IMG/VR virus record: IMGVR_UViG_3300047160_005525
Coordinates: 1-64,000 of that record
Source: a virus
Taxonomy: Duplodnaviria; Caudoviricetes
Strand: one strand, 5' to 3'
DNA: 64,000 nt
Shown: positions 1 through 64,000 of the stretch, one piece after another
How positions within the stretch are numbered: the first letter of the stretch is position 1
How the letters are laid out: the number at the start of each line of letters is the position of its first letter
Made by a program: the position numbers and the translations under genes
Notes under the pieces: generated by a model
Told to the model about the DNA's origin: nothing
The model's input: only the letters and a program-made list of their open reading frames with translations
Database searches by the model: none

Positions 1-13
1 TAAAGACTAGCTT

Positions 14-1045
14 ATGACTGCACCCTTCGCCATGCCAGACACCAGCTTGCGCCCGTCCGTGCGCTCGCTCGTACGCGCCTGCGCGGGCGCAGCGCTGTTT
101 GCTTGCGGCGGCATTCCCAAGAGAAAAACCGATGAATGGCGCGCTGACGCAGGCGCATGGTACTTGTTGCGTGGCGCAGTACCGCCGGCCTTAACGACCG
201 ACGCCGAGGCGCTGGTGCGGACAGTCGTGTCGGATTTGATTTCGACATTGGCACCGCAAAGCGTGGCGGCAAAAATTTTCGCTAGGGGTCTGCAGCTGAC
301 GTTCGGCCAGGCCGGGCAGATCAGCGTGCCGACGTTGCTTGGTGATCCGAGCTTGGCGAGCTTCGTGGCCGAGGGCTGGCCGATCCCCGTCGTCCAATCG
401 GCGCTGGTCGAGCCGCTCGTGACACTCGTGCCGACGAAGCTCGCCTGCATCGTCGTGCTGACCACGGAGATGGTGCAGTCATCGAACGTCGAGGCGCTCG
501 TCCTCGACGCCTTGACCAGATCGGCTGCGCTGGCGCTGGACTCAGCGCTCCTCGACGCCAATCCAGCTAGCAGCGCGCGTCCTCCTGGCTTGCGCTACGG
601 CATCGCGGCGATCGCCGCCGATTCATCGCCTGAGCCGCTCTCGGCGTTGGTTAATGATATTGGTGCTTTATATGCCGCCGTTGCGGCGACGGCGGCACGG
701 GCGCCAGTCTATGTGATGTCATCGTCGCGTGCGTTCAGCACGCGTTATCTGCTTCCGCCCGGTTGGGCACCGGCCGATTCGCTCGGCAGTTTTGCCTTGC
801 ACGGGACGACGGACATGATTGCGATGGCACCGAATGCGATCGCATCGGCCTACGGAAGCAATGTGGAAATCTCGGCTAGCCGTGAGAGCGCGCTGCAGAT
901 GGAGACCGCGCCGACGGATTTAGCCACGGGACCGACTCGGTCGACCTGGCAAACGGATTGCGTTGCGATCCGGCTGAAGCTCCCGGTGGCGTGGGCGCTA
1001 CGCACGCCAAGGGCTGTAAGTTGGCTTACCGCGACGAATTGGTGA
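14..1045 (+). CDS. HK97-fold major capsid protein paralog (second capsid-like gene)
   Basis: Aligns by eye along its length with the capsid half of 8289-10967 (GLQLTFG/GLSLSFG, SFVAEG/SFVGEG, RPPGL, WQTDCVAIRL/WQTDSIALRM, ends TNW/ITW). Confidence 0.85.
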   Translation: MTAPFAMPDTSLRPSVRSLVRACAGAALFACGGIPKRKTDEWRADAGAWYLLRGAVPPALTTDAEALVRTVVSDLISTLAPQSVAAKIFARGLQLTFGQAGQISVPTLLGDPSLASFVAEGWPIPVVQSALVEPLVTLVPTKLACIVVLTTEMVQSSNVEALVLDALTRSAALALDSALLDANPASSARPPGLRYGIAAIAADSSPEPLSALVNDIGALYAAVAATAARAPVYVMSSSRAFSTRYLLPPGWAPADSLGSFALHGTTDMIAMAPNAIASAYGSNVEISASRESALQMETAPTDLATGPTRSTWQTDCVAIRLKLPVAWALRTPRAVSWLTATNW

Positions 1046-1058
1046 CAGGAGGTTGATC

Positions 1059-1259
1059 ATGATGAAGCTCGGCATGCTTATCGTTGGCGTCGCGTTGTTG
1101 ACCGCGGTGCCGTTCTCGCTGCAATGGTCGCACGAAAAGAACGTGGTGGTGGTGTCGCTTGACCGCGCCGACAGTCGAGTCGGACGGCCGGCAACTGCGA
1201 CCAGCGTCGCCGGCGTTCATCGAAGAGCTTATCGAAGAGCTTATCGCCGCGGATACTGA
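1059..1259 (+). CDS. small exported/membrane peptide
   Basis: AGGAGG RBS at 1047-1052; hydrophobic N-terminus; basic C-terminal RRAYRRAY repeat. Confidence 0.7.
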   Translation: MMKLGMLIVGVALLTAVPFSLQWSHEKNVVVVSLDRADSRVGRPATATSVAGVHRRAYRRAYRRGY

Positions 1260-1260
1260 C

Positions 1261-1443
1261 ATGTGTCCAGGGCATTCGACGATAAGCGAATTCGAAGCGA
1301 TGGAACGTTGTTATGAGATGGTGAAAGAATTTTCGCCTGCAGTTCAATTACGAATCTGGCAGTGGCTCGGAAGTCGATTGCGGGAAGAGGATTGCGCTTG
1401 GTGGGATAGGCTTGGGCCAACTGGGCCGATAGGACCATCATGA
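1261..1443 (+). CDS. hypothetical protein
   Basis: ATG directly after the upstream stop; ATGA overlap with the next gene. Confidence 0.5.
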   Translation: MCPGHSTISEFEAMERCYEMVKEFSPAVQLRIWQWLGSRLREEDCAWWDRLGPTGPIGPS

Positions 1444-2585
1444 CTGAATATCTCGTTGTCGACTATGACACCGGCGCGCCGCCCAATCAGGTGGAGAGCG
1501 ACCTGAACACGTACGGCCTCGACGGCTGGGAAGTCCGAACAGTTGACCTGACCAAGAGCAATAAGCGTCGCGTCATCTTCACGAAGAGCAGCATGGCATA
1601 CGCACCCGAAGCGCCGGCCGATGGCGTAACGTACGGCCGCAAGGACCTGAACTGGAATCCGGTCTTGCCGCTCACCGGTGGCGCGATGACGGGTGCGATC
1701 ACACTGCCCGGTGATCCAGTCAATCCTACTGACGCTGCCGACAAGAATTACATCGATGCGCAAATTTCCAGCCTTGGTGCCATTTATCTGAACTGGGTGC
1801 CTTATATCGGACCGCCGCAATCATTCGCCGCGCAGGATATGACGCGTGATGGCGATTGGACGATGGTTAGTAAGGTTGCTACCAGCGACCGTCCAGCGCC
1901 GCAGCCCAGTGGCGCAGAGATGGACTTGCTGCAGAACTGGAATCCAGCGCAGCAAAATATCCGCGCCAGCTTCTCGGTAGCCAATGAATTCACCACCAAC
2001 ACGGCTGGGTGGATCGATCAGTACGGCGTCGACATCAACGCGCAAAACGTTGGCGCTCCGCACGCGATTGCGCTGATGATCAACGGCGTTACGCGGGACA
2101 CCTTCTCGGCGACGCCGACCGCAGCCGGTATGAAGTGGATCAATATCACGCCGCTGCTGGTGCCGTCCGGAACGGTGATCCGTGTCACCGTGAACGTGAC
2201 GCAATTGGCTAACAACTTGATGTTTTACGATCAGCAAGTGGGCTTGTTCGCGACGCCGCCGACTTACTGCTCGCTGGCGCAGGGGTCGTTCAATGGTGGT
2301 CCGTTTAACTCAAACGCCTACGACTGCCATTGCATGTTCATCCCTGGCGCATACAGCGCAGACTGGGATGTGGTGGCCTTTGGCGGAACGGCAGCGGCTG
2401 GCGGCGGTGCTGTCACGACGATCGGCACTACGCCGGTCACAGTTGCGGGGTTGCCAGCTGGCGAAGCTGGCATGCGCGCTTTCGTCACCGATGCTATGAC
2501 CGCAGTGTTCAACGACATCGTCGCCGGCGGCGGAACGAACGGTGTGCCCGTATTTAGTGATGGTGTAGCCTGGAGAGTTGGATAA
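1440..2585 (+). CDS. fibre/decoration-like structural protein with foldon-like motif
   Basis: PEAPADGVTYGRKDLNW motif; LPLTGGAMTG..AADKNYID fibre repeat; beta-rich C-terminus. Confidence 0.65.
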   Translation: MTEYLVVDYDTGAPPNQVESDLNTYGLDGWEVRTVDLTKSNKRRVIFTKSSMAYAPEAPADGVTYGRKDLNWNPVLPLTGGAMTGAITLPGDPVNPTDAADKNYIDAQISSLGAIYLNWVPYIGPPQSFAAQDMTRDGDWTMVSKVATSDRPAPQPSGAEMDLLQNWNPAQQNIRASFSVANEFTTNTAGWIDQYGVDINAQNVGAPHAIALMINGVTRDTFSATPTAAGMKWINITPLLVPSGTVIRVTVNVTQLANNLMFYDQQVGLFATPPTYCSLAQGSFNGGPFNSNAYDCHCMFIPGAYSADWDVVAFGGTAAAGGGAVTTIGTTPVTVAGLPAGEAGMRAFVTDAMTAVFNDIVAGGGTNGVPVFSDGVAWRVG

Positions 2586-2586
2586 T

Positions 2587-2695
2587 GGCCGCCCCCTCCG
2601 GAGAGAGGGCGGCCCCCTGCCATGCCTTGCCCTACCCGGCCAGACCCGACCATGCCGAGCCAGACCTTGCCCTGCCGCAAGACTAAAAGTTTCAC
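2587..2695 (-). ncRNA. GGY/NN pentamer-array cassette A (12 units + hairpin + putative antisense promoter)
   Basis: 12 RCC-NN units at 2619-2678; hairpin GGCCGCCC/GGGCGGCC at 2587-2615; GTGAAA-N4-TAGTCT on - strand at 2680-2695. Confidence 0.75.
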
Positions 2696-3931
2696 ATGAC
2701 TGCAAAGCCGGAAGCAAAAGAATTGGAAGGAAAATGGACGGGTTTCGGTGATTTGCCGCAACTCGATTCAATCATTGCGTATGAATCCACCGATGATGGC
2801 TGGCGTGCTTTAACCGCGAATGGCGAGCTTTTCGAAATCCATGGTCAGGACGGCCGTAGGGCCGAGGTGCCCGATGACAACAATATCCTAGTCGTGCGCG
2901 CGGGCAAAGCGATCGGTCGCCGCGCTATCGAGCAGCGTGGCTTCAAGATCGACGATTACATCACGCATTTCGATCAGGCGGCGGCGCTATTTCGCAGCGG
3001 CAAGACGCAAGAAGCATTGGCTGAAAGCGACGCGGTCATAGCGCTGGCACCGACGCTGCGCGCGCGGTTCAATCGTGCGTTCGTTCTGCTGACGCTGGGT
3101 CAATGGACCGAGGGCTTGGCTGAATACGAGATATGCGAGCGTGACTCGCCGTTCCTGCGGCCGAAGACACGCGAAGCATTGCAAGCTGGCATCAAGCCGT
3201 GGCGCGGCGAAGACCTAACCGGTAAACGATTATTGCTTCTCCATGATCATGGCTTGGGCGATACGATCCAGATGCTGCGTTATGTGCCGGCACTGCAGGT
3301 CATGGGCGCCGATGTAGTGATGATGGTGCCGCCAGAGCTAATGCGGTTGGCCATGCAGGTAGGGACGGTGATAGCCAACACGATGCGGGTCATCGAAGCG
3401 GATTATGTCTGCTCGTTCCTGCATCTGCTGCATTGGCTGCGGGTAATGCCGGGGATGGTGGTTGGCAGTTCATATCTCAAAGTCGATCCGATGCTGCGAC
3501 ACAAGTGGGTCGAGCGGCTCGGTGGCAGCAAGCAGCTGCGCATCGGTCTCGCGTGGTCAGTCGGTGTGATTTATCAGGATGATTATCCGCGCGCGATTCC
3601 ATTCGATGAGCTTTTCGATAGCCTCGATGTCGAGACCGAGCTTTACAGCCTGCAGACGCAATCGCCGCCGGCGTTTTGGGAACAGGGCATCTATAGTTTC
3701 AAGTTCGAAGACTTCGCCGACTGTGCTGCGCTCATGACATGCATGGACAAAATCATCAGCGTCGATACCGCAGCATTGCATCTCGCGGGCGCGATCGGCC
3801 ATCCGCAGGTCTACGGACTGCTCTCGCATTGGCATAGCTGGAGATGGTTGGCAAATTGGTACTCAAACGTCAAACTATGCCGACAGACGACGCCGGGCGA
3901 TTGGAACAGCGCATTGGAGCAGATCAAGTGA
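2696..3931 (+). CDS. TPR + glycosyltransferase (GT9/heptosyltransferase-like) protein
   Basis: TPR helices (ARFNRAFVLLTLGQWTEG), PWRGEDLTGKRLLLLHDHGLGDTIQMLRY, ISVDTAALHLAGAIG. Confidence 0.85.
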   Translation: MTAKPEAKELEGKWTGFGDLPQLDSIIAYESTDDGWRALTANGELFEIHGQDGRRAEVPDDNNILVVRAGKAIGRRAIEQRGFKIDDYITHFDQAAALFRSGKTQEALAESDAVIALAPTLRARFNRAFVLLTLGQWTEGLAEYEICERDSPFLRPKTREALQAGIKPWRGEDLTGKRLLLLHDHGLGDTIQMLRYVPALQVMGADVVMMVPPELMRLAMQVGTVIANTMRVIEADYVCSFLHLLHWLRVMPGMVVGSSYLKVDPMLRHKWVERLGGSKQLRIGLAWSVGVIYQDDYPRAIPFDELFDSLDVETELYSLQTQSPPAFWEQGIYSFKFEDFADCAALMTCMDKIISVDTAALHLAGAIGHPQVYGLLSHWHSWRWLANWYSNVKLCRQTTPGDWNSALEQIK

Positions 3932-4095
3932 CATCACGGCAGTTGCTTGACTTGCTGGATAACGTACTCACGCGCACTCCGCGCGATAAGCTTATCCGCG
4001 ATTGGTGCAAGGCAAGAGACAGCGGCGATATCGATGCATGGGAAGAAATTGAATTAGAGCTTGAGGAATTTGAAGAACGCGAGGATGCATCATGA
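3928..4095 (+). CDS. hypothetical protein
   Basis: GTGA overlap with the upstream stop; acidic C-terminus. Confidence 0.55.
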   Translation: MTSRQLLDLLDNVLTRTPRDKLIRDWCKARDSGDIDAWEEIELELEEFEEREDAS

Positions 4096-4358
4096 GCGAC
4101 CTAGAGGATCGAAGTGGTCAGCCTAAGCGGCTGACGGTTCGTGACTTGATCTCAGCGGCGCAGTCGGGCGATGCGAACACGCGCAAGCAGGCGTTCGCGG
4201 CGTATCTAGCTTGGAAGAAAGCAGCGCCGCAGATTCCTGATGCCAATCGACTCTCACAAATGGAATGCGACCTCTTGAACAAACTTTTTGTCGCAAAAGG
4301 GTTCAATGTCCCTGGCTACAAGCCGCCAGCGCCGCCTCGGCCTCGCCCGGCATACTGA
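4092..4358 (+). CDS. hypothetical protein
   Basis: ATGA overlap; open frame of 88 aa. Confidence 0.6.
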   Translation: MSDLEDRSGQPKRLTVRDLISAAQSGDANTRKQAFAAYLAWKKAAPQIPDANRLSQMECDLLNKLFVAKGFNVPGYKPPAPPRPRPAY

Positions 4359-7300
4359 CTTCATCCCGATCCGACCGCGTGACTGCTGGACGCAATGGCT
4401 CGACGAAATTATCTGGCCAGGGCGAGCGGCGCGCACGGAAAGCTTGCTGCAGCGGTGGGATGAAGACAAGCATCCGCGTGAGCCCGCGGGTAGCTCAGAA
4501 GGCGGGCAGTTCACGTCGGATGGTGGTGGTGAAGAAAGGGAAACGCATTCGTCTGTTCAGGCTGCGGTAGATGCTGCGCCGAAAGATGGCAATCTGGCAA
4601 TCTCTAATGTGAAAGGCACGCTTGATCAGGTGCGAGCACAGGCTAACCAAGCTGTTATCGATACCGGAAACCAGAAAGGAAAAGAATACGAAGTTGGTGC
4701 GGTGATCCACGTTGGTGATGAGTTGAAACATGGAACGGTAAAAGTTGGGATCGTTCACGGTACGAGCGAACAAATTCAGGAAGGTGAGCACGCTGGCAAA
4801 ATTCGGCATCATATCAAGTTTACTCACCTGGCTCCGGTCTTAAAACAATTTGGCGCTCATGAGTTAACGCATAATCATCCCAGTCTCTCTGTTGCGTCGA
4901 TGGGCGACATTGACGCGATGAATCGAACTCCAACAATGGTCTCCTTGCGTGCACATCATAGGGAAGATAGTTCATCGGTAATATCAATTCCGGGGCGAAG
5001 CGCTGATAATTTTCAACAATGGCGCGCGGAATTTAAGGGTCGGGAAGATTTGGGGAGCAATCCCGTACACTTTAAACAGTTTCTTCACGATGCTGGGGTA
5101 GGGATAATGAAGGCGCTGGGGGAGCGATTGTCGCTGGACGATAGAAAAAAGCTAGGAAATTTTGTTTCGGAAATATCCGAAAGATATAAGGATGATCCTG
5201 ACGCTGGTAAGAATTTTTTGTCAGGATATATTTTCCTTTCGGCTCTAGTGAAGGCAGGGATTGTTGAACACAACCATAAGATACCTAAAGAGCTAAAGCC
5301 AATTCTGAATAAATATAACGGATTGCTTTCGAAAGTTTTAAGAATTGGCAATAGCGTTATCGCTGATGCGCGTCGCGAAGATGTTAATCTGACCAAACAC
5401 GAGTGGAAGCCTGAGGAAGACAAGAAGGATTTTGATGAGAACGAATATTCACACTTTGACTGGGGCGACATGGAATGGATGTTTCGTTGGGACGAGTCGC
5501 AACACCCGCGCGAGCCGGGAGGTAGTCCAGAGGGCGGCCAGTTCAGTTCAGGCGGCGGTGGTGCAGGTGCCGAAGGTGGGTTCGAGTTCGTCTCGCCGAA
5601 CGTCTCCAACATTGGACTCGCGGTCGCGCACAATGCGCTTGGCGGAGAACGACAGAGCGCGCTGAAGCAGGCCTCGGGCGAGGTCGATCGGACGCTCGGT
5701 ATCACGAGCGAAGATCACGACATCATCGGCGCATGGAAGGATGGTGCCGAAAACTCGCTGATGTCGGTCTCGAAGGGAACGAGTTGGGATAAGCTCCGCG
5801 TTAGCGGAGCGATGAAGGGATGGCTCGGAGATCAGAAGCAGGTCCTGCTGTTTCGCGATGAGAAGGATGGGCCGGCTACGCTCTACAAGTTCGAATCTCC
5901 GGATGACGTTCAGAAAACTCATGAAAGAATGCTGGCCAATGGGCTTGCATTCCATACGCTGGTCCCGCACAAGGGTGGCACAACGGTTTTAGTCGCGGAT
6001 TTGGATGGATCGCTGCATCATGACACAATCGCAAAAGCCGCTGGCAAATCCCCCGTCGAATATCGGCAGGGAAAAGGCGAGTTCATCGGCACTCAGCAAG
6101 AAACCGGTGACGACCGAGCGCAGCGTGATGACGCGCGAAAAGCCTACGAAAAAATTATCAGACAATCCCCAGTTCAAGGAAGTAACGCAGCCTGGAACCG
6201 GATTCATAATCGGTGGGGTGAAACGCTAACCAAGCCGCATCCGCTCACAGCGGATAGCATCATGATCGAGGCCCCAGCGGTCAAGCGTAATTCGCTCAAA
6301 ATCAAGGACGTCGCCAAACAACTCAATGCCAGAGCAGGACACATCCTGCAGCAGCAGTTCGGCAAACCGTCCATCGAGGAATCCAGTCCGCAGACCGATG
6401 ACTATTTGGCTAGCTCTATCGCGGACGGCCTCAAGGCCGCGTTGACCAACGGCCACGCTTCACCGACATGGTACAGCGACAAGATGAAAGCGGCGATGAA
6501 CATCGCCGAGAGCATGCATCCCGAGATCGCGAAGAATCCCGACAAGCGATTCGGCTATATCGCAGCAATGGCGATTACCAGCCAGGGCGAGACGGTCGAT
6601 AGCAATGTTCGTCTTGCAGAGGAGGCTTACAAACAGTTCAATGAAACTGGAAAATTTCCAACCAATCTGGAAGTGAAGAATTCCGGCATCAATGGCAACA
6701 TGGAGAAGATGAACAAGCTGATCGAACGTTTTGGCGTCAAAGGCACGCATGAGTTCTTCGATAAGGAAATGACGGTGCGTGAACTCAAAGACATGACTGG
6801 TTACAAGGTCGGCCGCAGTTCGATGGATGATGTCGTCAACGGCTCGGCAGTGCTCGGCCCCAAGATCGGACTCGGGTTCTATCAAAACCTCAATGGCAAT
6901 TTCAAACCGTTGACGGCCGACATCTGGTTCATGCGCGCATGGGGGCGCATGACTAACACCGGCATTGGCCAGCCCGATATGAAACCGATTGCCGATCGTT
7001 TGCGCAATGCACTGAAAGAAGAGGGTCGCCCCGCGCCGGCTGATCTGGATAAGCTCGACAAGATTGCGACTGAAGTATTCGACCAGCACGAGCGTGATTT
7101 TGCCAAGCATGGCGACGAATACAAATCCGGCAAGCGCAGCAAGAGCGAATTGGTCTATGCGTCGGAGCGATTTGTCGATAGCTACGGCGGCAAGATGGTG
7201 GAAGCGCCGCGCGGGGCAGAGCATCGGCAATTCATCACCAGTGTATTCAACAAGGCGCTAGACAAGCTCAAGGCACAGGGCATCAATCTTTCGCCTGCAG

Positions 7301-7449
7301 CAGCGCAGGCGACGTGGTGGAATCCCGAGAAGGTGCTATACCAGCACCTCGGCGGTCGCACCAAAGACGTCTTCACCGATTACGAAAAGTCCTTGTCGAA
7401 ATACGAAAAGGAACATGGCCCCGCGTCGCAAGAAAGAAGTGCCGCTTGA
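4288..7449 (+). CDS. large multidomain head-associated (polyvalent) protein: JAB/MPN-like domain + unknown domain + HhH-glycosylase-like domain
   Basis: Two RWDExxHPREPxGSxEGGQFxS motifs; THNHPSLSVASMGD (JAB-like); GPKIGLGFYQNLNGNFKPLTADIWFMRAWGR (HhH-like); start codon uncertain. Confidence 0.7.
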   Translation: MSQKGSMSLATSRQRRLGLARHTDFIPIRPRDCWTQWLDEIIWPGRAARTESLLQRWDEDKHPREPAGSSEGGQFTSDGGGEERETHSSVQAAVDAAPKDGNLAISNVKGTLDQVRAQANQAVIDTGNQKGKEYEVGAVIHVGDELKHGTVKVGIVHGTSEQIQEGEHAGKIRHHIKFTHLAPVLKQFGAHELTHNHPSLSVASMGDIDAMNRTPTMVSLRAHHREDSSSVISIPGRSADNFQQWRAEFKGREDLGSNPVHFKQFLHDAGVGIMKALGERLSLDDRKKLGNFVSEISERYKDDPDAGKNFLSGYIFLSALVKAGIVEHNHKIPKELKPILNKYNGLLSKVLRIGNSVIADARREDVNLTKHEWKPEEDKKDFDENEYSHFDWGDMEWMFRWDESQHPREPGGSPEGGQFSSGGGGAGAEGGFEFVSPNVSNIGLAVAHNALGGERQSALKQASGEVDRTLGITSEDHDIIGAWKDGAENSLMSVSKGTSWDKLRVSGAMKGWLGDQKQVLLFRDEKDGPATLYKFESPDDVQKTHERMLANGLAFHTLVPHKGGTTVLVADLDGSLHHDTIAKAAGKSPVEYRQGKGEFIGTQQETGDDRAQRDDARKAYEKIIRQSPVQGSNAAWNRIHNRWGETLTKPHPLTADSIMIEAPAVKRNSLKIKDVAKQLNARAGHILQQQFGKPSIEESSPQTDDYLASSIADGLKAALTNGHASPTWYSDKMKAAMNIAESMHPEIAKNPDKRFGYIAAMAITSQGETVDSNVRLAEEAYKQFNETGKFPTNLEVKNSGINGNMEKMNKLIERFGVKGTHEFFDKEMTVRELKDMTGYKVGRSSMDDVVNGSAVLGPKIGLGFYQNLNGNFKPLTADIWFMRAWGRMTNTGIGQPDMKPIADRLRNALKEEGRPAPADLDKLDKIATEVFDQHERDFAKHGDEYKSGKRSKSELVYASERFVDSYGGKMVEAPRGAEHRQFITSVFNKALDKLKAQGINLSPAAAQATWWNPEKVLYQHLGGRTKDVFTDYEKSLSKYEKEHGPASQERSAA

Positions 7450-7714
7450 GACTGCGTCCTGGCTCGAAGACCCGGATGAGCCAGATCGTATGACCGACGT
7501 CGAGATGGACCGTATGGTCGAGGGCATCGCCAAGCGCTTCCCCGAACTGGTCGTCAAGCAAGAGTCACTGGCTGGCAAAGAGCAATGGCCGCGCGCCGGC
7601 GAGAGCCGCGAGGACTTTGTCGATCGCTGCATGACCGGCCTGATGGCTGGCGGCATGAGCAAGGACAAGGCGCGTGATGTCTGCTCAGCCAAGTGGAACG
7701 ATCACAAAAGCTGA
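7415..7714 (+). CDS. small head-cluster protein with PxxGESxxDFxxRC..C..W module
   Basis: Same motif occurs twice in the N-terminus of 8289-10967. Confidence 0.65.
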   Translation: MAPRRKKEVPLETASWLEDPDEPDRMTDVEMDRMVEGIAKRFPELVVKQESLAGKEQWPRAGESREDFVDRCMTGLMAGGMSKDKARDVCSAKWNDHKS

Positions 7715-8279
7715 TCTCAATTTCCTCTGGCCGATCAATTGGCTCGGTCTTCATCGCGAATATTTGCAAGCCGGCGAGATGGAGATCATCGCGGCGCTGC
7801 TGCGTGAGATCGAAGCCAAAGCCATCGTTGAAATAGGCTGCCGCGATGGAAGAACTGCTCGCGTGTTACTGCACAACGTGTCGTCTCTGGTCCATTACCT
7901 CGGGATCGATGTCCCGATGTCCTATGTGCCCGCCTTGGTTCACCAGCGCGCCGAGATGGTTCGTGATCCGGGGGCACTCGTCATCGATGACACGCGTTTC
8001 GAGCTAATGCTTCGCGAGCGCGGCTCGCTCGATCTCAAGCCTGAAGATTTCAATTTCAGATACGACGGAGTTTTTATTGACGGGGATCATTCTTTGAATG
8101 CTGTCCTGCATGACAGCGAGCTTGCAGGGACGATTGTACGCAAAGGCGGGATCGTGATTTGGCACGACTACAATCAGAGTCCGCATGTTGATGTGAAGCG
8201 TGCGCTTGATCGACTGATCGCTGAAGGTTGGCCGATCCAAGTTGTGGAAGGAACCTGGCTGGCATTTTGCAGAATGTAG
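7674..8279 (+). CDS. class I SAM-dependent methyltransferase (Methyltransf_24-like)
   Basis: IVEIGCRDGRT motif I; FIDGDHSLNAVLHD; GGIVIWHDY. Confidence 0.85.
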   Translation: MMSAQPSGTITKADLNFLWPINWLGLHREYLQAGEMEIIAALLREIEAKAIVEIGCRDGRTARVLLHNVSSLVHYLGIDVPMSYVPALVHQRAEMVRDPGALVIDDTRFELMLRERGSLDLKPEDFNFRYDGVFIDGDHSLNAVLHDSELAGTIVRKGGIVIWHDYNQSPHVDVKRALDRLIAEGWPIQVVEGTWLAFCRM

Positions 8280-8288
8280 GAGGCAGAG

Positions 8289-10967
8289 ATGCCATTACCC
8301 AAACCGCGTAAAGGGCAGAGTCAATCAGACTTCATGGCCGCCTGCATGCACGAAGCCTTTGGTTCTGACGCGCCGAAGGATCGTACACAACAGCAAGCGA
8401 TTGCAATGTGTATGGGGGCTTGGCGCGAAGCGCATCCATCGGCACCTCCGCCACCGAAGAAAGCCGATGACGACAAAGGCAAAGCCAAGAAACCTTACGG
8501 CGAGGTCGAGTACGCAGACCCTGGATATCAAGAGGACAAAAAGAAAAGATATCCGATCGACACCGAAGCTCACATCAGGGCCGCCTGGAACTATATTAAT
8601 AAGCCGAAGAATGCCGCGAAGTATTCGAGCGAAAATCTGGCAAAGGTTAAAGCCAAAATCGTTGCCGCTTGGAAGAAGGTGATCGACAAAGAGGGGCCGC
8701 CATCGGCTGCGGATAACAAGAAGCAGCAAATCGAACGCGTCATCAGGCGCTGGCATGACAAGTTCGGCCGTGATCCATCGGTGGCAATACTCGCACGTTT
8801 CAGTGCTGACGACATCCCTGAGCCGGATGACGATGAGAGCAAGTCGGATTTTCTTGACCGCTGCCAAGATGAAATCGGCGATGGTGACGATGACGACGAT
8901 GCCGAAGAAGCTTGCGAGCAGGCTTGGGAAGATGCGCAGGATGGCGATGACGAGGACGAAGAGCGGCGCGCGCCCGAGCTTGTACACAAGGCGCACAGCG
9001 GCGAGGTGGATGGCGTCGAGTTTGTGCTCTCGGACGACAGCATAGATCGCATGGGCGATGTAATTGTGAGTGAAGGATGGGACCTAGCTTCGTTCAAGCG
9101 CAATCCCGTCTGTCTCTTCAACCACTCTGCGATGCTGCCGATAGGTAAATGGGAAAATCTTCGCGTCGAAAAGGGTGAGTTGCGCGGTCATCTCCAACTT
9201 GCGCCCGAGGGTACGTCGCCGCGGATCGATGAAATTCGCAGGTTAGTCGATGCCGGCATTCTTCGTGCCGTCAGCGTTGGCTTCCGTCCGCTCGAAAGCG
9301 GTCCGCGACACGAAAACGGAAAAACGCTGGGAATGGTTTTTACGAAATCGGAACTGGTCGAGACATCTCTCGTATCGGTTCCGGCGAATCGCAATGCTCT
9401 CGCGGTTGCGAAGTCATTGCGTATTTCTCCTGCAACGCAGGACCTCGTCTTCGGCGGGAAAGCCTACAAAGACGAGACCACCGTGCGGCGCGGGCTAACT
9501 GGCGGGCATGCCAAAACTGCTCGAAGCGATGGAGGCGGCGTCATGTCGCTCACCCAACGAATCTCCGACTTGCAGACCTTGATGGTCGACAAGCGGGACG
9601 AACTGGAGTCGCACCTGGAAAAACAGGACGACTCGAATATCAGTGATAGTGATCTTGAGAAGACCCAAACGCTCAACGCCGAGATCGCGCAGCTGGAGAA
9701 GCAACACGCTGCGCTGGTCGAGGCGGAGAAGCGGTTGGCGAAGACGGCCGATGGCGGCGGCAATAGTGGTAGTCGCAGCCGGGCGCTGGCGACGACGGCG
9801 TTCACGCAGCCGAAGAACGACGGCGGTGTGACTGCTCCGCTCATCATTCCGAACGCGCGCAAGAAGGACCTCGATCCGATCGATCTGCTCGTGCGAGCGG
9901 GTACGATCAGCTACGTGTCGAAAGTCTGGAATCAGACCACGGAGAATACGCGGCTGAAGATCTATGGCGATGACGAGGGCACAAAGATCGTGTCCGACAT
10001 CATCTTACGCGCGCCATCGGCACCAGCAATGACGAACGTAGTTTCCTGGGCACAGGAACTCGTACAAGTTGTATATTCTGATCTGCTCAACCTGCTGTTA
10101 GCCAAGAGTATCTACACCAGACTTGCAGCGAAGGGGCTTTCGTTGAGCTTCGGCCGTGCGGGCAAGATCAACATTCCTGCTCGCTCGCGTACGCCGACTA
10201 TAGCTGGGAGCTTTGTGGGTGAGGGGCAGGCCATTCCAGTTCGAATGGGCGCTTTTACAACGCAGACTCTCGTTCCGAAGAAAATGGCCGTCATCAGCGT
10301 GTGGTCTCGTGAGATGGACGAGCATAGCATTCCTGCGATTGAAGGCGTGCTACGCGAAGCAGTGCAAGAAGATACCAGCGTCGCGCTCGACAGTGTACTC
10401 ATTGATACGAATGCGGCGACTGCGATCCGGCCGCCTGGTCTGCTCAATGGCGTAACGGCTACAACTGCGACGGCGGGCGGTGGCCTCGACGCGTTGATCG
10501 GTGACATCAAGGCGCTGGTCGGTGCGTTGTCGACGAATACCTATGGCAATGTTCGCAGTCCGGTATGGATCGCAAATCAAGTCGACATGCTGTCGGCTGG
10601 GTTGGCCATGGCGGCGAATACCGGTATCTTCCCGTTCCGTGACGAAGTTGCGGCCGGGCGGCTGGCGAATATACCTATTATCGACAGCGCGACGGTTCCG
10701 GCTAAAACCCTTATCTTGGTTGACGCTGCGGACTTTGTCGCGGTGGGCGGGGAAGCTCCCCGATTCGAGTTAAGCGATCAAGCGACTCTTCATATGGACG
10801 ATTCCGCGCCTGCAGAACTTGTTGGCACGGGCAGTCCTGGAGCGGTTGCTTCACCGCAGCGCTCGCTCTGGCAAACCGACTCGATCGCGCTTCGGATGAT
10901 CATGCCAATGAATTGGTGGCAGCGCCGTCCGGGTACGATTGCCTACACGACCGGAATCACCTGGTAA
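8289..10967 (+). CDS. HK97-type prohead protease - major capsid fusion with N-terminal accessory domains (DUF6582-like)
   Basis: Protease motifs DRMGDVI, LFNHS, LRAVSVGFRP, ELVETSLVSVPAN; C-terminal HK97 capsid; YADPGYQEDKKKRYPIDTEAHIRAAWNYIN recalled as DUF6582-like. Confidence 0.92.
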   Translation: MPLPKPRKGQSQSDFMAACMHEAFGSDAPKDRTQQQAIAMCMGAWREAHPSAPPPPKKADDDKGKAKKPYGEVEYADPGYQEDKKKRYPIDTEAHIRAAWNYINKPKNAAKYSSENLAKVKAKIVAAWKKVIDKEGPPSAADNKKQQIERVIRRWHDKFGRDPSVAILARFSADDIPEPDDDESKSDFLDRCQDEIGDGDDDDDAEEACEQAWEDAQDGDDEDEERRAPELVHKAHSGEVDGVEFVLSDDSIDRMGDVIVSEGWDLASFKRNPVCLFNHSAMLPIGKWENLRVEKGELRGHLQLAPEGTSPRIDEIRRLVDAGILRAVSVGFRPLESGPRHENGKTLGMVFTKSELVETSLVSVPANRNALAVAKSLRISPATQDLVFGGKAYKDETTVRRGLTGGHAKTARSDGGGVMSLTQRISDLQTLMVDKRDELESHLEKQDDSNISDSDLEKTQTLNAEIAQLEKQHAALVEAEKRLAKTADGGGNSGSRSRALATTAFTQPKNDGGVTAPLIIPNARKKDLDPIDLLVRAGTISYVSKVWNQTTENTRLKIYGDDEGTKIVSDIILRAPSAPAMTNVVSWAQELVQVVYSDLLNLLLAKSIYTRLAAKGLSLSFGRAGKINIPARSRTPTIAGSFVGEGQAIPVRMGAFTTQTLVPKKMAVISVWSREMDEHSIPAIEGVLREAVQEDTSVALDSVLIDTNAATAIRPPGLLNGVTATTATAGGGLDALIGDIKALVGALSTNTYGNVRSPVWIANQVDMLSAGLAMAANTGIFPFRDEVAAGRLANIPIIDSATVPAKTLILVDAADFVAVGGEAPRFELSDQATLHMDDSAPAELVGTGSPGAVASPQRSLWQTDSIALRMIMPMNWWQRRPGTIAYTTGITW

Positions 10968-11031
10968 TCTTACGAACTGAGTGTGGGCGATTCACTTCGC
11001 CCACGTTGCTTCTCACCACAGGAGGAAAGCC

Positions 11032-11229
11032 ATGTCGACTCCTACGCCTACACAAGCAGAATGCGACGCCGCCGCACTTGGCCAGAATACTCTCACACAC
11101 GATGACGACGGCAGCGGGCCGGACCCATATGCCGTGAAGACATCAGAGGCGAAGAAGCCAACGGCGACTGGTGCCTACCAGACGCGGCAGGCAACACCAG
11201 CGCGTTCGACCACACATAGCGCAAGCTAA
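11032..11229 (+). CDS. small hypothetical head protein
   Basis: AGGAGG RBS; follows the capsid gene. Confidence 0.65.
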   Translation: MSTPTPTQAECDAAALGQNTLTHDDDGSGPDPYAVKTSEAKKPTATGAYQTRQATPARSTTHSAS

Positions 11230-11244
11230 ATCCTCCCGGAACCT

Positions 11245-11303
11245 CGGAGTCTCTGTTCGCTCCCGTCAGTGCCCAAACACCGGCCAGAGGCTCCGCTTTT
11301 TTT
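11245..11303 (+). terminator. intrinsic terminator after capsid operon
   Basis: CGGAGTCTCTG/CAGAGGCTCCG stem followed by T7; the loop is long. Confidence 0.5.
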
Positions 11304-11324
11304 CCTGTTTAGAAGTTATGACGA

Positions 11325-12773
11325 ATGGCAGCACGCGCGCTTTTGGCTCGTGGTTTGCGAACGGTCGCCCGTGCGATTGAAGGACAGTATCGACCAGGAC
11401 CCTATAATCTTCCGATAACCGGCGGCTGGTTGCCCGATGGGGCGCCGATCAATTGGTGGCAAACGGGCATGATCCCGGTCACTGGTTATCGTAATGCCAT
11501 GGTCGAAGCATGCGTTTCCGCATATTCGCAAACAACTGCAATGCTCCCCGGCGATCACTGGAGAACGAACACTAAGGGCGGGCGCGAGCGGGTCAAGAAC
11601 AGTGCGTTGTCACGCATACTGCGCCATCCGAATGCATACCAGAGCATCTCCGATTTCATGCTCAACGCGACACGGCAACTTTATTTGGACGGCAATGCTT
11701 ATGCACTCGCGCTGCGCAACGATAGGTTCGAGGTTACTGAACTTCATCTGATGGACAGCCGGGTTTCCCGCCCGGAGCTTGCTGTCGACGGTTCGGTTTT
11801 TTACCAACTCGCTGGCAACATGGTGATCCAGCAGCAGGTCGGAGACAGTGCTCGGTTGATGGTGCCACAGCGTGACGTGCTGCATATTCGATTGCATGCA
11901 GATCGGCGCTGGCCTTATCCGATCTTCGGCGAGTCACCGTTGCTCGCGGCGTTGGGCGACATCGAGACAGGCTCGGCGATCACCGATCAGCAAATCCAAT
12001 TCTATCGCAATCAGGCGCGACCGAGCGCGGTGCTGTCGACCGACTTGCAACTCGACAAAGATCAAGTGCAGTTTCTACGTGACCGCTGGGACGAGCAGGC
12101 GCGCGGGCTTAATCAAGGTAAGACGCCGATCTTGACTGCGGGCTTGAAGGTGCAGCCATGGACGGTGGGCGGGCGCGACGCGCAGATCGCGGAGATGCTG
12201 AAGATCAGCGAATCGCACATTGCGCTGGTGTATCGCATTCCATTGCCTTTGCTTGGATTGACAAGCGGATCAGCCGGCGGCACGGAAGCACTCATACAAT
12301 TATGGCTGGCCTCAGGGCTCGGTTTTTGTCTCAATCATATCGAGGAATCTTTTGGCTTACTCTTTCAGCTTAAAGGTCAGCCCGATGAGTATTGCGAGTT
12401 TGATACGTCTGCCCTTTTACGCTCGCTGTTCAAAGATAGGATTGAAGGCTTAACCCGCGCAGTACAAGGCGGTGTTTATAGTCCTAATGAAGCCAGGGCG
12501 GAAGAAGGTTTAGAGAAAACACCCTATGGCGACGAGCCGCGTGTTCAGCAACAGGTCGTGCCACTTTCTGCCGCCGCAGGAATCCCGCACGCGCCGGGGC
12601 CGCACGCACCGCCGAGCGCGGCTGGACAACCGGCACCAGGTGCTCCGCAGCCAAAGCCGCCGACAGCGGAAACGCCAACAGCGGTAAAGGATCATCGCGA
12701 TGACATACGACGAGAAGCACAACGGCTCCACGCCGTCGTCAGTCGGATCGGAAGAAACCGATCTGTTAACTGA
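11325..12773 (+). CDS. HK97-family portal protein
   Basis: LRHPNAYQSISDF, LYLDGNAYA, VLHIRL, FYRNQARPSAVL, GVYSPNEARAEEGL. Confidence 0.93.
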   Translation: MAARALLARGLRTVARAIEGQYRPGPYNLPITGGWLPDGAPINWWQTGMIPVTGYRNAMVEACVSAYSQTTAMLPGDHWRTNTKGGRERVKNSALSRILRHPNAYQSISDFMLNATRQLYLDGNAYALALRNDRFEVTELHLMDSRVSRPELAVDGSVFYQLAGNMVIQQQVGDSARLMVPQRDVLHIRLHADRRWPYPIFGESPLLAALGDIETGSAITDQQIQFYRNQARPSAVLSTDLQLDKDQVQFLRDRWDEQARGLNQGKTPILTAGLKVQPWTVGGRDAQIAEMLKISESHIALVYRIPLPLLGLTSGSAGGTEALIQLWLASGLGFCLNHIEESFGLLFQLKGQPDEYCEFDTSALLRSLFKDRIEGLTRAVQGGVYSPNEARAEEGLEKTPYGDEPRVQQQVVPLSAAAGIPHAPGPHAPPSAAGQPAPGAPQPKPPTAETPTAVKDHRDDIRREAQRLHAVVSRIGRNRSVN

Positions 12774-14445
12774 AGTTACGCGCGAGGTTCTTGGCGAAGT
12801 CATTGTACAAGAGCGCGAGAAAGCGCAGCGCGACTGGCAACGCGACCGCGAATTGATAACAGCGCAAGCTGAGGAGGCAATTGCCCGTGCTGAATCCAAA
12901 GCGGAAACGGCAATCGCTCGTGCTGATGCTAGAGCAGAAACAGCCATCGCTCGCGCTGATGCCGTAGCGGAGGCGACCGCGCGTGAGGCTGCCGAGATGC
13001 GCGCGCAGATGAGCGAGATGCGCTCGGAGATCGAGCGGATGATGTCGATCCGCTTGGCCGAGCTTCGTGATGGAGCGGTCGGGCCGAAAGGAGAAAAGGG
13101 CGATCAGGGTCTGATGGGGCCGCAGGGGGAACGCGGTGTCGCTGTCATGGGCGAAACGGGGCCGCCAGGACTGAAGGGCGAGCCTGGAATCGCTGGCCGC
13201 GACGGCCGCGACGGCGCTCCGGGGCCAGCAGGGCCGCAGGGCGAACGCGGAAGCGATGGCATCAGCATTAAAGGTCCGATTGGTCCCGAGGGTCCTCCAG
13301 GGCGCGACGGTGCTCAAGGCCCTCCTGGAGAGAGCATCGTAGGTCCGCAAGGTGAGCGGGGATTACCAGGTGAAGCGATTGTTGGGCCGCAGGGTGAACC
13401 GGGTTTGAAGGGTGATAAGGGCGACGTAGGCGAGCGCGGTTTGCCTGGAGAAGCGATTGTAGGGCCGCAAGGTGAGCAAGGCGTTGCTGGCGTACAGGGT
13501 GAACGCGGTGAAGCAGGAGAGAAAGGCGATGTCGGCGAGCGAGGTATCCAAGGCGAAGCCGGGCCGTCCGGCTCGGCCGGTCCAAAGGGCGATCCAGGAG
13601 AGCGCGGCGAGCAAGGCCCGCAAGGTGAGGTCGGACCCATTGGTGCCAAAGGCGACGTCGGAGAAAAAGGCAATGCCGGTGATCCCGGTGTGCCAGGAAT
13701 ACGAGGAGAAAAAGGAGAAAGAGGCGAGCGAGGACTGGACGGAGCAATTGGCTCTCAGGGTGTGCCTGGAAGCGTGGGAGAACGCGGAGAAAAAGGGATT
13801 GACGGCGCCCGCGGCGAAAGGGGCGAGCGCGGCGAGCAGGGAGCGCGCGGCGAGAAAGGCGATCAGGGCATTCCTGGTGGAGTTGGACCTGCTGGTCAAC
13901 GAGGTGAACGCGGCGAGCGCGGCGAGCAAGGTTCGCCTGGTAAATTGACGATCTGCAAAGTCTGGCAGAAGGACGAGATCGTCTACGAATCTCAATTGCG
14001 CACGCACGAAGGTTCGTTATGGCAGGCGCTGAAAGATACAGCGCAGCTTCCCGGTCACGCTGATTGGATTTGTCTCGCCACGGCTGGCATCGATGGCGCT
14101 GGCATCAACCCGTGCGGGCTCTATCAGGAAAATCATGTGTACCGTCGTCTCGACTTGGTCACTGTCAACGGGTCAACCTTCGTTGCTAAGCGCGATGCTC
14201 CTGGCATATGCCCCGGCGAGCATTGGCAGCTTACTGCTAGCCAAGGCAAACGTGGTATTGCCGGCGAAAAGGGCGAGCGTGGTCCGATTGGGCCAAAGGG
14301 TGAAGCCGGTCAAGCCGCTCCGCGCATTACAGGCTTCCGTCTTGATCCGAAAAATTATCGTGCCGTTGCACGAATGTCTGATGGCTCAGAACTGCCGCTA
14401 GAACTGCGCGAACTATTCGAGCAGTTCAATGATGAGACTCGATGA
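12700..14445 (+). CDS. collagen-like head-associated protein
   Basis: N-terminal coiled coil, long Gly-X-Y tract, C-terminal W-rich modules (VWQKDEIVY...GSLWQALKDT). Confidence 0.85.
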   Translation: MTYDEKHNGSTPSSVGSEETDLLTEVTREVLGEVIVQEREKAQRDWQRDRELITAQAEEAIARAESKAETAIARADARAETAIARADAVAEATAREAAEMRAQMSEMRSEIERMMSIRLAELRDGAVGPKGEKGDQGLMGPQGERGVAVMGETGPPGLKGEPGIAGRDGRDGAPGPAGPQGERGSDGISIKGPIGPEGPPGRDGAQGPPGESIVGPQGERGLPGEAIVGPQGEPGLKGDKGDVGERGLPGEAIVGPQGEQGVAGVQGERGEAGEKGDVGERGIQGEAGPSGSAGPKGDPGERGEQGPQGEVGPIGAKGDVGEKGNAGDPGVPGIRGEKGERGERGLDGAIGSQGVPGSVGERGEKGIDGARGERGERGEQGARGEKGDQGIPGGVGPAGQRGERGERGEQGSPGKLTICKVWQKDEIVYESQLRTHEGSLWQALKDTAQLPGHADWICLATAGIDGAGINPCGLYQENHVYRRLDLVTVNGSTFVAKRDAPGICPGEHWQLTASQGKRGIAGEKGERGPIGPKGEAGQAAPRITGFRLDPKNYRAVARMSDGSELPLELRELFEQFNDETR

Positions 14446-14447
14446 AA

Positions 14448-14571
14448 GAGGGCCGACTCTTCGGATGAAAAGTCAGCCCTCACCTCGCCATGCCTTGCCT
14501 AGCCTCGCCGTGCCTCGCCCTGCCTGGCCAAGCCTGGCCTCGCCAAGACCATGTTAGTCTAGCATTTTCAC
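14448..14571 (-). ncRNA. GGY/NN pentamer-array cassette B (13 units)
   Basis: Hairpin 14448-14481; RCC-NN units 14482-14546; GTGAAA-N4-TAGACT on - strand at 14556-14571; NN code matches 14416-14445. Confidence 0.8.
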
Positions 14572-14590
14572 TTGTTAAAGGAAGCTTCTC

Positions 14591-15241
14591 GTGGCCGATA
14601 TGAGTGTCACAAATACTGTTGTCGCGGCGACAATGCACGATTTGGTGACGCTGGCTGAAGCTAAGCAATATCTTGGGATGAATCTGACTGATACGACTGA
14701 GGACGCTCAGCTTCAGCTTTTTATCACTACAAATTCTCACATCATTGCTCGTGAGTGCGATCGCATTTTTGCGAAAGAGACGATCGAGGAAACATGGCGC
14801 GAGGTTTACGACGGCCGCGTGTTTTTGATGCATTGGCCGGTAGTCAAGACAGATATCACAAGCGTCGTCGCCGCTGGCACTGGTGTAACGATCGATGAAT
14901 ACGAATTAGAGGAATCTTCAGGCAAGCTTTCATACGTGAAGGTGAACGATCCGGCATCAGCGCCATGGCCGCAAAGCGTGATCATCAATTACACCGGCGG
15001 CTACAATCTTCCAGACGAAGCGCCGTATCCGCTGAAGCATGCTTGCATCTTGATGGTCCGCGAAGATCAGATACGGCAGCGACAAGCCCAGACCGCAGGC
15101 ATTCGGCAAATCTCGCATCACGAGGCGCGTGTTTCGTTCTTCGATCCTAATGCGCTCTTGATACGAACTGCTGGCATGGGTTCGCCGGCGATGCAGACGG
15201 TCGCGAAGATTCTCTACAAGTACACGCGGAACTGGGTGTGA
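14591..15241 (+). CDS. head-tail connector (HK97 gp6-like adaptor)
   Basis: LVTLAEAKQYLG, YTGGYNLPDEAPYPLKHACILMV; position after the portal. Confidence 0.8.
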   Translation: MADMSVTNTVVAATMHDLVTLAEAKQYLGMNLTDTTEDAQLQLFITTNSHIIARECDRIFAKETIEETWREVYDGRVFLMHWPVVKTDITSVVAAGTGVTIDEYELEESSGKLSYVKVNDPASAPWPQSVIINYTGGYNLPDEAPYPLKHACILMVREDQIRQRQAQTAGIRQISHHEARVSFFDPNALLIRTAGMGSPAMQTVAKILYKYTRNWV

Positions 15242-15618
15242 TGCTTCACATCGAAATCGTCAATCTGGCGGAGGTCGAAGAGACGATCGCCAACATGAAG
15301 GACGAGATCGACAAGTTTGCGTCGACCGAGATGACGCAGGAATTTATCGATTGGCAGACTGAAGACATGAAGCGGACTTATCCCAACACGACTGATGAAG
15401 GCGCGTCGTCGATCTTTACTTTGATCTGGCCGCGCTCGCGCAAAGCGCGACCGTATAAACCGCGTGTGCGGCGAACGATGAAATCGCCGCTGCCACGGTT
15501 GGTGCGCGCGCCGGGCGAGCGGCCGATCTTGCGACCTGAATTGTTCGAGCAACTGTGTGAACGAATGCTTGCAGCTATGGCGAAAGCGCTGCAATGGCAA
15601 TCAACTTCTCAACCCTAG
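15238..15618 (+). CDS. hypothetical neck protein
   Basis: Coupled ORF in the neck cluster. Confidence 0.6.
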   Translation: MMLHIEIVNLAEVEETIANMKDEIDKFASTEMTQEFIDWQTEDMKRTYPNTTDEGASSIFTLIWPRSRKARPYKPRVRRTMKSPLPRLVRAPGERPILRPELFEQLCERMLAAMAKALQWQSTSQP

Positions 15619-15956
15619 TTTACCAACCCTGTCAGGACACGTTCGGCCGCACGGTGACAGTGACGCCTGTCGCCTCGCAGCCGGGCGGTGCTGCCTATAC
15701 CCGTCGCGGCATTTTCGGCACGCGGCCAGTCAACATCGAGACTGCTATCGGCATGGCTGTGCTTTCAGATCAGGAAACGGTCTTCTACATCCGCGAAGTC
15801 GAATACCCGACGCTGCCGCAGCAAGGTGATCTGCTGTCCATTCCAGTAGACGATGCGGGCAATCCTGCAGAGGACAATTGGATCGTCACCGATTCGTCGC
15901 GCAACGGCGGCGGTGAAACGACGCTGACGCTCCAGAAAGTCGTGCCAGCATCATGA
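15594..15956 (+). CDS. head closure/head-tail joining protein
   Basis: Size, synteny and motif TLPQQGDLLSI...WIVTDSSRNGGGETTLTL. Confidence 0.7.
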   Translation: MAINFSTLVYQPCQDTFGRTVTVTPVASQPGGAAYTRRGIFGTRPVNIETAIGMAVLSDQETVFYIREVEYPTLPQQGDLLSIPVDDAGNPAEDNWIVTDSSRNGGGETTLTLQKVVPAS

Positions 15957-16624
15957 CTGATCTCGTCTATACCGATACGCACAAGGTCCAAAGTCCTGGC
16001 TTCATTGTGCTGAATGCGATCTTTGATCGCTTGTCGACCACCTCGGTATTTTCGAATTACAGCGTTCGGCGCATCGCCAGCGCATTGCCAGTCGAAGGTA
16101 AACTGCAGATTCCATTTCTCGGTGTGTTCCGTGCCAATGAAGATTTCAACGGTCAGAGTCCAAGGCAGACGGCCATCAGTTGTGATTATACGTTCGATAT
16201 CGGAATCCAGATTATCGTTGCGAATAACGACGCGGTTGAAATGCAAGCCGAGCTTGATCGCGCGTCTTGGTTCATCATGAACCAAATTCTTCGCGACAAC
16301 ACGCTGACAAACCGGAAATATACGACGCTAAAAGACGGAACAGCTATTAACGGTTTGAAGCGTATCCGTGTCCCGCCGGATAAGTGGGGACGCTCGGGGA
16401 CGAGTAATGAAACGCCGGTTGGCATTCGCGTTGTCAACGTATCGTTTGATCTCGGCGAGGTAATTTTCTTCCCGACTGAATTTCCTGATCTCGAACGCAT
16501 CACGATAACGACATCGTGGCCGCCCGGCTCGGCACCGGAACAGCAGCAGCAAGTTCAGCAGGTCAAGATGGTCTACATGTTCGAGCCGGATTACGTGCCG
16601 CCACCGCTGCCCAATATCCCCTAG
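15953..16624 (+). CDS. putative tail terminator
   Basis: Synteny upstream of the sheath; coupled start. Confidence 0.55.
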   Translation: MTDLVYTDTHKVQSPGFIVLNAIFDRLSTTSVFSNYSVRRIASALPVEGKLQIPFLGVFRANEDFNGQSPRQTAISCDYTFDIGIQIIVANNDAVEMQAELDRASWFIMNQILRDNTLTNRKYTTLKDGTAINGLKRIRVPPDKWGRSGTSNETPVGIRVVNVSFDLGEVIFFPTEFPDLERITITTSWPPGSAPEQQQQVQQVKMVYMFEPDYVPPPLPNIP

Positions 16625-16642
16625 CAAACGAGGAGAATCGAT

Positions 16643-16960
16643 ATGCCGATCGAAGGCGAAAAGAGCCTACGCTTCAAACAGCGCCAGGAGCGCATGAGGC
16701 GCATCGCTGAGCAAAACAAGCCCAGGCGTGTGCGCGTGCTGCCGAAGAACGATGTCATTCGTCGCGACATTGTTCACCCTACGAACAAGCTCGCTTTCCC
16801 GCCGCAAGGCGGATCGGTCGAATGGCCGCTCGATCAATTCACCATGCGGCGCATCCGCGATGGCGATGTCACGGTCGAAGAAGAAAAGAAAGAAGAAAAA
16901 CCAGCGCCGGCACCAGAGCCGACACGGCGACCAAGCCGGACATACACGCCGACAAGCTAA
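16643..16960 (+). CDS. small pre-sheath protein (Mu gp38/DUF2635-like)
   Basis: GGAG RBS; WPLDQFTMRRIRDGDV motif just before the sheath. Confidence 0.6.
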   Translation: MPIEGEKSLRFKQRQERMRRIAEQNKPRRVRVLPKNDVIRRDIVHPTNKLAFPPQGGSVEWPLDQFTMRRIRDGDVTVEEEKKEEKPAPAPEPTRRPSRTYTPTS

Positions 16961-17037
16961 CAGGCACCCGCGCCTGCATTTCGAAACAGCCTAAGCGGGA
17001 CACGGCTGCTCGGCCCGTCGTGAGACGCGCCATTCCC

Positions 17038-17790
17038 CTAGATGGAGTCTCGCATGATCTGGCGCTTGCGGTCATATCGCAGTTTTGCGTTGATACGATC
17101 GCAAGCGTGGCAACGTTTCCCTGGTTCTTTTGGATGGCCTCTCACGCAAACGCTGCAAGATCGAATAGCGCGTAAATGGGCTTTGGTTTTTTCAGAATGA
17201 TGTCTTCCAAAGAAGCCATTGCGTTCGCCGTTCTGATCTTTGCCCAGTCGTGGATTGGTAATTCTCATTGGCTTGCCAAATGCATGGTGTTGCTCGCCGT
17301 GAGGCGTATTTGCGATTTGGCGAGCGCGTTGTTCCGCCGTCATTGGACCGGCGGCTTTGGTGCCAGCGCTGATTGTTGCTCTTTCTGCTTCTGTGCGCTG
17401 AGTGCCTTTAGGGACTGGATTTACGATGCCGCCACGTTCGATGATTTTGGCGCGAATCTTGTTCTTCTCTTTTTCTGACATATGCGTGCCAAATCGAAAG
17501 TTATGTACGCCATGTCGCTTTAATGAATGCGAACCACCGGCGAGAACATTCCAACCGATGAATTTGTGAGGTCGTAAAGCTTCTTCTAGAAACTCACATT
17601 CTTCAACTGATCCTTGGAAGAGAATGAGGCTTCGAAACTTTTTCGGCACTCTTCGATAAATGCCAGTCGCGTATTGATGTTGAGAAAATCGTTTTGGTGG
17701 TCGTTGAGCAGTGAATCCGATGTAGCCGTCTGTACGCGGATCAACACAAGTCTCGTCGTATAGCCAATAGACACTCGTCGTCTTATCCAT
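17038..17790 (-). mobile_element. free-standing GIY-YIG homing endonuclease with NUMOD3-like repeats
   Basis: VYWLY...GYIGFT..PPKRFSQH, GWNVLAGG, FFGRHHSEKTKAHL; antisense to the late operon. Confidence 0.8.
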
Positions 17791-17937
17791 GGAAGACCTC
17801 CTAGAAGGTTTTTCGTGGCTAGAGCCGGGGCGACGAGGGCAAACGCCGTCTCGGCTCGCTGTAACTCTAGCGTAACTGGTGATTTCACCCAAGAGCCCAG
17901 TCTGAAATCTGGCCTCACAACCTATGGAGTAACTACC

Positions 17938-20031
17938 ATGCCTATCTCTTTCGCAAACATTCCATCTAATATTAAGGTCCCTTTATATTGGGTGGAAGTG
18001 GATAACGCGAATCAAGCGTAGGTCCCTTTGTCGAGCAATCGACATCGAACATCGGGTGAACTCGGGGAAACTCCAGATCGGACAATCCCGAGCCAAGCTG
18101 CCGCAACGGCAGAAGGTGTAACGACTAGAGCGCAAGCTCGTAGGATCAAGCGATCCGAAGCGCCCGACGCCCCAAGTGGGCGGTGATATAGTCTCCTCCA
18201 CATAGGAATATGTGGCAGTCCGCAAAAGGACGGTAGCGAGAGTAGCGAACTCGCTGCGAAGATTAGGCCCTCAATGGCAGGTTTGCCGACGCTCAATCTG
18301 CGAGCGTTGCTGATCGGCACGATGAATGCTGACGGCACTGGCACTCAAGACATCCCGGTTGCCATAGGCACGCAAGCATCAGCCGACGAGAAGTTCGGCG
18401 TAGGCTCTGAACTCGCGCAGATGTTCAAAGCCTACTTTAAAAATAATTTTGCCAATGAGGTGTGGGCGGGGCCCGTGGCTCCGTCTACTAACTCGCAAGC
18501 AGCAAGTGGCACGATCACGGTGACGACGCCGCCGAGCGAGGCCGGAACGATCAATCTCTACATCGCCGGTCATCATGTGGCGGTCAACGTCGGCATGAGT
18601 GATACGGCTGAGCAGGTTGCGCTTGAAATCGCTAACGCGATTAATGCAATCGAACCCGCTTTGCCGGTGACAGCGGCAGCAGGGACCGGAGCGACAACTA
18701 CGGGAACTGGCACCGGCAATTCGACGGGCACGACCAGTCTGACCGTCTCGTCGTCAACCGGTACCATCGCGATCGGCGCGACCGTGACTGGCACCGGCGT
18801 TCCTGCCAACACGACGATTGCGAGTCAGACCTCGGGCACGATCGGCGGCGATGGCGTGTACGTCACCAGTAACCCGACGACGCTGTCGGCGGCAGCGATC
18901 ACGACCACGCTGACCAGCAATACGAACGTGGTCACGGTGACTTGCACCTTCCTGGGCGTCAACGGCAACGAGATTCGCATCGAGCAGGACTACTACGGAA
19001 TGCTCGGCGGCGAACGGCCGGTGACGGGGCTGGTGCTGACGTTGCCGGCGACAAACTTCTTGACCGGCGGTGTCGGCACGCCGGACTTTACCAACTTGAT
19101 CATAGCCATGGGCGAGACGCCGTTTGAGTATCTCTGCGTGCCTTACTGGGATTCCAACACCTTGCTCGCGTTTGAGGAGGAGATGGGATTCGGAGATTCG
19201 GGTCGCTGGGGATGGCAGCGTCAGCTGTTCGGCCATGTGTTCCTTGCCAAGCGCGGTCAATACTCGGACCTCGTCACCTGGGGCTTGACCCGCAACAGCG
19301 GATTGATCTCGGTGCTGGCGTTCGAGAATCCCACGCCGACGCCGATGTACGAGATGGCGGCGGCTTACACGGCGAAGGCGCAGCGCGCGCTCAGCAACGA
19401 CCCGGCCAGGCCGCTGCAGACCTTGCAACTCAACGGCACGCTGCCGGCGAAGCTGCACGATCGCTTCAACTTCGTCGAACTCAACTCCCTCGCCTCAAGC
19501 GGCCTTGCCATCCAGAAGTGTTGGGAAGGCTCGGGCATGTCGCAAATCGCCCGCGAGCAAACAACCTACCAACTTAATCTTTATGGCCAGGGCGATGACG
19601 CGTACGAACTCGTCACGACGCTCGCGACGTTGGCGAAGATTCTCCGCAATCAACGTCACGCGATCACGAGCAAGTATCCCAGACACAAACTTGCGAATGA
19701 CGGAACACGCTTCGGGCCAGGGCAGGCGATTGTGACCCCGGCTATTATCAAAGCCGAATTAGTCGCACAATACCGGATGGATATGTGGGACGGCCTCGTC
19801 GAGGACGTCGCCGACTTCAAGCGCTTCCTCCTGGTGGAAAGGGACCCGGATAACCCTAATAGGTTAAACGTGCTTTATCCGCCTGACTTGATAAATCAGC
19901 TGCGAATCTTCGCCGTGCTCGCACAATTTAGACTCCAGTACGATCGTGGGATCGATGTTGCCATTATCGGCTATACGGGACTCGCAGGAATCGCTGGACC
20001 TGGTGGTGCCTTAACTGGTACTGGTGGCTAA
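17938..20031 (+). CDS. contractile tail sheath (Mu gpL-like), interrupted by a group I intron at 18004-18267
   Basis: Exon 1 MPISFANIPSNIKVPLYWVEVD + exon 2 PSMAGLPTL...; sheath motifs YTAKAQRALSNDPARPLQTL, VERDPDNPNRLNVLYPPDLINQLRIFA. Confidence 0.92.
18004..18267 (+). mobile_element. ORF-less group I intron (264 nt)
   Basis: U at 5' splice site pairs with IGS GGUCC; P3 TCGGGTG/CGCCCGA; P4 CTCGGG/CCCGAG; P7 GACTA/TAGTC; P9 CCACATA-GGAA-TATGTGG; terminal G; in-frame TAG removed by splicing. Confidence 0.9.
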
Positions 20032-20708
20032 TGGTAGCAAGGGCCGAACGCGCAGCAGCGAAGGCGGCAGGGCTTATTCAATACTTTACGGGTAAGCCCT
20101 GCATCAATGGACATATTGGTCCGCGAAACACTGCTGGTGGCTATTGTCTTCAATGCATCAATGAACTGAGACAGTGTAAGCGTGCGAAGAAGAAAGGCTA
20201 TCGCACACGCGCTGAGATCGCTGCTGATACGAACAAGCCGATGCGTCGCTGCAAGGCGTGTAAGAAGGAATTTCCGGCAACATCGGAATTCTTTGTGACG
20301 CTGCGAAAGATTCAGCCAAGCGGCACGGTTACGCTTGGTTTTGCGCGTGAATGTCGAGACTGTCGGAATAAGCGCTTCACTACTTTCTATGCAGATAACC
20401 GTGAAGCGATGATTCTGCGAGTTACGGAATATACGCGCGATAATCCGGCACCGAAACGCAATCGGGATGCAATTCGTTACATGCGCCGTAAGAAGCGCAA
20501 TGGTTGTCCGCCGTGGGCTGATCAGAAGAAGCTCGAAACGATTTACGCGATTGCCGACTATCTGACGAAGAAGACCGGCATCCCGCATGAGGTGGATCAC
20601 TATTATCCACTCATGCACAAGAAGTGCTGCGGTCTGCATGTGCCGTGGAATCTACGCGTGATTACGCAGGCGGCGAACCAAGCCAAAGGCAATCGCTTGC
20701 CTGAGTAA
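20031..20708 (+). mobile_element. free-standing HNH endonuclease
   Basis: YFTGKPCINGH, PPWAD...EVDHYYPL..CCGLHVPWNLRVI...N..KGN. Confidence 0.85.
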
Positions 20709-20765
20709 GCCTACCTCTGCCCCGTCGTGACGACGCGGCCCAATCCCAACTGATGGAGAACTACA

Positions 20766-21131
20766 ATGGCAATTAAGTTTGCTGGAATTGCGTTCCTTAT
20801 GATTGACGCGCAACAGTATCGCTTGCGTGGAAATCTCACGGTTTCGCCCAGTCCCTTGGAACGCACGATGATCGCAGGTCAAGATTTCGTGCACGGGTAC
20901 CAAGAACTACCGCGAGTCCCGTACATTGAATGTGACCTCAGCGCGATGCCCGATCTCTCGCTTGAGGAACTGCTCGACCAGACCGATGTCACGGTTGTCG
21001 CCGAGCTTGCGAACGGTCTCGCCTACTCGCTACACAACGCCACCGTCAAAGGCGCGTTCGAAGAGAACACGCGCGATGGCCAATTGAGGGTGCGTTGGGA
21101 GGGCGTTTGGTGTGAAGAGTTGACTTGGTAA
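20766..21131 (+). CDS. tail tube protein (Mu gpM-like)
   Basis: FAGIAFLMID, ERTMIAGQDFVHGYQE, VVAELANG, VRWEG. Confidence 0.88.
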   Translation: MAIKFAGIAFLMIDAQQYRLRGNLTVSPSPLERTMIAGQDFVHGYQELPRVPYIECDLSAMPDLSLEELLDQTDVTVVAELANGLAYSLHNATVKGAFEENTRDGQLRVRWEGVWCEELTW

Positions 21132-21182
21132 GATATGAGCAATAACAAGGCGAGAGTAGCGGTATGGTTGTACGCAGCCTTC

Positions 21183-21914
21183 TCAAGTCTTACGCGACTT
21201 GCGGATGGCATGCATAAGCAATCGGGCTTGCCGGTTTCTCTCTCGTTGCTTGAGTCGTTCGTGCCGCTTGGTGATCGTGTTCTGGTGAGAATCCAGCTTC
21301 GCTTGGACTGCCTCATCAGGAGAACGCTTATCTCGCTCAGCGATAGCCTTTCGGTGAGATTCCAACTTTGCTCGCACTCTTTCGTCAGGTGATGGATCGA
21401 GTTTTGCGTATGGTCCAAAGTACTCTTCGGCTGCGATGCAGTAAGCGGTGTGAGCGTCTTCTACCGTGAAATAGACACCAAGACTAATGCTCCGTCCGTT
21501 GACTTTGATCCGGGCTACGTATCGTTGAATGCCTTTGTGCCAGGTGACTCCTTTTGGAAGAGTCTTTCCTTCGATTAGCTTACGATTTCTAGCTTGTTCT
21601 GTATCATTTCCCGGACGAAGATTTGACCAACGGTTATCGCTGGGGTCGCCGTTCTTATGATCTACTTCGGGTTTGTCCCAAGCTTCGGTCTTTCCTGGCC
21701 AGTCGCCGGTCATATAGAGAACGGCCAAGCGGCTAGCCTGATAGAGTTTACCGTCGATCTTGATTTCTAGACGCCCGTCTTTCTTAGGCGTGCCTGCAAC
21801 GCTACCCACGAGGACGCGGCCGTTCGGCTGTATGCGCCAGGTGAAGACGCCGGTGTCAGGATCGTAGTTGAGGATTTCGTCGAGACGAGCTTGCGTTAAG
21901 ATGTCATCAGCCAT
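21183..21914 (-). mobile_element. HNH-AP2 homing endonuclease
   Basis: LDEILNYDPDTGVFTW, VDHKNGDPSDNRWSNLR, AP2-like GVTWHK..RYVARIKVNG..LGVY. Confidence 0.88.
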
Positions 21915-22011
21915 TGGCGATGCTCCTACATCGTTGGTGGTTAGGGACTCGCGGGTGAGTGACACCATCCGTGAGTCCCGCTCAGACTATCACAAGGCAA
22001 TGAGGTGAACC

Positions 22012-22473
22012 ATGCCTGAAGTAAGGAAGATGCGCGAGGGTTTCGTCCAAGGCGACGAGCCCGAGCCTGTTGATGAAGGCGTTAAGAAACTCGAAGCGCC
22101 GGCGACGGAAGAAGCCGATGCCGAGGTGGTGCCGTTCGAAGCTCCAGCGGATGAGTGGCCACTGACGATCAAGCTGCTGCACAAGCCGTTGCAGATCAAG
22201 AAGGGCGAGGAGATCAAGGAACTGACGTTCCGCGAGCCGACGGCGGGCGATCTCATGCGTGCGGGTGGCAATCCATGTCGGGTGGAGGTTATCGACGTGG
22301 GTGGCGGCATGGTGACGTGGCAGCCGATCATCGATGACATGAAGATGATTCGGTTGATGGCGTCGCTGTGTGGCGTGCATGAGCCGGTGTTGCAGAGGAT
22401 GGACACGCGCGATTATTCGTCGTGTTCCCACAAGCTACGCAAATTTTTTCTCCCCGAACAAGGCATTTGGTAG
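22012..22473 (+). CDS. tail assembly chaperone (Mu gp41-like)
   Basis: ELTFREPTAGDL motif; lies between tube and tape measure. Confidence 0.8.
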   Translation: MPEVRKMREGFVQGDEPEPVDEGVKKLEAPATEEADAEVVPFEAPADEWPLTIKLLHKPLQIKKGEEIKELTFREPTAGDLMRAGGNPCRVEVIDVGGGMVTWQPIIDDMKMIRLMASLCGVHEPVLQRMDTRDYSSCSHKLRKFFLPEQGIW

Positions 22474-22480
22474 GGGTGCA

Positions 22481-22666
22481 TTGTTTGAGGATGTCAACGC
22501 CGACGAAGTGATTTTGAACTGCTATCGGCTAGCGGATCGTTTCCATCAAAATCCGGAAGTGTTTCTTGACATGGGGCTAAGCCGTGTCAATTGGCACATC
22601 CATTTTACCATCAAGTTGATTGAGGCGCAGAACAAGGCGCGCGCGGTGCAGAGTGATGAAGATTGA
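22481..22666 (+). CDS. second chaperone segment (GpE'/GT-like; TTG start or frameshift product)
   Basis: Short ORF ILNCYRLADRFHQNPEVFL between the chaperone and the tape measure. Confidence 0.6.
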   Translation: MFEDVNADEVILNCYRLADRFHQNPEVFLDMGLSRVNWHIHFTIKLIEAQNKARAVQSDED

Positions 22667-25600
22667 TGCCTGAAAATCAAGACCAAGAACTTAAACTTAG
22701 CGTGTCGCTTGACGATCAAGCGTCGGCGGAGCTTTCGCGTTTGGAAGCGCAGCTTCGCAGGCTTGGTTCGGCGAGTGGGCCGGCAGCATCAGGGCTTGGC
22801 AGTCTAGGCAAGCAATTAGGCGAGACAGGAGAACACGCAAAGCTATTAGAAGGAAGTTTGACCGGCATGGCGGCGAAGGCTGGCCTTGTCGGCGGGTTCT
22901 TTGCGGGGATTGGGACTGAAGTCGCCAAGATGGGCGCGCAGTTCATTTCGGCGACAACCGATCTCAAAGCCTACTCTGACGCGATGGTGAAGCTCGATCA
23001 GCAGTCGCGCGCAGCCGCGATGAGCATGGGGCAATTTCGTGCCGACGTTGCTGCGTTTCGCGAATCTGGTGTTGGCGCTGACCAAGCCGGCAAGATGATT
23101 CAGGGCTATGCTGATGCCCTGGCCAACTTGCAACAGCAGCACAGCGGCATTCGTCAGCAATTGCTTGCGGGGCAAACGGGTGCCTACCGCGAGCGGATGC
23201 AAGAGCTATTGCAGACTATTGCGACGTCTGATCGCGAGACTTCTGTCAATGCTATTCGCCAAGCCGGTTTAGCAATACGCGCGGAATGGGAACAGCGCGG
23301 GCAAGCGGAGCGAGGCGCGGCGGCGCAGCGCTCATTCTATGCGCGTCTGGGCATGCCTGGCCTGGAAAACGTGACCACCGAGTTGCGCAGGATTGGTGCT
23401 GAAGAACGTCTGATGGTCGAGCGACGTAAGGTCGATGCCCAACGATATCAGGTTGCACTTGAGCAACAAGTTGATGCCCGTCAGCGTTCGCTTGAATCGT
23501 TACAATCGATTGCATTTCAAATATTGCCGATTGCGAGCACAGCCGAGAAGATTGCGGAATGGACTAAAGAGATTGCTGATTGGTTTGAGAAATGGGAACG
23601 ACAGATTCCTCAGAGAATAGAGCGAGCCGAAGCGGCCCCGGCTTCAGGGCGCGCATGGTACGATCCGCGAGCCATATGGGACCCGCGCAACGTCGAGCGT
23701 GAACGGCGCGCGCGTCCCGAATTGCATGGTGAGGAATGGATACCGCTACCGCAAGCGCGGCCGGGCACTGCGCCAGGAGCGAGACCTGCGGCAGCAGCGC
23801 CATCACCGGAGGCGGAGCTACTGGGACGAACGCCGATAGTCGGCGGCGAGTATACGCGACAGTATTTTATGGGAGGTGAGCAGCAGCAACCTTATCCTGA
23901 GTCGCGGCAGTATTTCATGCAGCCTGGACAGCCGGCTCGTCCTGCAGGCACGCCGGGCAGTCAATTTCCGGGTCCGGAATCGATGGGTCGCGCGGCTCCA
24001 ATCTTTACCGACGAGCAATGGGCCAATTGGATTGTCGGCATGATCCCCAGTGTAGGTCCTTTAGTTGGGGCAATAAAATTGGCGCGGTGGGCTCGCACGG
24101 TACCGCAGGAACAGATCACAAGAATGGAGAGGCATCAGCAAGCGCAACACGAGTCCAAACTGAAGCAAGAGGCACTCGGTCAATATGCTGGCATTCCTCC
24201 AATTGGACAAGCTCTAGCTGCCAAGCCTGAAGAAGAAGGTGCTGCTCCTGAGAGTGCTGGAGAGCGCGCCGGCGAATTAATCGAACATGGTTTGCATGGT
24301 CTAGAATCTGCTGCGGGATTCTCTGGCTTTGATCAGGCTCAGCCGCAACAAAAAGAACACATCGATGCGGTGACTGAACTCACGACTGAGATGAAGCGGC
24401 TTAACGATTATCTGACCAGGGGAATAGGCGCGCCACGTGGCGCGCTTGGTTTTCTTGGGACGCAGATGGGCGGGCTCGCGCCGGGGCTAGGTGCGGGCAC
24501 TGGCACAGCGGGCGCGCTCGGCGGGCCGATGGGTGCGTTACCCGGTTTCCCCACGGGTGGTGGAGGCGGCGGCGGAGGTGGCGGTGGAGGTTTGCCAACA
24601 GGTGCTCGACCAACAGGTGCTCCACCGACTGGCGTTCCACCGACCGGTGCTCCACCGACAGGTGCTCCGCCCACGATAGGCACGCCGTTTGGCCCGCAAG
24701 CAGGAGCATTGACGCGCGGTGCTGCGGTGCCGCCGACTGCTGCAAAGCCCGGCGCTCCTGTTGAGGTGGGCACATTGAAGGCTCAGGCCAATGGTCGTGT
24801 CGATCCCACGCAATTGTATAATTATTTGCGGACCAAGTTCGCCAACTCGTCTCTCAATGGGTTTGTGCCGCCTGATGGTGCGAAATTTGGGATCAGAACA
24901 GGGTCTCCTGAAGAGTGGGCGACTCTTGGCGTAGCTGTAGCGAAGCAAGAATCTGAGTTTAAGGCAGGAGAAGTTAATACTCGTGATAAAGGTGGATCAG
25001 TAGGTCTCTTTCAGTTTGGGCAAGGCCAAAAAATATTTACAAAAGGTGGTGACCAACGTGATCCGCAACAGTCTGCGGATGCATTTGTCAGATCGTTTGA
25101 ACATTACATTAAAGGTCCTGGTGGTCAGTGGGGCAAAGGCAATATTCATGCGCTTAGCGAGACTTTTGGTTCGATCAGGCGTCCTTGGGAAACGACTCAA
25201 CATCTTCCGTTCGCGCGGGACATTGCTGCGAAGGCGGGACCTACTTCAGTCACGGCCGGCTCTCCCACTGAACTCAAGATCGAGAACGCGCGCGTTAGAG
25301 CGAACAGCGGCAACCCTGATCTTTCCGGGATGCTTGATCGCAACGTAACCAAGACTCAGTTGGCTGGAGGTGGTGGAGGGCTTCCTGCCGATGTTCCAGT
25401 CATTGGGCCGCATGCTCCGCATAACCTCTACCAGAAAGCGGGAATGCAGCCGATTACTGACGAAAGTAAATTGGCGACAGTCGATACTCCATATGGACCC
25501 GTGAAAAGTTATCCACCGGCAGCAAAAGATTTTCTTCATTTCACACAAGCTCTCAAAGCCGCTGGTGCTCCGGTTCATGGGTTTGGCAGCTACAACGTCC

Positions 25601-26988
25601 GCCCGATGCGGAAAAGCAGCGTATGGTCATCGCACTCATGGGCCGGTGCTTACGACATTGACGACGAGCCAAGTCTATCGCCTGCGATGAGGTCGTGGAT
25701 CAAGACTCATCCGAAGGAGTGGGAGTCGGCTCTTCGTTCGAGCAACATGACTCAGCCATATCCAGGCTGGGATGCGCCTCACATCGAGTGGGCTGGATTA
25801 GACAAAAGGGCGGGTTCTGGAGGGCCGACTGAATCTGAAAAGCTCACGATGCTCAAGACCAAGCCAGCCAAGCCCGATATGGCAGTCAAAGAGGCGGCGA
25901 AGAAAGCTACTGAAGAAACCAAGGTTGCTGTTGCTGAAAAGAAGCCAGACGCTGAAAGCAAGAGCGCTGCGTCTGCCGAGGCGCAAGCTGCCGTTAAGAA
26001 GGCAGCGACGTTCCATCACAACCGACCGCAAGGCGGCGCGCATGGTGAAAGCCATCCGATGAAGCTGCCTCGTGGTCATCCGCTGCCCGGTGGTGGAGCG
26101 GCAGCAGAATCCAAAGAACCAGAAATACAACCACTTGTGCCTATACCTAAAGGAGGTTGGGACCCTGCAACATTAAAAAGGGTTGCCGGAAAATGGCATG
26201 GTGCTGCTGAAGGTACAGGGAAAGGTTCGGTGTATGGAAGCTATGGCAAGTATGTTGATATCGTTCCAAAGACTGGCAAGTGGCAGGATGAACCCGGCAG
26301 CGCCTCGCTAGGCCAAATGTACGGGATGAAATATTTCCCCGAAAAGAGACAGGGTATCGCGCTTCCTAGTGCGAGAACGCTTGGACACATGTTTAGAGTC
26401 CATTGGCCAGATGGTAGGACAACTATCGAGCAACATACTGATATCGGTCCAAAGAAAAGTTTGCATAGGCAAGTTGATATTTCTGCGGCTGCGGCTACAC
26501 GGGCGGGCGTTGATGATCCGAAACAATTTCCAACTGATGCACCATTCACAACTGAGGAAGTACCGGAACTTGCTGAAGAAGGGCGAAGACGCATCAGAGC
26601 CGCCATGGCTGAATCCGCGTCTATGACCGACGCGCAGATCGCCGCGCTGCGCACCAAACCGACTCCCGAGGAGGTCGCTGCGTTGCGTGCTGGCACGACT
26701 GGCACGGCAGTCGGATTTGGGGGTGGGGGTGCGCCTGCAAGAAGAAGCCGCATGCCACTCGCGCAGCAAGGAGCATTAGCCAGCGCGGCTGACGGAGCCG
26801 CGCTCGATCGCCCGCGAAGAATTGATATCAGCAGCAGCGGCAAGCTTTCGGTCGACGTGAAAGCTCCCGAAGGCACAAAGGTCGCTGCTGAGGGTAAAGG
26901 CGTATTCAAGAAAACTGAAGTCGCGCGACAACATGTGCCTGCTGAGCGCGCCTCGTTCAAAGAACGTTGGCAAGGCCAGCGAGCTTGA
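22663..26988 (+). CDS. tape measure protein 1 with lysozyme-like, peptidase M15-like and DPBB-like cell-wall hydrolase domains
   Basis: Helical N-terminus; AKQESEF...SVGLFQF; SYNVRP..SSHSWAGAYDID..PHIEW; HTDIGP..RQVDIS; C-terminal GKLSVDVKAP. Confidence 0.85.
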   Translation: MMPENQDQELKLSVSLDDQASAELSRLEAQLRRLGSASGPAASGLGSLGKQLGETGEHAKLLEGSLTGMAAKAGLVGGFFAGIGTEVAKMGAQFISATTDLKAYSDAMVKLDQQSRAAAMSMGQFRADVAAFRESGVGADQAGKMIQGYADALANLQQQHSGIRQQLLAGQTGAYRERMQELLQTIATSDRETSVNAIRQAGLAIRAEWEQRGQAERGAAAQRSFYARLGMPGLENVTTELRRIGAEERLMVERRKVDAQRYQVALEQQVDARQRSLESLQSIAFQILPIASTAEKIAEWTKEIADWFEKWERQIPQRIERAEAAPASGRAWYDPRAIWDPRNVERERRARPELHGEEWIPLPQARPGTAPGARPAAAAPSPEAELLGRTPIVGGEYTRQYFMGGEQQQPYPESRQYFMQPGQPARPAGTPGSQFPGPESMGRAAPIFTDEQWANWIVGMIPSVGPLVGAIKLARWARTVPQEQITRMERHQQAQHESKLKQEALGQYAGIPPIGQALAAKPEEEGAAPESAGERAGELIEHGLHGLESAAGFSGFDQAQPQQKEHIDAVTELTTEMKRLNDYLTRGIGAPRGALGFLGTQMGGLAPGLGAGTGTAGALGGPMGALPGFPTGGGGGGGGGGGGLPTGARPTGAPPTGVPPTGAPPTGAPPTIGTPFGPQAGALTRGAAVPPTAAKPGAPVEVGTLKAQANGRVDPTQLYNYLRTKFANSSLNGFVPPDGAKFGIRTGSPEEWATLGVAVAKQESEFKAGEVNTRDKGGSVGLFQFGQGQKIFTKGGDQRDPQQSADAFVRSFEHYIKGPGGQWGKGNIHALSETFGSIRRPWETTQHLPFARDIAAKAGPTSVTAGSPTELKIENARVRANSGNPDLSGMLDRNVTKTQLAGGGGGLPADVPVIGPHAPHNLYQKAGMQPITDESKLATVDTPYGPVKSYPPAAKDFLHFTQALKAAGAPVHGFGSYNVRPMRKSSVWSSHSWAGAYDIDDEPSLSPAMRSWIKTHPKEWESALRSSNMTQPYPGWDAPHIEWAGLDKRAGSGGPTESEKLTMLKTKPAKPDMAVKEAAKKATEETKVAVAEKKPDAESKSAASAEAQAAVKKAATFHHNRPQGGAHGESHPMKLPRGHPLPGGGAAAESKEPEIQPLVPIPKGGWDPATLKRVAGKWHGAAEGTGKGSVYGSYGKYVDIVPKTGKWQDEPGSASLGQMYGMKYFPEKRQGIALPSARTLGHMFRVHWPDGRTTIEQHTDIGPKKSLHRQVDISAAAATRAGVDDPKQFPTDAPFTTEEVPELAEEGRRRIRAAMAESASMTDAQIAALRTKPTPEEVAALRAGTTGTAVGFGGGGAPARRSRMPLAQQGALASAADGAALDRPRRIDISSSGKLSVDVKAPEGTKVAAEGKGVFKKTEVARQHVPAERASFKERWQGQRA

Positions 26989-26994
26989 TTCCAA

Positions 26995-29900
26995 ATGGCC
27001 GATCAAGAGCAAGAACTAAAACTAAAAGTGACGCTTGACGATCAGGCGTCGGCGCAACTTGCACGCTTGCAGTCGTCGCTTGGAAACATTGGTGGAAGCA
27101 GCGGGCCTGCAGCGTCGGGTTTGCGCAATCTTGGCAACGAACTAAAGACGGCGGGAGCAGGCGCGAAAGTATTTCAAGGCAGCCTGACTGAGATGGCGGC
27201 GACTGGTGGTTTTGTCGCCGGCTTCTTTGGAGCGATCGGTGTCGAAGTTGCAAAACTGGGGGCGCAATTTGTTTCGGCTGTCACCGATCTGGAGGCGTAC
27301 TCCGATGCCATGGTCAAGCTCGACCAGCATGCGCGTGCAGCCGCGACGAGCATGGGCCAATTCCGCGCCAACGTCGCGGTGTTTCGCGAATCTGGCATCA
27401 GTGCGCAACAAGCCACCAGCATGCTTGAGGGATATTCCAATGCCTTAGCAGACTTGCAGCGACAAGACAGCCGTCTTCGACAGCAACTACTCGCTGGCCA
27501 GCGCGGTGAGTACCGGGAGCGTATGCAGCAACTACTGCAGACCATTGCGACGTCGGACCAACAGACCGGCATCAACGCGATTCGGCAGGCTGGCCGTTTG
27601 ATTCGTGAGGAATGGGAGCGACAAGGTCAAAGAGAAAGAGGCGCTGCTGCTGAGCGATCGTTCTTCGCGCGTCTGGGAATGCAGGGCCTCGAAAATGTGA
27701 GCGGCGAGGTACGTACTATCAGCGCCCAAGAGCAGGCGATGTACGACGCGCGCAGAGCCGATGCTCAGCGCTATCAGAAAGCTCTAGCAGATCAAGCTGA
27801 TGCTTGGGATCGCTCGGTCAAGTCAGTGCAGTCAATCGCGTTCCAGATTTTGCCGATTGCGACTGCAACCGAAAAGATAGCGGGATGGGCAAAGGAATAT
27901 GCGGATCATCTTGAGCGAGCGGAGAGGGCTAACAGGAGACAGAAGGAAGCAGGCGAGGCAGCGGTAAAGCCGGGGATGAACTGGCTCCAGCGCCAGTGGG
28001 CGCGATCGAGAGCTATCGCTGCAGAGGAACGAAGACAGCGAGAGACCGGCATAATAGACGTGCCGTTGCCGACTCCGCGGCCAGGACCTCAGACAGCAGC
28101 ACAAGAAAATATTGGGCCTCGCGTTCAAGACATGCTGCCGCGTGTTGGCGGGCAATACACACGCGGCGGCGAGGAAGCCGGTGTGCGTATAGCTGCGCCA
28201 GCGGCAGCGCCTGCGCCAGCAGCAGCGCCAGCAGCAGCGCCAGCAGCGGCGGCAATCGCTGAGCAAGCCATTCATCCAGCAGGAGCAACAGCGCCAACAG
28301 CACCAGCGCCACCAACGCATCCCTCCTTACTGGGGCGGATTCGCGAGCGGCTTCATGGATGGTTCTCACACACTGCTCGTCAGTCTTTCGAGGAAGGTGC
28401 TGGTCAGGCTGTGCCGTCTGGCGTCGGCGCGATGCGAGCGATCAGCAGCGAGATTCGCGTCAATGAAAATTGGAACAGGATGATCCGCGATCCTGAACTG
28501 ATCAGGAGGGGTCGGGCTCACATCCTTGATTTACGCAAGCCGGGCGTCACTGGTCCGCCGGTTGGTGGTCAAGTTGGGTTTGGCGGTGAAAGCGCTCAAG
28601 GCGCGTTGGCCGCCAACACGGCCGAACTCAAGCGGCTCAACGATATTTTGACTGGGACCGCAGGCGGTGGCGCGGTGGGCTTTACGGGTATGGGTGGCGG
28701 CGCTCGCGGTGCTGGCCTTTGGGGTGCGGGGACTGGCGGAGTCGGTGCTGGCGGCGGCATGGGTGGCTTACCAGGATTTGGCGGCGGTGGCGGAGGTGGA
28801 GGCGGAGGTGGAGGTGGTGGTGGCGGAGGAGGTGGAGGTGGAGGTGGAGGTTATCCCACAGGTCCGACAGGCGCTCCGCCGACTGGACCGGGCGCTCCGC
28901 CAGCTGGTCCACCAACAGCCGTTCCGCCTGGTGCTCCGCCAACAGGTGCTCCACCGACTGGGCCGGGAGCGCCAGCAGCGCCAGCACGACCAGGAGGAGC
29001 GGCAGCGGGTGTCGCTGGATTGCCGGGCGGTCCATCTGGACCTGCTGTGGCACCGCCAGCAGCGGCAGCACCATCTGCGGCTGGCATACCTGGATTACCG
29101 GGCGGTCCATCTGGTCCAGCGGTAGCTCCACCAGCAGCGCCAGCGGCGTTGACGCCTTGGGGCGGTGCGGCTGGCATACCTGGATTAGCGGGTGGTCCAT
29201 CTGGGGTTGCGGTAGGACCGCCGGGGGCAGCGCCAGCAGTCAGCGCGGCGGGTATAACTGGACTACCGGGCGGCCCATCCGGCGGACCTGCAGCGGCACG
29301 TCCGTCAGCGGGACCAGTGCAAGCTGGCGCGGCGGGTATCGCTGGATTACCGGGCGGGCCTTCTGGACCTGCGGTGCATCGTCCTGCAGCCGCACTGCCT
29401 GGGACGGGTCCCGAACAGCGTGCCGGTGGTGGTCCTTTGCCGGGTGGCTCTGGTAGCTCAGCCATTTACCATAAGTTGCTCGCTGCATACCAAAATTCAA
29501 GCGTAGTCGGCACCATCCCTTCCGACGGTGCGAGGTATGGGTTCAAAACGGGTTCGGCACAGGAGTGGGCTCGCTTTGGGATGATAATTGCGGCTTCCGA
29601 ATCGGACTATGACCCAAAATCACGAGGTCCAAAGGGAGAGAAGTCTTATGGGATTTTCCAATACGATCACCCGCAAGTTCCGGGCGGGGATGCAACTAAC
29701 GTAGATGCATCGGTCAAAGCGTTCGTTCGTGATTCTGAATCTTCGATGAAGACGCATGGCGGTTTTACAGGCAGTGGTCGAGGTGCACACGCGTCAGGAT
29801 CAATACTTTACCGAAGGTTCTCGACAATCCAAAGCACGCCTCCTGCGTACCGCGCTCAACAAGCTGACGCAGCAATAGCGGCGGCTCAACGTCAAGGAGC

Positions 29901-31041
29901 GCAACCTCCAAGTGCACTGCCGACAGTGGCACCTCCAGGTGCGCCAATGCCAGCGGCTGCGGCACCGCCGACAGGAGTAGCAGCAGCACCGCCGACCGGA
30001 GAGCCACGGCTTCCAGGCGCGGGGGTCGGTGCTGTCGTCATGGCGAAAACTGTGCCAGCAGGAGCGCCGCATGCGGGCGAGCCTGGGCACGGTCAAATGG
30101 TGGGGCCGGGACTGCAGGATGTTCTTTCCTATGCCGGTCAGCAATCTGGCGTGCAGGTAGAAGTCTATGCAGGCCGCGAACGAGGTCATCATAGGCATGA
30201 ACCAGGGACCTATTTGGGTGGCCCGCTCGGGGCGGCCGATGTTGAACTGCGCGATCCGACTGATGGCCATCTCTTGACTGCGACCAATCCGGCCGATCGT
30301 GAAAAGATGGCGACTTTCATTACGGCTAGCAGAGCCGCGGGGGCAACCGGGATTGGTCATGCCGGCCCTAGCGAGAAGGGCGGCAACTACATGGGCAGCA
30401 GCGGCATCCACGTCGGCACGGGGCCTGAAGCTGTCTGGGGCAAAAAGGGAAAGACCAAATACGTTCCAGACTGGGTATCTAAAGCCTACTACCAAGGAGA
30501 AACCCGGCAGGCGCAGGCGCTAGCGCAGCAGGAGCTAGTCAAGATACGTGAGGCGCGCTTGCGACCGCAGCCGATCCCGCAGCAGCCTACTGCTGTTGCT
30601 GCTGTAGCGCCTCAGCCTCCCGCCGCACCGCCGCCTACTGCTGTTGCTGCCGCAGCGCCGCCTCTTGGCGCTGGTACCGCAGCGCCCAGTCTCTTTTCTC
30701 CTGAATCGCTAGCGACGCAACGTCCGTTGGCAGCGCCAGAAGTGACGACACCTCCACCGGGCAAGATCGCTGGCGGCACGCCGCTCATTTCTCCTGATGG
30801 CAAGCCTCCAGCGCCAGCGGCAGCGCAAGTTGCCGCGTTGGACACTGCCAAGATCGATCGCGCTGCAGCACAGCGTGTCGAGGTCAACGGTAGTGGCAAA
30901 CTCTCGGTCGACGTGAAAGCGCCAGCGAAGGAAGTCGCGAAAGAGGACAAAGGGTTATTCAAGAAGACCGAGCTTTCGCCGCAGAAGTCGATGGAAGCGG
31001 CGGCTCCGACGCGTGCAGCGGCGCATGGTGGAGAAGAGTAA
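26995..31041 (+). CDS. tape measure protein 2 (paralog of TMP1) with different hydrolase domains
   Basis: Paralogous N-terminal ~300 aa and C-terminal GKLSVDVKAP; AASESDY..SYGIFQY; HRHEPG..AADVEL..YMGSSGIHVG. Confidence 0.85.
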   Translation: MADQEQELKLKVTLDDQASAQLARLQSSLGNIGGSSGPAASGLRNLGNELKTAGAGAKVFQGSLTEMAATGGFVAGFFGAIGVEVAKLGAQFVSAVTDLEAYSDAMVKLDQHARAAATSMGQFRANVAVFRESGISAQQATSMLEGYSNALADLQRQDSRLRQQLLAGQRGEYRERMQQLLQTIATSDQQTGINAIRQAGRLIREEWERQGQRERGAAAERSFFARLGMQGLENVSGEVRTISAQEQAMYDARRADAQRYQKALADQADAWDRSVKSVQSIAFQILPIATATEKIAGWAKEYADHLERAERANRRQKEAGEAAVKPGMNWLQRQWARSRAIAAEERRQRETGIIDVPLPTPRPGPQTAAQENIGPRVQDMLPRVGGQYTRGGEEAGVRIAAPAAAPAPAAAPAAAPAAAAIAEQAIHPAGATAPTAPAPPTHPSLLGRIRERLHGWFSHTARQSFEEGAGQAVPSGVGAMRAISSEIRVNENWNRMIRDPELIRRGRAHILDLRKPGVTGPPVGGQVGFGGESAQGALAANTAELKRLNDILTGTAGGGAVGFTGMGGGARGAGLWGAGTGGVGAGGGMGGLPGFGGGGGGGGGGGGGGGGGGGGGGGGYPTGPTGAPPTGPGAPPAGPPTAVPPGAPPTGAPPTGPGAPAAPARPGGAAAGVAGLPGGPSGPAVAPPAAAAPSAAGIPGLPGGPSGPAVAPPAAPAALTPWGGAAGIPGLAGGPSGVAVGPPGAAPAVSAAGITGLPGGPSGGPAAARPSAGPVQAGAAGIAGLPGGPSGPAVHRPAAALPGTGPEQRAGGGPLPGGSGSSAIYHKLLAAYQNSSVVGTIPSDGARYGFKTGSAQEWARFGMIIAASESDYDPKSRGPKGEKSYGIFQYDHPQVPGGDATNVDASVKAFVRDSESSMKTHGGFTGSGRGAHASGSILYRRFSTIQSTPPAYRAQQADAAIAAAQRQGAQPPSALPTVAPPGAPMPAAAAPPTGVAAAPPTGEPRLPGAGVGAVVMAKTVPAGAPHAGEPGHGQMVGPGLQDVLSYAGQQSGVQVEVYAGRERGHHRHEPGTYLGGPLGAADVELRDPTDGHLLTATNPADREKMATFITASRAAGATGIGHAGPSEKGGNYMGSSGIHVGTGPEAVWGKKGKTKYVPDWVSKAYYQGETRQAQALAQQELVKIREARLRPQPIPQQPTAVAAVAPQPPAAPPPTAVAAAAPPLGAGTAAPSLFSPESLATQRPLAAPEVTTPPPGKIAGGTPLISPDGKPPAPAAAQVAALDTAKIDRAAAQRVEVNGSGKLSVDVKAPAKEVAKEDKGLFKKTELSPQKSMEAAAPTRAAAHGGEE
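29000..29400 (+). repeat. intragenic imperfect tandem repeat (AAGIxGLPGGPSGPAV) in TMP2
   Basis: About 5 copies of GGATTRCCGGGCGGYCCATC-like units. Confidence 0.7.
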
Positions 31042-31749
31042 TTGGCCCGCGTTACTCAAATAAAGGATGTCAGCTTTACGCCATGGCGTGACGCGCTTTT
31101 GCCCGCGCACTTCGATGGCAATTTGTTTCACGTGGAAAGCGGATCACGACAGTCCGGTCGGCGAATTGTTACCCATGAATTTCCGAAGAAGGACCTGCCG
31201 TACAGCGAAGACATGGGGCGCATAGCAGTCGAGTGGTCGGTGCGCGGCTATACCATCACCTTTCCCGTGAATACGCTTGAGCCGCTTTGGTCGCGGGACT
31301 ATCGCGCCGCGCGCGATCTGCTGCAGCAACGGCTCGACGAAGGTGGACCAGGTACGTTGCAGCTTCCGACCATGTTGCCGATGACGGTCGTTTGCAAAGG
31401 CTATCGGCTGACTGAAGAAGAGCGCTTCGGCGGCTATTGCACCTTCGACATGCAATTCGTCGAGTATGGTGCGCCGCCATTCCGCATGCGGCCGAAGACC
31501 GATGAGCAACTTTACGCGGAAAGTGTGGCGGTGCGTGCGCGCGTGTTGGAGAATCTTGGTAGGTATGGATTATTTCAGAAATTAGCCATTCGACCGCCGA
31601 CGCCAAGGCTTAGGCCGCCGGAAGCCGCTCCGCCGGGAGGAGTTCCGCTACCACCGATCGGTCCAGGTAGACCACCGGGCACTCCGCCGGGAGGAAGCCC
31701 TCCCATACCACCGATTGGTCCGGGCGAGCCGCAGCCGCGTCTAAGGTGA
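31042..31749 (+). CDS. DNA circularisation protein N-terminal domain (Mu gp43-like)
   Basis: WRDALLPAHFDG..F.VES...GRRIVTHEFPKKDLPYSEDMGR; TTG start. Confidence 0.88.
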   Translation: MARVTQIKDVSFTPWRDALLPAHFDGNLFHVESGSRQSGRRIVTHEFPKKDLPYSEDMGRIAVEWSVRGYTITFPVNTLEPLWSRDYRAARDLLQQRLDEGGPGTLQLPTMLPMTVVCKGYRLTEEERFGGYCTFDMQFVEYGAPPFRMRPKTDEQLYAESVAVRARVLENLGRYGLFQKLAIRPPTPRLRPPEAAPPGGVPLPPIGPGRPPGTPPGGSPPIPPIGPGEPQPRLR

Positions 31750-31752
31750 GCG

Positions 31753-32421
31753 ATGGAAAAAGCCGATGCAATCGAGGCCGAACCGATCGTCAATGCGACG
31801 CTCGATGAGTTGCTGTTATTGGTGCCGATGCGCGGGCGCGAAGGCGCTGATTTGCGTAGTGCGGTCGGAGATTTGAAAGTGAACCTCCGGGTTCTCTTGC
31901 GAACTGACACTGTCGGCCCGCCGTTGGTCAACTGTTTTGATCTTGCTATCAGGGCAGGAGTTACCTTGCCGCAGATTTTGCAGGTTCGTGAGGTGGCATG
32001 GGACGCATACCCGCAGACGGTCGGAGCGATCATCATCCAAGATTCGTTGGTCGAGTTGTGTCTCGTCGATGCCGGCAAGATCATTACCAAGACGATCTTC
32101 GAGAGTCGCGAACAGGTCGAAAAGATCAAGGACCGAATGAGCACAGCTTTTTCGGAGATCGAGGAAGAAGTTGCCGATCATATGGATTCGATGACGTACC
32201 AGGACCTTGTCGGATTGCACGCCGCGATGATCGCGCACCTGGTCGAGACGGCGCGGCCATTGCCGCAGATGTTGAATTTTCGGTTTGGCTTTTCGCAGCC
32301 GACACTGGTCATGGCCTACAAGCTCTACAGCGATGCTGGTCGCGCCGACGAGCTAAGACAGGAAAATTCTGTCGTTCATCCAGCCTTCGCAAGACCGTAT
32401 GGAAGAGCGCTGTCGTTATGA
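31753..32421 (+). CDS. Mu gp43 C-terminal-like baseplate protein
   Basis: PTLVMAYKLYSDAGRADELRQENSVVHPAF. Confidence 0.75.
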   Translation: MEKADAIEAEPIVNATLDELLLLVPMRGREGADLRSAVGDLKVNLRVLLRTDTVGPPLVNCFDLAIRAGVTLPQILQVREVAWDAYPQTVGAIIIQDSLVELCLVDAGKIITKTIFESREQVEKIKDRMSTAFSEIEEEVADHMDSMTYQDLVGLHAAMIAHLVETARPLPQMLNFRFGFSQPTLVMAYKLYSDAGRADELRQENSVVHPAFARPYGRALSL

Positions 32422-33770
32422 CCAATGGAGTAACTGCAAATCCTGGCGCTGCTCGTCAGACCGGCACCTCGACCGAGTCTATCTCGGGAGATTATTGGAA
32501 GGTGCAAGCACCGCTGATTGTCCGGCCGCGCACGGTGATGCATCGGCAAGTCTTTCCAGCGGCCCCGACTGAAGAAGTCGCGACGCTCGTTGTCAACGGC
32601 ATGATCTATCAAGACTGGGAGACCGTGTGGGTCCAGTGGGATTTGCAACAGCCATGGGCGCAATTCAAATTCACGGCGACTGAAGATTATCCGCCGACTA
32701 TTCAGTTTGGGCCGGGTGATAAGTGTCAGGTTTATCTCGGCGGATATCCGGTCATCAGCGGGACTGTTCTGATCCGACAAGTTGCCTATGACAAGAATAA
32801 TAAAGGCATCACCATCCAAGGCGTGAGCACGAGTTGGTACACCGCGCGCGCGAGTGTTGTCGATGCGACACAAGAATATAAGGGCGACTTCTTAACCATC
32901 GCGGCAAAGGTTCTGGCACCGACCTGCTCAGGCTGGCATCCGATGGGCAACATCTCGGGATTGCCGTTCCCGACGCCGGTCCAAGCCAATTCAGGCGAGA
33001 CCATCTTTCAATTCTTGGAGACGCTCGGGCGCATGCGCAACGTCTTTGTCGTGAGTGATCCTTACGGCGACTTTGTCTTCATTGGTGACCACGTAGGCCA
33101 GGTGATCGCCAGCCTGACCGAAGGCGAAAACATTCTCAAGATGCAGTGTCTCATTGAAGATTTGCAGCCTTACTCGGAATACATTATTCGCGGTCAGAGC
33201 CCCGCTAATGATGAGCACAACATGGGCGCTGCCGCGCATATGGAAGCATATCGCACAGGCACCGCGAAATGCTATTCGCCAGACTTGGTTGCTGCGGAAT
33301 TTCCGGCGTGGACGGTTCCTGAATTGCAGCTTCGTGCCAATCATGAATATGATTGGAAACAGCGGATAGTCGAAGCGCACATCACGGTGCAGGGTTGGTT
33401 CAACCCGATCACCGGTCAGCGCTGGGACCCTGCTCAAACAGTTTGGGTCTATTCGCCGATGGCCATGTTGAACATGACGATGGTCATCGAAGCAGTGACG
33501 TTTACGCAAGACTCGAGCAGTGGGTCGCTGACCGAGTTGAAGTGCGTCGCGCCATGGAACTGGAACGATAACAACTGGCAGATCGGTCCAGGCAATCATC
33601 CTCTCATCCAGCCTCCACCAACTCAAGGCGCTATCGCGATTCCAGAAGATAAGCCCGCTCAATCGCCGCCGGTTCAATTGCCGGACTCGGTCGAGCCAAA
33701 GCCGTGGCAATCGTCGGCACAGGCGGTGAGCGAGGCGGCGGGCGCAGGCGGCATTAGTTTTCCGGAGTAG
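32418..33770 (+). CDS. baseplate hub (Mu gp44/gpP-like)
   Basis: ATLVVNG..YQDWETVWV, GETIFQFLETL, ITVQGWF; ATG at 32418 overlaps the upstream stop. Confidence 0.85.
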   Translation: MTNGVTANPGAARQTGTSTESISGDYWKVQAPLIVRPRTVMHRQVFPAAPTEEVATLVVNGMIYQDWETVWVQWDLQQPWAQFKFTATEDYPPTIQFGPGDKCQVYLGGYPVISGTVLIRQVAYDKNNKGITIQGVSTSWYTARASVVDATQEYKGDFLTIAAKVLAPTCSGWHPMGNISGLPFPTPVQANSGETIFQFLETLGRMRNVFVVSDPYGDFVFIGDHVGQVIASLTEGENILKMQCLIEDLQPYSEYIIRGQSPANDEHNMGAAAHMEAYRTGTAKCYSPDLVAAEFPAWTVPELQLRANHEYDWKQRIVEAHITVQGWFNPITGQRWDPAQTVWVYSPMAMLNMTMVIEAVTFTQDSSSGSLTELKCVAPWNWNDNNWQIGPGNHPLIQPPPTQGAIAIPEDKPAQSPPVQLPDSVEPKPWQSSAQAVSEAAGAGGISFPE

Positions 33771-33773
33771 AAC

Positions 33774-35225
33774 ATGCACATTTCGAATCCAGCGGCAACG
33801 AACTTCCGCGGCTACGCTGCCGGCGGTTCTCGCTCGATGATCGGCGAAGTCGATGACTCCTCGCTCATGCAAACGCTGGGCAAAGGCGGCGGCATGAAGG
33901 GCGAAAGCTTCTCTCAGGGAGGTGGCGGCGGCGCAGATTGGAAGGGTCCGGAATCGCCGCAGAATTACGGCTTCACCAGCGTGGTCGGCGACGCGATGAA
34001 AGGCGCGATGGGATCGATCAAGCAGGGTGCCGAAGGCTTCATGAGCTACATCGGAGGCAACCGTTCTTTCCCGGTCATGGGCATGATGGACGATCGCCGA
34101 CATCGCCTGAAGAATTTGGCGAAGGACGCAGCCAAGGGCGCGGTCGCTCTATTCGGCCAGAAGGAATGGGGCCAGCAATTTTTGAATACCGAAGACGGGA
34201 TGTTCATGACCGGTAACATGGAGAAGAAAATACGCCACGCATTGACGCAAAATCAAAATGGCCAAAAGCAACAAGCTGGCGGCTCGGCACCACAAGGTGC
34301 AGTGAGAGCAGAAGATGGTCGCTTGGTCATTCGCTCGAAGTCTGGCGTTGAGTTTGAGGTTGAAGAATTCTTTTGGTCAGATGAACAAGGAAGGCGTCTT
34401 GAACCGCAACCGCTGGCTGGCGGCGGCGGAGGTGGTGGAGGTGGCGGTGGCGGAGGTGGCGGCGAATCTAACAGTAAGCCGACAGGACAGAAGACACTGC
34501 ACAAAGAGGACAGCGACACGTTCACCGACATGAGCAAGCAAGAGATTCGCTCACGTCGCGGCAACGGTTACATGAATATCAAGGACGACATCTCGCAAAC
34601 CTATCATAAGGACCCGACGCACGACACGCGCTGCGACGATTCTCACGTCCACATCGGCTGGGGTGGCGGCAAGATATGGGTCGATGGCGGCTGCTGGTCG
34701 ACGGTGCCGATCCGGATCAGGAATTGCAACGACAGGGATCAGAGCCAAAGCAGCAAACCTCCTGCCGGTGGAGGCGGCGGCGGTACGCCAAGAGACGTTC
34801 CAGAAGCTCCGTTGGTACATCCACCACCCACGTCTGGGCCGCCCGCTTACTTCACCGGTTCACCGCTATCGATCGATGACAATGCGACGCTGGCATTGGC
34901 ATTCAGCGATCCGCTCGCGGTCTCTACTGTAGTCGCAGATGTGCGTCGGCTTGAGCCTCCGACTATAACGCAACTGGCCGTCTCTCCTCTGATAATCAAA
35001 TACGTCGATCCGATTTACATCGATACCACTCAAAATAACTCGCTCGCGTTGAAGTTCAAAGACCCGCTCTATCTCGATGTCGATGGCTCTCTGACGTCGA
35101 CCGGCGGCGGCGTGAGCGGCGTTCCCGAGGCACCAAATGATGGGCTCATGTATGGAAGGCAAAGTTTAAACTGGGCGCGCGCGCTGGCGATTACCAATGA
35201 TATTCTAGATGGGGGCAACTTTTAG
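33774..35225 (+). CDS. baseplate spike (Mu gp45-like) with C-terminal extension and foldon-like motif
   Basis: VDDSSLMQT, PQNYGFTSV, DDRRHRLKNL..GAVALF; PEAPNDGLMYGRQSLNW. Confidence 0.8.
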   Translation: MHISNPAATNFRGYAAGGSRSMIGEVDDSSLMQTLGKGGGMKGESFSQGGGGGADWKGPESPQNYGFTSVVGDAMKGAMGSIKQGAEGFMSYIGGNRSFPVMGMMDDRRHRLKNLAKDAAKGAVALFGQKEWGQQFLNTEDGMFMTGNMEKKIRHALTQNQNGQKQQAGGSAPQGAVRAEDGRLVIRSKSGVEFEVEEFFWSDEQGRRLEPQPLAGGGGGGGGGGGGGGGESNSKPTGQKTLHKEDSDTFTDMSKQEIRSRRGNGYMNIKDDISQTYHKDPTHDTRCDDSHVHIGWGGGKIWVDGGCWSTVPIRIRNCNDRDQSQSSKPPAGGGGGGTPRDVPEAPLVHPPPTSGPPAYFTGSPLSIDDNATLALAFSDPLAVSTVVADVRRLEPPTITQLAVSPLIIKYVDPIYIDTTQNNSLALKFKDPLYLDVDGSLTSTGGGVSGVPEAPNDGLMYGRQSLNWARALAITNDILDGGNF

Positions 35226-35227
35226 AA

Positions 35228-36751
35228 ATGGCTGACGTCGTAAGAATCAAGCGCCGCGTATCGCCTGGCGCGGTTGGTGCGCCCTCGACCTTGGCGAATG
35301 CCGAGCTTGCCTACAATGAAAACGACCAGACTCTCTATGTTGGCGAGGGCACGGGTGGTGCGGGCGGCAGCGCTTCGGTGATCCGCGCCATTGGTGGACC
35401 CGGTACATTCGCGCCCTTGAATTCACCTGCGTTTACCGGCACGCCGACAGCGCCGACCGTTACGCCCGGCACGGATAGCACGACGAAGATCGCGACGACG
35501 GCCTTCGTGCAGTCTGCCGTCAGCGCTGTCTCATCCGGCGTCACGAACATCACTGTGCAGGACGGCTTGTCCGGTGGTGGCTCTGGCGCAGTCATGATCG
35601 GAATTACAGACAGCGGCATTGCGAACAGTAAGCTCGCGCAGATGCCGGCGACCACGATGAAGGGTAACAACAGTGGCGTGGCGGCTTCGGTCATTGATCT
35701 TACTGTCTCGCAAATCATGACGATGCTCGCGGCAGCGCCCTTGCTGTCGCCCGCCTTCACTGGAACGCCGACCGCGCCAACTGCCGTGAATGGCGTCAAT
35801 ACGACGCAACTGGCGACGACGCAGTACGTCCTCGCGACGCGTCTCGATCAGTTCCAGCCGCCGAATATCGATGTCGGATGGAACAGTCACCGCATCACCG
35901 GCTTGCTCGACCCCGCGAGTGCGCAAGATGCCGCGACGAAGAACTACGTCGATGCCACGGTGCAAGGGCTCGATGCGAAGGAAACGGCGCGGCTAGCAAC
36001 GGCCACAGCGCTGCCAGCCAATACCTACAATAACGGCGCAGCTGGTGCTGGCGCGACCCTGACAGCAACGGCAAATGGCGCGCTCGTGGTCGACGGCGTT
36101 GGCGTCGCTGCAAACGATGTCATTCTGGTCAAGGACGAGGCTGCGGCGGCAAACAACGGTTTGTACGTCGTAACGACTGCGGGCGATGCGGCTACAGCGT
36201 ATGTCCTTACTCGTCACGTCAACATGGACTTGGCTAATGAATATTCTGGGGCATTCGTTCCGGTCGGTGCAGGCGGCAGTGTCAATGCGAATACGCTGTG
36301 GCTGGCGAATCCGAGCACGCCGGTTACGGTCGGCACGACCGCGATCCCATTCACGCAACTCAACAGCGCGACGAGCTACGTGCCCGGCAACGGCATCGGC
36401 ATTACTGGCAACGTCATCAGCGCGCTTGGCACGCTGGACCGGATCATCGTCGGCACCGGCATTGATATCGATCCAGCCTATGCCGGGCAGGCGTCGATCA
36501 CCACGCTCGGCACGATCGTTACTGGGACATGGAACGGCGCAGCAATCGGTGTCGCCTATGGCGGGACGGGCGCGATCACTTTCCCTGCGGGCTATTTGAA
36601 AGCGAGCGCGGCAACGCCGTTCATGACGGTTGCAACGATCCCCAACACGGACATCACTGGCCTTGGCACGATGGCGACACAGAACGCAGCCGCAGTCGCG
36701 ATTACAGGCGGCACGATCGACAATGTGGTCATCGATGGTGGCGTCTTTTGA
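35228..36751 (+). CDS. tail fibre-like protein
   Basis: RIKRR..GAPSTLANAELAYNE N-terminus; SPAFTGTPTAPT repeats; AATKNYVD. Confidence 0.75.
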   Translation: MADVVRIKRRVSPGAVGAPSTLANAELAYNENDQTLYVGEGTGGAGGSASVIRAIGGPGTFAPLNSPAFTGTPTAPTVTPGTDSTTKIATTAFVQSAVSAVSSGVTNITVQDGLSGGGSGAVMIGITDSGIANSKLAQMPATTMKGNNSGVAASVIDLTVSQIMTMLAAAPLLSPAFTGTPTAPTAVNGVNTTQLATTQYVLATRLDQFQPPNIDVGWNSHRITGLLDPASAQDAATKNYVDATVQGLDAKETARLATATALPANTYNNGAAGAGATLTATANGALVVDGVGVAANDVILVKDEAAAANNGLYVVTTAGDAATAYVLTRHVNMDLANEYSGAFVPVGAGGSVNANTLWLANPSTPVTVGTTAIPFTQLNSATSYVPGNGIGITGNVISALGTLDRIIVGTGIDIDPAYAGQASITTLGTIVTGTWNGAAIGVAYGGTGAITFPAGYLKASAATPFMTVATIPNTDITGLGTMATQNAAAVAITGGTIDNVVIDGGVF

Positions 36752-37939
36752 ATGACTGATATTCTTCGCATCAAGCGGCGCGCATTGGGCGGCTCGGCTG
36801 GCGCTCCTGTCAGCTTGGCGGTTGGCGAACTTGCGTTCAATGAGGTTGATGGTGGACTTTATATTGGCCGCAGTGATGCGAACATTGTTCAGGTGAACGC
36901 CCCAGGTGCAGGCGGTATCCGTTATGACATCAGTCAAAGCCTCACAACTCCACAACAAGCCGTCGCGCTGCAAAATATTGGCGCACCGCAACTCAATCTA
37001 ATCAACGGTAAGCTGGTTGAGAGCAACGCAGCCAATGCCGCCACGTTTGCGATCAAAACGCTCGCCGGGACTGATGCCTCTGCGAGCGATCCGGTTGGAG
37101 TCATATTCTCGGATGCGTCAGTGCTGTGGATCACGGCAGCGCTGTCGCTCACGCTCCCATCGGGCTTCACGATGGGAACGATTGACGCTTGGTCGTTCCG
37201 GCTCTGGTTTGCGGTTGGCAACAATGCTGGCACGCCGCAACTGGTCGTGCGCAATTGTTGCTCATACACTGCCGCGAATCTTCATGCGACGAGTATCAGC
37301 GGCTTTGATCCCAGAGGTTCTGAACTAGCGAATGGCATAGCGGCTCCGGGTGCAGCGCTCACGAGCTATTCAAATATTGCATTTTCAGGCCAGATGCGCG
37401 TGATTGGCTTCGCCGACTATGATGGTGGGCTGGCTACGGCAGGGGCGTGGGCAGCTTCGCCGACGCGTATCGTGCTTTCGTCTCCGAGTTCACCGTTGCC
37501 AGGGTCCATCGTTCAAAATGTTGCGCAAAGTTGGAATATTACAAGCACCGCTAATACTGGAACGGTATTTGCATGGTCAGATATTCAGTTATATTTTACC
37601 CCAATAAGCCCTTGCGACCCGGTTCAACTTACCATTAACACGGATGTGATTAATGCTAATGCGGACGCCGCCGGTTCATATGTGCTGTTGCAGCTAGCGC
37701 GAACTCCATGGGCGGGCACTCCGGTCACAAACCTTGGAGGTGTTACTTATGGTCCTTATGCTGCATCCGGTTATCCAGGAGTTGCATCGTATGTCGGCCA
37801 AGTCACTGACTATCATCACGCAACAACGGATTATCCATTGATCTACGGCGTTCAGTGGGCGAATAGCGCCGCGGTGACAGGCGGTTCGTATTGCCCTTAT
37901 GACTATGCTTACGCACAGGCTGTGGAGTTAATGGGGTAA
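36752..37939 (+). CDS. tail fibre-like protein sharing an N-terminal module with the upstream gene
   Basis: RIKRRALGGSAGAPVSLAVGELAFNE. Confidence 0.7.
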   Translation: MTDILRIKRRALGGSAGAPVSLAVGELAFNEVDGGLYIGRSDANIVQVNAPGAGGIRYDISQSLTTPQQAVALQNIGAPQLNLINGKLVESNAANAATFAIKTLAGTDASASDPVGVIFSDASVLWITAALSLTLPSGFTMGTIDAWSFRLWFAVGNNAGTPQLVVRNCCSYTAANLHATSISGFDPRGSELANGIAAPGAALTSYSNIAFSGQMRVIGFADYDGGLATAGAWAASPTRIVLSSPSSPLPGSIVQNVAQSWNITSTANTGTVFAWSDIQLYFTPISPCDPVQLTINTDVINANADAAGSYVLLQLARTPWAGTPVTNLGGVTYGPYAASGYPGVASYVGQVTDYHHATTDYPLIYGVQWANSAAVTGGSYCPYDYAYAQAVELMG

Positions 37940-37943
37940 TACC

Positions 37944-38486
37944 ATTCCTGATATCCGGCTCGTCCAGAACACACTGTTTCCCCGGACCGGCGTCACGGTC
38001 GATTGGCTGTTGCTTGACGACGGCACGCTCGATGACACGCAGGCATTGGCGACATCTGTCATCGTCGCGCTCGGCACCGATCGATTAGCACAGCCGGATG
38101 ATCTTTTGCCCGATCCCGACTCGACCGATCGCCGCGGCTGGTGGGGCGACCTTGACGCCGAGTTGATCTGGGACGGGTGGCCGATCGGAAGTCGCCTGTG
38201 GCTATTGCAGCGGGATAAGATCGAGGGACCAGGCTCACGGCGCGGCCCGACGACAGTGCGTGTCGAGCATTATATCCGCGAAGCGGTCCAGCCGTTCATC
38301 GATCGCCGCATTGGTTCGCATATGCAGGTCCAGGCGACACGCATTGGTAAGGAACAGATCAATGCATTGGTTCGCATTTTTCGTGGGCCACAGTTGGAAA
38401 TCGAACTTAGGTATCAAGTGATCTGGACTGGCATGGTCGTCGAAGGCGGCGGCTACGACATCGGCAAACTGATCAACCCGCTCTGA
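37944..38486 (+). CDS. baseplate wedge protein (Mu gp46-like), apparent ATT start
   Basis: LATSVIVALGTD, RRGWWGD, GSRLWLLQR; in-frame TAA at 37929; ATT-CCT-GAT-ATC-CGG after GGGG. Confidence 0.85.
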   Translation: MPDIRLVQNTLFPRTGVTVDWLLLDDGTLDDTQALATSVIVALGTDRLAQPDDLLPDPDSTDRRGWWGDLDAELIWDGWPIGSRLWLLQRDKIEGPGSRRGPTTVRVEHYIREAVQPFIDRRIGSHMQVQATRIGKEQINALVRIFRGPQLEIELRYQVIWTGMVVEGGGYDIGKLINPL

Positions 38487-38516
38487 CTTCTTCTCGAAAC
38501 ACAATCGGGTGTAACT

Positions 38517-39602
38517 ATTCCTTGGGCAACTCCCACGCTCAGGACTGTTCGCAGCCTTGTTCGCGACTCCATTCGCGGCAACCTGCCAGGCGCGGATGCG
38601 AGTATTCCGAACAGCGTCCTTCGCGTCATGTCGGATGCGATGGGAGCGCTGTGTCACCTCACGCTTCAATTCATTGATTGGTTGGCGCTGCAGTTACTTC
38701 CAGACACTGCAGAACATGAGTGGCTAGATAGACACGGAGACATTTGGTTAACCAACTCCGATGGCACCACCGGTCGCAAGCTTGCAACGTTGGCGCAGGG
38801 GTCTGTTTCGCTCACTGGTCTTGGCGGCACGGTTGTTCCGATAGCCACACGGATGATGGCCTCAACGGGGGTCGAATATGAGACGGTGCAGCTAACCGTC
38901 ATTCTAGCTGATGCGCCGATTACTGTAGGCGCACGCGCGCTTGATCCAGGTTTGCTGGGCAATCTTAATCCTGGTGACCCTCTATCACTTTCAACTCCAA
39001 TTCCAGGTGTGGATAGCGCTGTGACCGTCGTGGAGATGGACGGCGGCACTGATGAGGAAACAGATGACGAGCTTCGCTTTCGTGTGCTCAAGAGAATTCG
39101 GCAGCCGCCTCAAGGTGGAGACAAAACGGACTATGAACAGTGGTGCCTCGCGGTGCCGGGCTGTACGAGAGCATGGGCAAGTCCATTAGAAATGGGGATG
39201 GGTACAGTCACGGTACGCGTGATGTTCGACGATCTGCGTGCTGCCTCAGGTGGCTTTCCGCTTCAGAGCGATTTGCTCACGGTGCAAAATTATCTCGACA
39301 CGGTGCGCCCGGTTTGCGTCAAGGATTATTGGGTGCTCTCACCGATCCCGCAGCGCGTTGATGTTCATATCAGCCGACTCGATCCCGACACGACGGCAGT
39401 ACGTGGCGCGATTGAGGAAAGCGTGCAGCAGATGCTGTTCGACAAAGCGATACCGGGGCAAACGATTTACGCGGCATGGAAGTCTTACGCCATCATGTCG
39501 GCACCTGCCGTCATCGCGTTCGACTTGGTGAACAATATCGATGACGTGATGCAATCGCCCGGCCACATGGCGGTGCTTGGCGATATTAATTACACAGTAT
39601 GA
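38517..39602 (+). CDS. baseplate J-like protein (Mu gp47), apparent ATT start
   Basis: ATT-CCT-TGG (xPWATPTLR); QLLPDTAEHEWLDRHG; DEETDDELRFRVLKRIRQPPQGGDKTDYEQW. Confidence 0.9.
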   Translation: MPWATPTLRTVRSLVRDSIRGNLPGADASIPNSVLRVMSDAMGALCHLTLQFIDWLALQLLPDTAEHEWLDRHGDIWLTNSDGTTGRKLATLAQGSVSLTGLGGTVVPIATRMMASTGVEYETVQLTVILADAPITVGARALDPGLLGNLNPGDPLSLSTPIPGVDSAVTVVEMDGGTDEETDDELRFRVLKRIRQPPQGGDKTDYEQWCLAVPGCTRAWASPLEMGMGTVTVRVMFDDLRAASGGFPLQSDLLTVQNYLDTVRPVCVKDYWVLSPIPQRVDVHISRLDPDTTAVRGAIEESVQQMLFDKAIPGQTIYAAWKSYAIMSAPAVIAFDLVNNIDDVMQSPGHMAVLGDINYTV

Positions 39603-40315
39603 CTACACAGCAACATAATTGGGATCATTACGTTCGGCGATCGGGCGCAGACTATGCACAGCAATTCTTAAGATTGCTGCCGACTGGGCAAGCATGGCCG
39701 AAAACGCCGGGTTCGATTCTAGAGCGTGTTTGCTATGGGCTCGCCGAGTATTGGGGCTTCGTCGATGCGCGCGCTGGCGATCTGCTAGAGCGCGAGAGCG
39801 ATCCACGCAAGACGATAGAGCTTCTGCCTGATTGGGAGAAAGCTTGGGGCCTGCCAGACCCATGCTTCCCGTCAGCGACGACGATCGGCGAACGTCAAAA
39901 AATGCTTGTCCTGTTCATGACGTGGATGGGAGGGCAAAGTCGAGATTATTTTAAGAGCGTCGCCGAGTTCGTCGGCTACACGATCGAGATCAAAGAATTC
40001 GCACCGTTCATGTGCGGGATTTCTCGCGCTGGTGATACACGCACGCCGCCGCCGGATTCGCCGATCACAGATCAGAATTTCCGTTGGTATATCGGAGGAC
40101 CCGAGCAGCGGTTCTACTGGGAAGTCAGCGTCGGCCAAGTTGGCTTGATTTGGTTTCGTGCATCGGCAGGGCAAGCCGGCGTTGATCATCACTTGGAGTT
40201 CGCTGTCCCGACAGAGTTCATCTGTCTGCTCGATCGCTGGAAGCCAGCGCACACTGTCATCGTTCCAGACTTCAGCAAACTTGCCTTTGGCGGGCCGATG
40301 CAGGGAACGCCATAA
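39599..40315 (+). CDS. baseplate/tail protein (Mu gp48, DUF2313-like)
   Basis: LLPTGQAWP, ESDPRKTIELLPDWEKAWGLPDPC, CLLDRWKPAHT. Confidence 0.88.
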   Translation: MTTQQHNWDHYVRRSGADYAQQFLRLLPTGQAWPKTPGSILERVCYGLAEYWGFVDARAGDLLERESDPRKTIELLPDWEKAWGLPDPCFPSATTIGERQKMLVLFMTWMGGQSRDYFKSVAEFVGYTIEIKEFAPFMCGISRAGDTRTPPPDSPITDQNFRWYIGGPEQRFYWEVSVGQVGLIWFRASAGQAGVDHHLEFAVPTEFICLLDRWKPAHTVIVPDFSKLAFGGPMQGTP

Positions 40316-40959
40316 TGAAGAAAGCGTATGTCTACGCGATCATTGTTGATGGAGTGATCCGCTACTTCGGCAAAGGTAGCGGCAACCGAAAACTCGCGCA
40401 TATGCGAATGGTGCGAAGCATCGCCCGTCGTCGCGCCGCTGGCGAAACAGTGCGTACTTCACATTTTTACAATCGATTGACAAAAGCATGGCTCGAAGGA
40501 GCAGAGATTGCAGAGATCATTCTCGTCGAAGGCTTGACTAATGAAGAGGCGTACGCGCGGGAGATCGCCGAGATAGCGGCTGCGCCACAAGGACAATTAT
40601 GGAATACGTGGCCCGGTGGAGAAGGTGGCGGCAAAGGTCATTCGCTATCGCTCGAACATAGACAGAAAATTGCTGAATCAAATCGAAAGACTTGGTCTGA
40701 TCCTGAAGTTTTGGCCAAACAATCTGAGCAGAAGAAAATACATTGGTTGCGACCGGAGTATCAAGCGCAATTAGTCGGTCGAAAATGGACGCCGGAAATG
40801 AAGCAAGAACTTTCTGATACACGAAAAGCGCAATGGGCTGATCCGGAATTCGAAGCGCGAATGCAGGCAAGCAAGCGATCAGCGCCAGAATTCCACGCAA
40901 AGCGCAGCGAAGAGCGGCGACGAAGCTGGGAAACTCGGCGTAAATCGAAAACAACATGA
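40315..40959 (+). mobile_element. GIY-YIG-like homing endonuclease with NUMOD3-like tail
   Basis: YVYAI...RYFGKGSGNR, LWNTWPGGEG, HSLSLEHRQKIAES. Confidence 0.7.
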
Positions 40960-40966
40960 GGATGAC

Positions 40967-42676
40967 ATGCGTTACGTTCAGCCGTGGGGAATAAGTGATC
41001 CCAATGCTAGCTACATAAACGGCGACCCATCCGTCGCGCGTCAAGGTTCGATTCCGCCAGCAGCTGCTTTCGAAAATCCGCAGCGGGAGTTGGTCTCGGT
41101 TATTACCAACAGCCAGATCGTGCCCGACGATGGCGATCTGCAGCAGGTGTCGAAGGGCACGCGCTCGCAGCGCATGAACTACTGCGAGGATACCGGATCG
41201 GTCGACAATCTATCGGTTGCGCTCGACCCTCCGCTCGCGGGCTACACCTTTGGTCTTCCGCTTCGCGTCAAGGTTCGCAACACGAACACCGGAGCGGCGA
41301 CAATTGACGCGGGCGCTGGTCGAGTGCCGATCAGGAAGCCAACCGGTGCCGAACTGAATGCCGGTGATGCTCCTGCTTTTGGTCTCATTGAGTTGGTCTA
41401 TGACGGTACTGTCTTTCAGATGATCAATTTCACTGGGGCTGTGCCCAGTGGTCCTCCTCAAACTTTTCTCTACAACATCCCATACTGCGTTGACGCATCG
41501 GTCACGCCGAATAGCGTCATCGCTAATTTCAGTCCGGCCATAACGGCGCTGTCGGCCGGCACGATCTTCATGGTCAAGATTGCCAATACCAGCAATGGAG
41601 CTACTGCAACCATCAACGTCAACGCTCTCGGCGACAAGCCGATCTTCGCTCAAGGCTGCAACGTGAATTGGCCGCTCCTCCCCGGTGATATGCAAGCGGG
41701 CGATGTTTTGATCTTCACGTACGACGGAACGCAATTTTGGGTCTATGGTAATCCGACTATCACCGAAAATGTCACGCTCAACGTATCAACTCTTGATCAG
41801 GCTAGAGACCTCTTCAGCGCGCTTGGTCGCAAGAGGGTTTCACTATCGGGTACCTTAACGATACTCCTGGCGACGGGTGCCTATCAGGGTTTCGATGCCA
41901 ACGGCGCTATTCTTACGACTTATCATCCTGATTCCGATCGCATCACGCTTGCCGGCACGATGCTGGGTGGTCAGGTCCCGCCGCCTGACGCCAGTGTCTT
42001 TCAGCGCAGCGGTTCTTCCGCCGCGGCGCGGGCAAACGATTCTGCGTACAACATCCAGATGCTGCGTGCGAGATACGGGACCGAATTCATGCTTGGCCCA
42101 AGTAGAGGCTATGGCATCACGCATGTCGGCCCTGGGACGATCAACGTAAGCAATATCTTGATCACCGGGCCGAACTACGAAGTTACGGGACAGTGTGGCT
42201 TCGGTGCTCTTTCAAATATGGCACCTAACGGTTGCAGCGTTTGGGGCATAGGCGACATTGGATTCGGCGCTTACGGCCCGGCGATCATGAATTGCACGAA
42301 TTGTCACGCAAGTTCGGTCGCCAATCGAGGCTTTGCGGCGACCGGAAATTCTCAGGTATTTCTTTCAGGCGGTAGTTCGCAAGGAAATGTCGCATCGGGC
42401 GTCGAGATTTCACACGGTGCCAGGGGCAGTAGTCATGCCATGGATTTGGTGAGCCTATCTCAAGGCTTTCAGGCCAGTTGCAACGGCAGTTATGGAATCA
42501 GTGTTCAATCCGGCTTCATGTTGGCGGTCTATGCTACGGTTGTCGCCAACGGATCAATCGACATGTACGCGTTTAATGGAGGGACGGCTGCAGAGTTGTA
42601 CTGCACTATCGGCACTGTGTCGCCGGCCTGGGGTGCTGAAGGCAACCTGAACTCGATCGCAATATACTACGGCTAA
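40967..42676 (+). CDS. tail fibre protein
   Basis: YINGDPSVARQGSIPPAAAFENPQRE N-terminus; beta-helix-like C-terminus. Confidence 0.8.
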   Translation: MRYVQPWGISDPNASYINGDPSVARQGSIPPAAAFENPQRELVSVITNSQIVPDDGDLQQVSKGTRSQRMNYCEDTGSVDNLSVALDPPLAGYTFGLPLRVKVRNTNTGAATIDAGAGRVPIRKPTGAELNAGDAPAFGLIELVYDGTVFQMINFTGAVPSGPPQTFLYNIPYCVDASVTPNSVIANFSPAITALSAGTIFMVKIANTSNGATATINVNALGDKPIFAQGCNVNWPLLPGDMQAGDVLIFTYDGTQFWVYGNPTITENVTLNVSTLDQARDLFSALGRKRVSLSGTLTILLATGAYQGFDANGAILTTYHPDSDRITLAGTMLGGQVPPPDASVFQRSGSSAAARANDSAYNIQMLRARYGTEFMLGPSRGYGITHVGPGTINVSNILITGPNYEVTGQCGFGALSNMAPNGCSVWGIGDIGFGAYGPAIMNCTNCHASSVANRGFAATGNSQVFLSGGSSQGNVASGVEISHGARGSSHAMDLVSLSQGFQASCNGSYGISVQSGFMLAVYATVVANGSIDMYAFNGGTAAELYCTIGTVSPAWGAEGNLNSIAIYYG

Positions 42677-42679
42677 TAG

Positions 42680-43177
42680 GTGAAGGAAGATCAAATGCAG
42701 AATGTCCAGGTCTTCATCAAATCGGAAGAACTCGGTGCCGCTAATCCGTCAGTGATTGCTTATTATCCTACAGATCGCGCGGTTCCGAAGAATACGCATG
42801 GCGAGGGGATGTCCGTTTATGTTCTGCCAAGTGAAGCAATAAAGCAGCCTTCGTATGGTGGTGGCGGGCCGACGCTGGTCGACAATTGGCAGAACTATCT
42901 TCCGGTGTCGTTGACCAGCGAGGCGGCATTACGGATCGAGGGGACGTTTCCGCTTTCGGAGCAAGTTGCCAGTCTTCATCAGACAATCGAGTACATGCAG
43001 AAATACGGCGCTGATCCATCGAAGTGGCCGCTTGATGCGAGGCAGCAAGAGGCCGCGCTCGATCCGAAGTGGGACTACGTCGATGCCGTAAACGAAAGCG
43101 CAAAAAAATACGCTACGGCGCGCCCGTATGATTTATCTAGCGACAAAGTCTGGCCGACTCCGCCGCCGAAGAAATGA
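42680..43177 (+). CDS. tail fibre-associated protein
   Basis: Synteny; probable ATG at 42695. Confidence 0.55.
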   Translation: MKEDQMQNVQVFIKSEELGAANPSVIAYYPTDRAVPKNTHGEGMSVYVLPSEAIKQPSYGGGGPTLVDNWQNYLPVSLTSEAALRIEGTFPLSEQVASLHQTIEYMQKYGADPSKWPLDARQQEAALDPKWDYVDAVNESAKKYATARPYDLSSDKVWPTPPPKK

Positions 43178-43186
43178 GTTGTCGCG

Positions 43187-43594
43187 ATGACTAACATTCT
43201 AGCGATGCCGCTGGTCGATCTTAAGGTCCAAACCAGCAACAACGAGGATTGGATCGATTCGATTGTGTATTATGTCGATACTGGCGTCACTCCGCCAACT
43301 GACCAACTTGACATCCGGGGCATCATTTTCGAGATGGAGGTTCGTCGCTCAGCGACCGACCATGAGGTTGTATTATCGGCATCAACCGAGAACGGCACGA
43401 TCGAAGTTGGGATGCCGCCGGACTTCGGCTTTTTTCTGTTCCAAATTCCGGTTACGCAGATGGTCAATTTGCCCGCTGCTGACACCTATGTCGGCGACAT
43501 CGTCGGCAGAGACATGTTTTTCACACGCCAGATCATGACGATCGAACTAACCATCATCGAAGGCATAACCAAGCAACCGGTTGTGTTAGATTAA
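43187..43594 (+). CDS. BppU-N-like adaptor protein
   Basis: LDIRGIIFEMEVRRS..VVLSASTENG..YVGDIV pattern. Confidence 0.55.
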   Translation: MTNILAMPLVDLKVQTSNNEDWIDSIVYYVDTGVTPPTDQLDIRGIIFEMEVRRSATDHEVVLSASTENGTIEVGMPPDFGFFLFQIPVTQMVNLPAADTYVGDIVGRDMFFTRQIMTIELTIIEGITKQPVVLD

Positions 43595-43595
43595 G

Positions 43596-45593
43596 ATGGC
43601 AACTAAGAGCACGATTACTCCTGCCCCAACGCCAGCGACGATTGTTGTCGCAGCGCCCTATGGCGCGGAGGGTCCGCTCATCGCGGGCACGAGCCAGACG
43701 CCGAATCCGGTTGATACGCTCTCAGCCAAGTCGTTCACGATCAATGAGTACAATCGTAGTTTCTATCTCAACACACGACTGCGCGCGACCGCGGTCGGCT
43801 TCAGCGATACTTTCTTTGAAGGGCTGGTGACAGCTTGGGACGGTCAGATTGTTACCATCCTTCCTGATCTCGCACACAATCCGAGCGCCACGATCTATTC
43901 GAACTGGAACCTCAACGTCGCTGGTCAACCGGGCATACAGGGGATACAGGGACCGGTTGGAGCGGAAGGACCGTCGGGCGGACCAGTGGGGCCGCAGGGA
44001 CCTCCTGGAGTGCCAGGCGCGGTTTGGCGCAATGGCACTGGTGCGCCTGCCAACTCGCTCGGTGCGGATGGTGATTATTATTTGCAAGACGACACTGGCG
44101 ACGTCTGGCTGCGAGCAGTGTCGATCTATTCGATCGTCGCCAACATTCATGGTGCCGCTGGCGCAACTGGTGCCGTGGGTCCGATTGGACCGCAGGGACC
44201 GCAAGGCATCATCGAGGAGGCTCCGACCGATGGTGGCTTCTACGCTCGGCAGAATGCCAAATGGGCGTCGCCACCCGGTGGTGGCAACGTCAGCGCAGGT
44301 GGCACGCCGACCGCTGGGCAGCTTGCGCAGTGGAGCAGTCCCAACACAATCATCGGCATCACGTCGACCTACGGCAACGTCTCGGCCACTGGCACGCCAA
44401 CGGTCAATCAATGGGCGCAGTGGACCGACGCGACGCATGTTCAAGGTGTAGCTACGGGCGCAACGCCATGGGTGCAAAAAGCCGGCGACTCGATGTCCGG
44501 CGATCTCGTCATCTCAAAAGCTAATCCTCTGCTGGACTTGAGAAAGACTGCGGCGGGGCAAACTTGTCAGATTTTCGGTCGAAACGGCACCAGCTTACGA
44601 TGGAATCTCAATTTTGCAGACGTTACGGCAGAGAGCGGCGGTAACGCCGGCTCCGATTTCACGCTTAATGCTTATGACGACACCGGAAATTATTTGTCGA
44701 GTCCGCTGCAGATCATGCGCAGCAATGGCTTCGCTCAGGTCGTCGGCGATCCCATTTGGCCACTCGGCATAGCCACCAAGCAATATGTTGATTCTGTCAG
44801 GCAATATTATGATTCTGCACCGCATTGCGGGCTTCTGACTCTTTTCAGCATCACGCAACTCAAATTTGCGCCGTTCAACGGCAACAAGATTAAGATCAAC
44901 GGTACGATCTATGATATTCCGCCGACCGGTATCGCCGGTCTGACCATTACTGGCGTCTACCTCGACGGTATTGCAAACCAGGTTCTCGCGGCAAATACGA
45001 CATATCTGGTTTTTGCTTTTTTAGTCGGATCAACGATAACAGCAGATTTTCGCACTGCAGCTTCTCACGCAACTAGCCCGACAGCAGGCAACGTTGGCAC
45101 CGAGGTCATGTATTACAGTCCAAATTATTACGATACTGAGACTTTGATTGGCATCGTCCGAACTACTACAAGCCCAATCAATTTCGCTGATAGCCCAACT
45201 CAGCGCTTCGTGCGCTCTTGGTTTAATCGAAATAGATTGTATTGTGAAGGGGTGCCGCTAAGTGGTATGGCAACGTCTTATACCGTAGACTATAGTCCAC
45301 TGGGTAGCACTGTCGAATGGGTTAATTTCTCTGATGACGCAATCGAAATTAAATGTCCAGGATTTGCCGATAATAATAATACGGGTGGTGGCGTGGACTA
45401 CGTTTGTGCCTGGGTTGATGGCATTGTTCAGGGTCAAGCCATTTATGTCTTTAGTCGTGTTAATCAATGGGCAAGCTTTGCGCCAACTTTTATCGCTAAT
45501 CTTGCTGAAGGGTATCATTCGGGAGACTTGAGTGCTTTTGTCTCTGCGGGCACTGGGCGTTTCTATGGAACAACATATGTTACTATCGGATGA
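43596..45593 (+). CDS. fibre protein with short collagen tracts and foldon-like motif
   Basis: GPQGPPG, GADGDYYL, EEAPTDGGFYARQNAKW, WVQKAGDSMSGDL. Confidence 0.75.
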   Translation: MATKSTITPAPTPATIVVAAPYGAEGPLIAGTSQTPNPVDTLSAKSFTINEYNRSFYLNTRLRATAVGFSDTFFEGLVTAWDGQIVTILPDLAHNPSATIYSNWNLNVAGQPGIQGIQGPVGAEGPSGGPVGPQGPPGVPGAVWRNGTGAPANSLGADGDYYLQDDTGDVWLRAVSIYSIVANIHGAAGATGAVGPIGPQGPQGIIEEAPTDGGFYARQNAKWASPPGGGNVSAGGTPTAGQLAQWSSPNTIIGITSTYGNVSATGTPTVNQWAQWTDATHVQGVATGATPWVQKAGDSMSGDLVISKANPLLDLRKTAAGQTCQIFGRNGTSLRWNLNFADVTAESGGNAGSDFTLNAYDDTGNYLSSPLQIMRSNGFAQVVGDPIWPLGIATKQYVDSVRQYYDSAPHCGLLTLFSITQLKFAPFNGNKIKINGTIYDIPPTGIAGLTITGVYLDGIANQVLAANTTYLVFAFLVGSTITADFRTAASHATSPTAGNVGTEVMYYSPNYYDTETLIGIVRTTTSPINFADSPTQRFVRSWFNRNRLYCEGVPLSGMATSYTVDYSPLGSTVEWVNFSDDAIEIKCPGFADNNNTGGGVDYVCAWVDGIVQGQAIYVFSRVNQWASFAPTFIANLAEGYHSGDLSAFVSAGTGRFYGTTYVTIG

Positions 45594-45602
45594 TGCGCGC
45601 TG

Positions 45603-45980
45603 ATGCGCGACTGGATCGACAGTCATCCCTATGTCACGTTCTTCCTGCTTATCTGTGTGCTGCTTGCGGCCGGCGTGCTCGGCTATCTAGCGTCGACGTC
45701 AGGAGCGCGCGGGCAGGGAGCGGACAGTCCTAATATTCTTCCGCCGAGAGGGACCTTCATTGGCAAGCAGACGCCTTATGATCGGCATCTCATTGAATTG
45801 GATAAAGTTGCTTTAGATGCGGCCTACGTGGACCAACTTCAGAGACTCTTCTCAGTGTGGATGAAAGATGACTCGAACCAGCCCGACCGGGCGATCAAGG
45901 GTGCGCAACAAGCACGCAGGGCGTTTATTTTAGTTATGGAGCAGATAGAGAAACGCGAACGGGATTTGCCGCCGCCATGA
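45603..45980 (+). CDS. membrane-anchored protein of the lysis region
   Basis: Single N-terminal TM helix. Confidence 0.65.
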   Translation: MRDWIDSHPYVTFFLLICVLLAAGVLGYLASTSGARGQGADSPNILPPRGTFIGKQTPYDRHLIELDKVALDAAYVDQLQRLFSVWMKDDSNQPDRAIKGAQQARRAFILVMEQIEKRERDLPPP

Positions 45981-46005
45981 TCTCTTCCACCTAAGCTGCA
46001 AGTAG

Positions 46006-46197
46006 ATGCGTAAGCTTTTAGACGAAGCCTTGAATGACGCCTTCAAAGTGCAGTTCAATAACTTGTTCAATGTTCTTTGCGCAGCCCCAGATCATGATCC
46101 GGCAATTCAACGATTTCATCGCGGTTTAAAAAGGGCCGTTGAGATGCGCCGTCATGCCACGAGGGTTATCGAGCACATGCTTGAGGAAACCAAATGA
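46006..46197 (+). CDS. hypothetical protein
   Basis: Coupled to the endolysin; resembles the C-terminal half of the upstream gene. Confidence 0.55.
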   Translation: MRKLLDEALNDAFKVQFNNLFNVLCAAPDHDPAIQRFHRGLKRAVEMRRHATRVIEHMLEETK

Positions 46198-47798
46198 TCA
46201 TCGCGCTGAGTTCAGGCCATGCTCGTGATTGCCCAGGCGCTTCGGACATCATCGATGAGGTCACGGAGGCGCGACGCGTGGTCGAGCGTACAGCGCAATA
46301 TCTTCGCACCGCTGGCATCGATGTCCGCGTTTTCCATGACAACGAATCGACATCTCAGGACGAGAATCTAGACGCCATCATTGACTGGACGAATGCCCAA
46401 GATGCCGATCTCGCGGTCTCGATTCATTTCAATTCGAACGGGACCACGTCTCAGCCGGTCGGTACTGAATGTTGGTACAAGACGCAACGAGAGTTAGCGG
46501 CTGACGTCGCTGCCGAGATTGCTATATCTTCAGGGCTTATCGATCGAGGCGGCAAACAGACCGATTCTTTGGCATTTTTGAATGGGACCGAAGCTCCAGC
46601 GATCTTGGTAGAGGTCTGTTTCGTAAATTCACAGGCGGACTGCACAACCTATCGACAGAAATTCGATGACGTTTGTCGCGCTCTCGCCGGTGCGATATCG
46701 AGCGAGACAATCCCGCCGAGCGAGCCGGGTGAACGTGCCCCGCGTCCTGAATGGCCGCAATTCCCCGAAGCGCCAGAGGGACCACCATGGGACAGCAGAC
46801 CTGAAGAAGTTCCGATCGAGGATCGACCGACACTACGGCGCGGCGATGAAGGCCCTCATGTGCTCGACATGCAGCGCATGATCCCGCGGTTCACCGGTGA
46901 CTTCGACGGCGACTTTGGACCGACGACGGAAGACAATGTTCTGCGCTATCAGGACTCGCGCGGGCTCGATGCTGATGGCATCTGCGGGCCGATTATGTGG
47001 GAGGCGCTGTACACGCACAAGCTTCCTGTGCCGCCTCCGCCGGCTCCGCCTGGTGCGCTTACGCCCGAGCAGCAGGTCGTGATCATGCGGCTCGCGAACG
47101 ATTCTGCGATTGCTGATTACTATTGGCAGGATCGTGGTATTGCGCCAAACGGTTGGATCACTGGCATGGCATTGGCGTTCGGGCAAACTTACAAGAAATG
47201 GAAGGTTGGTCATCCGGCTGCACTCGAGATGGCGAAAGCGCGCATGGACACCGACAAGGACGTGCTCAATCTCTATCGCGATGAGTTCGAGCAGCTTGGT
47301 ATGCCAAATGAAGATGATGGGGCTGATACGTTGCGGCATCTCTTTGCCCTTCTTATCGGGCACGGCATGAGAGAGAGTTCGGGCGCCTACTGCGAAGGTC
47401 GAGACATGAGCGCCGACAATGTCGAAAGCGATACGGCTGAAGCTGGCGCCTTCCAGACTTCATACAACGCGCACACCGCGAGCGATCCGGAATTCGACAA
47501 CCTGATGGATGAATATCTGCACGGTCTATCGCCGGGTTATGAAGATGCTTTCTCGGAGGGCGTATCATGTTCGTCGGACGATTGGGAAAATTACGGCAGT
47601 CCAGAAGAGCGTGGCTATCAATTTCAGCGGCTGAGCAAAGACGCACCTGCGATGGCTGCCGAGCACTGCGCACTTACCTCACGAAATCTCGCGAATCATT
47701 ACGGGCCTTATCTGCGTCACGAGACCGAACTCAAGGAGGACGCAGATAACATGCTTGAGGCTGTGGCGGCTTATCTTGACGAAACCGAGCAAGCATGA
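46194..47798 (+). CDS. endolysin: N-acetylmuramoyl-L-alanine amidase (Amidase_3) + peptidoglycan-binding domain + C-terminal domain
   Basis: SSGH..DEVTE, VSIHFNS, ILVEVCFVNS; DGDFGPTTEDNVLRYQDSRGLDADGICG. Confidence 0.92.
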   Translation: MIIALSSGHARDCPGASDIIDEVTEARRVVERTAQYLRTAGIDVRVFHDNESTSQDENLDAIIDWTNAQDADLAVSIHFNSNGTTSQPVGTECWYKTQRELAADVAAEIAISSGLIDRGGKQTDSLAFLNGTEAPAILVEVCFVNSQADCTTYRQKFDDVCRALAGAISSETIPPSEPGERAPRPEWPQFPEAPEGPPWDSRPEEVPIEDRPTLRRGDEGPHVLDMQRMIPRFTGDFDGDFGPTTEDNVLRYQDSRGLDADGICGPIMWEALYTHKLPVPPPPAPPGALTPEQQVVIMRLANDSAIADYYWQDRGIAPNGWITGMALAFGQTYKKWKVGHPAALEMAKARMDTDKDVLNLYRDEFEQLGMPNEDDGADTLRHLFALLIGHGMRESSGAYCEGRDMSADNVESDTAEAGAFQTSYNAHTASDPEFDNLMDEYLHGLSPGYEDAFSEGVSCSSDDWENYGSPEERGYQFQRLSKDAPAMAAEHCALTSRNLANHYGPYLRHETELKEDADNMLEAVAAYLDETEQA

Positions 47799-47911
47799 GA
47801 AACGGCCGCCCATTTTGTGACGACCGTTTCTCCCCTGCCATGCCTTACCGGGCCATGCCGCGCCCCGCCAGACCGGACCTTGCCACGCCCAACCGGGCCA
47901 TGCCGCGCCCT
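47797..47911 (-). ncRNA. GGY/NN pentamer-array cassette C (15 units)
   Basis: Hairpin 47797-47832; units 47837-47911; NN code matches the endolysin at 47136-47174. Confidence 0.82.
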
Positions 47912-48231
47912 GGCTAGCGACCTGGCGTTTTAGCGCTCGGTCGCTGCGACATCTTATCATCATTTACGTTTTAGAAAGTGAGCCGCCGCCGAGTGAGCCG
48001 AAGGTGGGTTAGCGTCGAGTTCGCAATCACGCCGGCAATGCTTGCAGCAGCGACAGTTCTTTTTTGGCTTGAGCGGACACGAGCGCGGCAGCACCGAATT
48101 TCGGAGCTTGCATTGCGGGCAGGATTTCGCGACGGGCGGCATGGAAATGGCAATATCAGACATGCGCAACGACTGAATTATTTAACTTCGCAACTCAATT
48201 AAATAATTTCGTAATTCACAGGAGGGATCAA

Positions 48232-48333
48232 ATGACTGAAGAACAAATGAATGCCGCCAAGATCGCCGGCGTTGTTGCCTTGATTGTTATAGCGGTCGCG
48301 CTGTTTGGTTGGCTGATGGGCTGGTGGGGCTAA
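48232..48333 (+). CDS. 33-aa single-TM peptide
   Basis: AGGAGG RBS; MTEEQMNAAKIAGVVALIVIAVALFGWLMGWWG. Confidence 0.7.
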   Translation: MTEEQMNAAKIAGVVALIVIAVALFGWLMGWWG

Positions 48334-48334
48334 C

Positions 48335-48724
48335 ATGGCTCGCATACCGGCTCATCTGATTCGTCGTCTAAAACAAGAGGAGAGATGCATGAGCTATACG
48401 CTTCCAAGCGGGATGCAAGTTACTTGCCAAATTTCTTACGTTGATGCCGCGGGCAATCCCGCTGTCGTTGATGGTGATGTGGCGTGGTCATCGAGCGATG
48501 AAACTAAGCTCGTCGTCTTTGTCAACTCACAGGATTCGACAAAGGTCGTCCTGCGAACTGTCGGGCCAGTCGGCCTCGTTCAAGTCAAAGCAACGGCTGA
48601 TGCTGATTTAGGCGCGGGCGTTCGCGAACTTGTCACTACCGCCGATGTCGACATTATCGCCGGTGAGGCAGTTGCCGGCATGATTTCACCAATCGGTCCC
48701 GCCGAGCCAATCCCCGCGGCATAA
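48335..48724 (+). CDS. Ig-like beta-sandwich protein
   Basis: YVDAAGNPAVVDGDVAWSSSD..VQVKATADADLG. Confidence 0.65.
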   Translation: MARIPAHLIRRLKQEERCMSYTLPSGMQVTCQISYVDAAGNPAVVDGDVAWSSSDETKLVVFVNSQDSTKVVLRTVGPVGLVQVKATADADLGAGVRELVTTADVDIIAGEAVAGMISPIGPAEPIPAA

Positions 48725-48726
48725 AT

Positions 48727-48833
48727 GAGAGCGAGAGCTTTCGCTCCCGCTCTCCCCTACCTTGCCTCGCCGGGCCGTACCATACCATTCCTTGCCCGAC
48801 CACACCCCGCCGCGCCCCACCAGACCTCGCCGC
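48727..48833 (-). ncRNA. GGY/NN pentamer-array cassette D (15 units)
   Basis: Hairpin 48727-48754; units 48759-48833 (one TCC variant); NN code matches 48602-48640. Confidence 0.82.
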
Positions 48834-48850
48834 GGTTAATCTCTAGTATC

Positions 48851-48937
48851 ATGACCCAATCTTGGCGCCAAATTCTGATCTGGAGTGCGTTATTGGTCGC
48901 TGGTATTGCATTGATCATGCTAGCGTTCGGGGGCTGA
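48851..48937 (+). CDS. 28-aa single-TM peptide
   Basis: MTQSWRQILIWSALLVAGIALIMLAFGG. Confidence 0.5.
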   Translation: MTQSWRQILIWSALLVAGIALIMLAFGG

Positions 48938-48939
48938 TC

Positions 48940-49131
48940 ATGGCCGATGATCAGGGTTATGCAGCGACGCTTGAGGGTTTCGTTGCGCGCTTTGATGATC
49001 TCGCCATCAAATTGCGCGAGGCCGCAAACGCGCAGGACTATGATGAGGTCTCCGATCTGGTCGACGAGCTTCTCGAAGATCTCGAACGAGCGGCCGACTT
49101 CATCAAGAAAAAACGCGAGGAGCGGGGATAA
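48940..49131 (+). CDS. small helical hypothetical protein
   Basis: Last + strand ORF before the terminator. Confidence 0.6.
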   Translation: MADDQGYAATLEGFVARFDDLAIKLREAANAQDYDEVSDLVDELLEDLERAADFIKKKREERG

Positions 49132-49228
49132 TTCTGGGGATGTTTTGCGATTTGCTATTTCACAGGAGCGTGGATGCGATAGACTGATTCTGTAGCGTTG
49201 AGTCCTGTTCGTTACACTCGTCTAACTG

Positions 49229-49269
49229 AACCCGGTCGAGCTTGAAGTGGAGGCTCGGCCGGGTTTTTT
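49229..49269 (+). terminator. intrinsic terminator ending the late region
   Basis: AACCCGGTCGAGC/GCTCGGCCGGGTT stem + T tract at the convergent boundary. Confidence 0.8.
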
Positions 49270-49392
49270 ATTTAATCCTCGGTGGGGAGTAGATCGCCGA
49301 TTTCATCATCGGGATCGGGTGCGGCTGAAGGATTAAGCTGATCGAGCAGCTTACGTAACGCGCGGGCCGGTGACACTGCTTGACTTAATAAT

Positions 49393-49500
49393 GAGAGCGA
49401 GAGCTTTTGGCCCTCGCTCTCCCTTGCCTCGCCGCGCCGCGCCAAGCCTTGCCGTGCCTGGCCTAGCCACGCCCTACCCCGCCTAGCCGCGCCCCGCCAC
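49393..49500 (-). ncRNA. GGY/NN pentamer-array cassette E (15 units)
   Basis: Hairpin 49393-49421, nearly identical to that of D; units 49426-49500; NN code matches 49600-49635. Confidence 0.8.
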
Positions 49501-49515
49501 ATTAAAAATAAAATC

Positions 49516-49830
49516 TCATCGCTCTTTCCCCAGCCATCGATAAGCTTGATGCCGCAAACTACGTGGCACAGCACGCGCTTCGACGCGAATATATGAGCTT
49601 GTGGCTTTAGAAGGCAATCGATACCAAACGAGTTTACTCGATTTCCAGGTTCGGTGAGCAACGTAGACTTGGCCATTGCGCGGTCGGCTGACGAAGAGAC
49701 CGTGTAAAGCATGGCGAGAAGTGCGGGGAAGCGCAGCTGGTGGGGCTGTGTGTGCTACGCTCCCCCTGGCCGGCATCACGGGGGGCTGTTGCAATGCCGG
49801 GTCCAAATTGTAGTCGTTAGAGAAGTCCAT
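49516..49830 (-). CDS. hypothetical protein (its homolog is the apparent target of cassette E)
   Basis: ATG start; codon-register match with the cassette E code. Confidence 0.55.
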   Translation of the reverse strand: MDFSNDYNLDPALQQPPVMPARGSVAHTAPPAALPRTSRHALHGLFVSRPRNGQVYVAHRTWKSSKLVWYRLPSKATSSYIRVEARAVPRSLRHQAYRWLGKER

Positions 49831-49835
49831 TGGGA

Positions 49836-49982
49836 TCAGTCTTGTTCCGGTTTTTTATCGATTTCTGCCGGCACCTCACCTCTGCCCTGGCAATGTGTGC
49901 AGGGATCTCGCCGCGTGATCTGGCCTTTGTCGTCGTGCGTGACGAGCCAGCAAGTGCCGTGGCAGCAGGGACAGCTGACCAT
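49836..49982 (-). CDS. 48-aa DnaJ-type zinc-finger peptide
   Basis: MVSCPCCHGTCW...PCTHCQGRGEV (below the ORF-track size cut-off). Confidence 0.65.
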   Translation of the reverse strand: MVSCPCCHGTCWLVTHDDKGQITRRDPCTHCQGRGEVPAEIDKKPEQD

Positions 49983-49985
49983 GAT

Positions 49986-50306
49986 TCATCGCCGAGCTCC
50001 TCCGAAGTGCGACGGCGCCGGTCCAGACGCGTGGCCGGTGACGCTGCCGCGGGAATCGTAGAACGTCGTCGTGCCGCCCGGCGTGGTCGTTGTCGTGCCG
50101 AGCGAATTGCCACGGCTGTCGAAGTAACGCACGCTGCCGGCGCCCTGTGGCGCCGCGGTGCCGATCGAATTGCCACGAGAGTCATAGAAGCGGGTCTGTT
50201 CTTCGGCGTTTGCACGATGCAGCGATAAGCCTAACAATAAGAGTACGACTGCTGTGATTGTTGTGAGTATCCATGTGTGCAGGCGCAGTTCAAACATCAG
50301 AGACAT
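49986..50306 (-). CDS. secreted protein with three F(Y/F)DSRG repeats
   Basis: Signal peptide ending ANA; repeats RFYDSRGN/RYFDSRGN/TFYDSRGS. Confidence 0.7.
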   Translation of the reverse strand: MSLMFELRLHTWILTTITAVVLLLLGLSLHRANAEEQTRFYDSRGNSIGTAAPQGAGSVRYFDSRGNSLGTTTTTPGGTTTFYDSRGSVTGHASGPAPSHFGGARR

Positions 50307-50459
50307 TTCTGTTTTCCTTCTGGATGACGATGGTGATGGTTGGATTTTTGAGCACGACTAGGATGGTGGGCCGTGGAGCGCAGAGTTGTCGTAGCTCCTC
50401 GCGCGGCCACAGCCATCGCAGCAGCAGCCAGCCGATCGCCAGCATGATCAGCAGGTGGA

Positions 50460-50633
50460 TCATGAGACCATCAACTTGGTTTTGGGTGGCGGCTTCAGTT
50501 GCTTAATTTTGGCCTGCACAGATTCTGCGGCTTTTAGACGATCCTTCGAACAATCGATGTACATATCCATTGCAAGCTCGACTTCGAAGCATTCGTCGTC
50601 GGACAAAGTGAGCGTATGTTGCTTGTCGTTCAT
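50460..50633 (-). CDS. hypothetical protein
   Basis: 57-aa ORF MNDKQHTLTLSDDECF..., coupled to its neighbours. Confidence 0.5.
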   Translation of the reverse strand: MNDKQHTLTLSDDECFEVELAMDMYIDCSKDRLKAAESVQAKIKQLKPPPKTKLMVS

Positions 50634-50815
50634 TACTTAGTTCTCCTCACGGTCTGCATTGTTCGGGATTGCCGCCGCGACGCAGGCATTCTTCTTGCTG
50701 CTGCTGAAGCTGCTGCTGGCGCAGTGGGTCGAAGCGGTGCGGCTGCGCGCAACTCAACAGCAATGCGAGCAGTGCTCCGACGATGGGCGACAAATAAAGC
50801 CAAAAATCTTCCCAA
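50633..50815 (-). CDS. small lipoprotein-like protein
   Basis: Hydrophobic stretch followed by LLSC lipobox-like motif. Confidence 0.55.
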   Translation of the reverse strand: MGRFLALFVAHRRSTARIAVELRAAAPLRPTAPAAASAAARRMPASRRQSRTMQTVRRTK

Positions 50816-50819
50816 CGGT

Positions 50820-51035
50820 TCATGGCTTTTGCTCTATCAAAAATCTTGGCAGCAGCGACCGTGCGCAGTCGAGGCATAAATCCCAATCTCTCGGTCGCGA
50901 TGGATTGCTTGCCTTGGCGCCACGCTCGATATGCGCTTCGAGGATACGCTGGACATTGATTTGGAGACGAATCTCAACGCGATCTTCGTCGGTGATATCG
51001 CGATCGCATTTTTCGCAGAAATATTTCATGGTCAT
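50820..51035 (-). CDS. small CxxC zinc-finger protein
   Basis: FCEKCD...LCLDCAR. Confidence 0.65.
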   Translation of the reverse strand: MTMKYFCEKCDRDITDEDRVEIRLQINVQRILEAHIERGAKASNPSRPRDWDLCLDCARSLLPRFLIEQKP

Positions 51036-51286
51036 TTCAGGAAAGTCCCTATGAACATGCCGAGCCCGAAAATCAGCACGCCGACGAACGTACTGATGAT
51101 CATTGGAATGCGCGACGACGGAAGTTCGAATGGCGGCGGCACGCGGTCCTTGAGCGCTTGATCAATTCTCTCAAGGTGTTTGTGCAATTCAATATTTTGT
51201 GCATCAGTTCGCGCGGCCGGCGCAAAGCGCTCGTCGATCTTATGTTCGAGCGAAGCAAATAGCTCGCGCAGTTCGTTGTCTTTCAT
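51032..51286 (-). CDS. coiled-coil protein with C-terminal TM helix
   Basis: Heptad N-terminus; hydrophobic C-terminus. Confidence 0.6.
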   Translation of the reverse strand: MKDNELRELFASLEHKIDERFAPAARTDAQNIELHKHLERIDQALKDRVPPPFELPSSRIPMIISTFVGVLIFGLGMFIGTFLK

Positions 51287-51507
51287 GACAGTTCGCTCTC
51301 GTCGACCGGGTCGTAAGCATCCGGGAATGGCACGATCGGTTCGAGTCCATTCTTGATGCGCAGCGGATTGACGCGCTGGACGCAGTCAAGGCAGATCGGC
51401 TCTCTCGTGCCGGTTTTCGGACTCGTGATGCTCGGTACGCGCATTGGGTTGTAAGAGAAGATGCGATGACAGCCGAAACATTCCGATGTGCAGAGTGCGT
51501 AGCCCAT
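51283..51507 (-). CDS. small zinc-binding hypothetical protein
   Basis: CFGC...ICLDC. Confidence 0.6.
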   Translation of the reverse strand: MGYALCTSECFGCHRIFSYNPMRVPSITSPKTGTREPICLDCVQRVNPLRIKNGLEPIVPFPDAYDPVDESELS

Positions 51508-51508
51508 T

Positions 51509-52147
51509 TCAGTGTCCCTTCCCGCGCTTTGGCAGCATGCCGACCAGGCGGCCTGCGCTGTTGGTCCAGCGTTCGATTTCGAGCGGCCCAAGCGTCGGCT
51601 TATCGTCTTTGCGAATGATCTTGCGTATTCCTGTCAGTTCGCCTTCCCGCTCGCTCTCGGCCTGGATCAGTACAACTTCCTCGCGGTTCGGGCGATCTTT
51701 CGGCATGACATTTGGTCTACCTTCTTTCACTTCATCGTCTTTGTAGCTGGCAATCCATGCCTCGTCGCAGAACGCATAAGCGACTGCGTCAGCGACTTTA
51801 AGCAGCGCACGAATTTTTTGCGCGATCTCGTCTTTGTCTCCGATGGGATCGACGATCAAATGAAAGCCTTCCCGGCAGACGATGTGGTACATCGGCCTGA
51901 CGCAGCCGTTTCTGCTCATGAAATCATCACAGGCTTCGGAGACCTGGCGCATCAATTTTTCTAACTCGATATTCGGCGAAGCTTCGAGGATATAGACCGG
52001 GCCTAGGCCGAGATCGGAAAGTTTGTCGCTACGTCTCATTGGCCCTCCAGCTTTCGAGCCGCGCAGCGCTTGAAATGCCATCTTTCCATAGCGCTGCCCT
52101 TTCCTGTTTTTCCGCAATGTGGGCATGTACGCGTTGTCGGGCACCAC
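51509..52147 (-). CDS. hypothetical protein (true start probably downstream)
   Basis: AYAFCDEAWIA..DRPNREEVVLIQAES. Confidence 0.6.
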   Translation of the reverse strand: MVPDNAYMPTLRKNRKGQRYGKMAFQALRGSKAGGPMRRSDKLSDLGLGPVYILEASPNIELEKLMRQVSEACDDFMSRNGCVRPMYHIVCREGFHLIVDPIGDKDEIAQKIRALLKVADAVAYAFCDEAWIASYKDDEVKEGRPNVMPKDRPNREEVVLIQAESEREGELTGIRKIIRKDDKPTLGPLEIERWTNSAGRLVGMLPKRGKGH

Positions 52148-52163
52148 GGCGGCGGCGGGATGC

Positions 52164-52364
52164 TCATGAACTTCCCCTGATCACGTTGGCGACGACGTTG
52201 ATCCGGCTCTCGATATCCTCAAGCTCGGCAAGCAATTTGCCTGCGCCTTCGCTGACCGTAAGGTTTAATCCCTCGACAGCGCGTGCGAGTCGGACTATTG
52301 CGATCGCGATCGCATATTGGCCATTGCCTGCATCGGCAACTCTTTCCCATTCAGATTCGATCAT
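52164..52364 (-). CDS. hypothetical protein
   Basis: ORF in a coupled series. Confidence 0.55.
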   Translation of the reverse strand: MIESEWERVADAGNGQYAIAIAIVRLARAVEGLNLTVSEGAGKLLAELEDIESRINVVANVIRGSS

Positions 52365-52530
52365 GTTTCACCCTTGCTTAACTCTTCCGCGATTTTTTCC
52401 AGTGACTTCAAGGCGACATTCCACTGATAGCGGATTGTGCTGAGCCGATCTTTCAACGTCGTGATCGTCCTATGCTGATTGGCGATGGTCTTCACGGCGC
52501 GCTCAAGCGCGTCCTGCATTTCTTCCGGTG

Positions 52531-52905
52531 TCATGGCGGCGTCACCAGATCCTGCATGAGATCTTGCCAGCGGCGCTCAAATTCGCCGAGATCAGGAGCG
52601 GGGCGCACAGGAGGCTCAGACGTTTGCGGCGGACTGTCCTCGGGCTGCGGCCCCGCTCCCTTCCCCGCTGGCATTCCGGGCGACGGTTCTCGCCAGCGAA
52701 GTGTTGTTTTCGATCGGCCGGGGTGGCCGGGATACCAACAAGACTTATTTTCGATGAGTCGCCAAGACCAATATTCGCGCGCGCCCACAGGTTTGTGCTC
52801 ACGGCAGAAGATGATTGCCGGCGGCGGCATATCGGCGGCGATGAGTTGAGCCATGGTCATTCCGCTCGCGATGGCGGTGGCGAGCCCTCTAACAATTCGT
52901 AGCAT
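52531..52905 (-). CDS. hypothetical protein (YWSWR..CWYPG motif)
   Basis: Trp/Cys-rich motif. Confidence 0.55.
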   Translation of the reverse strand: MLRIVRGLATAIASGMTMAQLIAADMPPPAIIFCREHKPVGAREYWSWRLIENKSCWYPGHPGRSKTTLRWREPSPGMPAGKGAGPQPEDSPPQTSEPPVRPAPDLGEFERRWQDLMQDLVTPP

Positions 52906-53075
52906 CGGTCGTACCAGGCTTGGATGTCGTCTCGCAGTTCGCGCGGGATTGCTACTCGATCTTTGTCCGCTCTTTCGACCGTGACTTGCAGTATCAATCG
53001 AATGCCGTCGAAGAGTAGCCGTGTTACATCGCGGTCAGCCATTTCAGGCGCTTTCCTTTTGCTGGCATGCCACGC

Positions 53076-53498
53076 TCATGCTCCAATGATTTCCTTGAAG
53101 GACAAGATCGCTGCTTCGTTTGCGGCGATTTGTTCTTGCATGGCTCTTTTCTCTTGAAGTGCTTCAACAACTAGTTCTGCGCAATCCAGGCAGATGAAGT
53201 GCCGCCCCTCGCTGCACACGTAGACGTCTTCATGTAGACAGAATGAGCAGGCGCCTTCTTTCCGCAGCCGCCATTGGTCAGCATTGATGGCGACAAAATT
53301 TTCTGGGGAACTTTGGAGTACTCTGCGCACTATCTCTTGAACAGTTTTCGGTACATAGGGGGTGCCATCTCTTCTTTGCCATTCTTGCCTGTCTGAAACA
53401 TGTTCACATAGTTCATCGATCGAAACAGCCTTCTTATATCGCATGAAGTATTTTAGGCTTTTAAGCTGAGCTTCGTAGTCGCCATATTTCTGATTCAT
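53076..53498 (-). CDS. protein with ClpX-type C4 zinc finger and N-terminal winged-helix-like segment
   Basis: CSFC...HFICLDCAELV. Confidence 0.65.
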   Translation of the reverse strand: MNQKYGDYEAQLKSLKYFMRYKKAVSIDELCEHVSDRQEWQRRDGTPYVPKTVQEIVRRVLQSSPENFVAINADQWRLRKEGACSFCLHEDVYVCSEGRHFICLDCAELVVEALQEKRAMQEQIAANEAAILSFKEIIGA

Positions 53499-53519
53499 TG
53501 GGCAGACTTCCCCATCGGT

Positions 53520-53834
53520 TCAATCCATCCTTGCGATTTCGACTGAGCCATCGGGCTGAAAGATTCCAACCCAGGCGTGCTCGTAAAGTACAATGCGTTC
53601 ATCGCGCAACATCGTTACGGCGAGTGGATACATCGGCGGATCGCCGGGATAGCTTAGACTGCCGTCCAGATTGACGCGGTGGCCAATGAACGGCCGCCAA
53701 CCGCCGCCATGTTGGTAGTTTGCATCGAATTGCTCGCGTGCAGGTCTCGGGTCATCACTATCGAGCATCATCGGCAGCGAGCCGAGATGTTCAGGCGTGA
53801 CGTTGGAGTAAAGTCCTGTCCAGGTGGGCATCAT
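53520..53834 (-). CDS. hypothetical phage protein
   Basis: SYPGDPPMYPLA..YEHAWV. Confidence 0.65.
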   Translation of the reverse strand: MMPTWTGLYSNVTPEHLGSLPMMLDSDDPRPAREQFDANYQHGGGWRPFIGHRVNLDGSLSYPGDPPMYPLAVTMLRDERIVLYEHAWVGIFQPDGSVEIARMD

Positions 53835-53978
53835 TGGTCTTGTCCTCTTTCGATCCACTGATCGGCCGGCTCGGCGCGCGCTAAGATGGCGCGAAATATG
53901 AGTCCGATCCCGAGCACGATTGCGATCGCGACGATGAGTTCGATCAGCCAAGCGGGGATGCGATATTTGTATGGACGC

Positions 53979-54552
53979 CTAGCCATTCATCTCCTCGACT
54001 CTGAGCTTTAGCAACCTGACGCGTAGGGCGCGCATTCGGTTGGCCTTTTCGTCATGTTCGTAGCGAAAACGTCCGCGTGTGACGTGACCCATCGATTCAT
54101 GACGGCTCGCAGCCATTTCCAAAGCTTCTGCAAGCAGATCGATCTCGACGACTTTCAGGTTCATTGATCGTTCTCTGCTTTGGCGATGACGGCGCGGACC
54201 TGATGCAGCGTCGCATGTTCAGGTTTGAATGCATATTCAGCCAACGGCAATACGCTTTTCAGCGCCGCCAGCATTTCCGCGTTGAGTTTGCGCAGCTGGC
54301 GGTTCTCTTCTTGCATGTGCTTGAAGATCGGTAAGGGCATCACTGCACCTCGATCGGCACGGCACGGCCGTGCTCATTGAGCCTGTAATTGACCGGATCG
54401 TCGCTTTCAATTACGCGGGTGTCGATGACGAGCGTCCAACGCATGGCGAGATCGTCGACATACTGCATGGCCTCCTCGCGAGTGGCAAAGCGCAAGGTGT
54501 TGCTACAGAACTGGCCAGAATTATCGGCGATGACTTCGGCTTTGAAGCTCAT
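53979..54552 (-). other. three small coupled hypothetical genes (53979-54164, 54161-54343, 54340-54552)
   Basis: Overlapping stop/start codons. Confidence 0.55.
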
Positions 54553-55091
54553 GATGTCGTTTCCTTCAGTTCTGTATCGAGGGTGGCTAGGATTTCTGCT
54601 GCGTTGGGTTCATCTTCGCTGACGCGCGCAACCGCTTTGGCGACTGCCATGAGCATTGTGTCGCTTTTTGCAGAGCCATCGAGCTTTGCGAGCACGTTGA
54701 AGAGCACGAAGATTTCTGAAGCGGAGCAGGAATTGTCGATCCGCATGAGCGGCCTGCCCCAGCGCGTTCCCTCGCGGATCTCGATCGCTTTGTCTTTGTA
54801 CGCGAGGAAGTAAGGCCGCTCGTTGATGGAAAAGCGCAGCATGTTGATATCGCGCATGGCGCCGTCAGCTTCCGCATGCGGCCTTTGGCTGACTCGAATC
54901 GTGTCATCATCGGCGCAGAACACGAGGCAACCAGCGATCTGCATGATGACGTTGTCAACCTTCCCGGCATGTTGAATGCGGGGATAACGGTCGCCGGGGC
55001 GGCCGTGGAAAAGGCCGACGAGGTACTGCTTCAGGTCGGCGATGGTATGGATCGATCGTTGCATTGGGTTTGCCTCCTCATATGCAAACAC
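54549..55091 (-). CDS. hypothetical protein
   Basis: 180-aa ORF with GAGGAGG in the start region. Confidence 0.6.
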   Translation of the reverse strand: MFAYEEANPMQRSIHTIADLKQYLVGLFHGRPGDRYPRIQHAGKVDNVIMQIAGCLVFCADDDTIRVSQRPHAEADGAMRDINMLRFSINERPYFLAYKDKAIEIREGTRWGRPLMRIDNSCSASEIFVLFNVLAKLDGSAKSDTMLMAVAKAVARVSEDEPNAAEILATLDTELKETTS

Positions 55092-55647
55092 TCAGCGGAA
55101 CGCCGCCGGCTGTCACGCTGAAGGTGAATGTCGGCATGAGTGGGCACGGCACCGCGACTAAGATCCAGCCATCCGCTTGCTGCAGCGGGATGATGGGCGT
55201 TCCGTTCGCGAGCGCCGCGACGATTGGACCGTTCGGCACGGTGCGAATGTTCAAGCCGTCCGCGCCGACGCTGACGACGATTTGGCTGCACCCCGGCGGA
55301 TCGAGGCAAACCGTGTGACGGCCGAAGAGCCAACCGAGTGAAGGCAGTGGCGGTGCTGGTATCGATTCGTCAACAGGTGGCGGCAACGGTGCTGCATAAG
55401 CAGTCGGTAGCGCCGGAATCGAAACTCCGCCTGGATACATTATCGGGTATGGATTGCGGAAGCCGTTGTGAGCACTGACGGGCGCGCCGAGATATCCGGT
55501 TCGAGGTGAAAACACGAACGGAATGCCTTGCGGTGAGAGGTTCGGTCCCGGCTGGATTTGCGCATTTGCCGGCCGTAGCGCCATCGCGACGATGAAGATG
55601 ATGATGCAAATCAGCGTCATCAGGATCAGGTTGCCTGTCGTTTTCAT
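55078..55647 (-). CDS. exported protein with C-terminal bacterial SH3-like domain
   Basis: Signal/TM ending ANA; GLNIRTVPNGPIVAALANGTPI..DGWILV. Confidence 0.65.
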   Translation of the reverse strand: MKTTGNLILMTLICIIIFIVAMALRPANAQIQPGPNLSPQGIPFVFSPRTGYLGAPVSAHNGFRNPYPIMYPGGVSIPALPTAYAAPLPPPVDESIPAPPLPSLGWLFGRHTVCLDPPGCSQIVVSVGADGLNIRTVPNGPIVAALANGTPIIPLQQADGWILVAVPCPLMPTFTFSVTAGGVPLSVCI

Positions 55648-55934
55648 TGGTTCACCTCCGAGAATGCAGCGCGCAAGCAGCGCTCGAATTGTTTGTCGGT
55701 CACCTCGAATAGCGGTTCCTTCGGTCGATGGCGCTGCATGGTCGTTTTGAACGCGGTCCAATTACGCACATCGAGCAGTTCACGGGCATCGAGGTCGAAT
55801 GCGACCGTGACCAGGTGTTTGATGAGTCGAATCTCAGCGTGGGTCATCGGTGTATCTTTCGATCCACTTACGTCGCGCGCGCAGCGCGCCAGATACGGTG
55901 CGATGATAGGACAGCCGCTCGCCTTTGTGATCAT
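55644..55934 (-). CDS. hypothetical protein
   Basis: Coupled ORF; start uncertain. Confidence 0.45.
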   Translation of the reverse strand: MITKASGCPIIAPYLARCARDVSGSKDTPMTHAEIRLIKHLVTVAFDLDARELLDVRNWTAFKTTMQRHRPKEPLFEVTDKQFERCLRAAFSEVNQ

Positions 55935-56000
55935 AAAGCGCGAACCAGGCAGGTCGCAGCTGCACGATCGGAAAGCGGGACAGGTGGCGCGTATTGTCGG

Positions 56001-56195
56001 TCATGACGTTTTCTCTGCCATCGCGATTACTGCGGCCAATGTCTCGGGCGGAATCTGGTTGATGCCAGATTCGTATTTCATCACGGTGCAGCGCTTGACG
56101 CCTAACTGCTGAGCGAATTCAGCTTGTGTGAGTTCAAGCCGCATCCGCACGAGGCGCAAGTATTCGTCAGGATAAACTTCGACTTTGATCCTCAT
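56001..56195 (-). CDS. XRE/Cro-like HTH regulator
   Basis: RMRLELTQAEFAQQLGVKRCTVMKYESG. Confidence 0.85.
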   Translation of the reverse strand: MRIKVEVYPDEYLRLVRMRLELTQAEFAQQLGVKRCTVMKYESGINQIPPETLAAVIAMAEKTS

Positions 56196-56199
56196 GGTC

Positions 56200-56403
56200 T
56201 CATTTCTTATCGATCAGCCGGTAGGCACGGACAACTTTGATTTTGCCGGCGTTGCGCAGATTCCAACGCGCAAACGTGCTCGGGTTGATGCCCTTCTTGC
56301 GCATTGCCTCATCAAGTTCGCGACCGCTGGCGATAGGATGTTTCCGCAGATATTTTTCTATGACTCGCTCGGCGCCTTTGTGATCGGTGCGTAGACGTGG
56401 CAT
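56200..56403 (-). CDS. small basic, possibly DNA-binding protein
   Basis: Helical, K/R-rich. Confidence 0.5.
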   Translation of the reverse strand: MPRLRTDHKGAERVIEKYLRKHPIASGRELDEAMRKKGINPSTFARWNLRNAGKIKVVRAYRLIDKK

Positions 56404-56517
56404 TTTGTGTTACCTCCTCATTCGGTATGAATGGAGTGGGGAGCGCTGCGCTGACTTGGCGAGACTTCACAGCGCTCCCCGGCGGGGCCGGGGACGACTT
56501 AGTCCCCGGCAAAAACC

Positions 56518-56835
56518 TCATCCTTTTCGTCTCCGTCGCACTTTTGACTTTGGTAGCTCGCGCAGCGGCCAGCCGATCGTGTCGACGATGTACTGCCCAT
56601 AGGCAATCGCTTCGGCTTTGGTCGCGAAGAAGGGGCTGCTGATCTCCGTGTTGTCGATGGTCGCCAGCCACGGGTGACGACGCGGCACCTTTCCTGTGAG
56701 GCTATTGACCGGCCGCAACACCGCACCCGCTCGCTGGGACCTGATGTTCATTTGCTCGACGTTTGCCAGGTTACAGGCGTTTCTGGCGCTGGCTGGATTT
56801 ACAACCATTGCCTGTGAAGGAGAATAGTTGTTCAT
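56518..56835 (-). CDS. hypothetical protein
   Basis: First ORF of the leftward operon. Confidence 0.5.
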   Translation of the reverse strand: MNNYSPSQAMVVNPASARNACNLANVEQMNIRSQRAGAVLRPVNSLTGKVPRRHPWLATIDNTEISSPFFATKAEAIAYGQYIVDTIGWPLRELPKSKVRRRRKG

Positions 56836-57117
56836 GACGCTTCATGCAAGTGCATGACGCTATTTCCTGGCCAGGCCATCGGCAGGCCATCGCCTCGGCA
56901 GATTTTGCAAGAAACCCGCATGGAATGGGCAGAAGTCGAAAAGATCACCCTCCCCACAAGGGGGAGGGGCGATCATATGGCATGATATGGGATGATACTT
57001 GGTTGTCAACTAAGTACTTGACTTTCCGAGGCGAAAGTCCACATCTATCAATGACGCTTCATGGAGCTTCATGGCTCGCCTGGCCATGGACAGGCCACCA
57101 GAGAGAAGGATCGGAAG

Positions 57118-58389
57118 ATGACCAGCTTCAAGCCCAAGGATCTGCAGACGCCCGGAGGGCGCCGCGGATTACTCCCTCGCCCCAAATGCTACTTCGTCTC
57201 GCTGTGCCCCGGTGTCTCGCTTGGTTACCGTCGCCTCGCGGATGTAGCCGGCGCGCCGCGCGCGGGCGCCTGGACGCTGCGCAAGGCTGACGGCAAGGGT
57301 GGCGGCTGCCCCAAGGGTTTCGCCGTCGCCGACGACGTCGTGCAGGCCAACGGCAACGAGATCCTGACCTACAAGCAGGCCGTCGCCAAGGCGCTGGCTT
57401 TCGCCGGCGGCACCACTGCCCAGGATGATCCCCCGATCACCGTCGCTATGGCCATCCTCGACTACACCAAGTCGCTGATCGAACGCGGCCGCCGTCCCTA
57501 CAACGCGACCCGCCTTTGGCGCCTCGACAAGGACGGCAATCCAATTCCCGGTCTGGTTCCGGCCTGGCTAGCTGATCGCCAAGTCGGCGCCCTAACGATC
57601 AAGGAGCTTGAGCGGTGGCGCGAGAGTCTCGGCTACAAGCACAAGGGCACCCTCAATCGCACCATCAAGCCGCTCAAGAAGGCGCTGAACCGCGCTGCCG
57701 CGCGCGATCACCGTATCACCAACACGCATGTGTGGAGCGGTGCGGAAAGCGGCTTGCCGCTCATTCCCAAGGCTGACGGCGTGCGCCGCGTCTTTCTTGA
57801 GCCGGCTCAGGTGAATGCGCTGATCGATGCTGCATACGCGTATGAGGCCGATCGCGGCTTTGGCTTGTTCGTGGAAACTGGCGCCGAAACTGGCGCGCGC
57901 CCGAGCCAGCTATGGAAACTCAAGGTCTCCAGCCTCAACGGCAACCGCGTGATGATGCCGCCGTCCAAGAAGGGGCCAGATGGCAAGGATCTGCCTCCAG
58001 TCGCGGTCCCCATCACTCCGGTCCTGGCCGCCAAGCTTCGCGAGGCGGCGGGGCGCCGCAGCCCCAGCGAGCCGCTCCTGCTTCGCGATGAGCGCTTCGA
58101 GCAGCGTGAATGGGTGAGCGACAACGGCGCTTGGATAGATCCCTTCAACGCAATCGTCGCCAAAGTCCGCGAGCAGATGGAGTTGCCCGCGGACGTCACC
58201 TACTACGCGCTTCGCCACTCCACCGCGAAGCGACAGATCCGGGCTGGCATTGATCTGGTCACCATCGCCCAGCGCCTGGAGACCAGCGTGGCCACGTTGC
58301 AGAAGCACTACGCTGCCGCCATCAGCGAAATCGCCGGCGATGACACGGTCGGGCTACTCGAACGCCCCGCGCTCCGCGTAGTCGCATGA
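57118..58389 (+). CDS. int: tyrosine integrase
   Basis: N-terminal arm-binding segment (SLGYRR..GAWTLR); ETGARPSQL, YALRHS, TSVATLQKHY catalytic motifs. Confidence 0.92.
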   Translation: MTSFKPKDLQTPGGRRGLLPRPKCYFVSLCPGVSLGYRRLADVAGAPRAGAWTLRKADGKGGGCPKGFAVADDVVQANGNEILTYKQAVAKALAFAGGTTAQDDPPITVAMAILDYTKSLIERGRRPYNATRLWRLDKDGNPIPGLVPAWLADRQVGALTIKELERWRESLGYKHKGTLNRTIKPLKKALNRAAARDHRITNTHVWSGAESGLPLIPKADGVRRVFLEPAQVNALIDAAYAYEADRGFGLFVETGAETGARPSQLWKLKVSSLNGNRVMMPPSKKGPDGKDLPPVAVPITPVLAAKLREAAGRRSPSEPLLLRDERFEQREWVSDNGAWIDPFNAIVAKVREQMELPADVTYYALRHSTAKRQIRAGIDLVTIAQRLETSVATLQKHYAAAISEIAGDDTVGLLERPALRVVA

Positions 58390-58525
58390 CTCCACTGCGG
58401 AGCACGGTGCATAACCATGATGAATGCAGTTGAATGTGACATCACTCTGCGTCACTCTGATGGATGTTCCGAATCGACGACGAGACCGGTTCGGGATGTC
58501 TCTTCATTGTTCAACGGAGTTTCCC

Positions 58526-58732
58526 ATGCCGGGACGCAAGCATGGGCCGCGGACGGCTACGCCGTCAGCTGCTTATACGATTCAAGAATTCTGCGACGCT
58601 TACAGGATCTCGACAGGCTTCTACTACAAGCTTCGGGACAGCGGTCGCGGGCCAAAAGAGATGCGCCTCGGCAAGCGGATCTTGATTTCGGTCGAGGCCG
58701 CCCAAGCTTGGCGACGGGCGCAGGAGCGTTGA
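58526..58732 (+). CDS. excisionase/AlpA-like HTH protein
   Basis: YTIQEFCDAYRISTGFYYKLRDSGRGP..RLGKRILIS. Confidence 0.8.
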   Translation: MPGRKHGPRTATPSAAYTIQEFCDAYRISTGFYYKLRDSGRGPKEMRLGKRILISVEAAQAWRRAQER

Positions 58733-58759
58733 CCCACGGCGCCGTCATACGACACTGCT

Positions 58760-58954
58760 TCAAACTCGATCTTCCGGGCTTCGCCTATAGCGGCCAACGC
58801 CGTACTTCGGAACGCGCAGCCCTTCCTCGGTCAGGATTTGGGCTACTCGCTGGGGCGAGACCCCGAGCTTTCTGGCGATGTCTGAGGCCGTCAATTTGGT
58901 GTCGGCATTGATCAGATCGATGATTTTCTGCCTTGTCGTAAGTTGCTGTTTCAT
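58760..58954 (-). CDS. winged-HTH regulator
   Basis: LTASDIARKLGVSPQRVAQIL. Confidence 0.8.
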   Translation of the reverse strand: MKQQLTTRQKIIDLINADTKLTASDIARKLGVSPQRVAQILTEEGLRVPKYGVGRYRRSPEDRV

Positions 58955-58979
58955 AATGGAATTATCCTCTTTTGACCCC

Positions 58980-59008
58980 CTTGAAAGTTTCAAGATCTAG
59001 CCTATATA
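58980..59008 (+). promoter_or_regulatory. sigma70-type promoter with overlapping palindromic operator
   Basis: CTTGAA-N17-CTATAT (rhizobial consensus CTTGAC-N17-CTATAT); perfect inverted repeat CTTGAAA-GT-TTTCAAG. Confidence 0.7.
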
Positions 59009-59014
59009 TAGGGT

Positions 59015-59870
59015 GCAGGGAGAGATGGCGAAAGCCCCCTCCCCTCCTTTCGGCCCCGCCAGCGGCAAGAGGTCCAGGTGCTGGCACGGTAGAGCCCGGC
59101 TCCCTTGGGACGAAGCGGAACACCGCCGCCCTCGCTGAGACACCCCGGTAACGGCCGTCGATCTCCCAGAAAGATCATGCGTGAACGCGCTGGCTGGGTG
59201 ACCGCTGAAGGCGAGAGCCTCGGCAAGGATAACAGAGAGAAACGCCCCGGAGCGAATGCCGGGGCTTTCTTCATTGGCGACCAGCAGTAATCAAACATCT
59301 CGCCCTAACCGGCGAGCTTGGGCGGATTAAAGCGCACCACGGCCGTGGACGACCGCCACCGCTGGTCACCAATGAAGAGCTTTACTGAAAGCCTGAAGCA
59401 ACCGGAGAAAACGAAAGGCCCGGCGGGTTCCAACTCCGCCCAAGAGGTCGCGTGAACGGTGATTGCCCGAGGCTTTCGGACGTGCTCAGAGCGCCCCTCT
59501 GAGAGCCGTTGGCGCGGGAATTCAAAGGCCCGCTCGCGAACGGCACAGAAAACCGCAAATGCACTGGCCGCGATGACCAAATGGATATCCCATCGCGCGC
59601 GGAACACGCCAGTCGAGAGCAAAGTCGCTCCCCCGGTAGCATCGCGCCGGACACCCCGAGACGATGACGTGAGCGGGACACGTAAGAGCCCGTCGGTTCT
59701 ATCGCCCGAGGCTAATCGGGTCCGATGACAGGTTAGCAGGTAGCGTGACAGGTCCCGACCTCCGAGAGTGGGCGGGACATTCCCAAGCAGCGGCGAGCGT
59801 CATTGCCCTTGGCACGGCCAGCGATGGCCGATGGCGTGCTCCGCTGTGAGACACCGCTGCTTCGGAATCG
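59015..59870 (+). ncRNA. candidate large structured non-coding RNA/leader (~850 nt)
   Basis: No convincing ORF; dense nested hairpins, GNRA loops and long-range helices. Confidence 0.55.
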
Positions 59871-59884
59871 AAAGGAGAACTTCA

Positions 59885-60055
59885 ATGACTCAACGCAAGA
59901 AGCAGCATCCATTGCTGGCTCGCGCTCGCGCTTACTATCGGTTGGCGTGGCGGCGCGGCGTCAGCGCTCAACAAGCCGAAACGTATCAGCGGATCGCTGA
60001 TCAATTGGTACGCGAGGCTCGACGTCAACGTGAACGGCAAGCTCACATGAAGTGA
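59885..60055 (+). CDS. small basic hypothetical protein
   Basis: AAGGAG RBS. Confidence 0.6.
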   Translation: MTQRKKQHPLLARARAYYRLAWRRGVSAQQAETYQRIADQLVREARRQRERQAHMK

Positions 60056-60139
60056 TTGCAGATCATGCCGCAGTAAGCGCTTCGTCCCCCAACAGCGCCT
60101 CTGCCGCGGCATGCACGGCAATCAAGCCGATGGAAGGAA

Positions 60140-60511
60140 ATGACAATGGACCTCTTGAATCATGCTCGCACCCCGGCCGAGTTTGCAAAGCTGTGGGAAA
60201 CTGCGAAGACCGCCGGCCAGGCGGCTGCCGAAGAGCAGGACCGCAAGCTCGGCAATGAGAATTGCCGCGGTCTCGACTGCGGCTTTGCTTGGGTGACGAT
60301 GCCCGGAAATATCCCGTTTGCTCGATGGGCAAAGAAGATGGGCATTGCCAGCAAGTCGTATCCGAGTGGCTTGTCTATTTGGTACAGCAAGCTGCACAGC
60401 TTGCCCACGCAATCGGTCAGCGTTCACGAAGCTGCCGCGCGCGCTGCACGCGACGTGCTCGCGCACGGTTTGCAATCCTCGCTGATCGGCATGGGCTCGC
60501 GGCTCGACTGA
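60140..60511 (+). CDS. hypothetical early protein
   Basis: GAAGGA RBS; CGFAWV motif. Confidence 0.7.
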   Translation: MTMDLLNHARTPAEFAKLWETAKTAGQAAAEEQDRKLGNENCRGLDCGFAWVTMPGNIPFARWAKKMGIASKSYPSGLSIWYSKLHSLPTQSVSVHEAAARAARDVLAHGLQSSLIGMGSRLD

Positions 60512-60514
60512 ATA

Positions 60515-60903
60515 AAGCGCCGCCTACGGGCGGCGTCATTGTTCAGCACGAAGGAGAAAGCAATGATCAGTTTGATTGTGAAAGGTAACCGCTACGAAGC
60601 CGGCTATGCAGCCGCGCAGCATGGCGTCCCGTTCGCGTTCCGGCGTGAAGTAGTGCGAGCAGGTAGCAAGACTGGCGAGACAGTCGGTCTTACTGCCTCC
60701 GAGAATCGCGACAACGTCGTCAAATGGTTTGGCGATGGCTCGCGCATTGCGCCGTTTCCTGTCGGTACGTTGTTGCTGTTTACCGAGTTGTGAACGGAGC
60801 GCTCCGCCTCGCCCTCGGCGGAGATCGCGAGACTACGGGCACGTAAGCACTAAGCGCCCTCTTCGGAGGGCGTCATAGTGTTTATGAAAGGAGAAAGCAA
60901 TGA
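60515..60903 (+). repeat. two copies of hairpin+RBS intergenic module (60515-60566, 60852-60903)
   Basis: AAGCGCC..loop..GGCGTCATWGT..AAGGAGAAAGCAATGA. Confidence 0.75.
60563..60793 (+). CDS. hypothetical protein
   Basis: AAGGAG RBS. Confidence 0.65.
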   Translation: MISLIVKGNRYEAGYAAAQHGVPFAFRREVVRAGSKTGETVGLTASENRDNVVKWFGDGSRIAPFPVGTLLLFTEL

Positions 60904-61136
60904 CCAGAGATGCAAAGCAGATTGTGAAACGGTTCGCCTCTGCGATCGCAGCGGCGTCCATGTTCACTCCAGAAGACATGCGCCAAGCGGCGGCTCATAT
61001 CCGCAGCCTTGAGTTCTCCGCCGATGATAATGACGCAGAGCGCTCAGCGATCAATACCTTCGCGCACTTTTTGGAAAAACGCGCCGAAGAACGAGAGCGG
61101 TCGTACCGCGCCGCTTTCGGAAAGGAGAGCGCATGA
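60900..61136 (+). CDS. hypothetical protein
   Basis: AAGGAG RBS. Confidence 0.65.
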   Translation: MTRDAKQIVKRFASAIAAASMFTPEDMRQAAAHIRSLEFSADDNDAERSAINTFAHFLEKRAEERERSYRAAFGKESA

Positions 61137-61305
61137 CCATCAAAATCCCCAAGGGCCGTTGGCGCAAACGCATCAGCGATGAACGCATGCTTGAGGTTGG
61201 CACGGCGTATCGCGAGCGGGCCAAGAAACTGCAAAGCCGGCCAGCAACCGTCGTCGAGTCACCGAAAGCAAAGCTGCAACGTGAACTCAAAGAAAGGAAA
61301 AGCAC

Positions 61306-61866
61306 ATGACAACCCGATATCTCAGTTGCGCCGAGACTGCCAAGCTGATCCGCGTGGCACTCAAGAAGGCGTTCCCTGGCGTCAAGTTCTCCGTGCGATC
61401 GAGCACCTATTCCATGGGCGCCTCGATCCGCGTCGGCTGGACCGATGGCCCGACCACTAAGGCGGTCGACGCTGTCGTCCAGGTCTACAGCGGCGCCGGC
61501 TTCGACGGCATGATCGACCTGAAGTATCACAAGTCGGCATGGCTGATGCCGGATGGCAGCGCGACGTTTGCGAAAACGTCCGGGACCGCCGGCTCGATGG
61601 GCACTGTCGAAAGTGCTCAAGAGATGCAGCCTTCGTCGAAGGCCGAGCAAGTCCACTTCGGCGCCGATTACGTGTTCACCGAGCGGCGTCATTCATTGCC
61701 AGTCTACACCGCGGCAGTGAAGCAACTCTGCGACGACTACGGCCAGCCAATGCCAGAAATCGTCAACGGCCACTGCGGCCCGTACATCAAAACCAACGAC
61801 TGGCGCTTTGCCGACACCGGCCAAGACCTGTCGACGCTTGTTCACCGCGCGTTGCAAGACGCGTGA
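61306..61866 (+). CDS. LPD29-like domain protein
   Basis: AKLIRVALKKAFPGVKFSVRSSTYSMGASIRVGWTDGPT..GFDGMID, recalled as large polyvalent protein-associated domain 29. Confidence 0.7.
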   Translation: MTTRYLSCAETAKLIRVALKKAFPGVKFSVRSSTYSMGASIRVGWTDGPTTKAVDAVVQVYSGAGFDGMIDLKYHKSAWLMPDGSATFAKTSGTAGSMGTVESAQEMQPSSKAEQVHFGADYVFTERRHSLPVYTAAVKQLCDDYGQPMPEIVNGHCGPYIKTNDWRFADTGQDLSTLVHRALQDA

Positions 61867-61930
61867 ATACCGCAGAGCCCGTCATGTTGGCGGGCTCGAC
61901 GGTGTTCATTCGAACATCACCAAGTAAGAG

Positions 61931-62176
61931 GTGTTGATAATGATCCACGATAAATACGACGGCCGCAAGGTTCGCATCCCGCAACCGAAAAGCGGTTGGG
62001 TAAATCCGTTCGCTGGAAAGATCGGCGACGTCAAATACGCGGGCTGGGATGATTGGTATTACGTCTTCGTCGACGGCAAGTACCTCGTCAAAGCTCAGGC
62101 CCACGAGATAGCACGCGATCTCTTATCAGAAAGAGAAGGAGAAAATGACACGACGATCAAGGAGAAAGGACTATGA
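61931..62176 (+). CDS. hypothetical protein
   Basis: Coupled ORF. Confidence 0.6.
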   Translation: MLIMIHDKYDGRKVRIPQPKSGWVNPFAGKIGDVKYAGWDDWYYVFVDGKYLVKAQAHEIARDLLSEREGENDTTIKEKGL

Positions 62177-62706
62177 ACATCACAATCGAGCACGCCTATG
62201 GCATTGGCATCAATGGCATCTATCACGTCTTTCGGGACGGAAAGCAGGTTGCCTACATGCAGCGGAGTGGGCGCTCAACTTGGATAATCTACAGCCTGCA
62301 CTATAACGAGCGCCTTGCATCTGCAGGGTCTATCGATCTCGCCCGCGCCCGTGCAATGGAGCTTAATTATCCGTCAGCATGGGAAGTTTACGAGCGCCTT
62401 TGCGAGCGCGTTGCCGTAAGACGCAAGGAAGAATTGGAAGCTGCTCACGCCCATGATCTTGCTCGCCTCGCGCGGGAGATCATCAATGGCTCGAACTTTG
62501 CGCATGATGAACTCGCACGGTTAATGCATCGCATCGATACGCTGACGGCGGATCGTAGCGATAACGGGCCGCGCGATTCATCCGGCAATTGGATCAAGAA
62601 CTACAATCGTCCTCACGACTACGGCATTCAGTTGTATCCGGTGCCGCCTGCCGTGAAGACCGAAGAGACACATCGGCCTTATGGCGAAAGCTATGCATCA
62701 CCGTGA
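62173..62706 (+). CDS. hypothetical protein
   Basis: GGAG RBS, coupled. Confidence 0.65.
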   Translation: MNITIEHAYGIGINGIYHVFRDGKQVAYMQRSGRSTWIIYSLHYNERLASAGSIDLARARAMELNYPSAWEVYERLCERVAVRRKEELEAAHAHDLARLAREIINGSNFAHDELARLMHRIDTLTADRSDNGPRDSSGNWIKNYNRPHDYGIQLYPVPPAVKTEETHRPYGESYASP

Positions 62707-62770
62707 ATACCGCAGAAGCCCATCGCGTTGATGGGCTCGACGGTGTTCATCGCAACCGAAGGAGAATGAA

Positions 62771-63031
62771 ATGACCCGCAAAGACAGAGTTACCGAGCTT
62801 GCGGCGATCAATCTCGCCGCTGGCGCCGAGGCCGAGCAGATCGGCACGCGCAATCTCACCGCCGCGCTCGAAACTCTCATCGATCGGCATAGCGTCAAGG
62901 CTGTGCTGCTCGATCTGGCTTTCATCTGCCATGACAAGGCAGAAGCCTTTCCGCACGACAAGCGTCAGCGCCTGCGTTGGCGTCTGGCTAGCATGCTCTG
63001 CGACAAGGCCCAACTCAAAGTGGAGGTGTAA
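62771..63031 (+). CDS. hypothetical protein
   Basis: AAGGAG RBS. Confidence 0.65.
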   Translation: MTRKDRVTELAAINLAAGAEAEQIGTRNLTAALETLIDRHSVKAVLLDLAFICHDKAEAFPHDKRQRLRWRLASMLCDKAQLKVEV

Positions 63032-63032
63032 C

Positions 63033-63302
63033 ATGGGACAATTCAAAAAGGTTGAGCCGTCCGGCGAGGCCTTCATCATCGGTGGAGGTGGCGTCGAGAA
63101 AAATACGGTCGACGTTCGCATCATCAACCAAGGCAGCATGGTGGGTTTCGTGCCGATCACTACTGCGGCCCAAGCGTGGTTTGACGAGCACGTTCATTCG
63201 GAAGGCTGGCAATGGCTCGGCAATGCGCTTTGGGTCGACCATCGGTATGCCCGCGATCTCACTGCCGGGCTCGCTGATGCCGGCATGGAGTTGCGGTCAT
63301 GA
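63033..63302 (+). CDS. hypothetical protein
   Basis: GGAGG RBS; WQWLGNALWVDHRY motif. Confidence 0.65.
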   Translation: MGQFKKVEPSGEAFIIGGGGVEKNTVDVRIINQGSMVGFVPITTAAQAWFDEHVHSEGWQWLGNALWVDHRYARDLTAGLADAGMELRS

Positions 63303-63547
63303 GGCACCTGCGATTCGTTCTTGGCATAATCGGCATTTGGGTGCTCATGATCGGAGCAGTCGTCGCCTTCGTGATGATCCCAGACAAATGGGAACGCGCG
63401 GGATGGCGTGAGGCAGTTCTGATTAAAATTTGTCCTGGTCGTATCCCCATCGTGCGATTGCCCAATGGCGAAGTGTGGGCGCGAATGAGTTGGTCGCTAC
63501 GGTACAAAATCGAAGATGAAGCCAAGATATGCAGGACAAGAACATGA
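63299..63547 (+). CDS. small membrane protein
   Basis: N-terminal TM helix. Confidence 0.6.
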   Translation: MRHLRFVLGIIGIWVLMIGAVVAFVMIPDKWERAGWREAVLIKICPGRIPIVRLPNGEVWARMSWSLRYKIEDEAKICRTRT

Positions 63548-63783
63548 AACTCAAACACCAGCACGAACCGTTCACCGCCCAGGAGGCCGCCCAACAAGCG
63601 GCCTTCGAGGCGGGGGTCGACCATTTTCGCGAGGACCCCGAAGCCGACATGACGACAATTCACCGCCGGGCTTCGAGCATCTATCCCGACAGCAAGGACG
63701 ATGCCCTCGCCTATGCCTATGGCTATCTCGCGGCGCGACTTAAGCGTGAGGAATTCCTTCGCGAGAAGCGTGGCGCTTCCTAG
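63544..63783 (+). CDS. hypothetical protein
   Basis: Coupled ORF. Confidence 0.6.
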   Translation: MKLKHQHEPFTAQEAAQQAAFEAGVDHFREDPEADMTTIHRRASSIYPDSKDDALAYAYGYLAARLKREEFLREKRGAS

Positions 63784-63998
63784 ATTTTTTCCTTCAGCGC
63801 CTCGAACGGTGACCGCGGCGTATCATCACCAGCTACAAGCGCGGATTTGTCGTGACGCTTGGTGATGTGGTCATGGCGCCCATTGTTGCACTCACGGCAC
63901 GCGGCGACGATGTTTCCCATCTCGGTCTTGCCGCCGGCGTGCTCGGGAACGAGGTGATCGGCGGTGCAGAACCGCGGGTGCGTGGGCTCAACGTCGGT
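63780..63998 (-). CDS. HNH endonuclease, C-terminal part (gene runs off the window end)
   Basis: Manual translation: TADHLVPEHAGGKTEMGNIVAACRECNNGRH. Confidence 0.8.
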   Translation of the reverse strand, partial: TDVEPTHPRFCTADHLVPEHAGGKTEMGNIVAACRECNNGRHDHITKRHDKSALVAGDDTPRSPFEALKEKI

Positions 63999-64000
63999 GC

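Follow-up and report, generated by a model that had tools for sequence, protein, structure and literature searches.

Five short intergenic cassettes (A to E) in the 64-kb window, i.e., the whole stretch of DNA that was analysed, are best explained as solo guide RNA genes (vrRNAs) of a VIPR system of the SUSP1 and Pseudomonas fulva (type II-like) lineage, which are linked to mismatched alleles of the carrier's own genes and would silence the copies of its rivals, with the Vipr protein encoded off the contig. We assign this reading a probability of about 0.8. Counted in its favor were the Vipr genes found at 48 of 69 related loci, the similarity of these proteins to the Vipr of SUSP1 (E=1e-70), the exact GGY/NN runs and the target matches. 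The carrier is a temperate myovirus of soil Alphaproteobacteria, and its 76.8-kb contig holds, beyond the window, a sixth solo cassette (F) and a 9-unit vrRNA array (guides G1-G9).

Architecture of the Cassettes

On the + strand, each of the five cassettes runs from a GC-rich hairpin through a CCCYT boundary pentamer into exact 5-bp units, (RCC-NN)n, corresponding to (NN-GGY)n in a - strand RNA whose GGY/NN run closes with AGGGR and is followed by the strong hairpin. That the five elements share one architecture had been claimed in the original prediction and holds at the positions given below, with 12-15 units per cassette and a single off-consensus unit in D (TCCTT at 48789-48793). No GGY-NN run was found on the + strand anywhere in the genome, and all elements thus have a single orientation, as had also been proposed.

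Cassette A (2587..2695, - strand) comprises a hairpin tail at 2587-2614 (-28.1 kcal/mol), the boundary AGGGG at 2614-2618, 12 NNGGY units at 2619-2678 and a 5' flank to 2695, with the ATG of the next gene at 2696. Cassette B (14448..14590, - strand) has its hairpin at 14448-14481, 13 units at 14482-14546 and a promoter-like site in the 5' flank, and sits between the stop codon of a collagen-like gene (14445) and the start of a head-tail adaptor gene (14591). Cassette C (47797..47911, - strand), whose hairpin at 47797-47832 overlaps the stop codon of the endolysin gene (46194-47798), continues with the boundary AGGGG at 47832-47836 and 15 units at 47837-47911 (fold -24.3 kcal/mol). Cassettes D (48727..48833, - strand; hairpin 48727-48754, boundary AGGGG 48754-48758, 15 units 48759-48833, fold -24.4 kcal/mol) and E (49393..49500, - strand; hairpin 49393-49421, boundary AAGGG 49421-49425, 15 units 49426-49500, fold -23.0 kcal/mol) are nearly identical at the base of their hairpins. 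Overall, the hairpins of A-E span 12-15 bp, fold at -23 to -28 kcal/mol and vary in sequence from cassette to cassette.

At the gene junction of A, one relative also carries a cassette (G007) and two do not (L132 and L108), and in relatives without cassette B the collagen-like and head-tail adaptor genes are almost abutting. The cassettes are insertions, given that in the cassette-less relatives the genes that flank A or B abut or overlap. A sigma-70-like promoter is correctly placed for B only (- strand, 14578 to 14551), and canonical U-tracts were not found after the hairpins. No Rfam family exists for these RNAs; across the window, Rfam matched nothing but a group I intron.

A Family of vrRNAs With a Common 3' Handle

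The published vrRNAs consist of 9-16 GGY/NN units and a 3' tail, and read double-stranded DNA with one base skipped per unit, usually the wobble base (three 2026 bioRxiv preprints: 10.64898/2026.04.26.720920, 10.64898/2026.04.26.720927 and 10.64898/2026.10.15.759431). A phage system with GGY/NN RNAs that read gapped targets had been invoked in the original prediction; it does exist, and it fits. At least 4 tandem GGY/NN 5-nt units, as required of a vrRNA, are present in every cassette (12-15 in A-E, with the one deviant unit in D), and so is a conserved structured 3' tail, made up in A-E of RAGGY units, the AGGGR handle and the hairpin. Judged by its sequence, this tail is a variant form, unrelated to the SUSP1 pseudoknot and varying among the cassettes.

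In the main array, nothing but an AU-rich linker of about 14-19 nt parts the units. Neither IMG/VR nor GTDB genomes contain the exact pattern of the array linker, but a looser pattern of the handle retrieved related IMG/VR loci: the same 3' handle recurs in 208 distinct runs at 69 loci, with AGGGA directly after the last unit in 111 of the 208 and AAGGC or GAGGC as the last unit in 127. Across the family, the Y of GGY is C in 2302 units and T in 252. The recurring hairpin-proximal units (in the RNA AAGGC, ATGGC or GAGGC, then AGGGR) are this family-wide handle, which explains why they match no target and accounts for the earlier observation that these units mostly fail to match.

A Vipr of about 205 aa is encoded beside the arrays in 48 of the 69 IMG/VR loci with the same handle, so that the expected partner protein does co-occur with such arrays across genomes. 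The profile built from these 48 proteins matches the experimentally characterised Vipr of SUSP1 over its full length (E=1e-70), and those of the relatives G002-G004 with E-values of 1e-67 to 1e-75, the gene of G002 lying at 17979-18719.

Guide Matches in the Own Genome and in Relatives

For scoring, the NN pairs of each guide were joined under the published 1-nt-skip rule and the informative bases were counted. Guide D finds its best match in the genome at 48602..48639 (+ strand; 21/26, or 23/30 untrimmed at 48602-48645), inside a gene for a 129-aa protein of unknown function (48335-48724; ADLGAGVRELVTT). The same guide matches exactly, 26/26, in two IMG/VR contigs, L002 (8610-8647) and L003 (1733-1770), where the targets lie in homologs of this gene with 62-66% amino-acid identity and encode the very peptide that had been predicted, ADLGAGVRNIITP. 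The amino-acid differences between guides and own genes are conservative (E to N, L to I, V to I), and the genomic context of the D gene and its cassette differs from that of the targeted homologs. Guide C has its genome-best match at 47136..47173 (+ strand), inside the endolysin gene (GIAPNGWITGMA; 20/26, or 20/30 untrimmed at 47130-47173), and scores 24/26 in the endolysin of the relative G001 (11281-11318; GVAPTGFTQGMA), a protein 61% identical to that of the studied phage. Guide B reads the last codons and the stop of the collagen-like gene 12700-14445 at 14416..14444 (+ strand; FEQFNDETR, stop) with 14/20 over 10 guide units (18/26 untrimmed at 14416-14453), and reaches 18/20 at the same stop-codon end of the gene in the relative L110 (3958-3986; FEQFHSETK, stop).

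The other guides perform less well. Guide E matches the - strand at 49601..49635, in ORF 49516-49830 (KLVWYRLPSKAT vs the guide-decoded K[LF]VWYTLPYAPT), with 16/24; this score is joint-best in the genome after trimming and ties with 10 other sites if only two units are trimmed, and E is the weakest among the matched cassettes. Solo F, outside the window, has only a partial match to its own neighboring gene, an exonuclease gene, with a guide that decodes to AYVIQT[IM]HE[IM][IM]L[KN], and neither E nor F has an external target in IMG/VR, JGI metagenomes and/or the relatives examined. For A, neither a neighboring match nor an external target was found in its own genome, in the relatives or by exact pattern in IMG/VR. 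The original prediction that each cassette spells a relative's diverged allele of the adjacent gene therefore stands for B, C and D and is not borne out for A, with nothing, and for E, with an own partial match only. Matches to the adjacent gene itself were reproduced for B, C, D and E, in codon register for B, C and D; the skipped base is codon position 3 at the four sites checked (B, C, D and F), and the register of E was not computed. The foreign targets of B, C and D are in codon register as well. Taken together with the data available, a target match of at least 80% with wobble skip is met for D, C and B and not for A, E and F.

Exact gapped-pattern searches tolerate no mismatch and leave near-targets invisible; the 24/26 target of C surfaced only once whole related contigs had been retrieved. 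Such database searches had been suggested as a check, and were successful for D in L002 and L003, while no exact match was obtained for A in IMG/VR, C in IMG/VR, E in metagenomes or F in IMG/VR and JGI metagenomes, nor for D in GTDB genomes. A megablast search for close relatives gave no match in GenBank phages, and tblastn with the D gene found nothing.

Shuffled guides scored against 1.9 Mb of relatives reached maxima of 22 for D, 21 for C and 18 for B, the last once in 100 trials. The matches of D (26/26) and C (24/26) thus exceed all shuffled guides, as had been anticipated, and that of B (18/20) was equalled by one shuffled guide in 100. For the array guides G1-G9, no match rose above the level of shuffled guides, either in the own genome or outside it. 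That the cassettes are mere repeat debris or a chance periodicity, for which the missing expression data and the lack of a target for A might be cited, is effectively refuted by the exact units extending over 60-75 bp at five places in one orientation, by a handle common to 208 runs, mostly beside Vipr genes, and by a 26/26 gapped match inside a homolog of the adjacent gene.

The best matches in the own genome range from 62 to 77% for A, B, C, E and F, and that of D (21/26, 81%) lies at the published cut-off of 80%. The own alleles had been called self-immune, which is assumed from the lower match alone (62-81%) and not shown. One could suppose instead that the cassettes silence or time their own neighbors (endolysin, virion proteins, exonuclease) through these partial matches, for instance by keeping late genes off in the lysogen; the best match in the own genome is indeed the neighboring gene for B, C, D and F, that of D is at the cut-off, and two solos elsewhere (L054, L062) have nearby self matches of 16/18. 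We nevertheless regard such self-regulation as highly improbable, because the foreign allele, wherever one was found, fits better than the own (100% vs 81%, 92% vs 77%, 90% vs 70%), because the conservative differences between guide and own gene indicate a homologous allele and not a decayed self-guide, and because published surveys report no self-targets at 80% or above.

Linkage Between Guides and the Genes They Read

Searched over both strands of the 76.8 kb, the genome-best match lies within 1 kb of the cassette for C, D and F, and also for B once two conserved tail-proximal units are dropped. By position alone, at least 4 of 6 solos with a genome-best match within 1 kb would be expected with P=5.6e-6. 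In six contigs read whole, about 7.6 of 18 solos had a nearby best match (P=1.4e-6), and among 61 non-redundant solos 23.2 nearby best matches were observed vs 9.8 expected (P about 5e-6); clustered array guides were without a linkage effect (26.2 vs 19.3). The same relation of own to foreign allele recurs in relatives: a portal-side solo of G001 scores 18/24 against its own gene and 24/24 in L097, and the solos of G004 and G002, located at orthologous sites, each fit the other's allele better than their own.

The similarity might merely record how the guides arose, if they had been templated from, or inserted at, local DNA, with no selection for linkage. Many targets do lie only 35-120 bp from the cassette (B, D, E and the solos of G001, G004 and G007), the cassettes are cleanly inserted at gene junctions, and the VIPR literature consulted holds no account of how new vrRNAs originate. 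We consider this origin unlikely: the cassettes have no linked integrase, reverse transcriptase or nuclease, a distance of 450-660 bp separates C and F from their matches, and a guide templated on own DNA would begin as a perfect self-target. The differing context of the D gene and its cassette fits a co-transfer of gene and guide just as well as homing.

The Missing Vipr

The profile of the 48 family Viprs, searched against all six-frame ORFs of at least 30 aa, identified no Vipr on the 76.8-kb contig (best E 0.15-0.35), and the RAMP/Cas7-like protein expected elsewhere in the genome thus did not materialise on this contig. Neither did phmmer searches with Vap1 and the Vipr of SUSP1 match the contig, nor was a Vipr detected when about 45 ORFs, among them the three array-adjacent genes, were scanned with Pfam and PHROGs. 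These scans gave only a DGQHR/ParB-like protein of 399 aa, a methyltransferase-like protein of 265 aa and a ParB_N-DUF5131 protein; the two array-adjacent proteins have no sequence match in the PDB and carry motifs indicative of ParB-like and Rossmann-type folds. IMG/VR contains no relatives of the array-adjacent protein P0001. Hence a Vipr at the locus, as demanded of a VIPR system, is lacking on the contig, and the definition of solo vrRNAs by Lopez et al. is met.

CheckV rates the contig 100% complete, yet it is linear, lacks repeats at its termini and stops within the 9-unit array. A terminase was not matched with three Pfam models, which leaves the completeness of the contig uncertain. 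In the relatives L063, L064 and L066, vipr lies immediately upstream of a 10-unit array, and a vipr gene just past the contig end cannot be excluded. Cassettes B-E are 27-62 kb from the end where it might be located, and over 14 kb separate them from the start; A is 2.6 kb from the contig start, and its solo status depends on sequence past the contig ends.

These observations bear on the alternative that the phage has no vipr at all and that its RNAs act as "guns for hire," loading the Vipr of a co-infecting or resident VIPR-positive phage and aiming it at late genes of rivals, which differs from the preferred reading solely in the origin of the effector. We see this as a genuine possibility, though short of an even chance. 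It would agree with the CheckV estimate and with two relatives that carry solos and no Vipr, G007 (76 kb, CheckV 100%, three dispersed solos) and G001 (56 kb), and published solo vrRNAs borrow the Vipr of another element (satellites, VIPR-null SUSP1-like phages). The contig that breaks off within the array, the relatives with vipr directly upstream of such an array and the hint of missing sequence given by the terminase speak against it, and a large tandem array without vipr is undescribed.

Proposed Mode of Action

Under the preferred reading of solo guides with an off-contig Vipr, the cassettes would be transcribed from the - strand, antisense to late genes, into RNAs of about 100 nt, for which there are no expression data. 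Each RNA is predicted to contain 10-13 variable NN-GGY guide units, a handle of 2-3 units (RAGGY ... AGGGR) and the strong hairpin, which probably serves as transcript end and RNA cap. Following the published mechanism, Vipr protomers would polymerise on the RNA, grip each GGY and present each NN pair, and the filament would bind double-stranded DNA, reading NN-x-NN-x..., and repress transcription there. The guides of B, C and D match 90-100% of the informative bases in the gene of related phages and 70-81% in the own copy, 35-660 bp off; we infer that the guide may silence the rival copy (endolysin, collagen-like virion protein, 129-aa protein), be the rival a co-infecting phage or a resident prophage, while the own copy escapes. 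As physical neighbors, guide and resistant copy would be inherited together in recombinants. As the contig breaks off within the main vrRNA array, Vipr could be encoded a short way past that end, or else come from a second VIPR-positive element present in the cell. Against this reading count the absence of Vipr from the contig, the lack of expression data, a correctly placed promoter for B only, the missing target of A, the merely partial own matches of E and F, the near-perfect but not perfect targets of C and B, and the own allele of D at the cut-off (21/26, 81%).

In T-even phages, free-standing homing endonucleases such as SegF and SegG are selfish determinants beside a resistant allele that attack the sensitive allele of a co-infecting relative. 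In the resulting marker exclusion, the nuclease cleaves, repair copies the determinant and its flanks, and determinant and flanking allele are over-represented in the progeny. By analogy, guide and adjacent resistant allele might form a selfish two-part module, an RNA-guided counterpart of such marker exclusion, an idea that we put forward only tentatively and hold to be rather doubtful. For a silenced rival, rescue would then come only through recombinants that acquire the resistant allele, with the guide traveling along, and an R-loop or triplex at the target might stimulate recombination; the clean junction insertions of the cassettes within tens of bases of the site that is read would be explained. 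The co-spread of guide and resistant allele, by marker exclusion or homing, remains an inference. The two situations are alike in a determinant adjoining a resistant allele and hitting the sensitive allele of a relative, but here an RNA guides a DNA-binding silencer, no nuclease is linked, and neither cleavage nor gene conversion is shown.

Comparison With Known Systems

VIPR type II of Escherichia phage SUSP1 and the Pseudomonas fulva prophage combines Vipr with vrRNAs (bioRxiv 10.64898/2026.04.26.720920 and 10.64898/2026.04.26.720927). The studied family shares with it RNAs of 9-16 GGY/NN units with a structured 3' end, the skipping of one wobble-aligned base per unit with targets on either DNA strand, genes of competing phages as targets and a homologous Vipr. 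It differs in that the five cassettes are not beside vipr but scattered, antisense, in the late-gene region of a contig without this gene, and in that each has a simple hairpin of its own instead of the conserved pseudoknot tail of SUSP1.

Solo or orphan vrRNAs are described from F5 satellites and VIPR-null SUSP1-like phages in a paper that reports homology of the carrier itself over none of the candidate target regions (bioRxiv 10.64898/2026.10.15.759431). These too lack a nearby Vipr, and some hit homologous loci of relatives (vipr, other vrRNAs) with a lower score against the own copy, by which autoimmunity is avoided. However, they occupy the former vipr locus or one conserved satellite region and aim at vipr, vrRNAs, satellites and host REP decoys, whereas the solos of the studied phage are dispersed, target structural, lysis and probably recombination genes, and are each tied to the mismatched allele of the carrier.

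Mini-CRISPR arrays of archaeal viruses are effector-less guide genes whose spacers match close relatives and not the virus itself, the effector being encoded elsewhere. They resemble the cassettes as virus-borne guides in interviral conflict that depend on an effector from elsewhere; unlike these, they use contiguous spacers and CRISPR repeats and no gapped GGY/NN code, and their guides are not parked beside the self allele.

Implications for Phage Biology

Neither VIPR nor solo vrRNAs are new in themselves; what is apparently new is that hairpin-tailed solos are dispersed and linked to an allele that is mismatched and presumably resistant. VIPR was described only in 2026, with guides so far found at the vipr locus or as orphans directed against satellites, vipr genes, other vrRNAs and host decoys. 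The studied phage and its relatives add a further organisation, in which single hairpin-tailed guides are scattered among essential late genes and tied to the carrier's mismatched copy, and they extend type II-like VIPR to phages of soil Alphaproteobacteria (69 IMG/VR loci with the handle, 48 with Vipr). Natural pairs of sensitive and resistant alleles, e.g., L002 vs 48602-48639, could be used to probe how far VIPR tolerates mismatches. Should the linkage be adaptive, it would show in a simple and testable form how closely related temperate phages wage war at the level of alleles, and would be an RNA-guided analogue of marker exclusion.

Architecture of the Cassettes and Membership of the VIPR Family

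The phage is a temperate myovirus encoding a portal, a protease-capsid fusion, tail sheath, baseplate J, endolysin and integrase, and its nearest prophage portals occur in Bradyrhizobium, Pseudolabrys and other Alphaproteobacteria. The window covers the initial 64 kb of one virus contig of 76,776 bp and holds five intergenic cassettes (A, 2587-2695; B, 14448-14590; C, 47797-47911; D, 48727-48833; E, 49393-49500), each presenting on the + strand a GC-rich hairpin, a CCCYT pentamer, 12-15 exact 5-bp RCC-NN units (with one off-pattern unit in D, TCCTT, 48789-48793) and an AT-richer flank, which on the - strand reads (NN-GGY)n, AGGGR, hairpin. A whole-contig scan found the motif, always in identical orientation, at two further sites outside the window: a sixth solo guide, F (genome 71357-71441, units seen at 71362-71441; L001 9357-9441), with its AGGGA 4 nt upstream of the start codon (ATG) of a YqaJ-type exonuclease gene, and a tandem array of at least nine units (genome 75993-76776; L001 13993-14776) that continues past the contig end. 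Array units and solo F have no hairpin and end in AGGGA and an AU-rich linker. Dispersed solos of this phage and its relatives have strong hairpins (-23 to -38 kcal/mol) of differing sequence, with U-rich tracts 3′ of them in some relatives; our reading is that a guide placed antisense within an operon needs such a hairpin as terminator and 3′ cap. A well-placed sigma-70-like site was seen for B only, and promoter evidence is thin overall.

The original prediction had pointed to VIPR, a phage system combining GGY/NN RNAs with a RAMP-like protein, and this was correct: VIPR systems are described in 2026 bioRxiv preprints (10.64898/2026.04.26.720920, 10.64898/2026.04.26.720927, 10.64898/2026.10.15.759431). 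The published guide RNAs (vrRNAs) comprise 9-16 GGY/NN units and, 3′ of these, a structured tail. They associate with Vipr, a small RAMP protein, and recognize dsDNA on either strand via the NN pairs, skipping in each unit one base that is usually at the wobble position, with an NN match of ≥80% as the threshold for natural targets (VIPR preprints). Searching IMG/VR with a pattern made from the 3′ handle of this phage's vrRNAs retrieved 69 loci with 303 repeat runs, and, once repeats were masked, a protein of ∼205 aa was found directly adjoining the arrays in 48 of these loci. The VIPR locus of Escherichia phage SUSP1, whose Vipr is characterized, could be placed in GenBank KT454805 (gene 28474-29061, GGY/NN runs on either side), and the family Vipr profile matches SUSP1 Vipr over its full length (E = 1e-70); on the strength of this match the RNAs in the window are assigned, by sequence similarity, to the family of guides that serve a type II-like Vipr. 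AGGGA follows the last unit in 111 of 208 distinct runs, and 127 of the runs have AAGGC or GAGGC as their last unit. These statistics explain the recurring, non-matching units noticed next to the hairpins, which are conserved handle and not guide. The cassettes have the architecture of RNA genes and belong to a family in which arrays adjoin Vipr genes; that they are non-functional repeats we consider extremely improbable.

In three IMG/VR loci (L012 ∼10010-10070, L044 ∼2140-2205, L073 ∼4856-4915) a tRNA-like T-arm and acceptor (GGTTCGAnTCC...) directly follow the vrRNA run, suggesting vrRNA-tRNA-like fusions that might be processed by tRNA enzymes.

Linkage of Guides to Neighboring Genes

Both strands of the contig were scanned under the published scheme, which skips 1 nt per unit and scores identity at the informative positions. 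Guides C (20/30), D (23/30) and F (23/32, in the adjoining YqaJ exonuclease gene) have their single best match in the whole contig at a distance of 120-660 bp from their own cassette, and B behaves likewise once two handle-proximal units are dropped, while the neighboring match of E is joint-best in the genome (16/24, three units dropped). At all four sites checked (B, C, D and F, not E) the skip falls on the third codon position. Finding at least four of six genome-best matches within 1 kb has P = 5.6e-6 by position alone; guides of this phage's array show no bias toward neighboring matches. The physical linkage of guide and matched own gene is significant, and the pattern is general in the family: the best own-contig match falls within 1 kb for 23.2 of 61 non-redundant solos (9.8 expected, P about 5e-6) and for 7.6 of 18 solos on six contigs read whole (0.63 expected, P = 1.4e-6). 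Clustered array guides lack this effect: the figure is 26.2 of 135 (19.3 expected, P = 0.06). Two solos of other phage contigs (L054 4221-4275, L062 2854-2908) match their own sequence within 1 kb at 16/18, and genuine self-targeting or autoregulation is possible there.

The cassettes are insertions. At the B junction, the stop codon of the collagen-like gene and the next start are a few bases apart in relatives without the cassette and ∼145 bp apart in this phage; at the A junction, stop and start codons overlap in two related loci (L132, L108), and the relative G007 carries a cassette there as well.

Foreign Alleles of the Adjoining Gene as Targets

An exact gapped-pattern search with guide D matched two IMG/VR contigs, L002 and L003, in which all 13 guide units agree (26/26) and only two handle units fail. 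The target lies in frame within a homolog of the adjoining gene (48335-48724; 62-66% amino-acid identity) and reads ADLGAGVRNIITP, versus ADLGAGVRELVTT in the phage's own allele (21/26). Guide C, sought in related contigs taken whole, scores 24/26 in the endolysin of relative G001 (61% identical to that of this phage) vs. 20/26 in the own gene. Guide B was sought in loci around portal homologs. It scores 18/20 in L110, where the site covers the last codons of the collagen-like gene and its stop (FEQFHSETK*), as against 14/20 in this phage; several other relatives give 17/20. Over the same 1.9 Mb, shuffled guides peaked at 22 for D and at 21 for C, and 18 was reached for B in 1 of 100 trials. 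The proposal that the cassettes encode a relative's allele of the adjoining gene thus holds for B, C and D, with gapped, wobble-aligned matches of 90-100% to foreign alleles and lower ones to the own allele, but is without such support for A, E and F, for which no external target was found that exceeds the level of shuffled guides. Guides E and F nevertheless decode to peptides clearly homologous to those of their neighbors, and A does not match its neighbor either. Where guide and own gene differ, the replacements are conservative, as a guide derived from a homologous allele would predict. No vrRNA run is present in L002 or L003, and none was seen immediately downstream of the site in L110.

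That the guides regulate the phage's own genes, for which the neighboring matches could be taken to speak, is improbable, since foreign alleles, where one was found, always match better. A local origin of the cassettes, or homing, is unlikely too, if slightly less so, and is not excluded. The 129-aa D-linked gene follows the lysis genes in this phage; its homolog in L002 (8340-8726) lies just downstream of a capsid-protease gene and, in L002 and L003, after a methyltransferase homolog. Gene and guide D may have moved together as one unit.

Relatives show the same relation. Solos of G004 and G002 occupy orthologous positions, and each guide matches the other phage's allele better than its own. 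The portal-side solo of G001 scores 18/24 in its own gene, 24/24 in L097, 23/24 in L114 and 20/24 (83%) in the portal gene of this phage (11409-11443, +), which, judged from sequence, may itself be a near-target of relatives' guides.

The Missing Effector

With the family profile no Vipr was detected in any frame of the phage contig (best E 0.15-0.35), whereas the same profile clearly matches the relatives G002, G003 and G004. The genes adjoining the array are ParB/DGQHR-like, methyltransferase-like and ParB_N-DUF5131. Evidence on completeness is two-sided: CheckV gives 100%, yet the contig is linear, lacks terminal repeats and ends within the array, and three terminase models found no terminase on it. 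As vipr directly precedes a 10-unit array in L063, L064 and L066, a vipr gene just past the contig end is plausible. On the other hand, G007 (76 kb, CheckV 100%) has three solos at dispersed sites but lacks Vipr, and G001 is similar; an effector that is borrowed and not the phage's own, a variant of the main reading, is a serious though not the favored possibility. The evidence does not decide between the two.

Other Elements in the Late Region

A group I catalytic intron (Rfam RF00028, 65.2 bits, full model; 17958-18215, +) lies just upstream of the tail-sheath ORF (18274-20031), and this gene or its upstream neighbor may be intron-split. An ORF with HNH_3 and AP2 domains (21183-21968, -), antisense within the tail-gene block, is of the homing-endonuclease type and another selfish element of the genome. 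Two very long ORFs of 1441 and 1348 aa are adjacent in the tail region (22663-26988 and 26995-31041, +).

Implications

VIPR, the skip code, wobble alignment, inter-phage targeting and solo vrRNAs are already published. Not found in the VIPR preprints were guides scattered across the late region, a hairpin tail of the guide's own replacing the clade tail, targeting of close relatives' structural and lysis genes, and systematic placement of guides beside the carrier's own mismatched allele; one of them reports that the carrier's own homology covers no target of the vipr or satellite class. By inference from the published biochemistry, a Vipr filament would form on the vrRNA, bind DNA via the 1-nt-skip code and repress transcription. 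We further infer that rivals' endolysin and virion genes would be silenced in mixed infections or lysogens, that the own allele would escape, and that guide and resistant allele would be inherited together. This suggests a selfish module of guide plus resistant allele, and the cassettes with their targets supply ready-made allele pairs for experiments.

What the first reader, a model, noticed from the sequence alone, without database searches (positions are those of the whole stretch)
14416..14571. Cassette B encodes the 3' end and stop codon of a homolog of the collagen-like gene it follows
The - strand NN order is TT GA CA TT CA AG GA AC GA TA, read as F-E-Q-F-Q-S/R-E-T-E/D-stop(TA.). The local gene ends TTC GAG CAG TTC AAT GAT GAG ACT CGA TGA (FEQFNDETR*, 14416-14445). 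Six dinucleotides are exact and the stop codon is in register. The putative target abuts the cassette insertion point, as expected for a homing-type element.
Basis: partly seen in the sequence, partly recalled or inferred. Interest (0 to 1): 0.85.

Follow-up and report, generated by a model that had tools for sequence, protein, structure and literature searches.

The report
Solo VIPR guide aimed at sister phage
This short repeat is a stand-alone guide-RNA gene of a phage's CRISPR-like VIPR silencing system, and its code spells the end of the neighbouring fibre gene as a rival sister phage writes it, not as the phage itself does, so guide and resistant gene copy sit side by side as a weapon with its own antidote.

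Summary
Observation confirmed. Window 14478-14547 (- strand) holds 14 tandem YNNGG units followed by a hairpin. It is a solo guide-RNA gene (vrRNA) of the VIPR type described in 2026 preprints, and one of 15 in this 76.8-kb temperate phage record. Under the published one-base-skip rule, its variable dinucleotides decode to FEQF-H/Q-S/R-E/D-T-E/D-stop.

- **Own gene:** the collagen-like gene ends 32 bp away and matches only 14/20 letters (20/28). This is still the best match in the whole genome (shuffle P about 0.004).
- **Relatives:** every homologous locus examined in other phages lacks the cassette.
- **Sister allele:** the nearest one (93% identical protein) ends FEQFHSETD. It is the only one of about 185 family tails that fits the guide. 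It differs from the own tail at exactly the three codons where guide and own gene disagree.
- **DNA matches:** natural alleles one letter off (19/20) exist. No 20/20 DNA match was found, and the sister's DNA could not be fetched.
- **Neighbouring guide D:** it has perfect 26/26 DNA targets in the homologous gene of two related phages.

'Homing' is untested. No vipr gene was found, and the record ends inside the main array. This scan noted the same arrangement earlier on other genomes.

The parts
14551..14578 (-). Promoter-like site TTAACA-16 nt-TAACAT directly upstream of the array, placing an RNA start at about the first unit
   Evidence: Consensus scan. It was the only promoter-like site in 14300-14750; shuffles gave a mean of 0.4. 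This is a consensus match only, and expression is not shown.
14478..14547 (-). Guide region of solo vrRNA B: 14 tandem YNNGG units. Units 1-11 are the likely guide; the last 2-3 units are probably a semi-constant 3' handle.
   Evidence: The last-unit composition is constrained across all 15 arrays. The verified target of guide D does not match that guide's last three units.
14443..14486 (-). 3' tail of the vrRNA: a 15-bp hairpin with GAG...CUC at its base, then UUUCAU. It overlaps the last two units.
   Evidence: Fold energy is -29.1 kcal/mol on the - strand against -19.5 on the + strand, because of G.U pairs. The same strand asymmetry holds in the four other hairpin-tailed cassettes.
14416..14456 (+). 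Own, non-matching copy of the target: the last 9 codons and stop of the collagen-like gene plus 11 nt downstream. It matches 20/28 guide letters, 14/20 in the first ten units.
   Evidence: At 71% NN match it lies below the 80% cut-off that the VIPR authors used for targets.
12700..14445 (+). Collagen-like fibre gene (581 aa) whose sister alleles are the inferred target
   Evidence: Translation. PHROG tail-fibre and collagen-like families. Homologs.
14591..15241 (+). Head-tail adaptor gene. In cassette-free relatives it starts 0-5 nt after the fibre gene's stop, or overlaps it.
   Evidence: PHROG 442; junction alignment.
14449..14457 (+). Left copy (AGGGCCGAC) of an imperfect direct repeat. The right copy, GTGGCCGAT, lies at 14591-14599. 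The two flank a 142-bp insert, and both resemble the conserved ATGGCCGAY start of the adaptor gene in relatives.
   Evidence: Alignment with 11 cassette-free loci. Its meaning (target-site duplication or microhomology) is inferred.
48755..48834 (-). Solo vrRNA D, built the same way. It serves as the calibration case.
   Evidence: Its first 13 units match 26/26 letters in the homologous gene of two IMG/VR phage contigs, L079 and L080 (27/32 over all 16 units). The own copy at 48602-48648 matches 23/32 over all 16 units and 21/26 over the first 13.
47833..47912 (-). Solo vrRNA C. Its best own-genome match is antisense inside the adjacent endolysin gene at 47127-47173.
   Evidence: No perfect target was found in IMG/VR.
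2615..2679 (-). Solo vrRNA A, with no significant local match
49412..49501 (-). Solo vrRNA E, with no significant local match

Best explanation
Cassette B is a stand-alone guide-RNA gene (solo vrRNA) of a VIPR system.

**The RNA.** It is transcribed from the - strand, antisense to the late operon. The RNA consists of about 11 guide units of GGY-NN, a 2-3 unit handle and a terminal hairpin.

**How it would act (inferred).** By analogy with the studied VIPR systems, Vipr protomers coat the RNA, one per unit. They flip out the GGY bases and present the NN pairs. The NN pairs bind double-stranded DNA that carries the same dinucleotides separated by one free base.

**What it is aimed at.** The guide is written against the last nine codons and stop of the collagen-like fibre gene as a close sister phage carries it (FEQFHSETD-stop). 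The phage's own copy, 32 bp from the cassette, differs at three amino-acid-determining codons. Its stop codon is TGA where the guide reads TA. The own copy therefore falls to about 70% match and should be spared.

**Expected effect (inferred).** Binding at the end of the fibre gene in a co-infecting or resident rival would block transcription through the fibre/adaptor junction into the downstream late genes.

**Why the two lie together (inferred).** Because guide and resistant allele are adjacent, recombination moves them as one unit.

**Shown here:**
- the repeat anatomy and strand;
- the best-in-genome partial self-match;
- absence of the cassette from every homologous locus examined;
- a sister allele that fits the guide at protein level;
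- a perfect DNA target for the sister cassette D.

**Inferred:** expression, Vipr loading, silencing, and the selective reason for linkage.
For: 1. **Anatomy.** There are 14 YNNGG units plus a structured 3' tail. This is one of 15 such arrays, all on the - strand, including a 9-unit main array at the record's end. This fits the published vrRNA definition of 9-16 YNNGG units plus a tail.
2. **Strand.** All five hairpin tails fold 3.6-10 kcal/mol better on the - strand. A promoter-like site lies just upstream.
3. **Rule.** Only the one-base skip puts the best genome-wide match next to the array. The skipped base is the wobble base.
4. **Statistics.** P is about 0.004 for B alone and 2.4e-7 for the six solo guides together.
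5. **Insertion.** The 40 loci, the 29 and the 3 carry no array. In the family loci (all but one or two of them) the stop abuts or overlaps the adaptor gene's ATG.
6. **Sister allele.** P0068, 93% identical over 166 aa, ends FEQFHSETD. It is the only one of about 185 family tails that fits FEQF[HQ][SR][ED]T[ED]-stop. Its three tail differences from the own allele fall on guide units 5, 6 and 9. That is 3 of 9 footprint codons against 10 of 157 elsewhere (Fisher P = 0.024).
7. **DNA near-matches.** Cassette-free alleles reach 19/20 (L110, L052) and 18/20 (L042, L096, L082), against 14/20 for the own gene.
8. **Calibration.** Guide D matches 26/26 letters in the homologous gene of two related phages, whose protein reads ...GVRNIITP... 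where the own copy reads ...GVRELVTT....
Against: - No 20/20 (or 28/28) DNA match exists in IMG/VR, the JGI metagenome contigs, or one genome per GTDB species. None within 3 mismatches was found in 401 genomes of the family of Bradyrhizobium elkanii.
- The sister contig's DNA could not be read. Because the relaxed scan did not return it, either it is not in the DNA collection or its stop is TGA. Its Ser codon could also be TCN, which would cost two letters.
- The 18-19/20 alleles were found with patterns that already fixed 16 letters. Such scans also return chance hits, for example the unrelated gene in L069/L078 at 19/20.
- The unselected sample of 40 homologs matches no better than the own gene.
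- No vipr gene was found in the record.
- No expression data could be obtained.
Confidence: 0.85

Rival explanations
1. RNA-guided homing or drive. The cassette plus the adjacent resistant allele is a mobile unit. VIPR binding at the empty site of a sister genome, perhaps with a nuclease-type accessory protein, provokes a break or a stalled fork. Repair from the cassette-bearing genome then copies guide and allele into the rival, as free-standing homing endonucleases of T-even phages do.
For: - The target lies within 32 bp of the insertion point, and guide units 11-14 would reach across the empty junction. L101 matches units 12-14 on the adaptor start.
- The cassette is present or absent among homologs.
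- An imperfect 9-nt direct repeat flanks the 142-bp insert.
- Four of six solo guides sit beside their own diverged target copy.
- A ParB/DUF6551-like protein is encoded next to the main array, and a YqaJ-type exonuclease next to solo guide F.
Against: - The studied VIPR systems repress transcription and do not cut. Nuclease accessory genes are reported for other types only.
- No nuclease is shown to act with this system.
- Own immunity here comes from substitutions upstream of the insert, not from disruption of the site by the insert.
- No pair of near-identical genomes with and without the cassette was available.
Confidence: 0.15
2. Hired-gun or hijack use. The phage encodes no Vipr of its own. 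Its solo guides and array load onto the Vipr protein of a rival phage or resident prophage and turn that protein against its maker or another competitor. This has been proposed for VIPR-null SUSP1-like phages and F5 satellites.
For: No vipr was detected in 76.8 kb by Pfam RAMP models, by SUSP1 Vipr sequence, or by one structure model. Solo vrRNAs on VIPR-null elements are documented.
Against: - The record breaks inside the main array, exactly where a vipr gene would be expected upstream.
- No terminase was recognised either, so the record may be incomplete.
- Vipr proteins are too divergent for sequence searches.
- Fifteen guides is a large investment for a phage without its own effector.
Confidence: 0.15
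3. Self-regulation. The RNA binds the phage's own fibre/adaptor junction through its partial match and tunes late-gene expression.
For: The best match in the own genome is the adjacent site.
Against: - The match is 70-71%, below the 80% used for real targets.
- The mismatches fall on codon positions 1-2, where a sister allele fits the guide.
- Guide D has perfect foreign targets and only 72% self-match.
Confidence: 0.04
4. Chance resemblance. The array is real, but its similarity to the neighbouring gene means nothing.
For: A score of 20/28 is only one letter above the next-best genome-wide score (19), and 19 is also reached with a wrong skip length. Pattern-selected database hits include unrelated genes.
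Against: - Position, register and wobble alignment all agree.
- Shuffle P is 0.004 for B and 2.4e-7 combined.
- The only family tail that fits the guide belongs to the closest relative.
Confidence: 0.03

Closest known systems
Type II VIPR system of Escherichia phage SUSP1 and the Pseudomonas fulva prophage (Vipr + Vap1 + vrRNAs; bioRxiv 10.64898/2026.04.26.720920 and 10.64898/2026.04.26.720927)
   Same: Both have tandem GGY-NN pentamers (9-16 units) followed by a structured 3' tail. Targets are read with one skipped base per unit, aligned to the codon wobble position. Targets are genes of competing mobile elements, on either strand, and there is no self-match at or above 80%. I located the SUSP1 arrays with the same pattern.
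   Different: - The tail is a plain GAG...CUC hairpin, not a pseudoknot.
- The last 2-3 units look constant and unpaired with the target.
- Guides are scattered through the structural and lysis modules, far from the main array.
- The main array's units have a different, short tail.
- No Vipr or Vap1 homolog is detectable.
Solo (orphan) vrRNAs of VIPR-null SUSP1-like phages and F5 satellites (bioRxiv 10.64898/2026.10.15.759431)
   Same: These are stand-alone guide genes away from any vipr gene. Their self-match is lower than their match to rivals, which avoids autoimmunity. Their footprints are wobble-aligned.
   Different: Those guides sit at the former VIPR locus and target vipr, other vrRNAs, satellites or host REP decoys. 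This one is inserted at a structural gene junction and targets the sister allele of the very gene it abuts. I did not find that arrangement described in the parts of the three preprints I read.
Free-standing homing endonuclease genes of T-even phages (marker exclusion; from general knowledge)
   Same: A selfish cassette sits between two conserved genes. It attacks the allele of a neighbouring gene in related phages, and the carrier's own allele is protected by nearby substitutions.
   Different: Recognition would be by RNA and a RAMP filament rather than by a protein nuclease. No cleavage or copying is shown. This is a functional analogy only.
CRISPR arrays and crRNAs
   Same: Both have a variable guide and a constant handle bound by RAMP proteins, directed against foreign DNA.
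   Different: There is no repeat-spacer array, no contiguous spacer, no cas genes and no PAM. The guide information is spread over the dinucleotides of a pentamer repeat.

Membership tests
VIPR vrRNA | 9-16 tandem YNNGG (GGY-NN) units with constant GGY and hypervariable NN | tested here: met
   There are 14 units with no mismatch to YNNGG. The NN strings differ among all 15 arrays.
VIPR vrRNA | Structured, conserved 3' tail after the repeat tract | tested here: met
   A hairpin of 15 bp, z = -5.3, more stable on the - strand. Cassettes A-E all have such a hairpin tail, and in B-E its base reads GAG...CUC (A's hairpin is GC-rich without that base). The form differs from the SUSP1 pseudoknot.
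VIPR vrRNA | Natural target obeys the one-base-skip rule, with the skip at the wobble position | tested here: met
   - Guide D matches 26/26 letters in a homologous gene of two phages.
- Guide B fits the sister allele at protein level, and DNA alleles reach 19/20.
- Only skip 1 gives a local maximum.
- A perfect DNA target for B itself was not found.
VIPR vrRNA | No self-target at or above 80% NN match | tested here: met
   The best own-genome match of B is 20/28 = 71%.
VIPR vrRNA | Expressed as a small RNA of roughly 100 nt that co-purifies with Vipr | not testable with these tools
Only a promoter-like site and a terminator-like hairpin are seen.
VIPR system | A Vipr (minimal RAMP, about 20 kDa) gene in the same element | tested here: inconclusive
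   - Pfam RAMP and Cas7 models gave no match.
- SUSP1 Vipr and Vap1 gave no match.
- The neighbours of the main array are a DUF6551/ParB-like protein, a TcmP-like protein and a ParB_N+DUF5131 protein.
- One modelled candidate shows no RAMP fold.
- The record ends inside the main array, so vipr may lie beyond it.
Homing element | Presence/absence polymorphism at a fixed site between conserved genes | tested here: met
   The cassette is absent from every homologous locus examined. The fibre-gene stop and the adaptor ATG abut there.
Homing element | Cleavage of the empty site and copying of the element into it | not testable with these tools
   No nuclease is linked to this system, and no near-identical genome pair is available.

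The most novel reading that the evidence does not exclude
Each solo guide together with the adjacent diverged gene copy is a self-propagating 'poison-antidote' module. The guide disables the rival's allele. Only recombinants that take up both the guide and the resistant allele escape. The pair therefore spreads through a phage population like an RNA-guided homing or drive element, and it seeds new guides at the very genes they attack.
Probability: 0.2. Interest if true: 0.85.

Novelty: new variant of a known kind. Interest (0 to 1): 0.6.

Why it matters
VIPR was described only in 2026, and mostly in one coliphage clade, where guides cluster at the vipr locus and attack satellites or rival VIPR loci.

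Here a temperate, Bradyrhizobium-type soil phage scatters guides through its virion and lysis genes. Each of four guides lies beside the phage's own altered copy of the gene it attacks. For one of them the foreign target is proven at the DNA level. For cassette B the target is identified at the protein level in the nearest sister phage.

This has three consequences.
- It extends VIPR targeting to allele-level warfare between sister phages over structural genes.
- It shows how self-immunity is written: non-synonymous changes at the read codon positions.
- It raises a testable idea, that guide and resistant allele are linked so that they travel together.

It also gives a practical rule for finding targets of orphan guides: look next door.

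Tried and rejected
- **Rfam:** at gathering thresholds over the whole window, only a group I intron was found and nothing for the arrays. No tRNA or tmRNA was found.
- **Exact guide patterns for B:** the 14-unit pattern was scanned in IMG/VR and the 10-unit pattern in the metagenome and genome contigs. There were no hits.
- **Fuzzy search for B:** 12 units with up to 3 mismatches in 401 genomes of the family of Bradyrhizobium elkanii WSM2783 gave none.
- **GenBank phages:** blastn of the junction region gave no match.
- **Guides C and F:** exact 13-unit patterns in IMG/VR gave none.
- **All 15 guides against the 111 fetched loci:** only B and D stand out, and those loci had been fetched with them.
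- **Search for vipr:** I tried Pfam and PHROGs on about 45 ORFs, PDB sequence search of three candidates, and the ESM Atlas for the two genes next to the main array. I also tried Pfam RAMP models on six frames, SUSP1 Vipr/Vap1 by phmmer and tblastn, and a structure model of the 212-aa ORF 51509-52147 (pLDDT 79). For that model Foldseek PDB gave no hit, and VIA wide gave a best Z of 5.8 to pilin- and RelE-like folds, with no RAMP.
- **Relatives of the DUF6551-like gene in IMG/VR:** none.
- **Earlier notes on look-alike stretches:** none.
- **Readings considered and rejected:** a G-quadruplex or i-motif element, a telomere-like end repeat, a terminator-associated repeat, and a protein-coding reading of the repeat (the ORFs 14429-14557 and 14480-14833 are artefacts of the repeat).
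Full report
**What is there**

Between the stop of a collagen-like fibre gene (12700-14445, +) and the start of the head-tail adaptor gene (14591-15241, +) lies a 145-bp spacer. On the - strand it reads, in order:
- a promoter-like TTAACA-16-TAACAT site (14578-14551);
- 14 perfect YNNGG units (14547-14478);
- a 15-bp hairpin followed by UUUCAU (14486-14443).

The hairpin contains G.U pairs. It is 9.6 kcal/mol more stable on the - strand than on the + strand, so the functional strand is the - strand.

**It is one of a family**

The window is bases 1-64000 of a 76,776-bp IMG/VR virus record. The record carries 15 such arrays, all on the - strand:
- five with hairpin tails, at 2615-2679, 14478-14547, 47833-47912, 48755-48834 and 49412-49501;
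- one at 71358-71442;
- nine head-to-tail units filling the last 780 bp of the record, each ending in a short constant tail.

The phage is temperate and myovirus-like. It encodes an integrase, a sheath, a portal, a protease-capsid fusion, an adaptor and an endolysin. Homologs of the fibre gene occur in prophages or MAGs labelled Bradyrhizobium and Pseudolabrys.

**What kind of thing it is**

I then found and read the preprints. VIPR systems pair a minimal RAMP protein (Vipr) with vrRNAs. A vrRNA is made of 9-16 GGY-NN pentamers and a 3' tail. The NN pairs recognise double-stranded DNA in which successive dinucleotides are separated by one skipped base, usually the codon wobble base. Solo vrRNAs away from vipr are also described. 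Cassette B meets the sequence definition of a vrRNA.

**Is the match to the neighbouring gene real?**

I scanned the whole genome on both strands with each guide and skip lengths 0-3.
- For B, the single best site under skip 1 is 14416-14456 (+).
- Shuffling the order of units gave a match this good within 1 kb 8 times in 2000. With the three semi-constant 3' units removed it was 37 times in 2000.
- Guides C, D and F behave the same way. Their best genome-wide matches lie 100-700 bp from their own arrays, in frame with the wobble position, and only under skip 1. A and E show nothing.
- Fisher's combined P over the six guides is 2.4e-7.

The partial self-match is therefore a property of these cassettes, not an accident of B.

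**Calibration with cassette D**

The first 13 units of guide D match 26/26 letters in two IMG/VR contigs, L079 and L080. These contigs come from related phages with the same head-gene families. The match lies inside the homolog of the ORF next to D (48335-48724). The foreign protein reads ...ADLGAGVRNIITP... where the own protein reads ...ADLGAGVRELVTT.... Those contigs carry no arrays. The last three units of D do not match the target (1 of 6 letters). The last units are also compositionally constrained in all 15 arrays. I therefore take them to be a handle rather than guide; this is an inference.

**The target of B**

The guide decodes to FEQF-H/Q-S/R-E/D-T-E/D-stop.
- **Unselected homologs.** Forty IMG/VR loci found by protein similarity all lack the cassette. 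Their stop overlaps or abuts the adaptor ATG (ATGGCCGAY). Their tails (mostly FEQFHDEAR) match the guide no better than the own gene does.
- **Exact scans.** These found nothing.
- **Relaxed scans.** With two units left free, the scans returned mainly tails of this gene family: 28 of 29 and 3 of 3 hits in IMG/VR, none with an array. They include alleles one or two letters off: L110 FEQFHSESE-stop and L052 FEQFQSETG-stop at 19/20, and L042, L096 and L082 at 18/20. These hits are pre-selected, and unrelated genes can also reach 19/20 (L069). Alone, they show only that the decoded peptide lies inside the family's natural range.
- **The decisive piece.** This came from the protein collection. Among about 185 family members, the closest by far is P0068, a 166-aa C-terminal fragment on a 1417-bp JGI contig. 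It has 13 differences from the own protein (93% identity), while the next relatives are at 57% or less. It ends FEQFHSETD and is the only tail that fits the decoded pattern.
- **Where it differs from the own tail.** Its three differences from the own tail FEQFNDETR are H/N, S/D and D/R. These are exactly guide units 5, 6 and 9, the units where guide and own gene disagree. That is 3 of 9 footprint codons against 10 of 157 elsewhere (P = 0.024).

I could not read its DNA. The Ser codon (AGY or TCN) and the stop (TAR or TGA) remain open. The relaxed metagenome scan would have returned this contig if it were held there with a TAA or TAG stop.

**The insertion**

Aligned with cassette-free relatives, the own junction carries about 142 extra bases. 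They are bounded by AGGGCCGAC (14449-14457) and GTGGCCGAT (14591-14599). Both resemble the conserved start of the adaptor gene. The left copy forms part of the hairpin. This looks like insertion at the very start of the adaptor gene with duplication of, or recombination at, a short homology. I cannot say which.

**How it most likely works**

Shown:
- the anatomy and strand;
- the partial self-match;
- absence of the cassette in relatives;
- a sister allele that fits the guide;
- a proven foreign target for D.

Inferred from the VIPR papers:
- the RNA is made and coated by Vipr;
- it binds the rival's fibre-gene end and blocks late transcription into the adaptor and tail genes;
- the own allele escapes, at about 70% match, because of three non-synonymous changes and a TGA stop.

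Inferred from the arrangement:
- guide and resistant allele are kept adjacent because a guide that moved alone into a sensitive genome would attack its new carrier.

The studied VIPR type silences and does not cut. A ParB/DUF6551-like gene next to the main array and a YqaJ exonuclease next to guide F are merely suggestive.

**What is missing**

No vipr gene was found by any sequence or structure test I could run (see Tried and rejected). The record ends inside the main array and no terminase was recognised. The record may therefore be incomplete, with vipr just beyond its end. Alternatively the phage borrows a rival's Vipr.

**Novelty**

The system and solo guides are published (2026 preprints). 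The hairpin tail and the scattering of guides through structural and lysis modules are variations. The placement of each guide beside the carrier's own diverged copy of its target is another. I did not find any of these described in the text I read. Earlier follow-ups of this scan reported the same 'solo guide beside recoded target' arrangement in three other genomes. Those are unchecked AI notes, not independent evidence, but they suggest the pattern is general.

Noticed in passing
L001:11994-12776 (genome 75994-76776): The record's last 780 bp are nine head-to-tail vrRNA units. Each starts with TGCGG and ends with CGAGG CAGGG plus a 13-16 nt AT-rich spacer. They have no hairpins, unlike the solo cassettes. 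The record breaks inside the ninth unit.
   Followed up: partly
L001:7358-7442 (genome 71358-71442): Solo guide F runs straight into the start codon of a YqaJ-type exonuclease gene. Its best genome-wide match (24/34) lies 450 bp inside that same gene.
   Followed up: partly
window 17958-18215 and 17038-17892: A group I intron (Rfam RF00028, 65 bits) lies just upstream of the tail sheath ORF. Beside it is a 284-aa - strand ORF with a NUMOD3 motif, probably a homing endonuclease.
   Followed up: no
window 21183-21968 (-): A free-standing HNH-AP2 endonuclease gene sits in the tail module. It is a second classical homing-type gene in the same phage.
   Followed up: no
window 14-1045 and 8289-10967: There are two capsid-like genes: a 343-aa ORF matching only the C-terminal half of major-head-protein profiles, and an 892-aa protease-capsid fusion. 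In the related contig L080 the gene order differs. There the homolog of the guide D target gene lies in the head module, between capsid and portal.
   Followed up: partly
L001:8361-11904 (genome 72361-75904, - strand): Three genes sit downstream of the main array: a DUF6551/ParB-like protein (399 aa), a TcmP-like methyltransferase-fold protein (265 aa) and a ParB_N+DUF5131 protein (514 aa). This looks like a DNA-modification or DNA-binding module, and one of them could be the VIPR accessory gene.
   Followed up: partly
window 1-64000 and L001: No large terminase was recognised anywhere in the record. The 1053-aa ORF 4288-7449 has no PHROG or Pfam family.
   Followed up: partly
window 14449-14457 and 14591-14599: An imperfect 9-nt direct repeat flanks cassette B. 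Both copies resemble the conserved start of the adaptor gene in relatives.
   Followed up: partly

Follow-up and report, generated by a model that had tools for sequence, protein, structure and literature searches.

The closest described counterparts of the locus analysed here are the VIPR systems, which combine Vipr, a small Cas7-like protein, with vrRNAs made of 9-16 YNNGG repeats and a structured 3' tail (bioRxiv 10.64898/2026.04.26.720920). According to the published code, the NN pairs bind dsDNA two bases at a time and skip one base, usually the codon wobble position (10.64898/2026.04.26.720920), while each repeat of the RNA is covered by one Vipr protomer, which hides its GGY, and the filament blocks transcription (VIPR preprints). 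The published targets lie within coding sequences, on either strand, in competing phages. A natural target has been called at an NN match of at least 80%, a line that is a bioinformatic convention rather than a measured tolerance, and no self match attained it in the published systems. Published structures resolve the Vipr complex first at its tail-proximal end, and the footprint of one published guide spans just six units. The studied example is the type II VIPR of Escherichia phage SUSP1 (bioRxiv 10.64898/2026.04.26.720920, 10.64898/2026.04.26.720927); an accessory gene, vap, is predicted to interact with DNA (VIPR preprints). In addition, solo or orphan vrRNAs occur on VIPR-null phages and satellites, at one or two per phage, and target vipr, other vrRNAs, satellites and host REP decoys; their self scores are lower than their rival scores, which has been read as avoidance of autoimmunity (bioRxiv 10.64898/2026.10.15.759431).

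We analysed bases 1-64000 (the window) of the 76,776-b IMG/VR record IMGVR_UViG_3300047160_005525, the genome of a temperate tailed phage with integrase, portal, head, sheath, tail-fibre and endolysin genes. The 76.8-kb genome contains 15 arrays in a single orientation, each of 11-18 units with CC at a period of 5; in all 15, R precedes CC and the GGY is kept while the NN pairs vary. Five of these arrays are dispersed (cassettes A-E), one stands before a recE-like exonuclease gene and nine are in tandem at the contig end (Table 1). The tandem units each start with an identical CCCTGCC leader and are separated by a 16-nt AT-rich spacer, and the contig end falls inside the ninth of them (G9). 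The record is thus probably broken within its VIPR locus.

Table 1 Positions of the endolysin gene, the elements of cassette C and the other arrays; numbering follows the window unless marked as genome.
Feature	Position	Strand	Description
Endolysin gene, 534 aa	46194..47798	+	amidase_3, PG_binding_1, ~250-aa C-terminal domain
Phage's own near-target site	47136..47174	+	codons for GIAPNGWITGMAL; 20/26 guide positions (77%)
Cassette C	47797-47914	-	16 YNNGG units, then 3' hairpin
3' tail hairpin, predicted vrRNA C	47797..47832	-	36-nt inverted repeat, 14-bp stem
Three tail-proximal units	47835..47849	-	NN = CT, AT, TT on + strand
Guide part, vrRNA C	47850..47914	-	13 YNNGG units (units 5-17 of 17)
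Cassette A	2583..2676	-	hairpin + 13 units
Cassette B	14446..14544	-	hairpin + 14 units
Cassette D	48727..48836	-	architecture as cassette C; directly 3' of 129-aa gene 48335-48724
Cassette E	49393..49498	-	hairpin + 16 units
Array F	genome 71358-71439 (outside window)		directly upstream of RecE/YqaJ-like exonuclease + Rad52-like annealing-protein pair
Tandem cluster	genome 75994-76776 (L046:12994-13776; outside window)		nine vrRNA-like units

In all five dispersed cassettes the last GG is followed immediately on its 3' side by a hairpin, with a stem of 12-15 bp and a different sequence each time; as minus-strand RNA each of the five is more stable by 2-8 kcal/mol, since A-C mismatches of the plus strand turn into G-U pairs. 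This fold preference argues that the functional RNA is (GGY-NN)n followed by the hairpin. In cassette C the hairpin comes directly after the endolysin stop codon (47798) and has a predicted energy of -22.9 kcal/mol as minus-strand RNA versus -14.6 as plus-strand RNA, with a z-score of -5.5 against shuffled sequences. The plus strand at 47830-47914 consists of 17 units of NNRCC, which the minus strand reads as GGY-NN. The three hairpin-proximal units, with the pairs CT, AT and TT, agree with 0/6 bases at seven of ten related endolysin sites and with at most 1/6 at the other three, and their pairs belong to a small set common to all 15 arrays. They look like a handle and not like guide, as judged from these comparisons, and the first-pass annotation of this DNA, which was made from the sequence by eye, was justified in leaving them out. 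Read as NN pairs with a one-base skip, the remaining part, guide C, spells G-[IM]-A-P-[SR]-G-[FL]-T-[HQ]-G-[IM]-A-L. A comparison of 46194-49600 with annotated phages by blastn gave no match, and Rfam returned just one weak ar14-like match, on a terminator. The ~300 bp that follow cassette C (47915-48232) contain no convincing ORF.

Cassette C shares with the VIPR of SUSP1 the GGY/NN pentamers, the 3' tail, the one-base-skip code, coding targets in competing phages and a self match below 80%. Its 16 tandem units lie within the published range, its natural targets reach at least 80% only under a skip of one base, and its best self match stays at 77%. The SUSP1 tail is a pseudoknot, whereas here it is a plain GC-rich hairpin; such a structured tail is present in the five dispersed cassettes, while the tandem units share an AT-rich separator instead. 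Published VIPR guides flank vipr, whereas here five stand singly through the late-gene region and the 76,776-b record holds no vipr gene. As in the solo vrRNAs, the guides occur without vipr in the same genome and self scores are lower than rival scores; solo vrRNAs number one or two per phage, however, while the present phage has 15, of which the two that were decoded (C and D) fit late genes in relatives. With class 1 CRISPR-Cas systems the VIPR-type locus has in common a guide RNA, with bases flipped out at regular intervals, that carries a backbone of Cas7-like RAMP protein, and it differs in its non-contiguous 2-of-5 code, in having neither repeats and spacers nor adaptation genes, and in being virus-borne. 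Unlike in published VIPR, guide C adjoins its carrier's own allele of the predicted target, an endolysin.

The endolysin gene carries the Pfam entries PF01520 and PF01471 and matches PHROG 435 endolysin (E 6e-46), with PHROG 33367 over residues 280-529. The motif matched by guide C sits in its C-terminal domain. The first-pass annotation had proposed that cassette C spells a variant of a motif of this adjacent endolysin, and on recomputation its 13 pairs agree, as it had counted, with the first two codon bases of the own site in 8/13 pairs exactly and in 20/26 bases. The mismatches fall in units 5, 7, 8 and 9, with one further base in unit 13, in keeping with the central clustering that it had described. 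Over the whole 76,776-b genome and both strands this is the best match of guide C, the next best being 17/26 at three places. When unit order was shuffled and a local score applied, 5% of the shuffles did as well as the observed self match at some place in the genome. By itself the self match is therefore borderline and suggestive, and the case becomes decisive through the homologous sites of relatives.

Hundreds of homologues of the C-terminal domain were found, and the site was scored in 116 of the best 120. All 116 follow the pattern G-x-[AGS]-P-x-G-x-x-x-G-x-A-x, with the consensus G[VI]APTGFTQGMAL, and the motif targeted by guide C is the most conserved one of this domain in the endolysins of related soil phages. 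With the best-case codon choice, 110 of the 116 homologues reach at least 21/26 and five reach 25/26. The search for GIAPSGFTQGMAL-type alleles that the first-pass annotation had proposed was positive, since GIAPTGFTQGMAL, GVAPTGFTQGMAL and GIAPSGFTEGMAL are all natural alleles, the first two of which represent the family consensus. GVAPTGFTQGMAL is the commonest (17 proteins among the 116), and GIAPTGFTQGMAL, which fits at 25/26 at best, occurs in four proteins including the two closest relatives (74-75% identical). The phage's own allele GIAPNGWITGMAL was seen once in this set of 116 and belongs to the six with the poorest guide fit; owing to four central amino-acid changes, it fits less well than the alleles of the relatives.

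At the DNA level, 13 related phage or metagenome contigs carry a homologous site that matches the guide at 19-25/26. Ten of these are IMG/VR loci, which score 19-24/26 (22-24/26 in eight), and a pattern scan of metagenome contigs added L084 at 25/26 and L085 and L086 at 24/26; an exact 26/26 allele was found in neither IMG/VR nor JGI metagenome contigs. At the sites that score 22-25/26 the fit of guide C is 85-96%, versus 77% in self, and the matched sites are the homologous endolysin codons, in frame. When both strands of 449 kb of related DNA were scanned, a one-base skip gave a maximum of 24, while skips of 0, 2 and 3 reached 17-18, the reversed guide reached 18 and none of 300 shuffled guides reached 21. 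As a negative control, the same DNA was searched with all 15 guides, 13 of which gave no match of at least 83%. Self is mismatched by five units, of which three agree perfectly with the family consensus (F, T, Q), a fourth fits consensus and self equally, and the fifth depends solely on the leucine codon family. This agreement of the self-mismatching units with the consensus argues that the guide is written against the family consensus and not against the carrier's copy. The first-pass annotation argued for recognition of dsDNA rather than mRNA, which agrees with the published VIPR code, in which two bases are read, the wobble base is skipped and either strand can be targeted. As the code it had read by eye is the published one, it had in effect derived the VIPR code.

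Altogether, we consider it likely that cassette C is a VIPR-type guide-RNA gene aimed at the endolysin of related phages, with a poorer fit to self. As judged from the alleles compared, guide C probably marks rivals and spares its carrier.

No vipr was found in the 76.8-kb record, either by tblastn or with an HMM built from the Viprs of eight relatives (best E 0.08); because the record ends inside an array, this result applies to the record and does not amount to absence from the phage itself. The array leader is shared by 16 IMG/VR loci, 14 of which encode a protein of 188-221 aa between the arrays. A model of this protein matches Csm3/Cas7 (Foldseek E 5e-7, probability 1.0), and its motifs LLxHN, RxRPxF and GxGD[YWF]R are positioned like H17, R138 and D177-W178-R179 of SUSP1 Vipr. 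By its modelled fold and these motifs, the protein between the arrays of these relatives is a Cas7-like Vipr. The vipr gene of the relatives is usually followed by a ParB-like gene; the one similarity of relatives' vap to the present record, a match to its 514-aa gene (tblastn E 0.004), is too weak to call homology. The vipr gene of this phage may lie in the unassembled gap of the genome; alternatively, by analogy with what is published for VIPR-null phages, its guides may rely on a Vipr provided in trans.

Several proteins of the record were considered as Vipr candidates and rejected. The 398-aa gene adjoining the array cluster is DGQHR/ParB-like, the 265-aa gene is methyltransferase-like by eye (motifs DGNAGDGEG and SDPCGP), and the 360-aa gene, with a weak Rad52-like fold, is the partner of the RecE-like exonuclease. 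PDB sequence searches with the 398-aa and 265-aa proteins came back empty, relatives of the 398-aa gene were sought and none found, and comparisons of ten more unannotated ORFs with Pfam and PHROGs were uninformative. Together with the 514-aa gene, whose product is ParB_N-DUF5131, the 398-aa and 265-aa genes form a run on the minus strand beside the array cluster (genome 72361-75904) that may be a DNA-modification module.

Other explanations were weighed as well. If the NN pairs were meaningless spacers in a protein-binding or structural repeat, a self match that 5% of shuffles reach would be no surprise; matches of 22-25/26 at the homologous codons of independent relatives, in frame, only with a 1-nt skip and beyond any shuffle, of which none reaches 21, reduce the probability of such a coincidence to almost nil. 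A TRAP-like ring-protein site, a Rho-loading site, G-quadruplex or i-motif DNA and short proline-rich ORFs starting from an ATG beside each hairpin were dropped on the same grounds, namely that the NN code matches relatives in frame. Alternatively, vrRNA C might serve to lower or time the expression of its own phage's endolysin and lysis genes, with the better fit to relatives a by-product of shared ancestry of the site. The self site is indeed the best match in the own genome, with 8/13 units perfect, and the RNA would be antisense to the late operon at 660 bp from the site; however, the family consensus is matched in full by three of the five self-mismatching units, and a fourth suits it as well as it suits self, such that the guide looks selected on non-self rather than on self, and the published systems hold no self match of at least 80%. 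We regard a self-regulatory role as very unlikely.

It is also conceivable that the phage has no vipr and that its 15 solo vrRNAs, as 'guns for hire', load onto the Vipr of a related element and are turned against it. The lack of vipr in the record, the five arrays of the 56-kb relative G001, in which the part examined likewise holds no vipr, and the solo vrRNAs already in print for VIPR-null phages and satellites (bioRxiv 10.64898/2026.10.15.759431) speak for such borrowing. The contig end inside G9, by contrast, means that vipr is perhaps just unassembled, in relatives the gene lies between arrays of exactly this kind, and published VIPR-null phages have one or two solo guides and not 15. 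Moreover, the target-bearing relatives have neither arrays nor vipr in the parts examined and would thus supply no protein. On balance, borrowing of the protein appears possible but rather unlikely. Reciprocal targeting was looked for with the array of G001, which has no match in this genome or in the relatives' loci.

In our model of cassette C as a guide against related phages, its minus strand would be transcribed into a predicted RNA of 16 YNNGG units and a 3' hairpin. Vipr protomers, whether encoded at the unassembled genome end or by another element, would coat vrRNA C, one per repeat, and present its NN pairs to dsDNA. In a cell that also holds the genome of a related phage, the filament would then bind the conserved site in that phage's endolysin gene and block transcription through this part of the rival's late operon, be it in co-infection, in superinfection of a lysogen or in infection of a cell with a related prophage, while the own site, with 6/26 mismatches clustered centrally, would be bound poorly. 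We infer the production and loading of the RNA, the silencing of the rival and the protection of self by the 6/26 mismatches. Because the self site retains four perfect units at the tail-proximal end and three at the far end, and one published footprint comprises just six units, self-immunity would not be assured; the evidence that the own allele has escaped the guide is modest, the allele lying within the lowest 5% of the family. Since endolysin works in trans, silencing the rival's copy in a co-infected cell would not on its own prevent the rival's release. A pay-off is more plausible via polarity on downstream late genes, or for a carrier prophage facing a superinfecting relative.

If this reading is right, guide C and natural alleles at 25/26, 24/26 and 22/26 versus the own allele at 20/26 make a test case for self/non-self discrimination by VIPR, and a late lysis gene is added to the predicted target classes. 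The word endolysin is absent from the main texts of the two VIPR preprints searched for it, and single guides inserted beside the carrier's own target allele were not found in those texts. The VIPR class itself is already in print (2026 preprints); an endolysin target and insertion-like single-guide cassettes beside a poorly fitting own allele may be new.

In its matches cassette D resembles cassette C, if less clearly. Its 13 distal units match homologues of the adjoining 129-aa gene in three relatives at 21-23/26; at the own site of the phage (48602-48640) they reach 21/26 (81%), which is borderline against the 80% self line. In the related locus L044 the local gene order is alike, arrays are absent and both junctions are closed, the endolysin stop overlapping the next start and the homologue of the D-target gene overlapping its downstream neighbour at an ATGA. 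In view of these closed junctions, cassette D looks like a discrete insert, and from the same comparison cassette C is probably one as well. L044 carries three genes (147, 79 and 125 aa) in the interval from the endolysin to the D-target gene, and the lysis cassettes of the two phages differ. For cassettes A, B and E we found no significant match in the own genome or in the relatives that hold the neighbouring genes, and the companion claims of the first-pass annotation for B and E were not borne out. A sigma-70-like site is present on the minus strand at 49617-49588, upstream of cassette E.

Cassettes C and D, of ~110-120 bp each, directly follow a gene whose consensus allele in relatives would be marked by the guide, and the linked own allele fits the guide less, clearly for C and slightly for D. 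Free-standing homing endonuclease genes of T-even phages, such as those for SegG and MobE, are selfish intergenic inserts, each adjoining a gene in which related phages hold its recognition site and the carrier's copy differs there. By analogy, one may speculate that C and D are mobile units of a guide plus a resistant allele, an RNA-guided counterpart of homing endonucleases or toxin-antidote drives, an idea that we hold to be doubtful. In contrast to those genes, the cassettes would recognize their target through RNA; they have no associated nuclease, and gene conversion forms no part of the evidence. Under such a scheme, recombination in mixed infections would transfer a cassette to rivals along with its poorly matching allele, or recombinants with both would have a selective advantage, and the phage's RecE-like/Rad52-like module, itself behind a guide array, could do the recombining. 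Should the scattering of guides as small inserts beside the homologues of their own targets prove general, it would inform how guides spread and how carriers stay safe.

Several further observations concern the arrays and their surroundings. The RecE-Rad52-like pair is found beside arrays in seven of the leader-sharing loci (L061, L062, L066, L068, L070, L071 and L072). In the VIPR locus of G006 (L074:7144-9314), arrays are followed by a DnaA-C-like HTH gene, an array, vipr (212 aa), arrays, a ParB-like gene and arrays; in L073 arrays are interleaved with genes as in L074. The first gene of the window (14-1045) is a paralogue of the C-terminal capsid part of an 892-aa protease-head fusion (8289-10967), to which it has ~30% identity in relatives' tblastn matches, and the relatives of this gene have neither arrays nor vipr upstream of it. 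Guide D has seven consecutive perfect units (14/14) against the phage's own tail sheath gene (18274-20031), antisense, at window position 19301-19351 on the minus strand; as a rough estimate ~0.1 such matches would be expected by chance over 15 guides, and the match could be chance or a real second site. Finally, guide G3 of the tandem cluster has self matches of 21/30 at window position 2943-2987 on the plus strand and of 20/30 at 33982-34026 on the minus strand, with a local score equalled by just 2% of shuffles.

Follow-up and report, generated by a model that had tools for sequence, protein, structure and literature searches.

A stand-alone VIPR-type guide in an uncultured soil phage spells the Ig-like gene allele of related phages beside its own mismatched copy

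In the late region of an uncultured soil phage, the gene for a stand-alone Ig-like protein is directly followed by a run of pentameric repeats (cassette D) that, when read on the opposite strand as a gapped guide, spells a stretch of this gene imperfectly. This arrangement raises the question of whether the guide is directed at the gene that it adjoins or at that of other phages, and of why it lies where it does. The format of the cassette is that of VIPR, which was described only in 2026 and for which natural targets are known mainly from enterobacterial and Pseudomonas systems. A VIPR guide RNA (vrRNA) consists of 9-16 GGY/NN repeats and a structured 3' tail. The Vipr protein, a Cas7-like RAMP protein, binds the GGY triads with its protomers, and double-stranded DNA is read by pairing of the NN dinucleotides, with one base in each unit (usually at the wobble position) passed over (10.64898/2026.04.26.720920). 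An NN match of 80% is the published threshold for a target, and the published systems are without self matches of ≥80%. Type II VIPR represses rather than cuts. In cryo-EM analyses of the SUSP1 system, subunits 8-12 near the 3' tail were resolved in every unwinding intermediate, and the addition of further protomers and R-loop formation progressed 3' to 5' (10.64898/2026.04.26.720927). Orphan vrRNAs exist on 346 VIPR-null phages and F5 satellites, and for solo guides that target vrRNAs a self-match below the non-self match is already in print (10.64898/2026.10.15.759431). Data on mismatch tolerance were not found in the accessible parts of 10.64898/2026.04.26.720920 and 10.64898/2026.04.26.720927.

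The source genome is a 76,776-nt single IMG/VR record; the window, i.e. the whole stretch of DNA analysed, comprises its first 64 kb. The phage is myovirus-like and belongs to an uncultured soil lineage (for features, see Table 1). Searches with its DNA or its Ig-like protein returned no cultured relatives, and portal identity was ≤32%. No large terminase was detected in the whole contig with three Pfam models. The + strand of the window contains five runs of 13-16 pentamers of the form NN(G/A)CC, each located after a stop codon and a hairpin, which on the - strand read GG(C/T)NN followed by a hairpin. One further solo unit (S6) and a main array of at least 10 units lie beyond the window. Two small single-pass membrane proteins (48233-48334 and 48851-48937) flank the Ig-like gene and cassette D; located downstream of the endolysin, they may be holin- or spanin-like parts of a lysis cassette.

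Table 1. Positions of guide cassettes, their matches and landmark genes, numbered along the source genome unless a contig handle is given.
Feature	Position	Strand	Description
Head-protease fusion	8289-10967
Portal	11325-12773
Tail sheath	18274-20031
Mu-type baseplate proteins			present in genome
Endolysin	46194-47798
Ig-like protein gene	48389-48724	+	stand-alone, Big_2-type, 111 aa
Own near-target of D	48602-48640	+	21/26 match to guide D in the Ig-like gene (codons ADLGAGVRELVTT)
Integrase	57061-58389
Solo vrRNA A	2587-2678	-	same architecture; no target found
Solo vrRNA B	14448-14546	-	unique best own-genome match 16/22 (20/28 with more units) at 14416
Solo vrRNA C	47797-47911	-	hairpin tail and 16 units
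Solo vrRNA D, whole cassette	48727-48833	-
vrRNA D, 3' tail	48727-48754	-	12-bp hairpin, GAAA (GNRA) loop
vrRNA D, guide region	48752-48833	-	5' NN (GC, 48832-48833) and 16 GG(Y)NN pentamers
Solo vrRNA E	49393-49500	-	hairpin nearly identical to that of D
Solo guide S6	71355-71439 (L001:7355-7439)	-	array-type handle
ParB_N + DUF5131 fusion	72361-73905 (L001:8361-9905)	-	514 aa; between main array and S6
ParB_N/DUF6551-like gene			398 aa; abuts main array
Methyltransferase-like ORF			264 aa; beside main array; by motifs only, no Pfam match
Main vrRNA array	75991-76776 (L001:11991-12776)	-	at least 10 units; runs off contig end
Solo vrRNA of L036/L038	L036:1046-1130, L038:968-1050	-	one 4-nt unit (GGCA), UUCG hairpin tail

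On the - strand of 48752-48833, cassette D starts with (c)GC, which is followed by the pentamers GGCGA GGTCT GGTGG GGCGC GGCGG GGTGT GGTCG GGCAA (1-8) and GGAAT GGTAT GGTAC GGCCC GGCGA GGCAA GGTAG GGGAG (9-16). The first 13 dinucleotides are GC GA CT GG GC GG GT CG AA AT AT AC CC, with GA AA AG AG after them. All 16 units carry GG and 15 of them a pyrimidine at position 3. The exception is unit 9 (GGAAT), whose purine occupies a position from which purines are reportedly excluded by the pocket of SUSP1 Vipr. A GGAAT unit is common to D (48752-48831) and S6 (71355-71439), and the target register of D is unbroken through it. Units 1-12 are variable. Units 13-16 (GGCGA GGCAA GGTAG GGGAG) are similar to the 3' units that are constant in the main array (GGCGA GGCAG GGATA); the NN strings are all different across at least 15 units of the genome.

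The hairpin of D overlaps the last pseudo-unit, in which it starts, and 3 nt separate its end from the stop codon of the Ig-like gene. It folds with -24.4 kcal/mol on the - strand, where it includes a G·U pair (z = -6.2), and with -19.0 kcal/mol on the + strand, where an A·C mismatch takes its place. All five window cassettes have such a structured 3' tail, a hairpin and not the pseudoknot of SUSP1. In each case, the - strand hairpin is perfect, with G·U pairing, and the + strand form is interrupted by A·C and weaker by 4-8 kcal/mol. The functional RNA would therefore be that of the - strand, which is antisense to the late genes. A consensus scan revealed no sigma-70 promoter on the - strand, and the hairpin motif of D and E had 0 matches in IMG/VR. 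As judged from its sequence, D is a VIPR vrRNA at the RNA level. With no Vipr match on the contig and a distance of ~27 kb from the main array, it is a solo vrRNA by the published definition.

When the 76,776-nt genome was scanned with D on both strands (1-nt skip), the site in the neighbouring Ig-like gene emerged as the unique best match (21/26 at 48602-48639), located in codon register; the scores after it were 17/26 and, at 18 sites, 16/26. The probability that a 2-kb window contains the genome-wide best match is P ~0.028. The own codons at 48602-48640 read GCT GAT TTA GGC GCG GGC GTT CGC GAA CTT GTC ACT ACC and deviate from the guide at units 3 (TTA vs CT), 9, 10, 11 and 13. The first-pass annotation had given the order of the 13 dinucleotides, had counted 8/13 exact dinucleotides and 21/26 nt, had placed the site about 120 bp from the repeats and had described the mismatch at unit 3 as a synonymous Leu codon (CTN/TTA). 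The order was found as given on the - strand, a recount from the codons of ORF 48389-48724 yielded the same figures, the synonymous change was seen as TTA in the own gene against CT in the guide, and the distance measured 112 bp. The own score depends on the units counted: 21/26 (80.8%) for 13 units, 19/24 (79%) for 12 units without the 5' GC, and 23/32 (72%) for all 16. A chance match was ruled out by this genome-wide scan together with the shuffled guides, alternative skip rules and reversed guide described below.

For an exact scan of IMG/VR, units 2-13 of D were written as NNx, which gives a pattern with 24 fixed bases. It matched two contigs, UViG_3300047160_017351 and UViG_3300047160_025520 (L005 and L006), both from one metagenome; the number of matches expected by chance for 24 fixed bases is far below 1. 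The sites (L005:8610-8648 and L006:1733-1771) are in frame, cover the homologous codons of Ig-like genes and encode ADLGAGVRNIITP, and the first GC extends the match to 26/26. Both loci are thus complete matches under the rules for a natural target (≥80%, 1-nt skip, wobble base skipped). The first-pass annotation had proposed a variant allele of the upstream gene as the sequence spelled by D and had predicted that homologs carry the corresponding codons in the second half of the pattern. Both are supported: these two homologs contain the predicted codons (26/26) and the metagenome protein clusters P0010 and P0012 the same peptide. L005 and L006 differ from each other at 4 of the 13 skipped (wobble) bases, as predicted by a wobble-skipping code. 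When 281 kb of related loci were read with other skips (0, 2 or 3 nt), the best scores were 17-19/26; the maximum was 20/26 for 200 shuffled guides and 18/26 for the reversed guide. Equivalent 24-base patterns of guides B, C, S6 and E had 0 exact matches each in IMG/VR. The D pattern had 0 matches in 596 Gb of prokaryote genomes, so that no host or prophage target was identified for this guide. D and its two sites appear to constitute a clean, statistically controlled natural guide-target pair.

The two contigs come from relatives of the phage, with head, portal, TPR-glycosyltransferase and other proteins 48-74% identical at the amino acid level and Ig-like homologs at 64-66%. In both of them, the Ig-like gene is located inside the head-morphogenesis module, between the head and portal genes, and no guide cassette follows it in either contig. 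The missing cassettes are compatible with naive alleles and prove nothing.

The Ig-like protein yielded an AF2 model with a pLDDT of 87.5, whose best PDB match was the Ig-like C-terminal domain of lambda gpV; weak matches to Big_2 were obtained for half of the family members tested. At least 386 members of the family were found in metagenomes, and the closest relatives are P0002 (83% identity) and P0003 (78% identity). At the target site, its members read ADLGxGVR, followed by the variable segment x[LI][VIT]T[PTLV], within which the NIITP allele is a minority variant (~2/120 protein clusters). Among 76 family loci compared with guide D, two scored 26/26, one 25/26 and four 24/26. The mode was 20-22, so that the 21/26 of the own gene is average for the family; none of 71 metagenome loci reached 26/26. 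At the Leu position read by unit 3, CTN is present in 65/70 relatives; the synonymous TTA of the own gene is the rarest Leu codon in the genome (4.8%). Four of the five own mismatches lie toward the 3' end of the guide, near the point at which the R-loop starts in SUSP1 VIPR. If this polarity, established for SUSP1, applies to the different VIPR type considered here, their clustering would protect the own allele. The own copy is predicted to be spared by its five mismatches, at a match (80.8%) that sits at the published 80% threshold. As the variation of the site is combinatorial, some extant allele could be matched by a guide that stems from any allele of the family, with no need for current selection. 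Within the gene, the target stretch ranks 41 of 99 in conservation; the 'most conserved site' logic, which has been reported for targets in satellites, is inapplicable to D.

Guides act in trans, and the position of D beside its own near-target therefore needs explaining. For four of the six solos (B, C, D and S6), the highest-scoring site of the whole genome is unique and lies in an adjacent gene less than 1 kb away (P ~0.028 each). For B, this own site comprises the last codons and the stop codon of a collagen-like fibre gene. C has a match of 20/26 at 47136-47173 that is antisense to the endolysin gene and wobble-phased, and S6 one of 21/28 in a RecE-like exonuclease gene (own AYTIQALHEMALND). 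For E, neither local nor database searches gave a convincing target. Among the main-array guides, 7 of the 8 tested were without a local best match, the exception being M1, an array unit beside the ParB/DUF6551-like gene with a tied best match of 17/24 at a distance of less than 1 kb (P = 0.043). In a relative of the phage (L036/L038, 56% identical), a different solo vrRNA is located at the same spot after the Ig-like gene. Its guide matches the N-terminus of the next gene, an endolysin (18/22), and spells ISSGHALHCQG vs ISSGHAKHCQG in this neighbouring protein; where the guide reads TC, the own Ser codon is AGT (TCN to AGT switch). As far as adjacency is concerned, a putative attack element beside a predicted immune allele is found for B, C, D, S6 and L036/L038. 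The simplest explanation that this suggests is selection for linkage of a guide with a resistant allele, and homing-like spread is a bolder alternative. Such a layout is not described in the accessible parts of the three VIPR preprints.

The units of the main array share a constant handle (GGCGA GGCAG GGATA followed by ttt(t)cgatgattgc) without a hairpin, and the array represents a second class of vrRNAs in the genome beside the hairpin-tailed solos. The ParB_N-DUF5131 fusion and the ParB/DUF6551-like gene are candidate nuclease-type accessories of the guide system; ParB was not found to be mentioned in the accessible part of the VIPR paper. The 264-aa and 398-aa ORFs beside the array had no match to PDB sequences, and the 398-aa protein had no relatives in IMG/VR. 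A 37%-identical homolog of the latter abuts a vipr gene and 12 GGY-NN arrays in L078 (Blastocatellia MAG contig DASTMP010000475.1), with arrays of the same linker style as those of the phage. By its gene content, L078:10001-15000 is a full VIPR locus that comprises a 191-aa Vipr, the 12 GGY-NN arrays and two ParB-like genes. The 191-aa ORF (L078:11534-12106) has ~2,300 relatives and gave an AF2 model with a pLDDT of 96, for which the best PDB matches in Foldseek were Csm3/Cas7 RAMPs (E ~5e-7); based on this model, we take it to be Vipr. The L078 guides had no match to the phage. The L078 locus adjoins RecE/RecT-like and methyltransferase-like genes and is in this respect syntenic with the early region of the phage.

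A Vipr profile built from 64 family proteins and seeded on L078:11534-12106 detected no vipr in the six-frame translation of the 76.8-kb contig (positive control 1.7e-69). As candidates for Vipr, the 264-aa ORF was rejected because it is methyltransferase-like by motifs, the 398-aa ORF because it is ParB_N/DUF6551-like, and the remaining unannotated ORFs because no RAMP features were recognised in them by eye. The main array is cut off by the end of the contig, which has no terminal repeat and lacks a detectable terminase, so that sequence is probably missing; IMG/VR lists the record as 100% complete by CheckV. The assembly may be truncated, or the phage may truly lack vipr.

We consider it likely that D is a - strand VIPR guide gene directed against the Ig-like allele of rival phages, with an own copy that is mismatched, predicted to be spared and kept linked to the guide. 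D would be transcribed from the - strand as a stand-alone vrRNA and loaded by a Vipr protein, whose protomers would settle on the GGY triads and let the NN dinucleotides pair with rival double-stranded DNA, every third base being skipped. Programmed for the ADLGAGVRNIITP allele of the Ig-like gene in the head module of rivals, the complex would bind there and block late-gene transcription of the rival during co-infection or superinfection; in L005 and L006, a transcriptional roadblock in this module would plausibly affect downstream virion genes. We infer RNA expression, Vipr loading, silencing and self-sparing from the guide and its matches. The own copy matches partly because it is homologous to the target; it differs at 5/26 read positions (4 in the 3'-proximal part of the guide) and should be spared. 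As the guide lies beside the resistant allele, recombination would be unable to part the weapon from the antidote.

The partial match next door might instead be the purpose of the cassette, with D acting as an autoregulator of its own Ig-like gene or of the local late/lysis transcript and an 81% match being sufficient. The own site is indeed the best match in the genome, lies 112 bp away and, at 80.8%, reaches the published target threshold. An autoregulator should track its own allele, however, but 26/26 is attained only in other phages and the score of the own gene does not exceed the family average. Moreover, the own mismatches cluster toward the 3' end, a rare synonymous codon removes a match, and the published systems show no self matches of ≥80%, all of which makes autoregulation highly improbable. 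Slightly less improbable, and still hard to reconcile with the data, is an inert relic, inherited or recombined in, whose exact match reflects the limited allele space of the site. Such a relic would agree with the contig in which no vipr was found, with the one unit that has a purine at the Y position and with the combinatorial variation of the site (x[LI][VIT]T[PTLV]). It does not account for the intact GG in 16/16 units and the perfect hairpin, for the strand-specific G·U pairing kept by five cassettes, or for the four solos that have independently kept their best match in the adjacent gene. In addition, the 56%-identical relative has a different, equally well-formed guide in the same position, which points to turnover under selection.

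A further reading concerns the source of the protein. The phage could truly lack vipr, and D and the other cassettes could be orphan guides that use the Vipr of a co-infecting phage or resident prophage and turn the machinery of that element on its own Ig-like and other genes, according to the 'guns for hire' logic described for satellites and for phages that are VIPR-null. The contig yielded no Vipr homolog, its CheckV completeness is 100%, and the orphan vrRNAs of 346 VIPR-null phages and F5 satellites provide a precedent in print (10.64898/2026.10.15.759431). We nevertheless regard orphan guides as unlikely: the end of the contig inside an array, with neither a terminal repeat nor a terminase, indicates that sequence is probably missing, an array of at least 10 units and 6 solos far exceeds the 1-2 orphan guides reported, and in L078 a homolog of the adjacent ParB/DUF6551-like gene is found together with a real vipr.

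The linkage of guide and resistant allele may also have a stronger meaning. The solos might be linked poison-antidote (gene-drive-like) cassettes, in which a guide less than 1 kb from a resistant allele of the gene that it attacks spreads with it as a unit in mixed infections or stays unseparated from it; we put this forward as a tentative and rather doubtful extension. It would explain the existence of dispersed guides even though guides act in trans, and VIPR guides would then be counterparts of free-standing homing endonucleases that are programmed by RNA. If the array-side ParB-like nucleases cut Vipr-bound DNA, spread by homing-type gene conversion would be possible.

Free-standing homing endonucleases of T4-like phages (seg, mob) adjoin the gene that they attack in relatives, and their own allele is immune owing to few substitutions. 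Cassette D resembles them in that a putative attack element lies beside a predicted immune allele and differs in that recognition would be by RNA; no nuclease activity is known for this cassette. Inter-viral conflict is also served by virus-borne mini-CRISPR arrays, in which a virus-encoded guide acts against close relatives and the own copy differs at the target. These arrays have contiguous spacers and depend on host Cas proteins, whereas the code of D is gapped and its protein would be of the Vipr type; a guide against relatives and a different own copy are common to both.

In comparison with type II VIPR (Escherichia phage SUSP1 and a Pseudomonas fulva prophage, with Vipr, vap1 and vrRNAs; 10.64898/2026.04.26.720920 and 10.64898/2026.04.26.720927), D shares the GGY-NN guides of 9-16 units, which end in a structured 3' cap, the code in which one nt per unit, the wobble base, is skipped, and target sites on either strand of competing mobile elements. 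It differs in that its tail is a simple 12-bp GNRA hairpin and not a pseudoknot, that it lies alone in the lysis/late region ~27 kb from the main array, and that no vipr was found on the contig. Moreover, the array neighbours are ParB_N/DUF6551-like and methyltransferase-like and not vap1, and the host is an uncultured soil lineage. The solo vrRNAs of VIPR-null SUSP1-like phages and F5 satellites (10.64898/2026.10.15.759431) are, like D, guide genes that stand alone, at a distance of more than 20 kb from any vipr, and their self-match likewise scores below the match to rivals. They occupy the place that vipr formerly had or belong to a satellite, whereas the six solos described here are scattered over structural, lysis and recombination modules. 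Furthermore, their targets are vipr, other vrRNAs, satellites or host REP decoys, in contrast to the structural Ig-like gene of rivals spelled by D, and in the present genome 4/6 solos (including D) lie beside the gene whose foreign allele they spell.

The locus extends the target classes of VIPR to a structural (Ig-like) gene that rival phages carry, with D resembling a weapon stored beside its own antidote. It also adds a layout in which 4/6 dispersed guides lie beside the gene attacked in relatives, the own copy being mismatched, which suggests selection on the linkage of guide and immune allele. Guide D in combination with the NIITP alleles and with its own ELVTT allele provides a testable pair with which seed polarity and the tolerance of mismatches could be measured for a VIPR other than type II. 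The head module of the phage that carries D (window 1-14500) is unusual in that it contains a second capsid-like gene (14-1045), as well as a TPR-glycosyltransferase-9-like gene (2696-3931) and an unannotated 1053-aa ORF (4288-7449).
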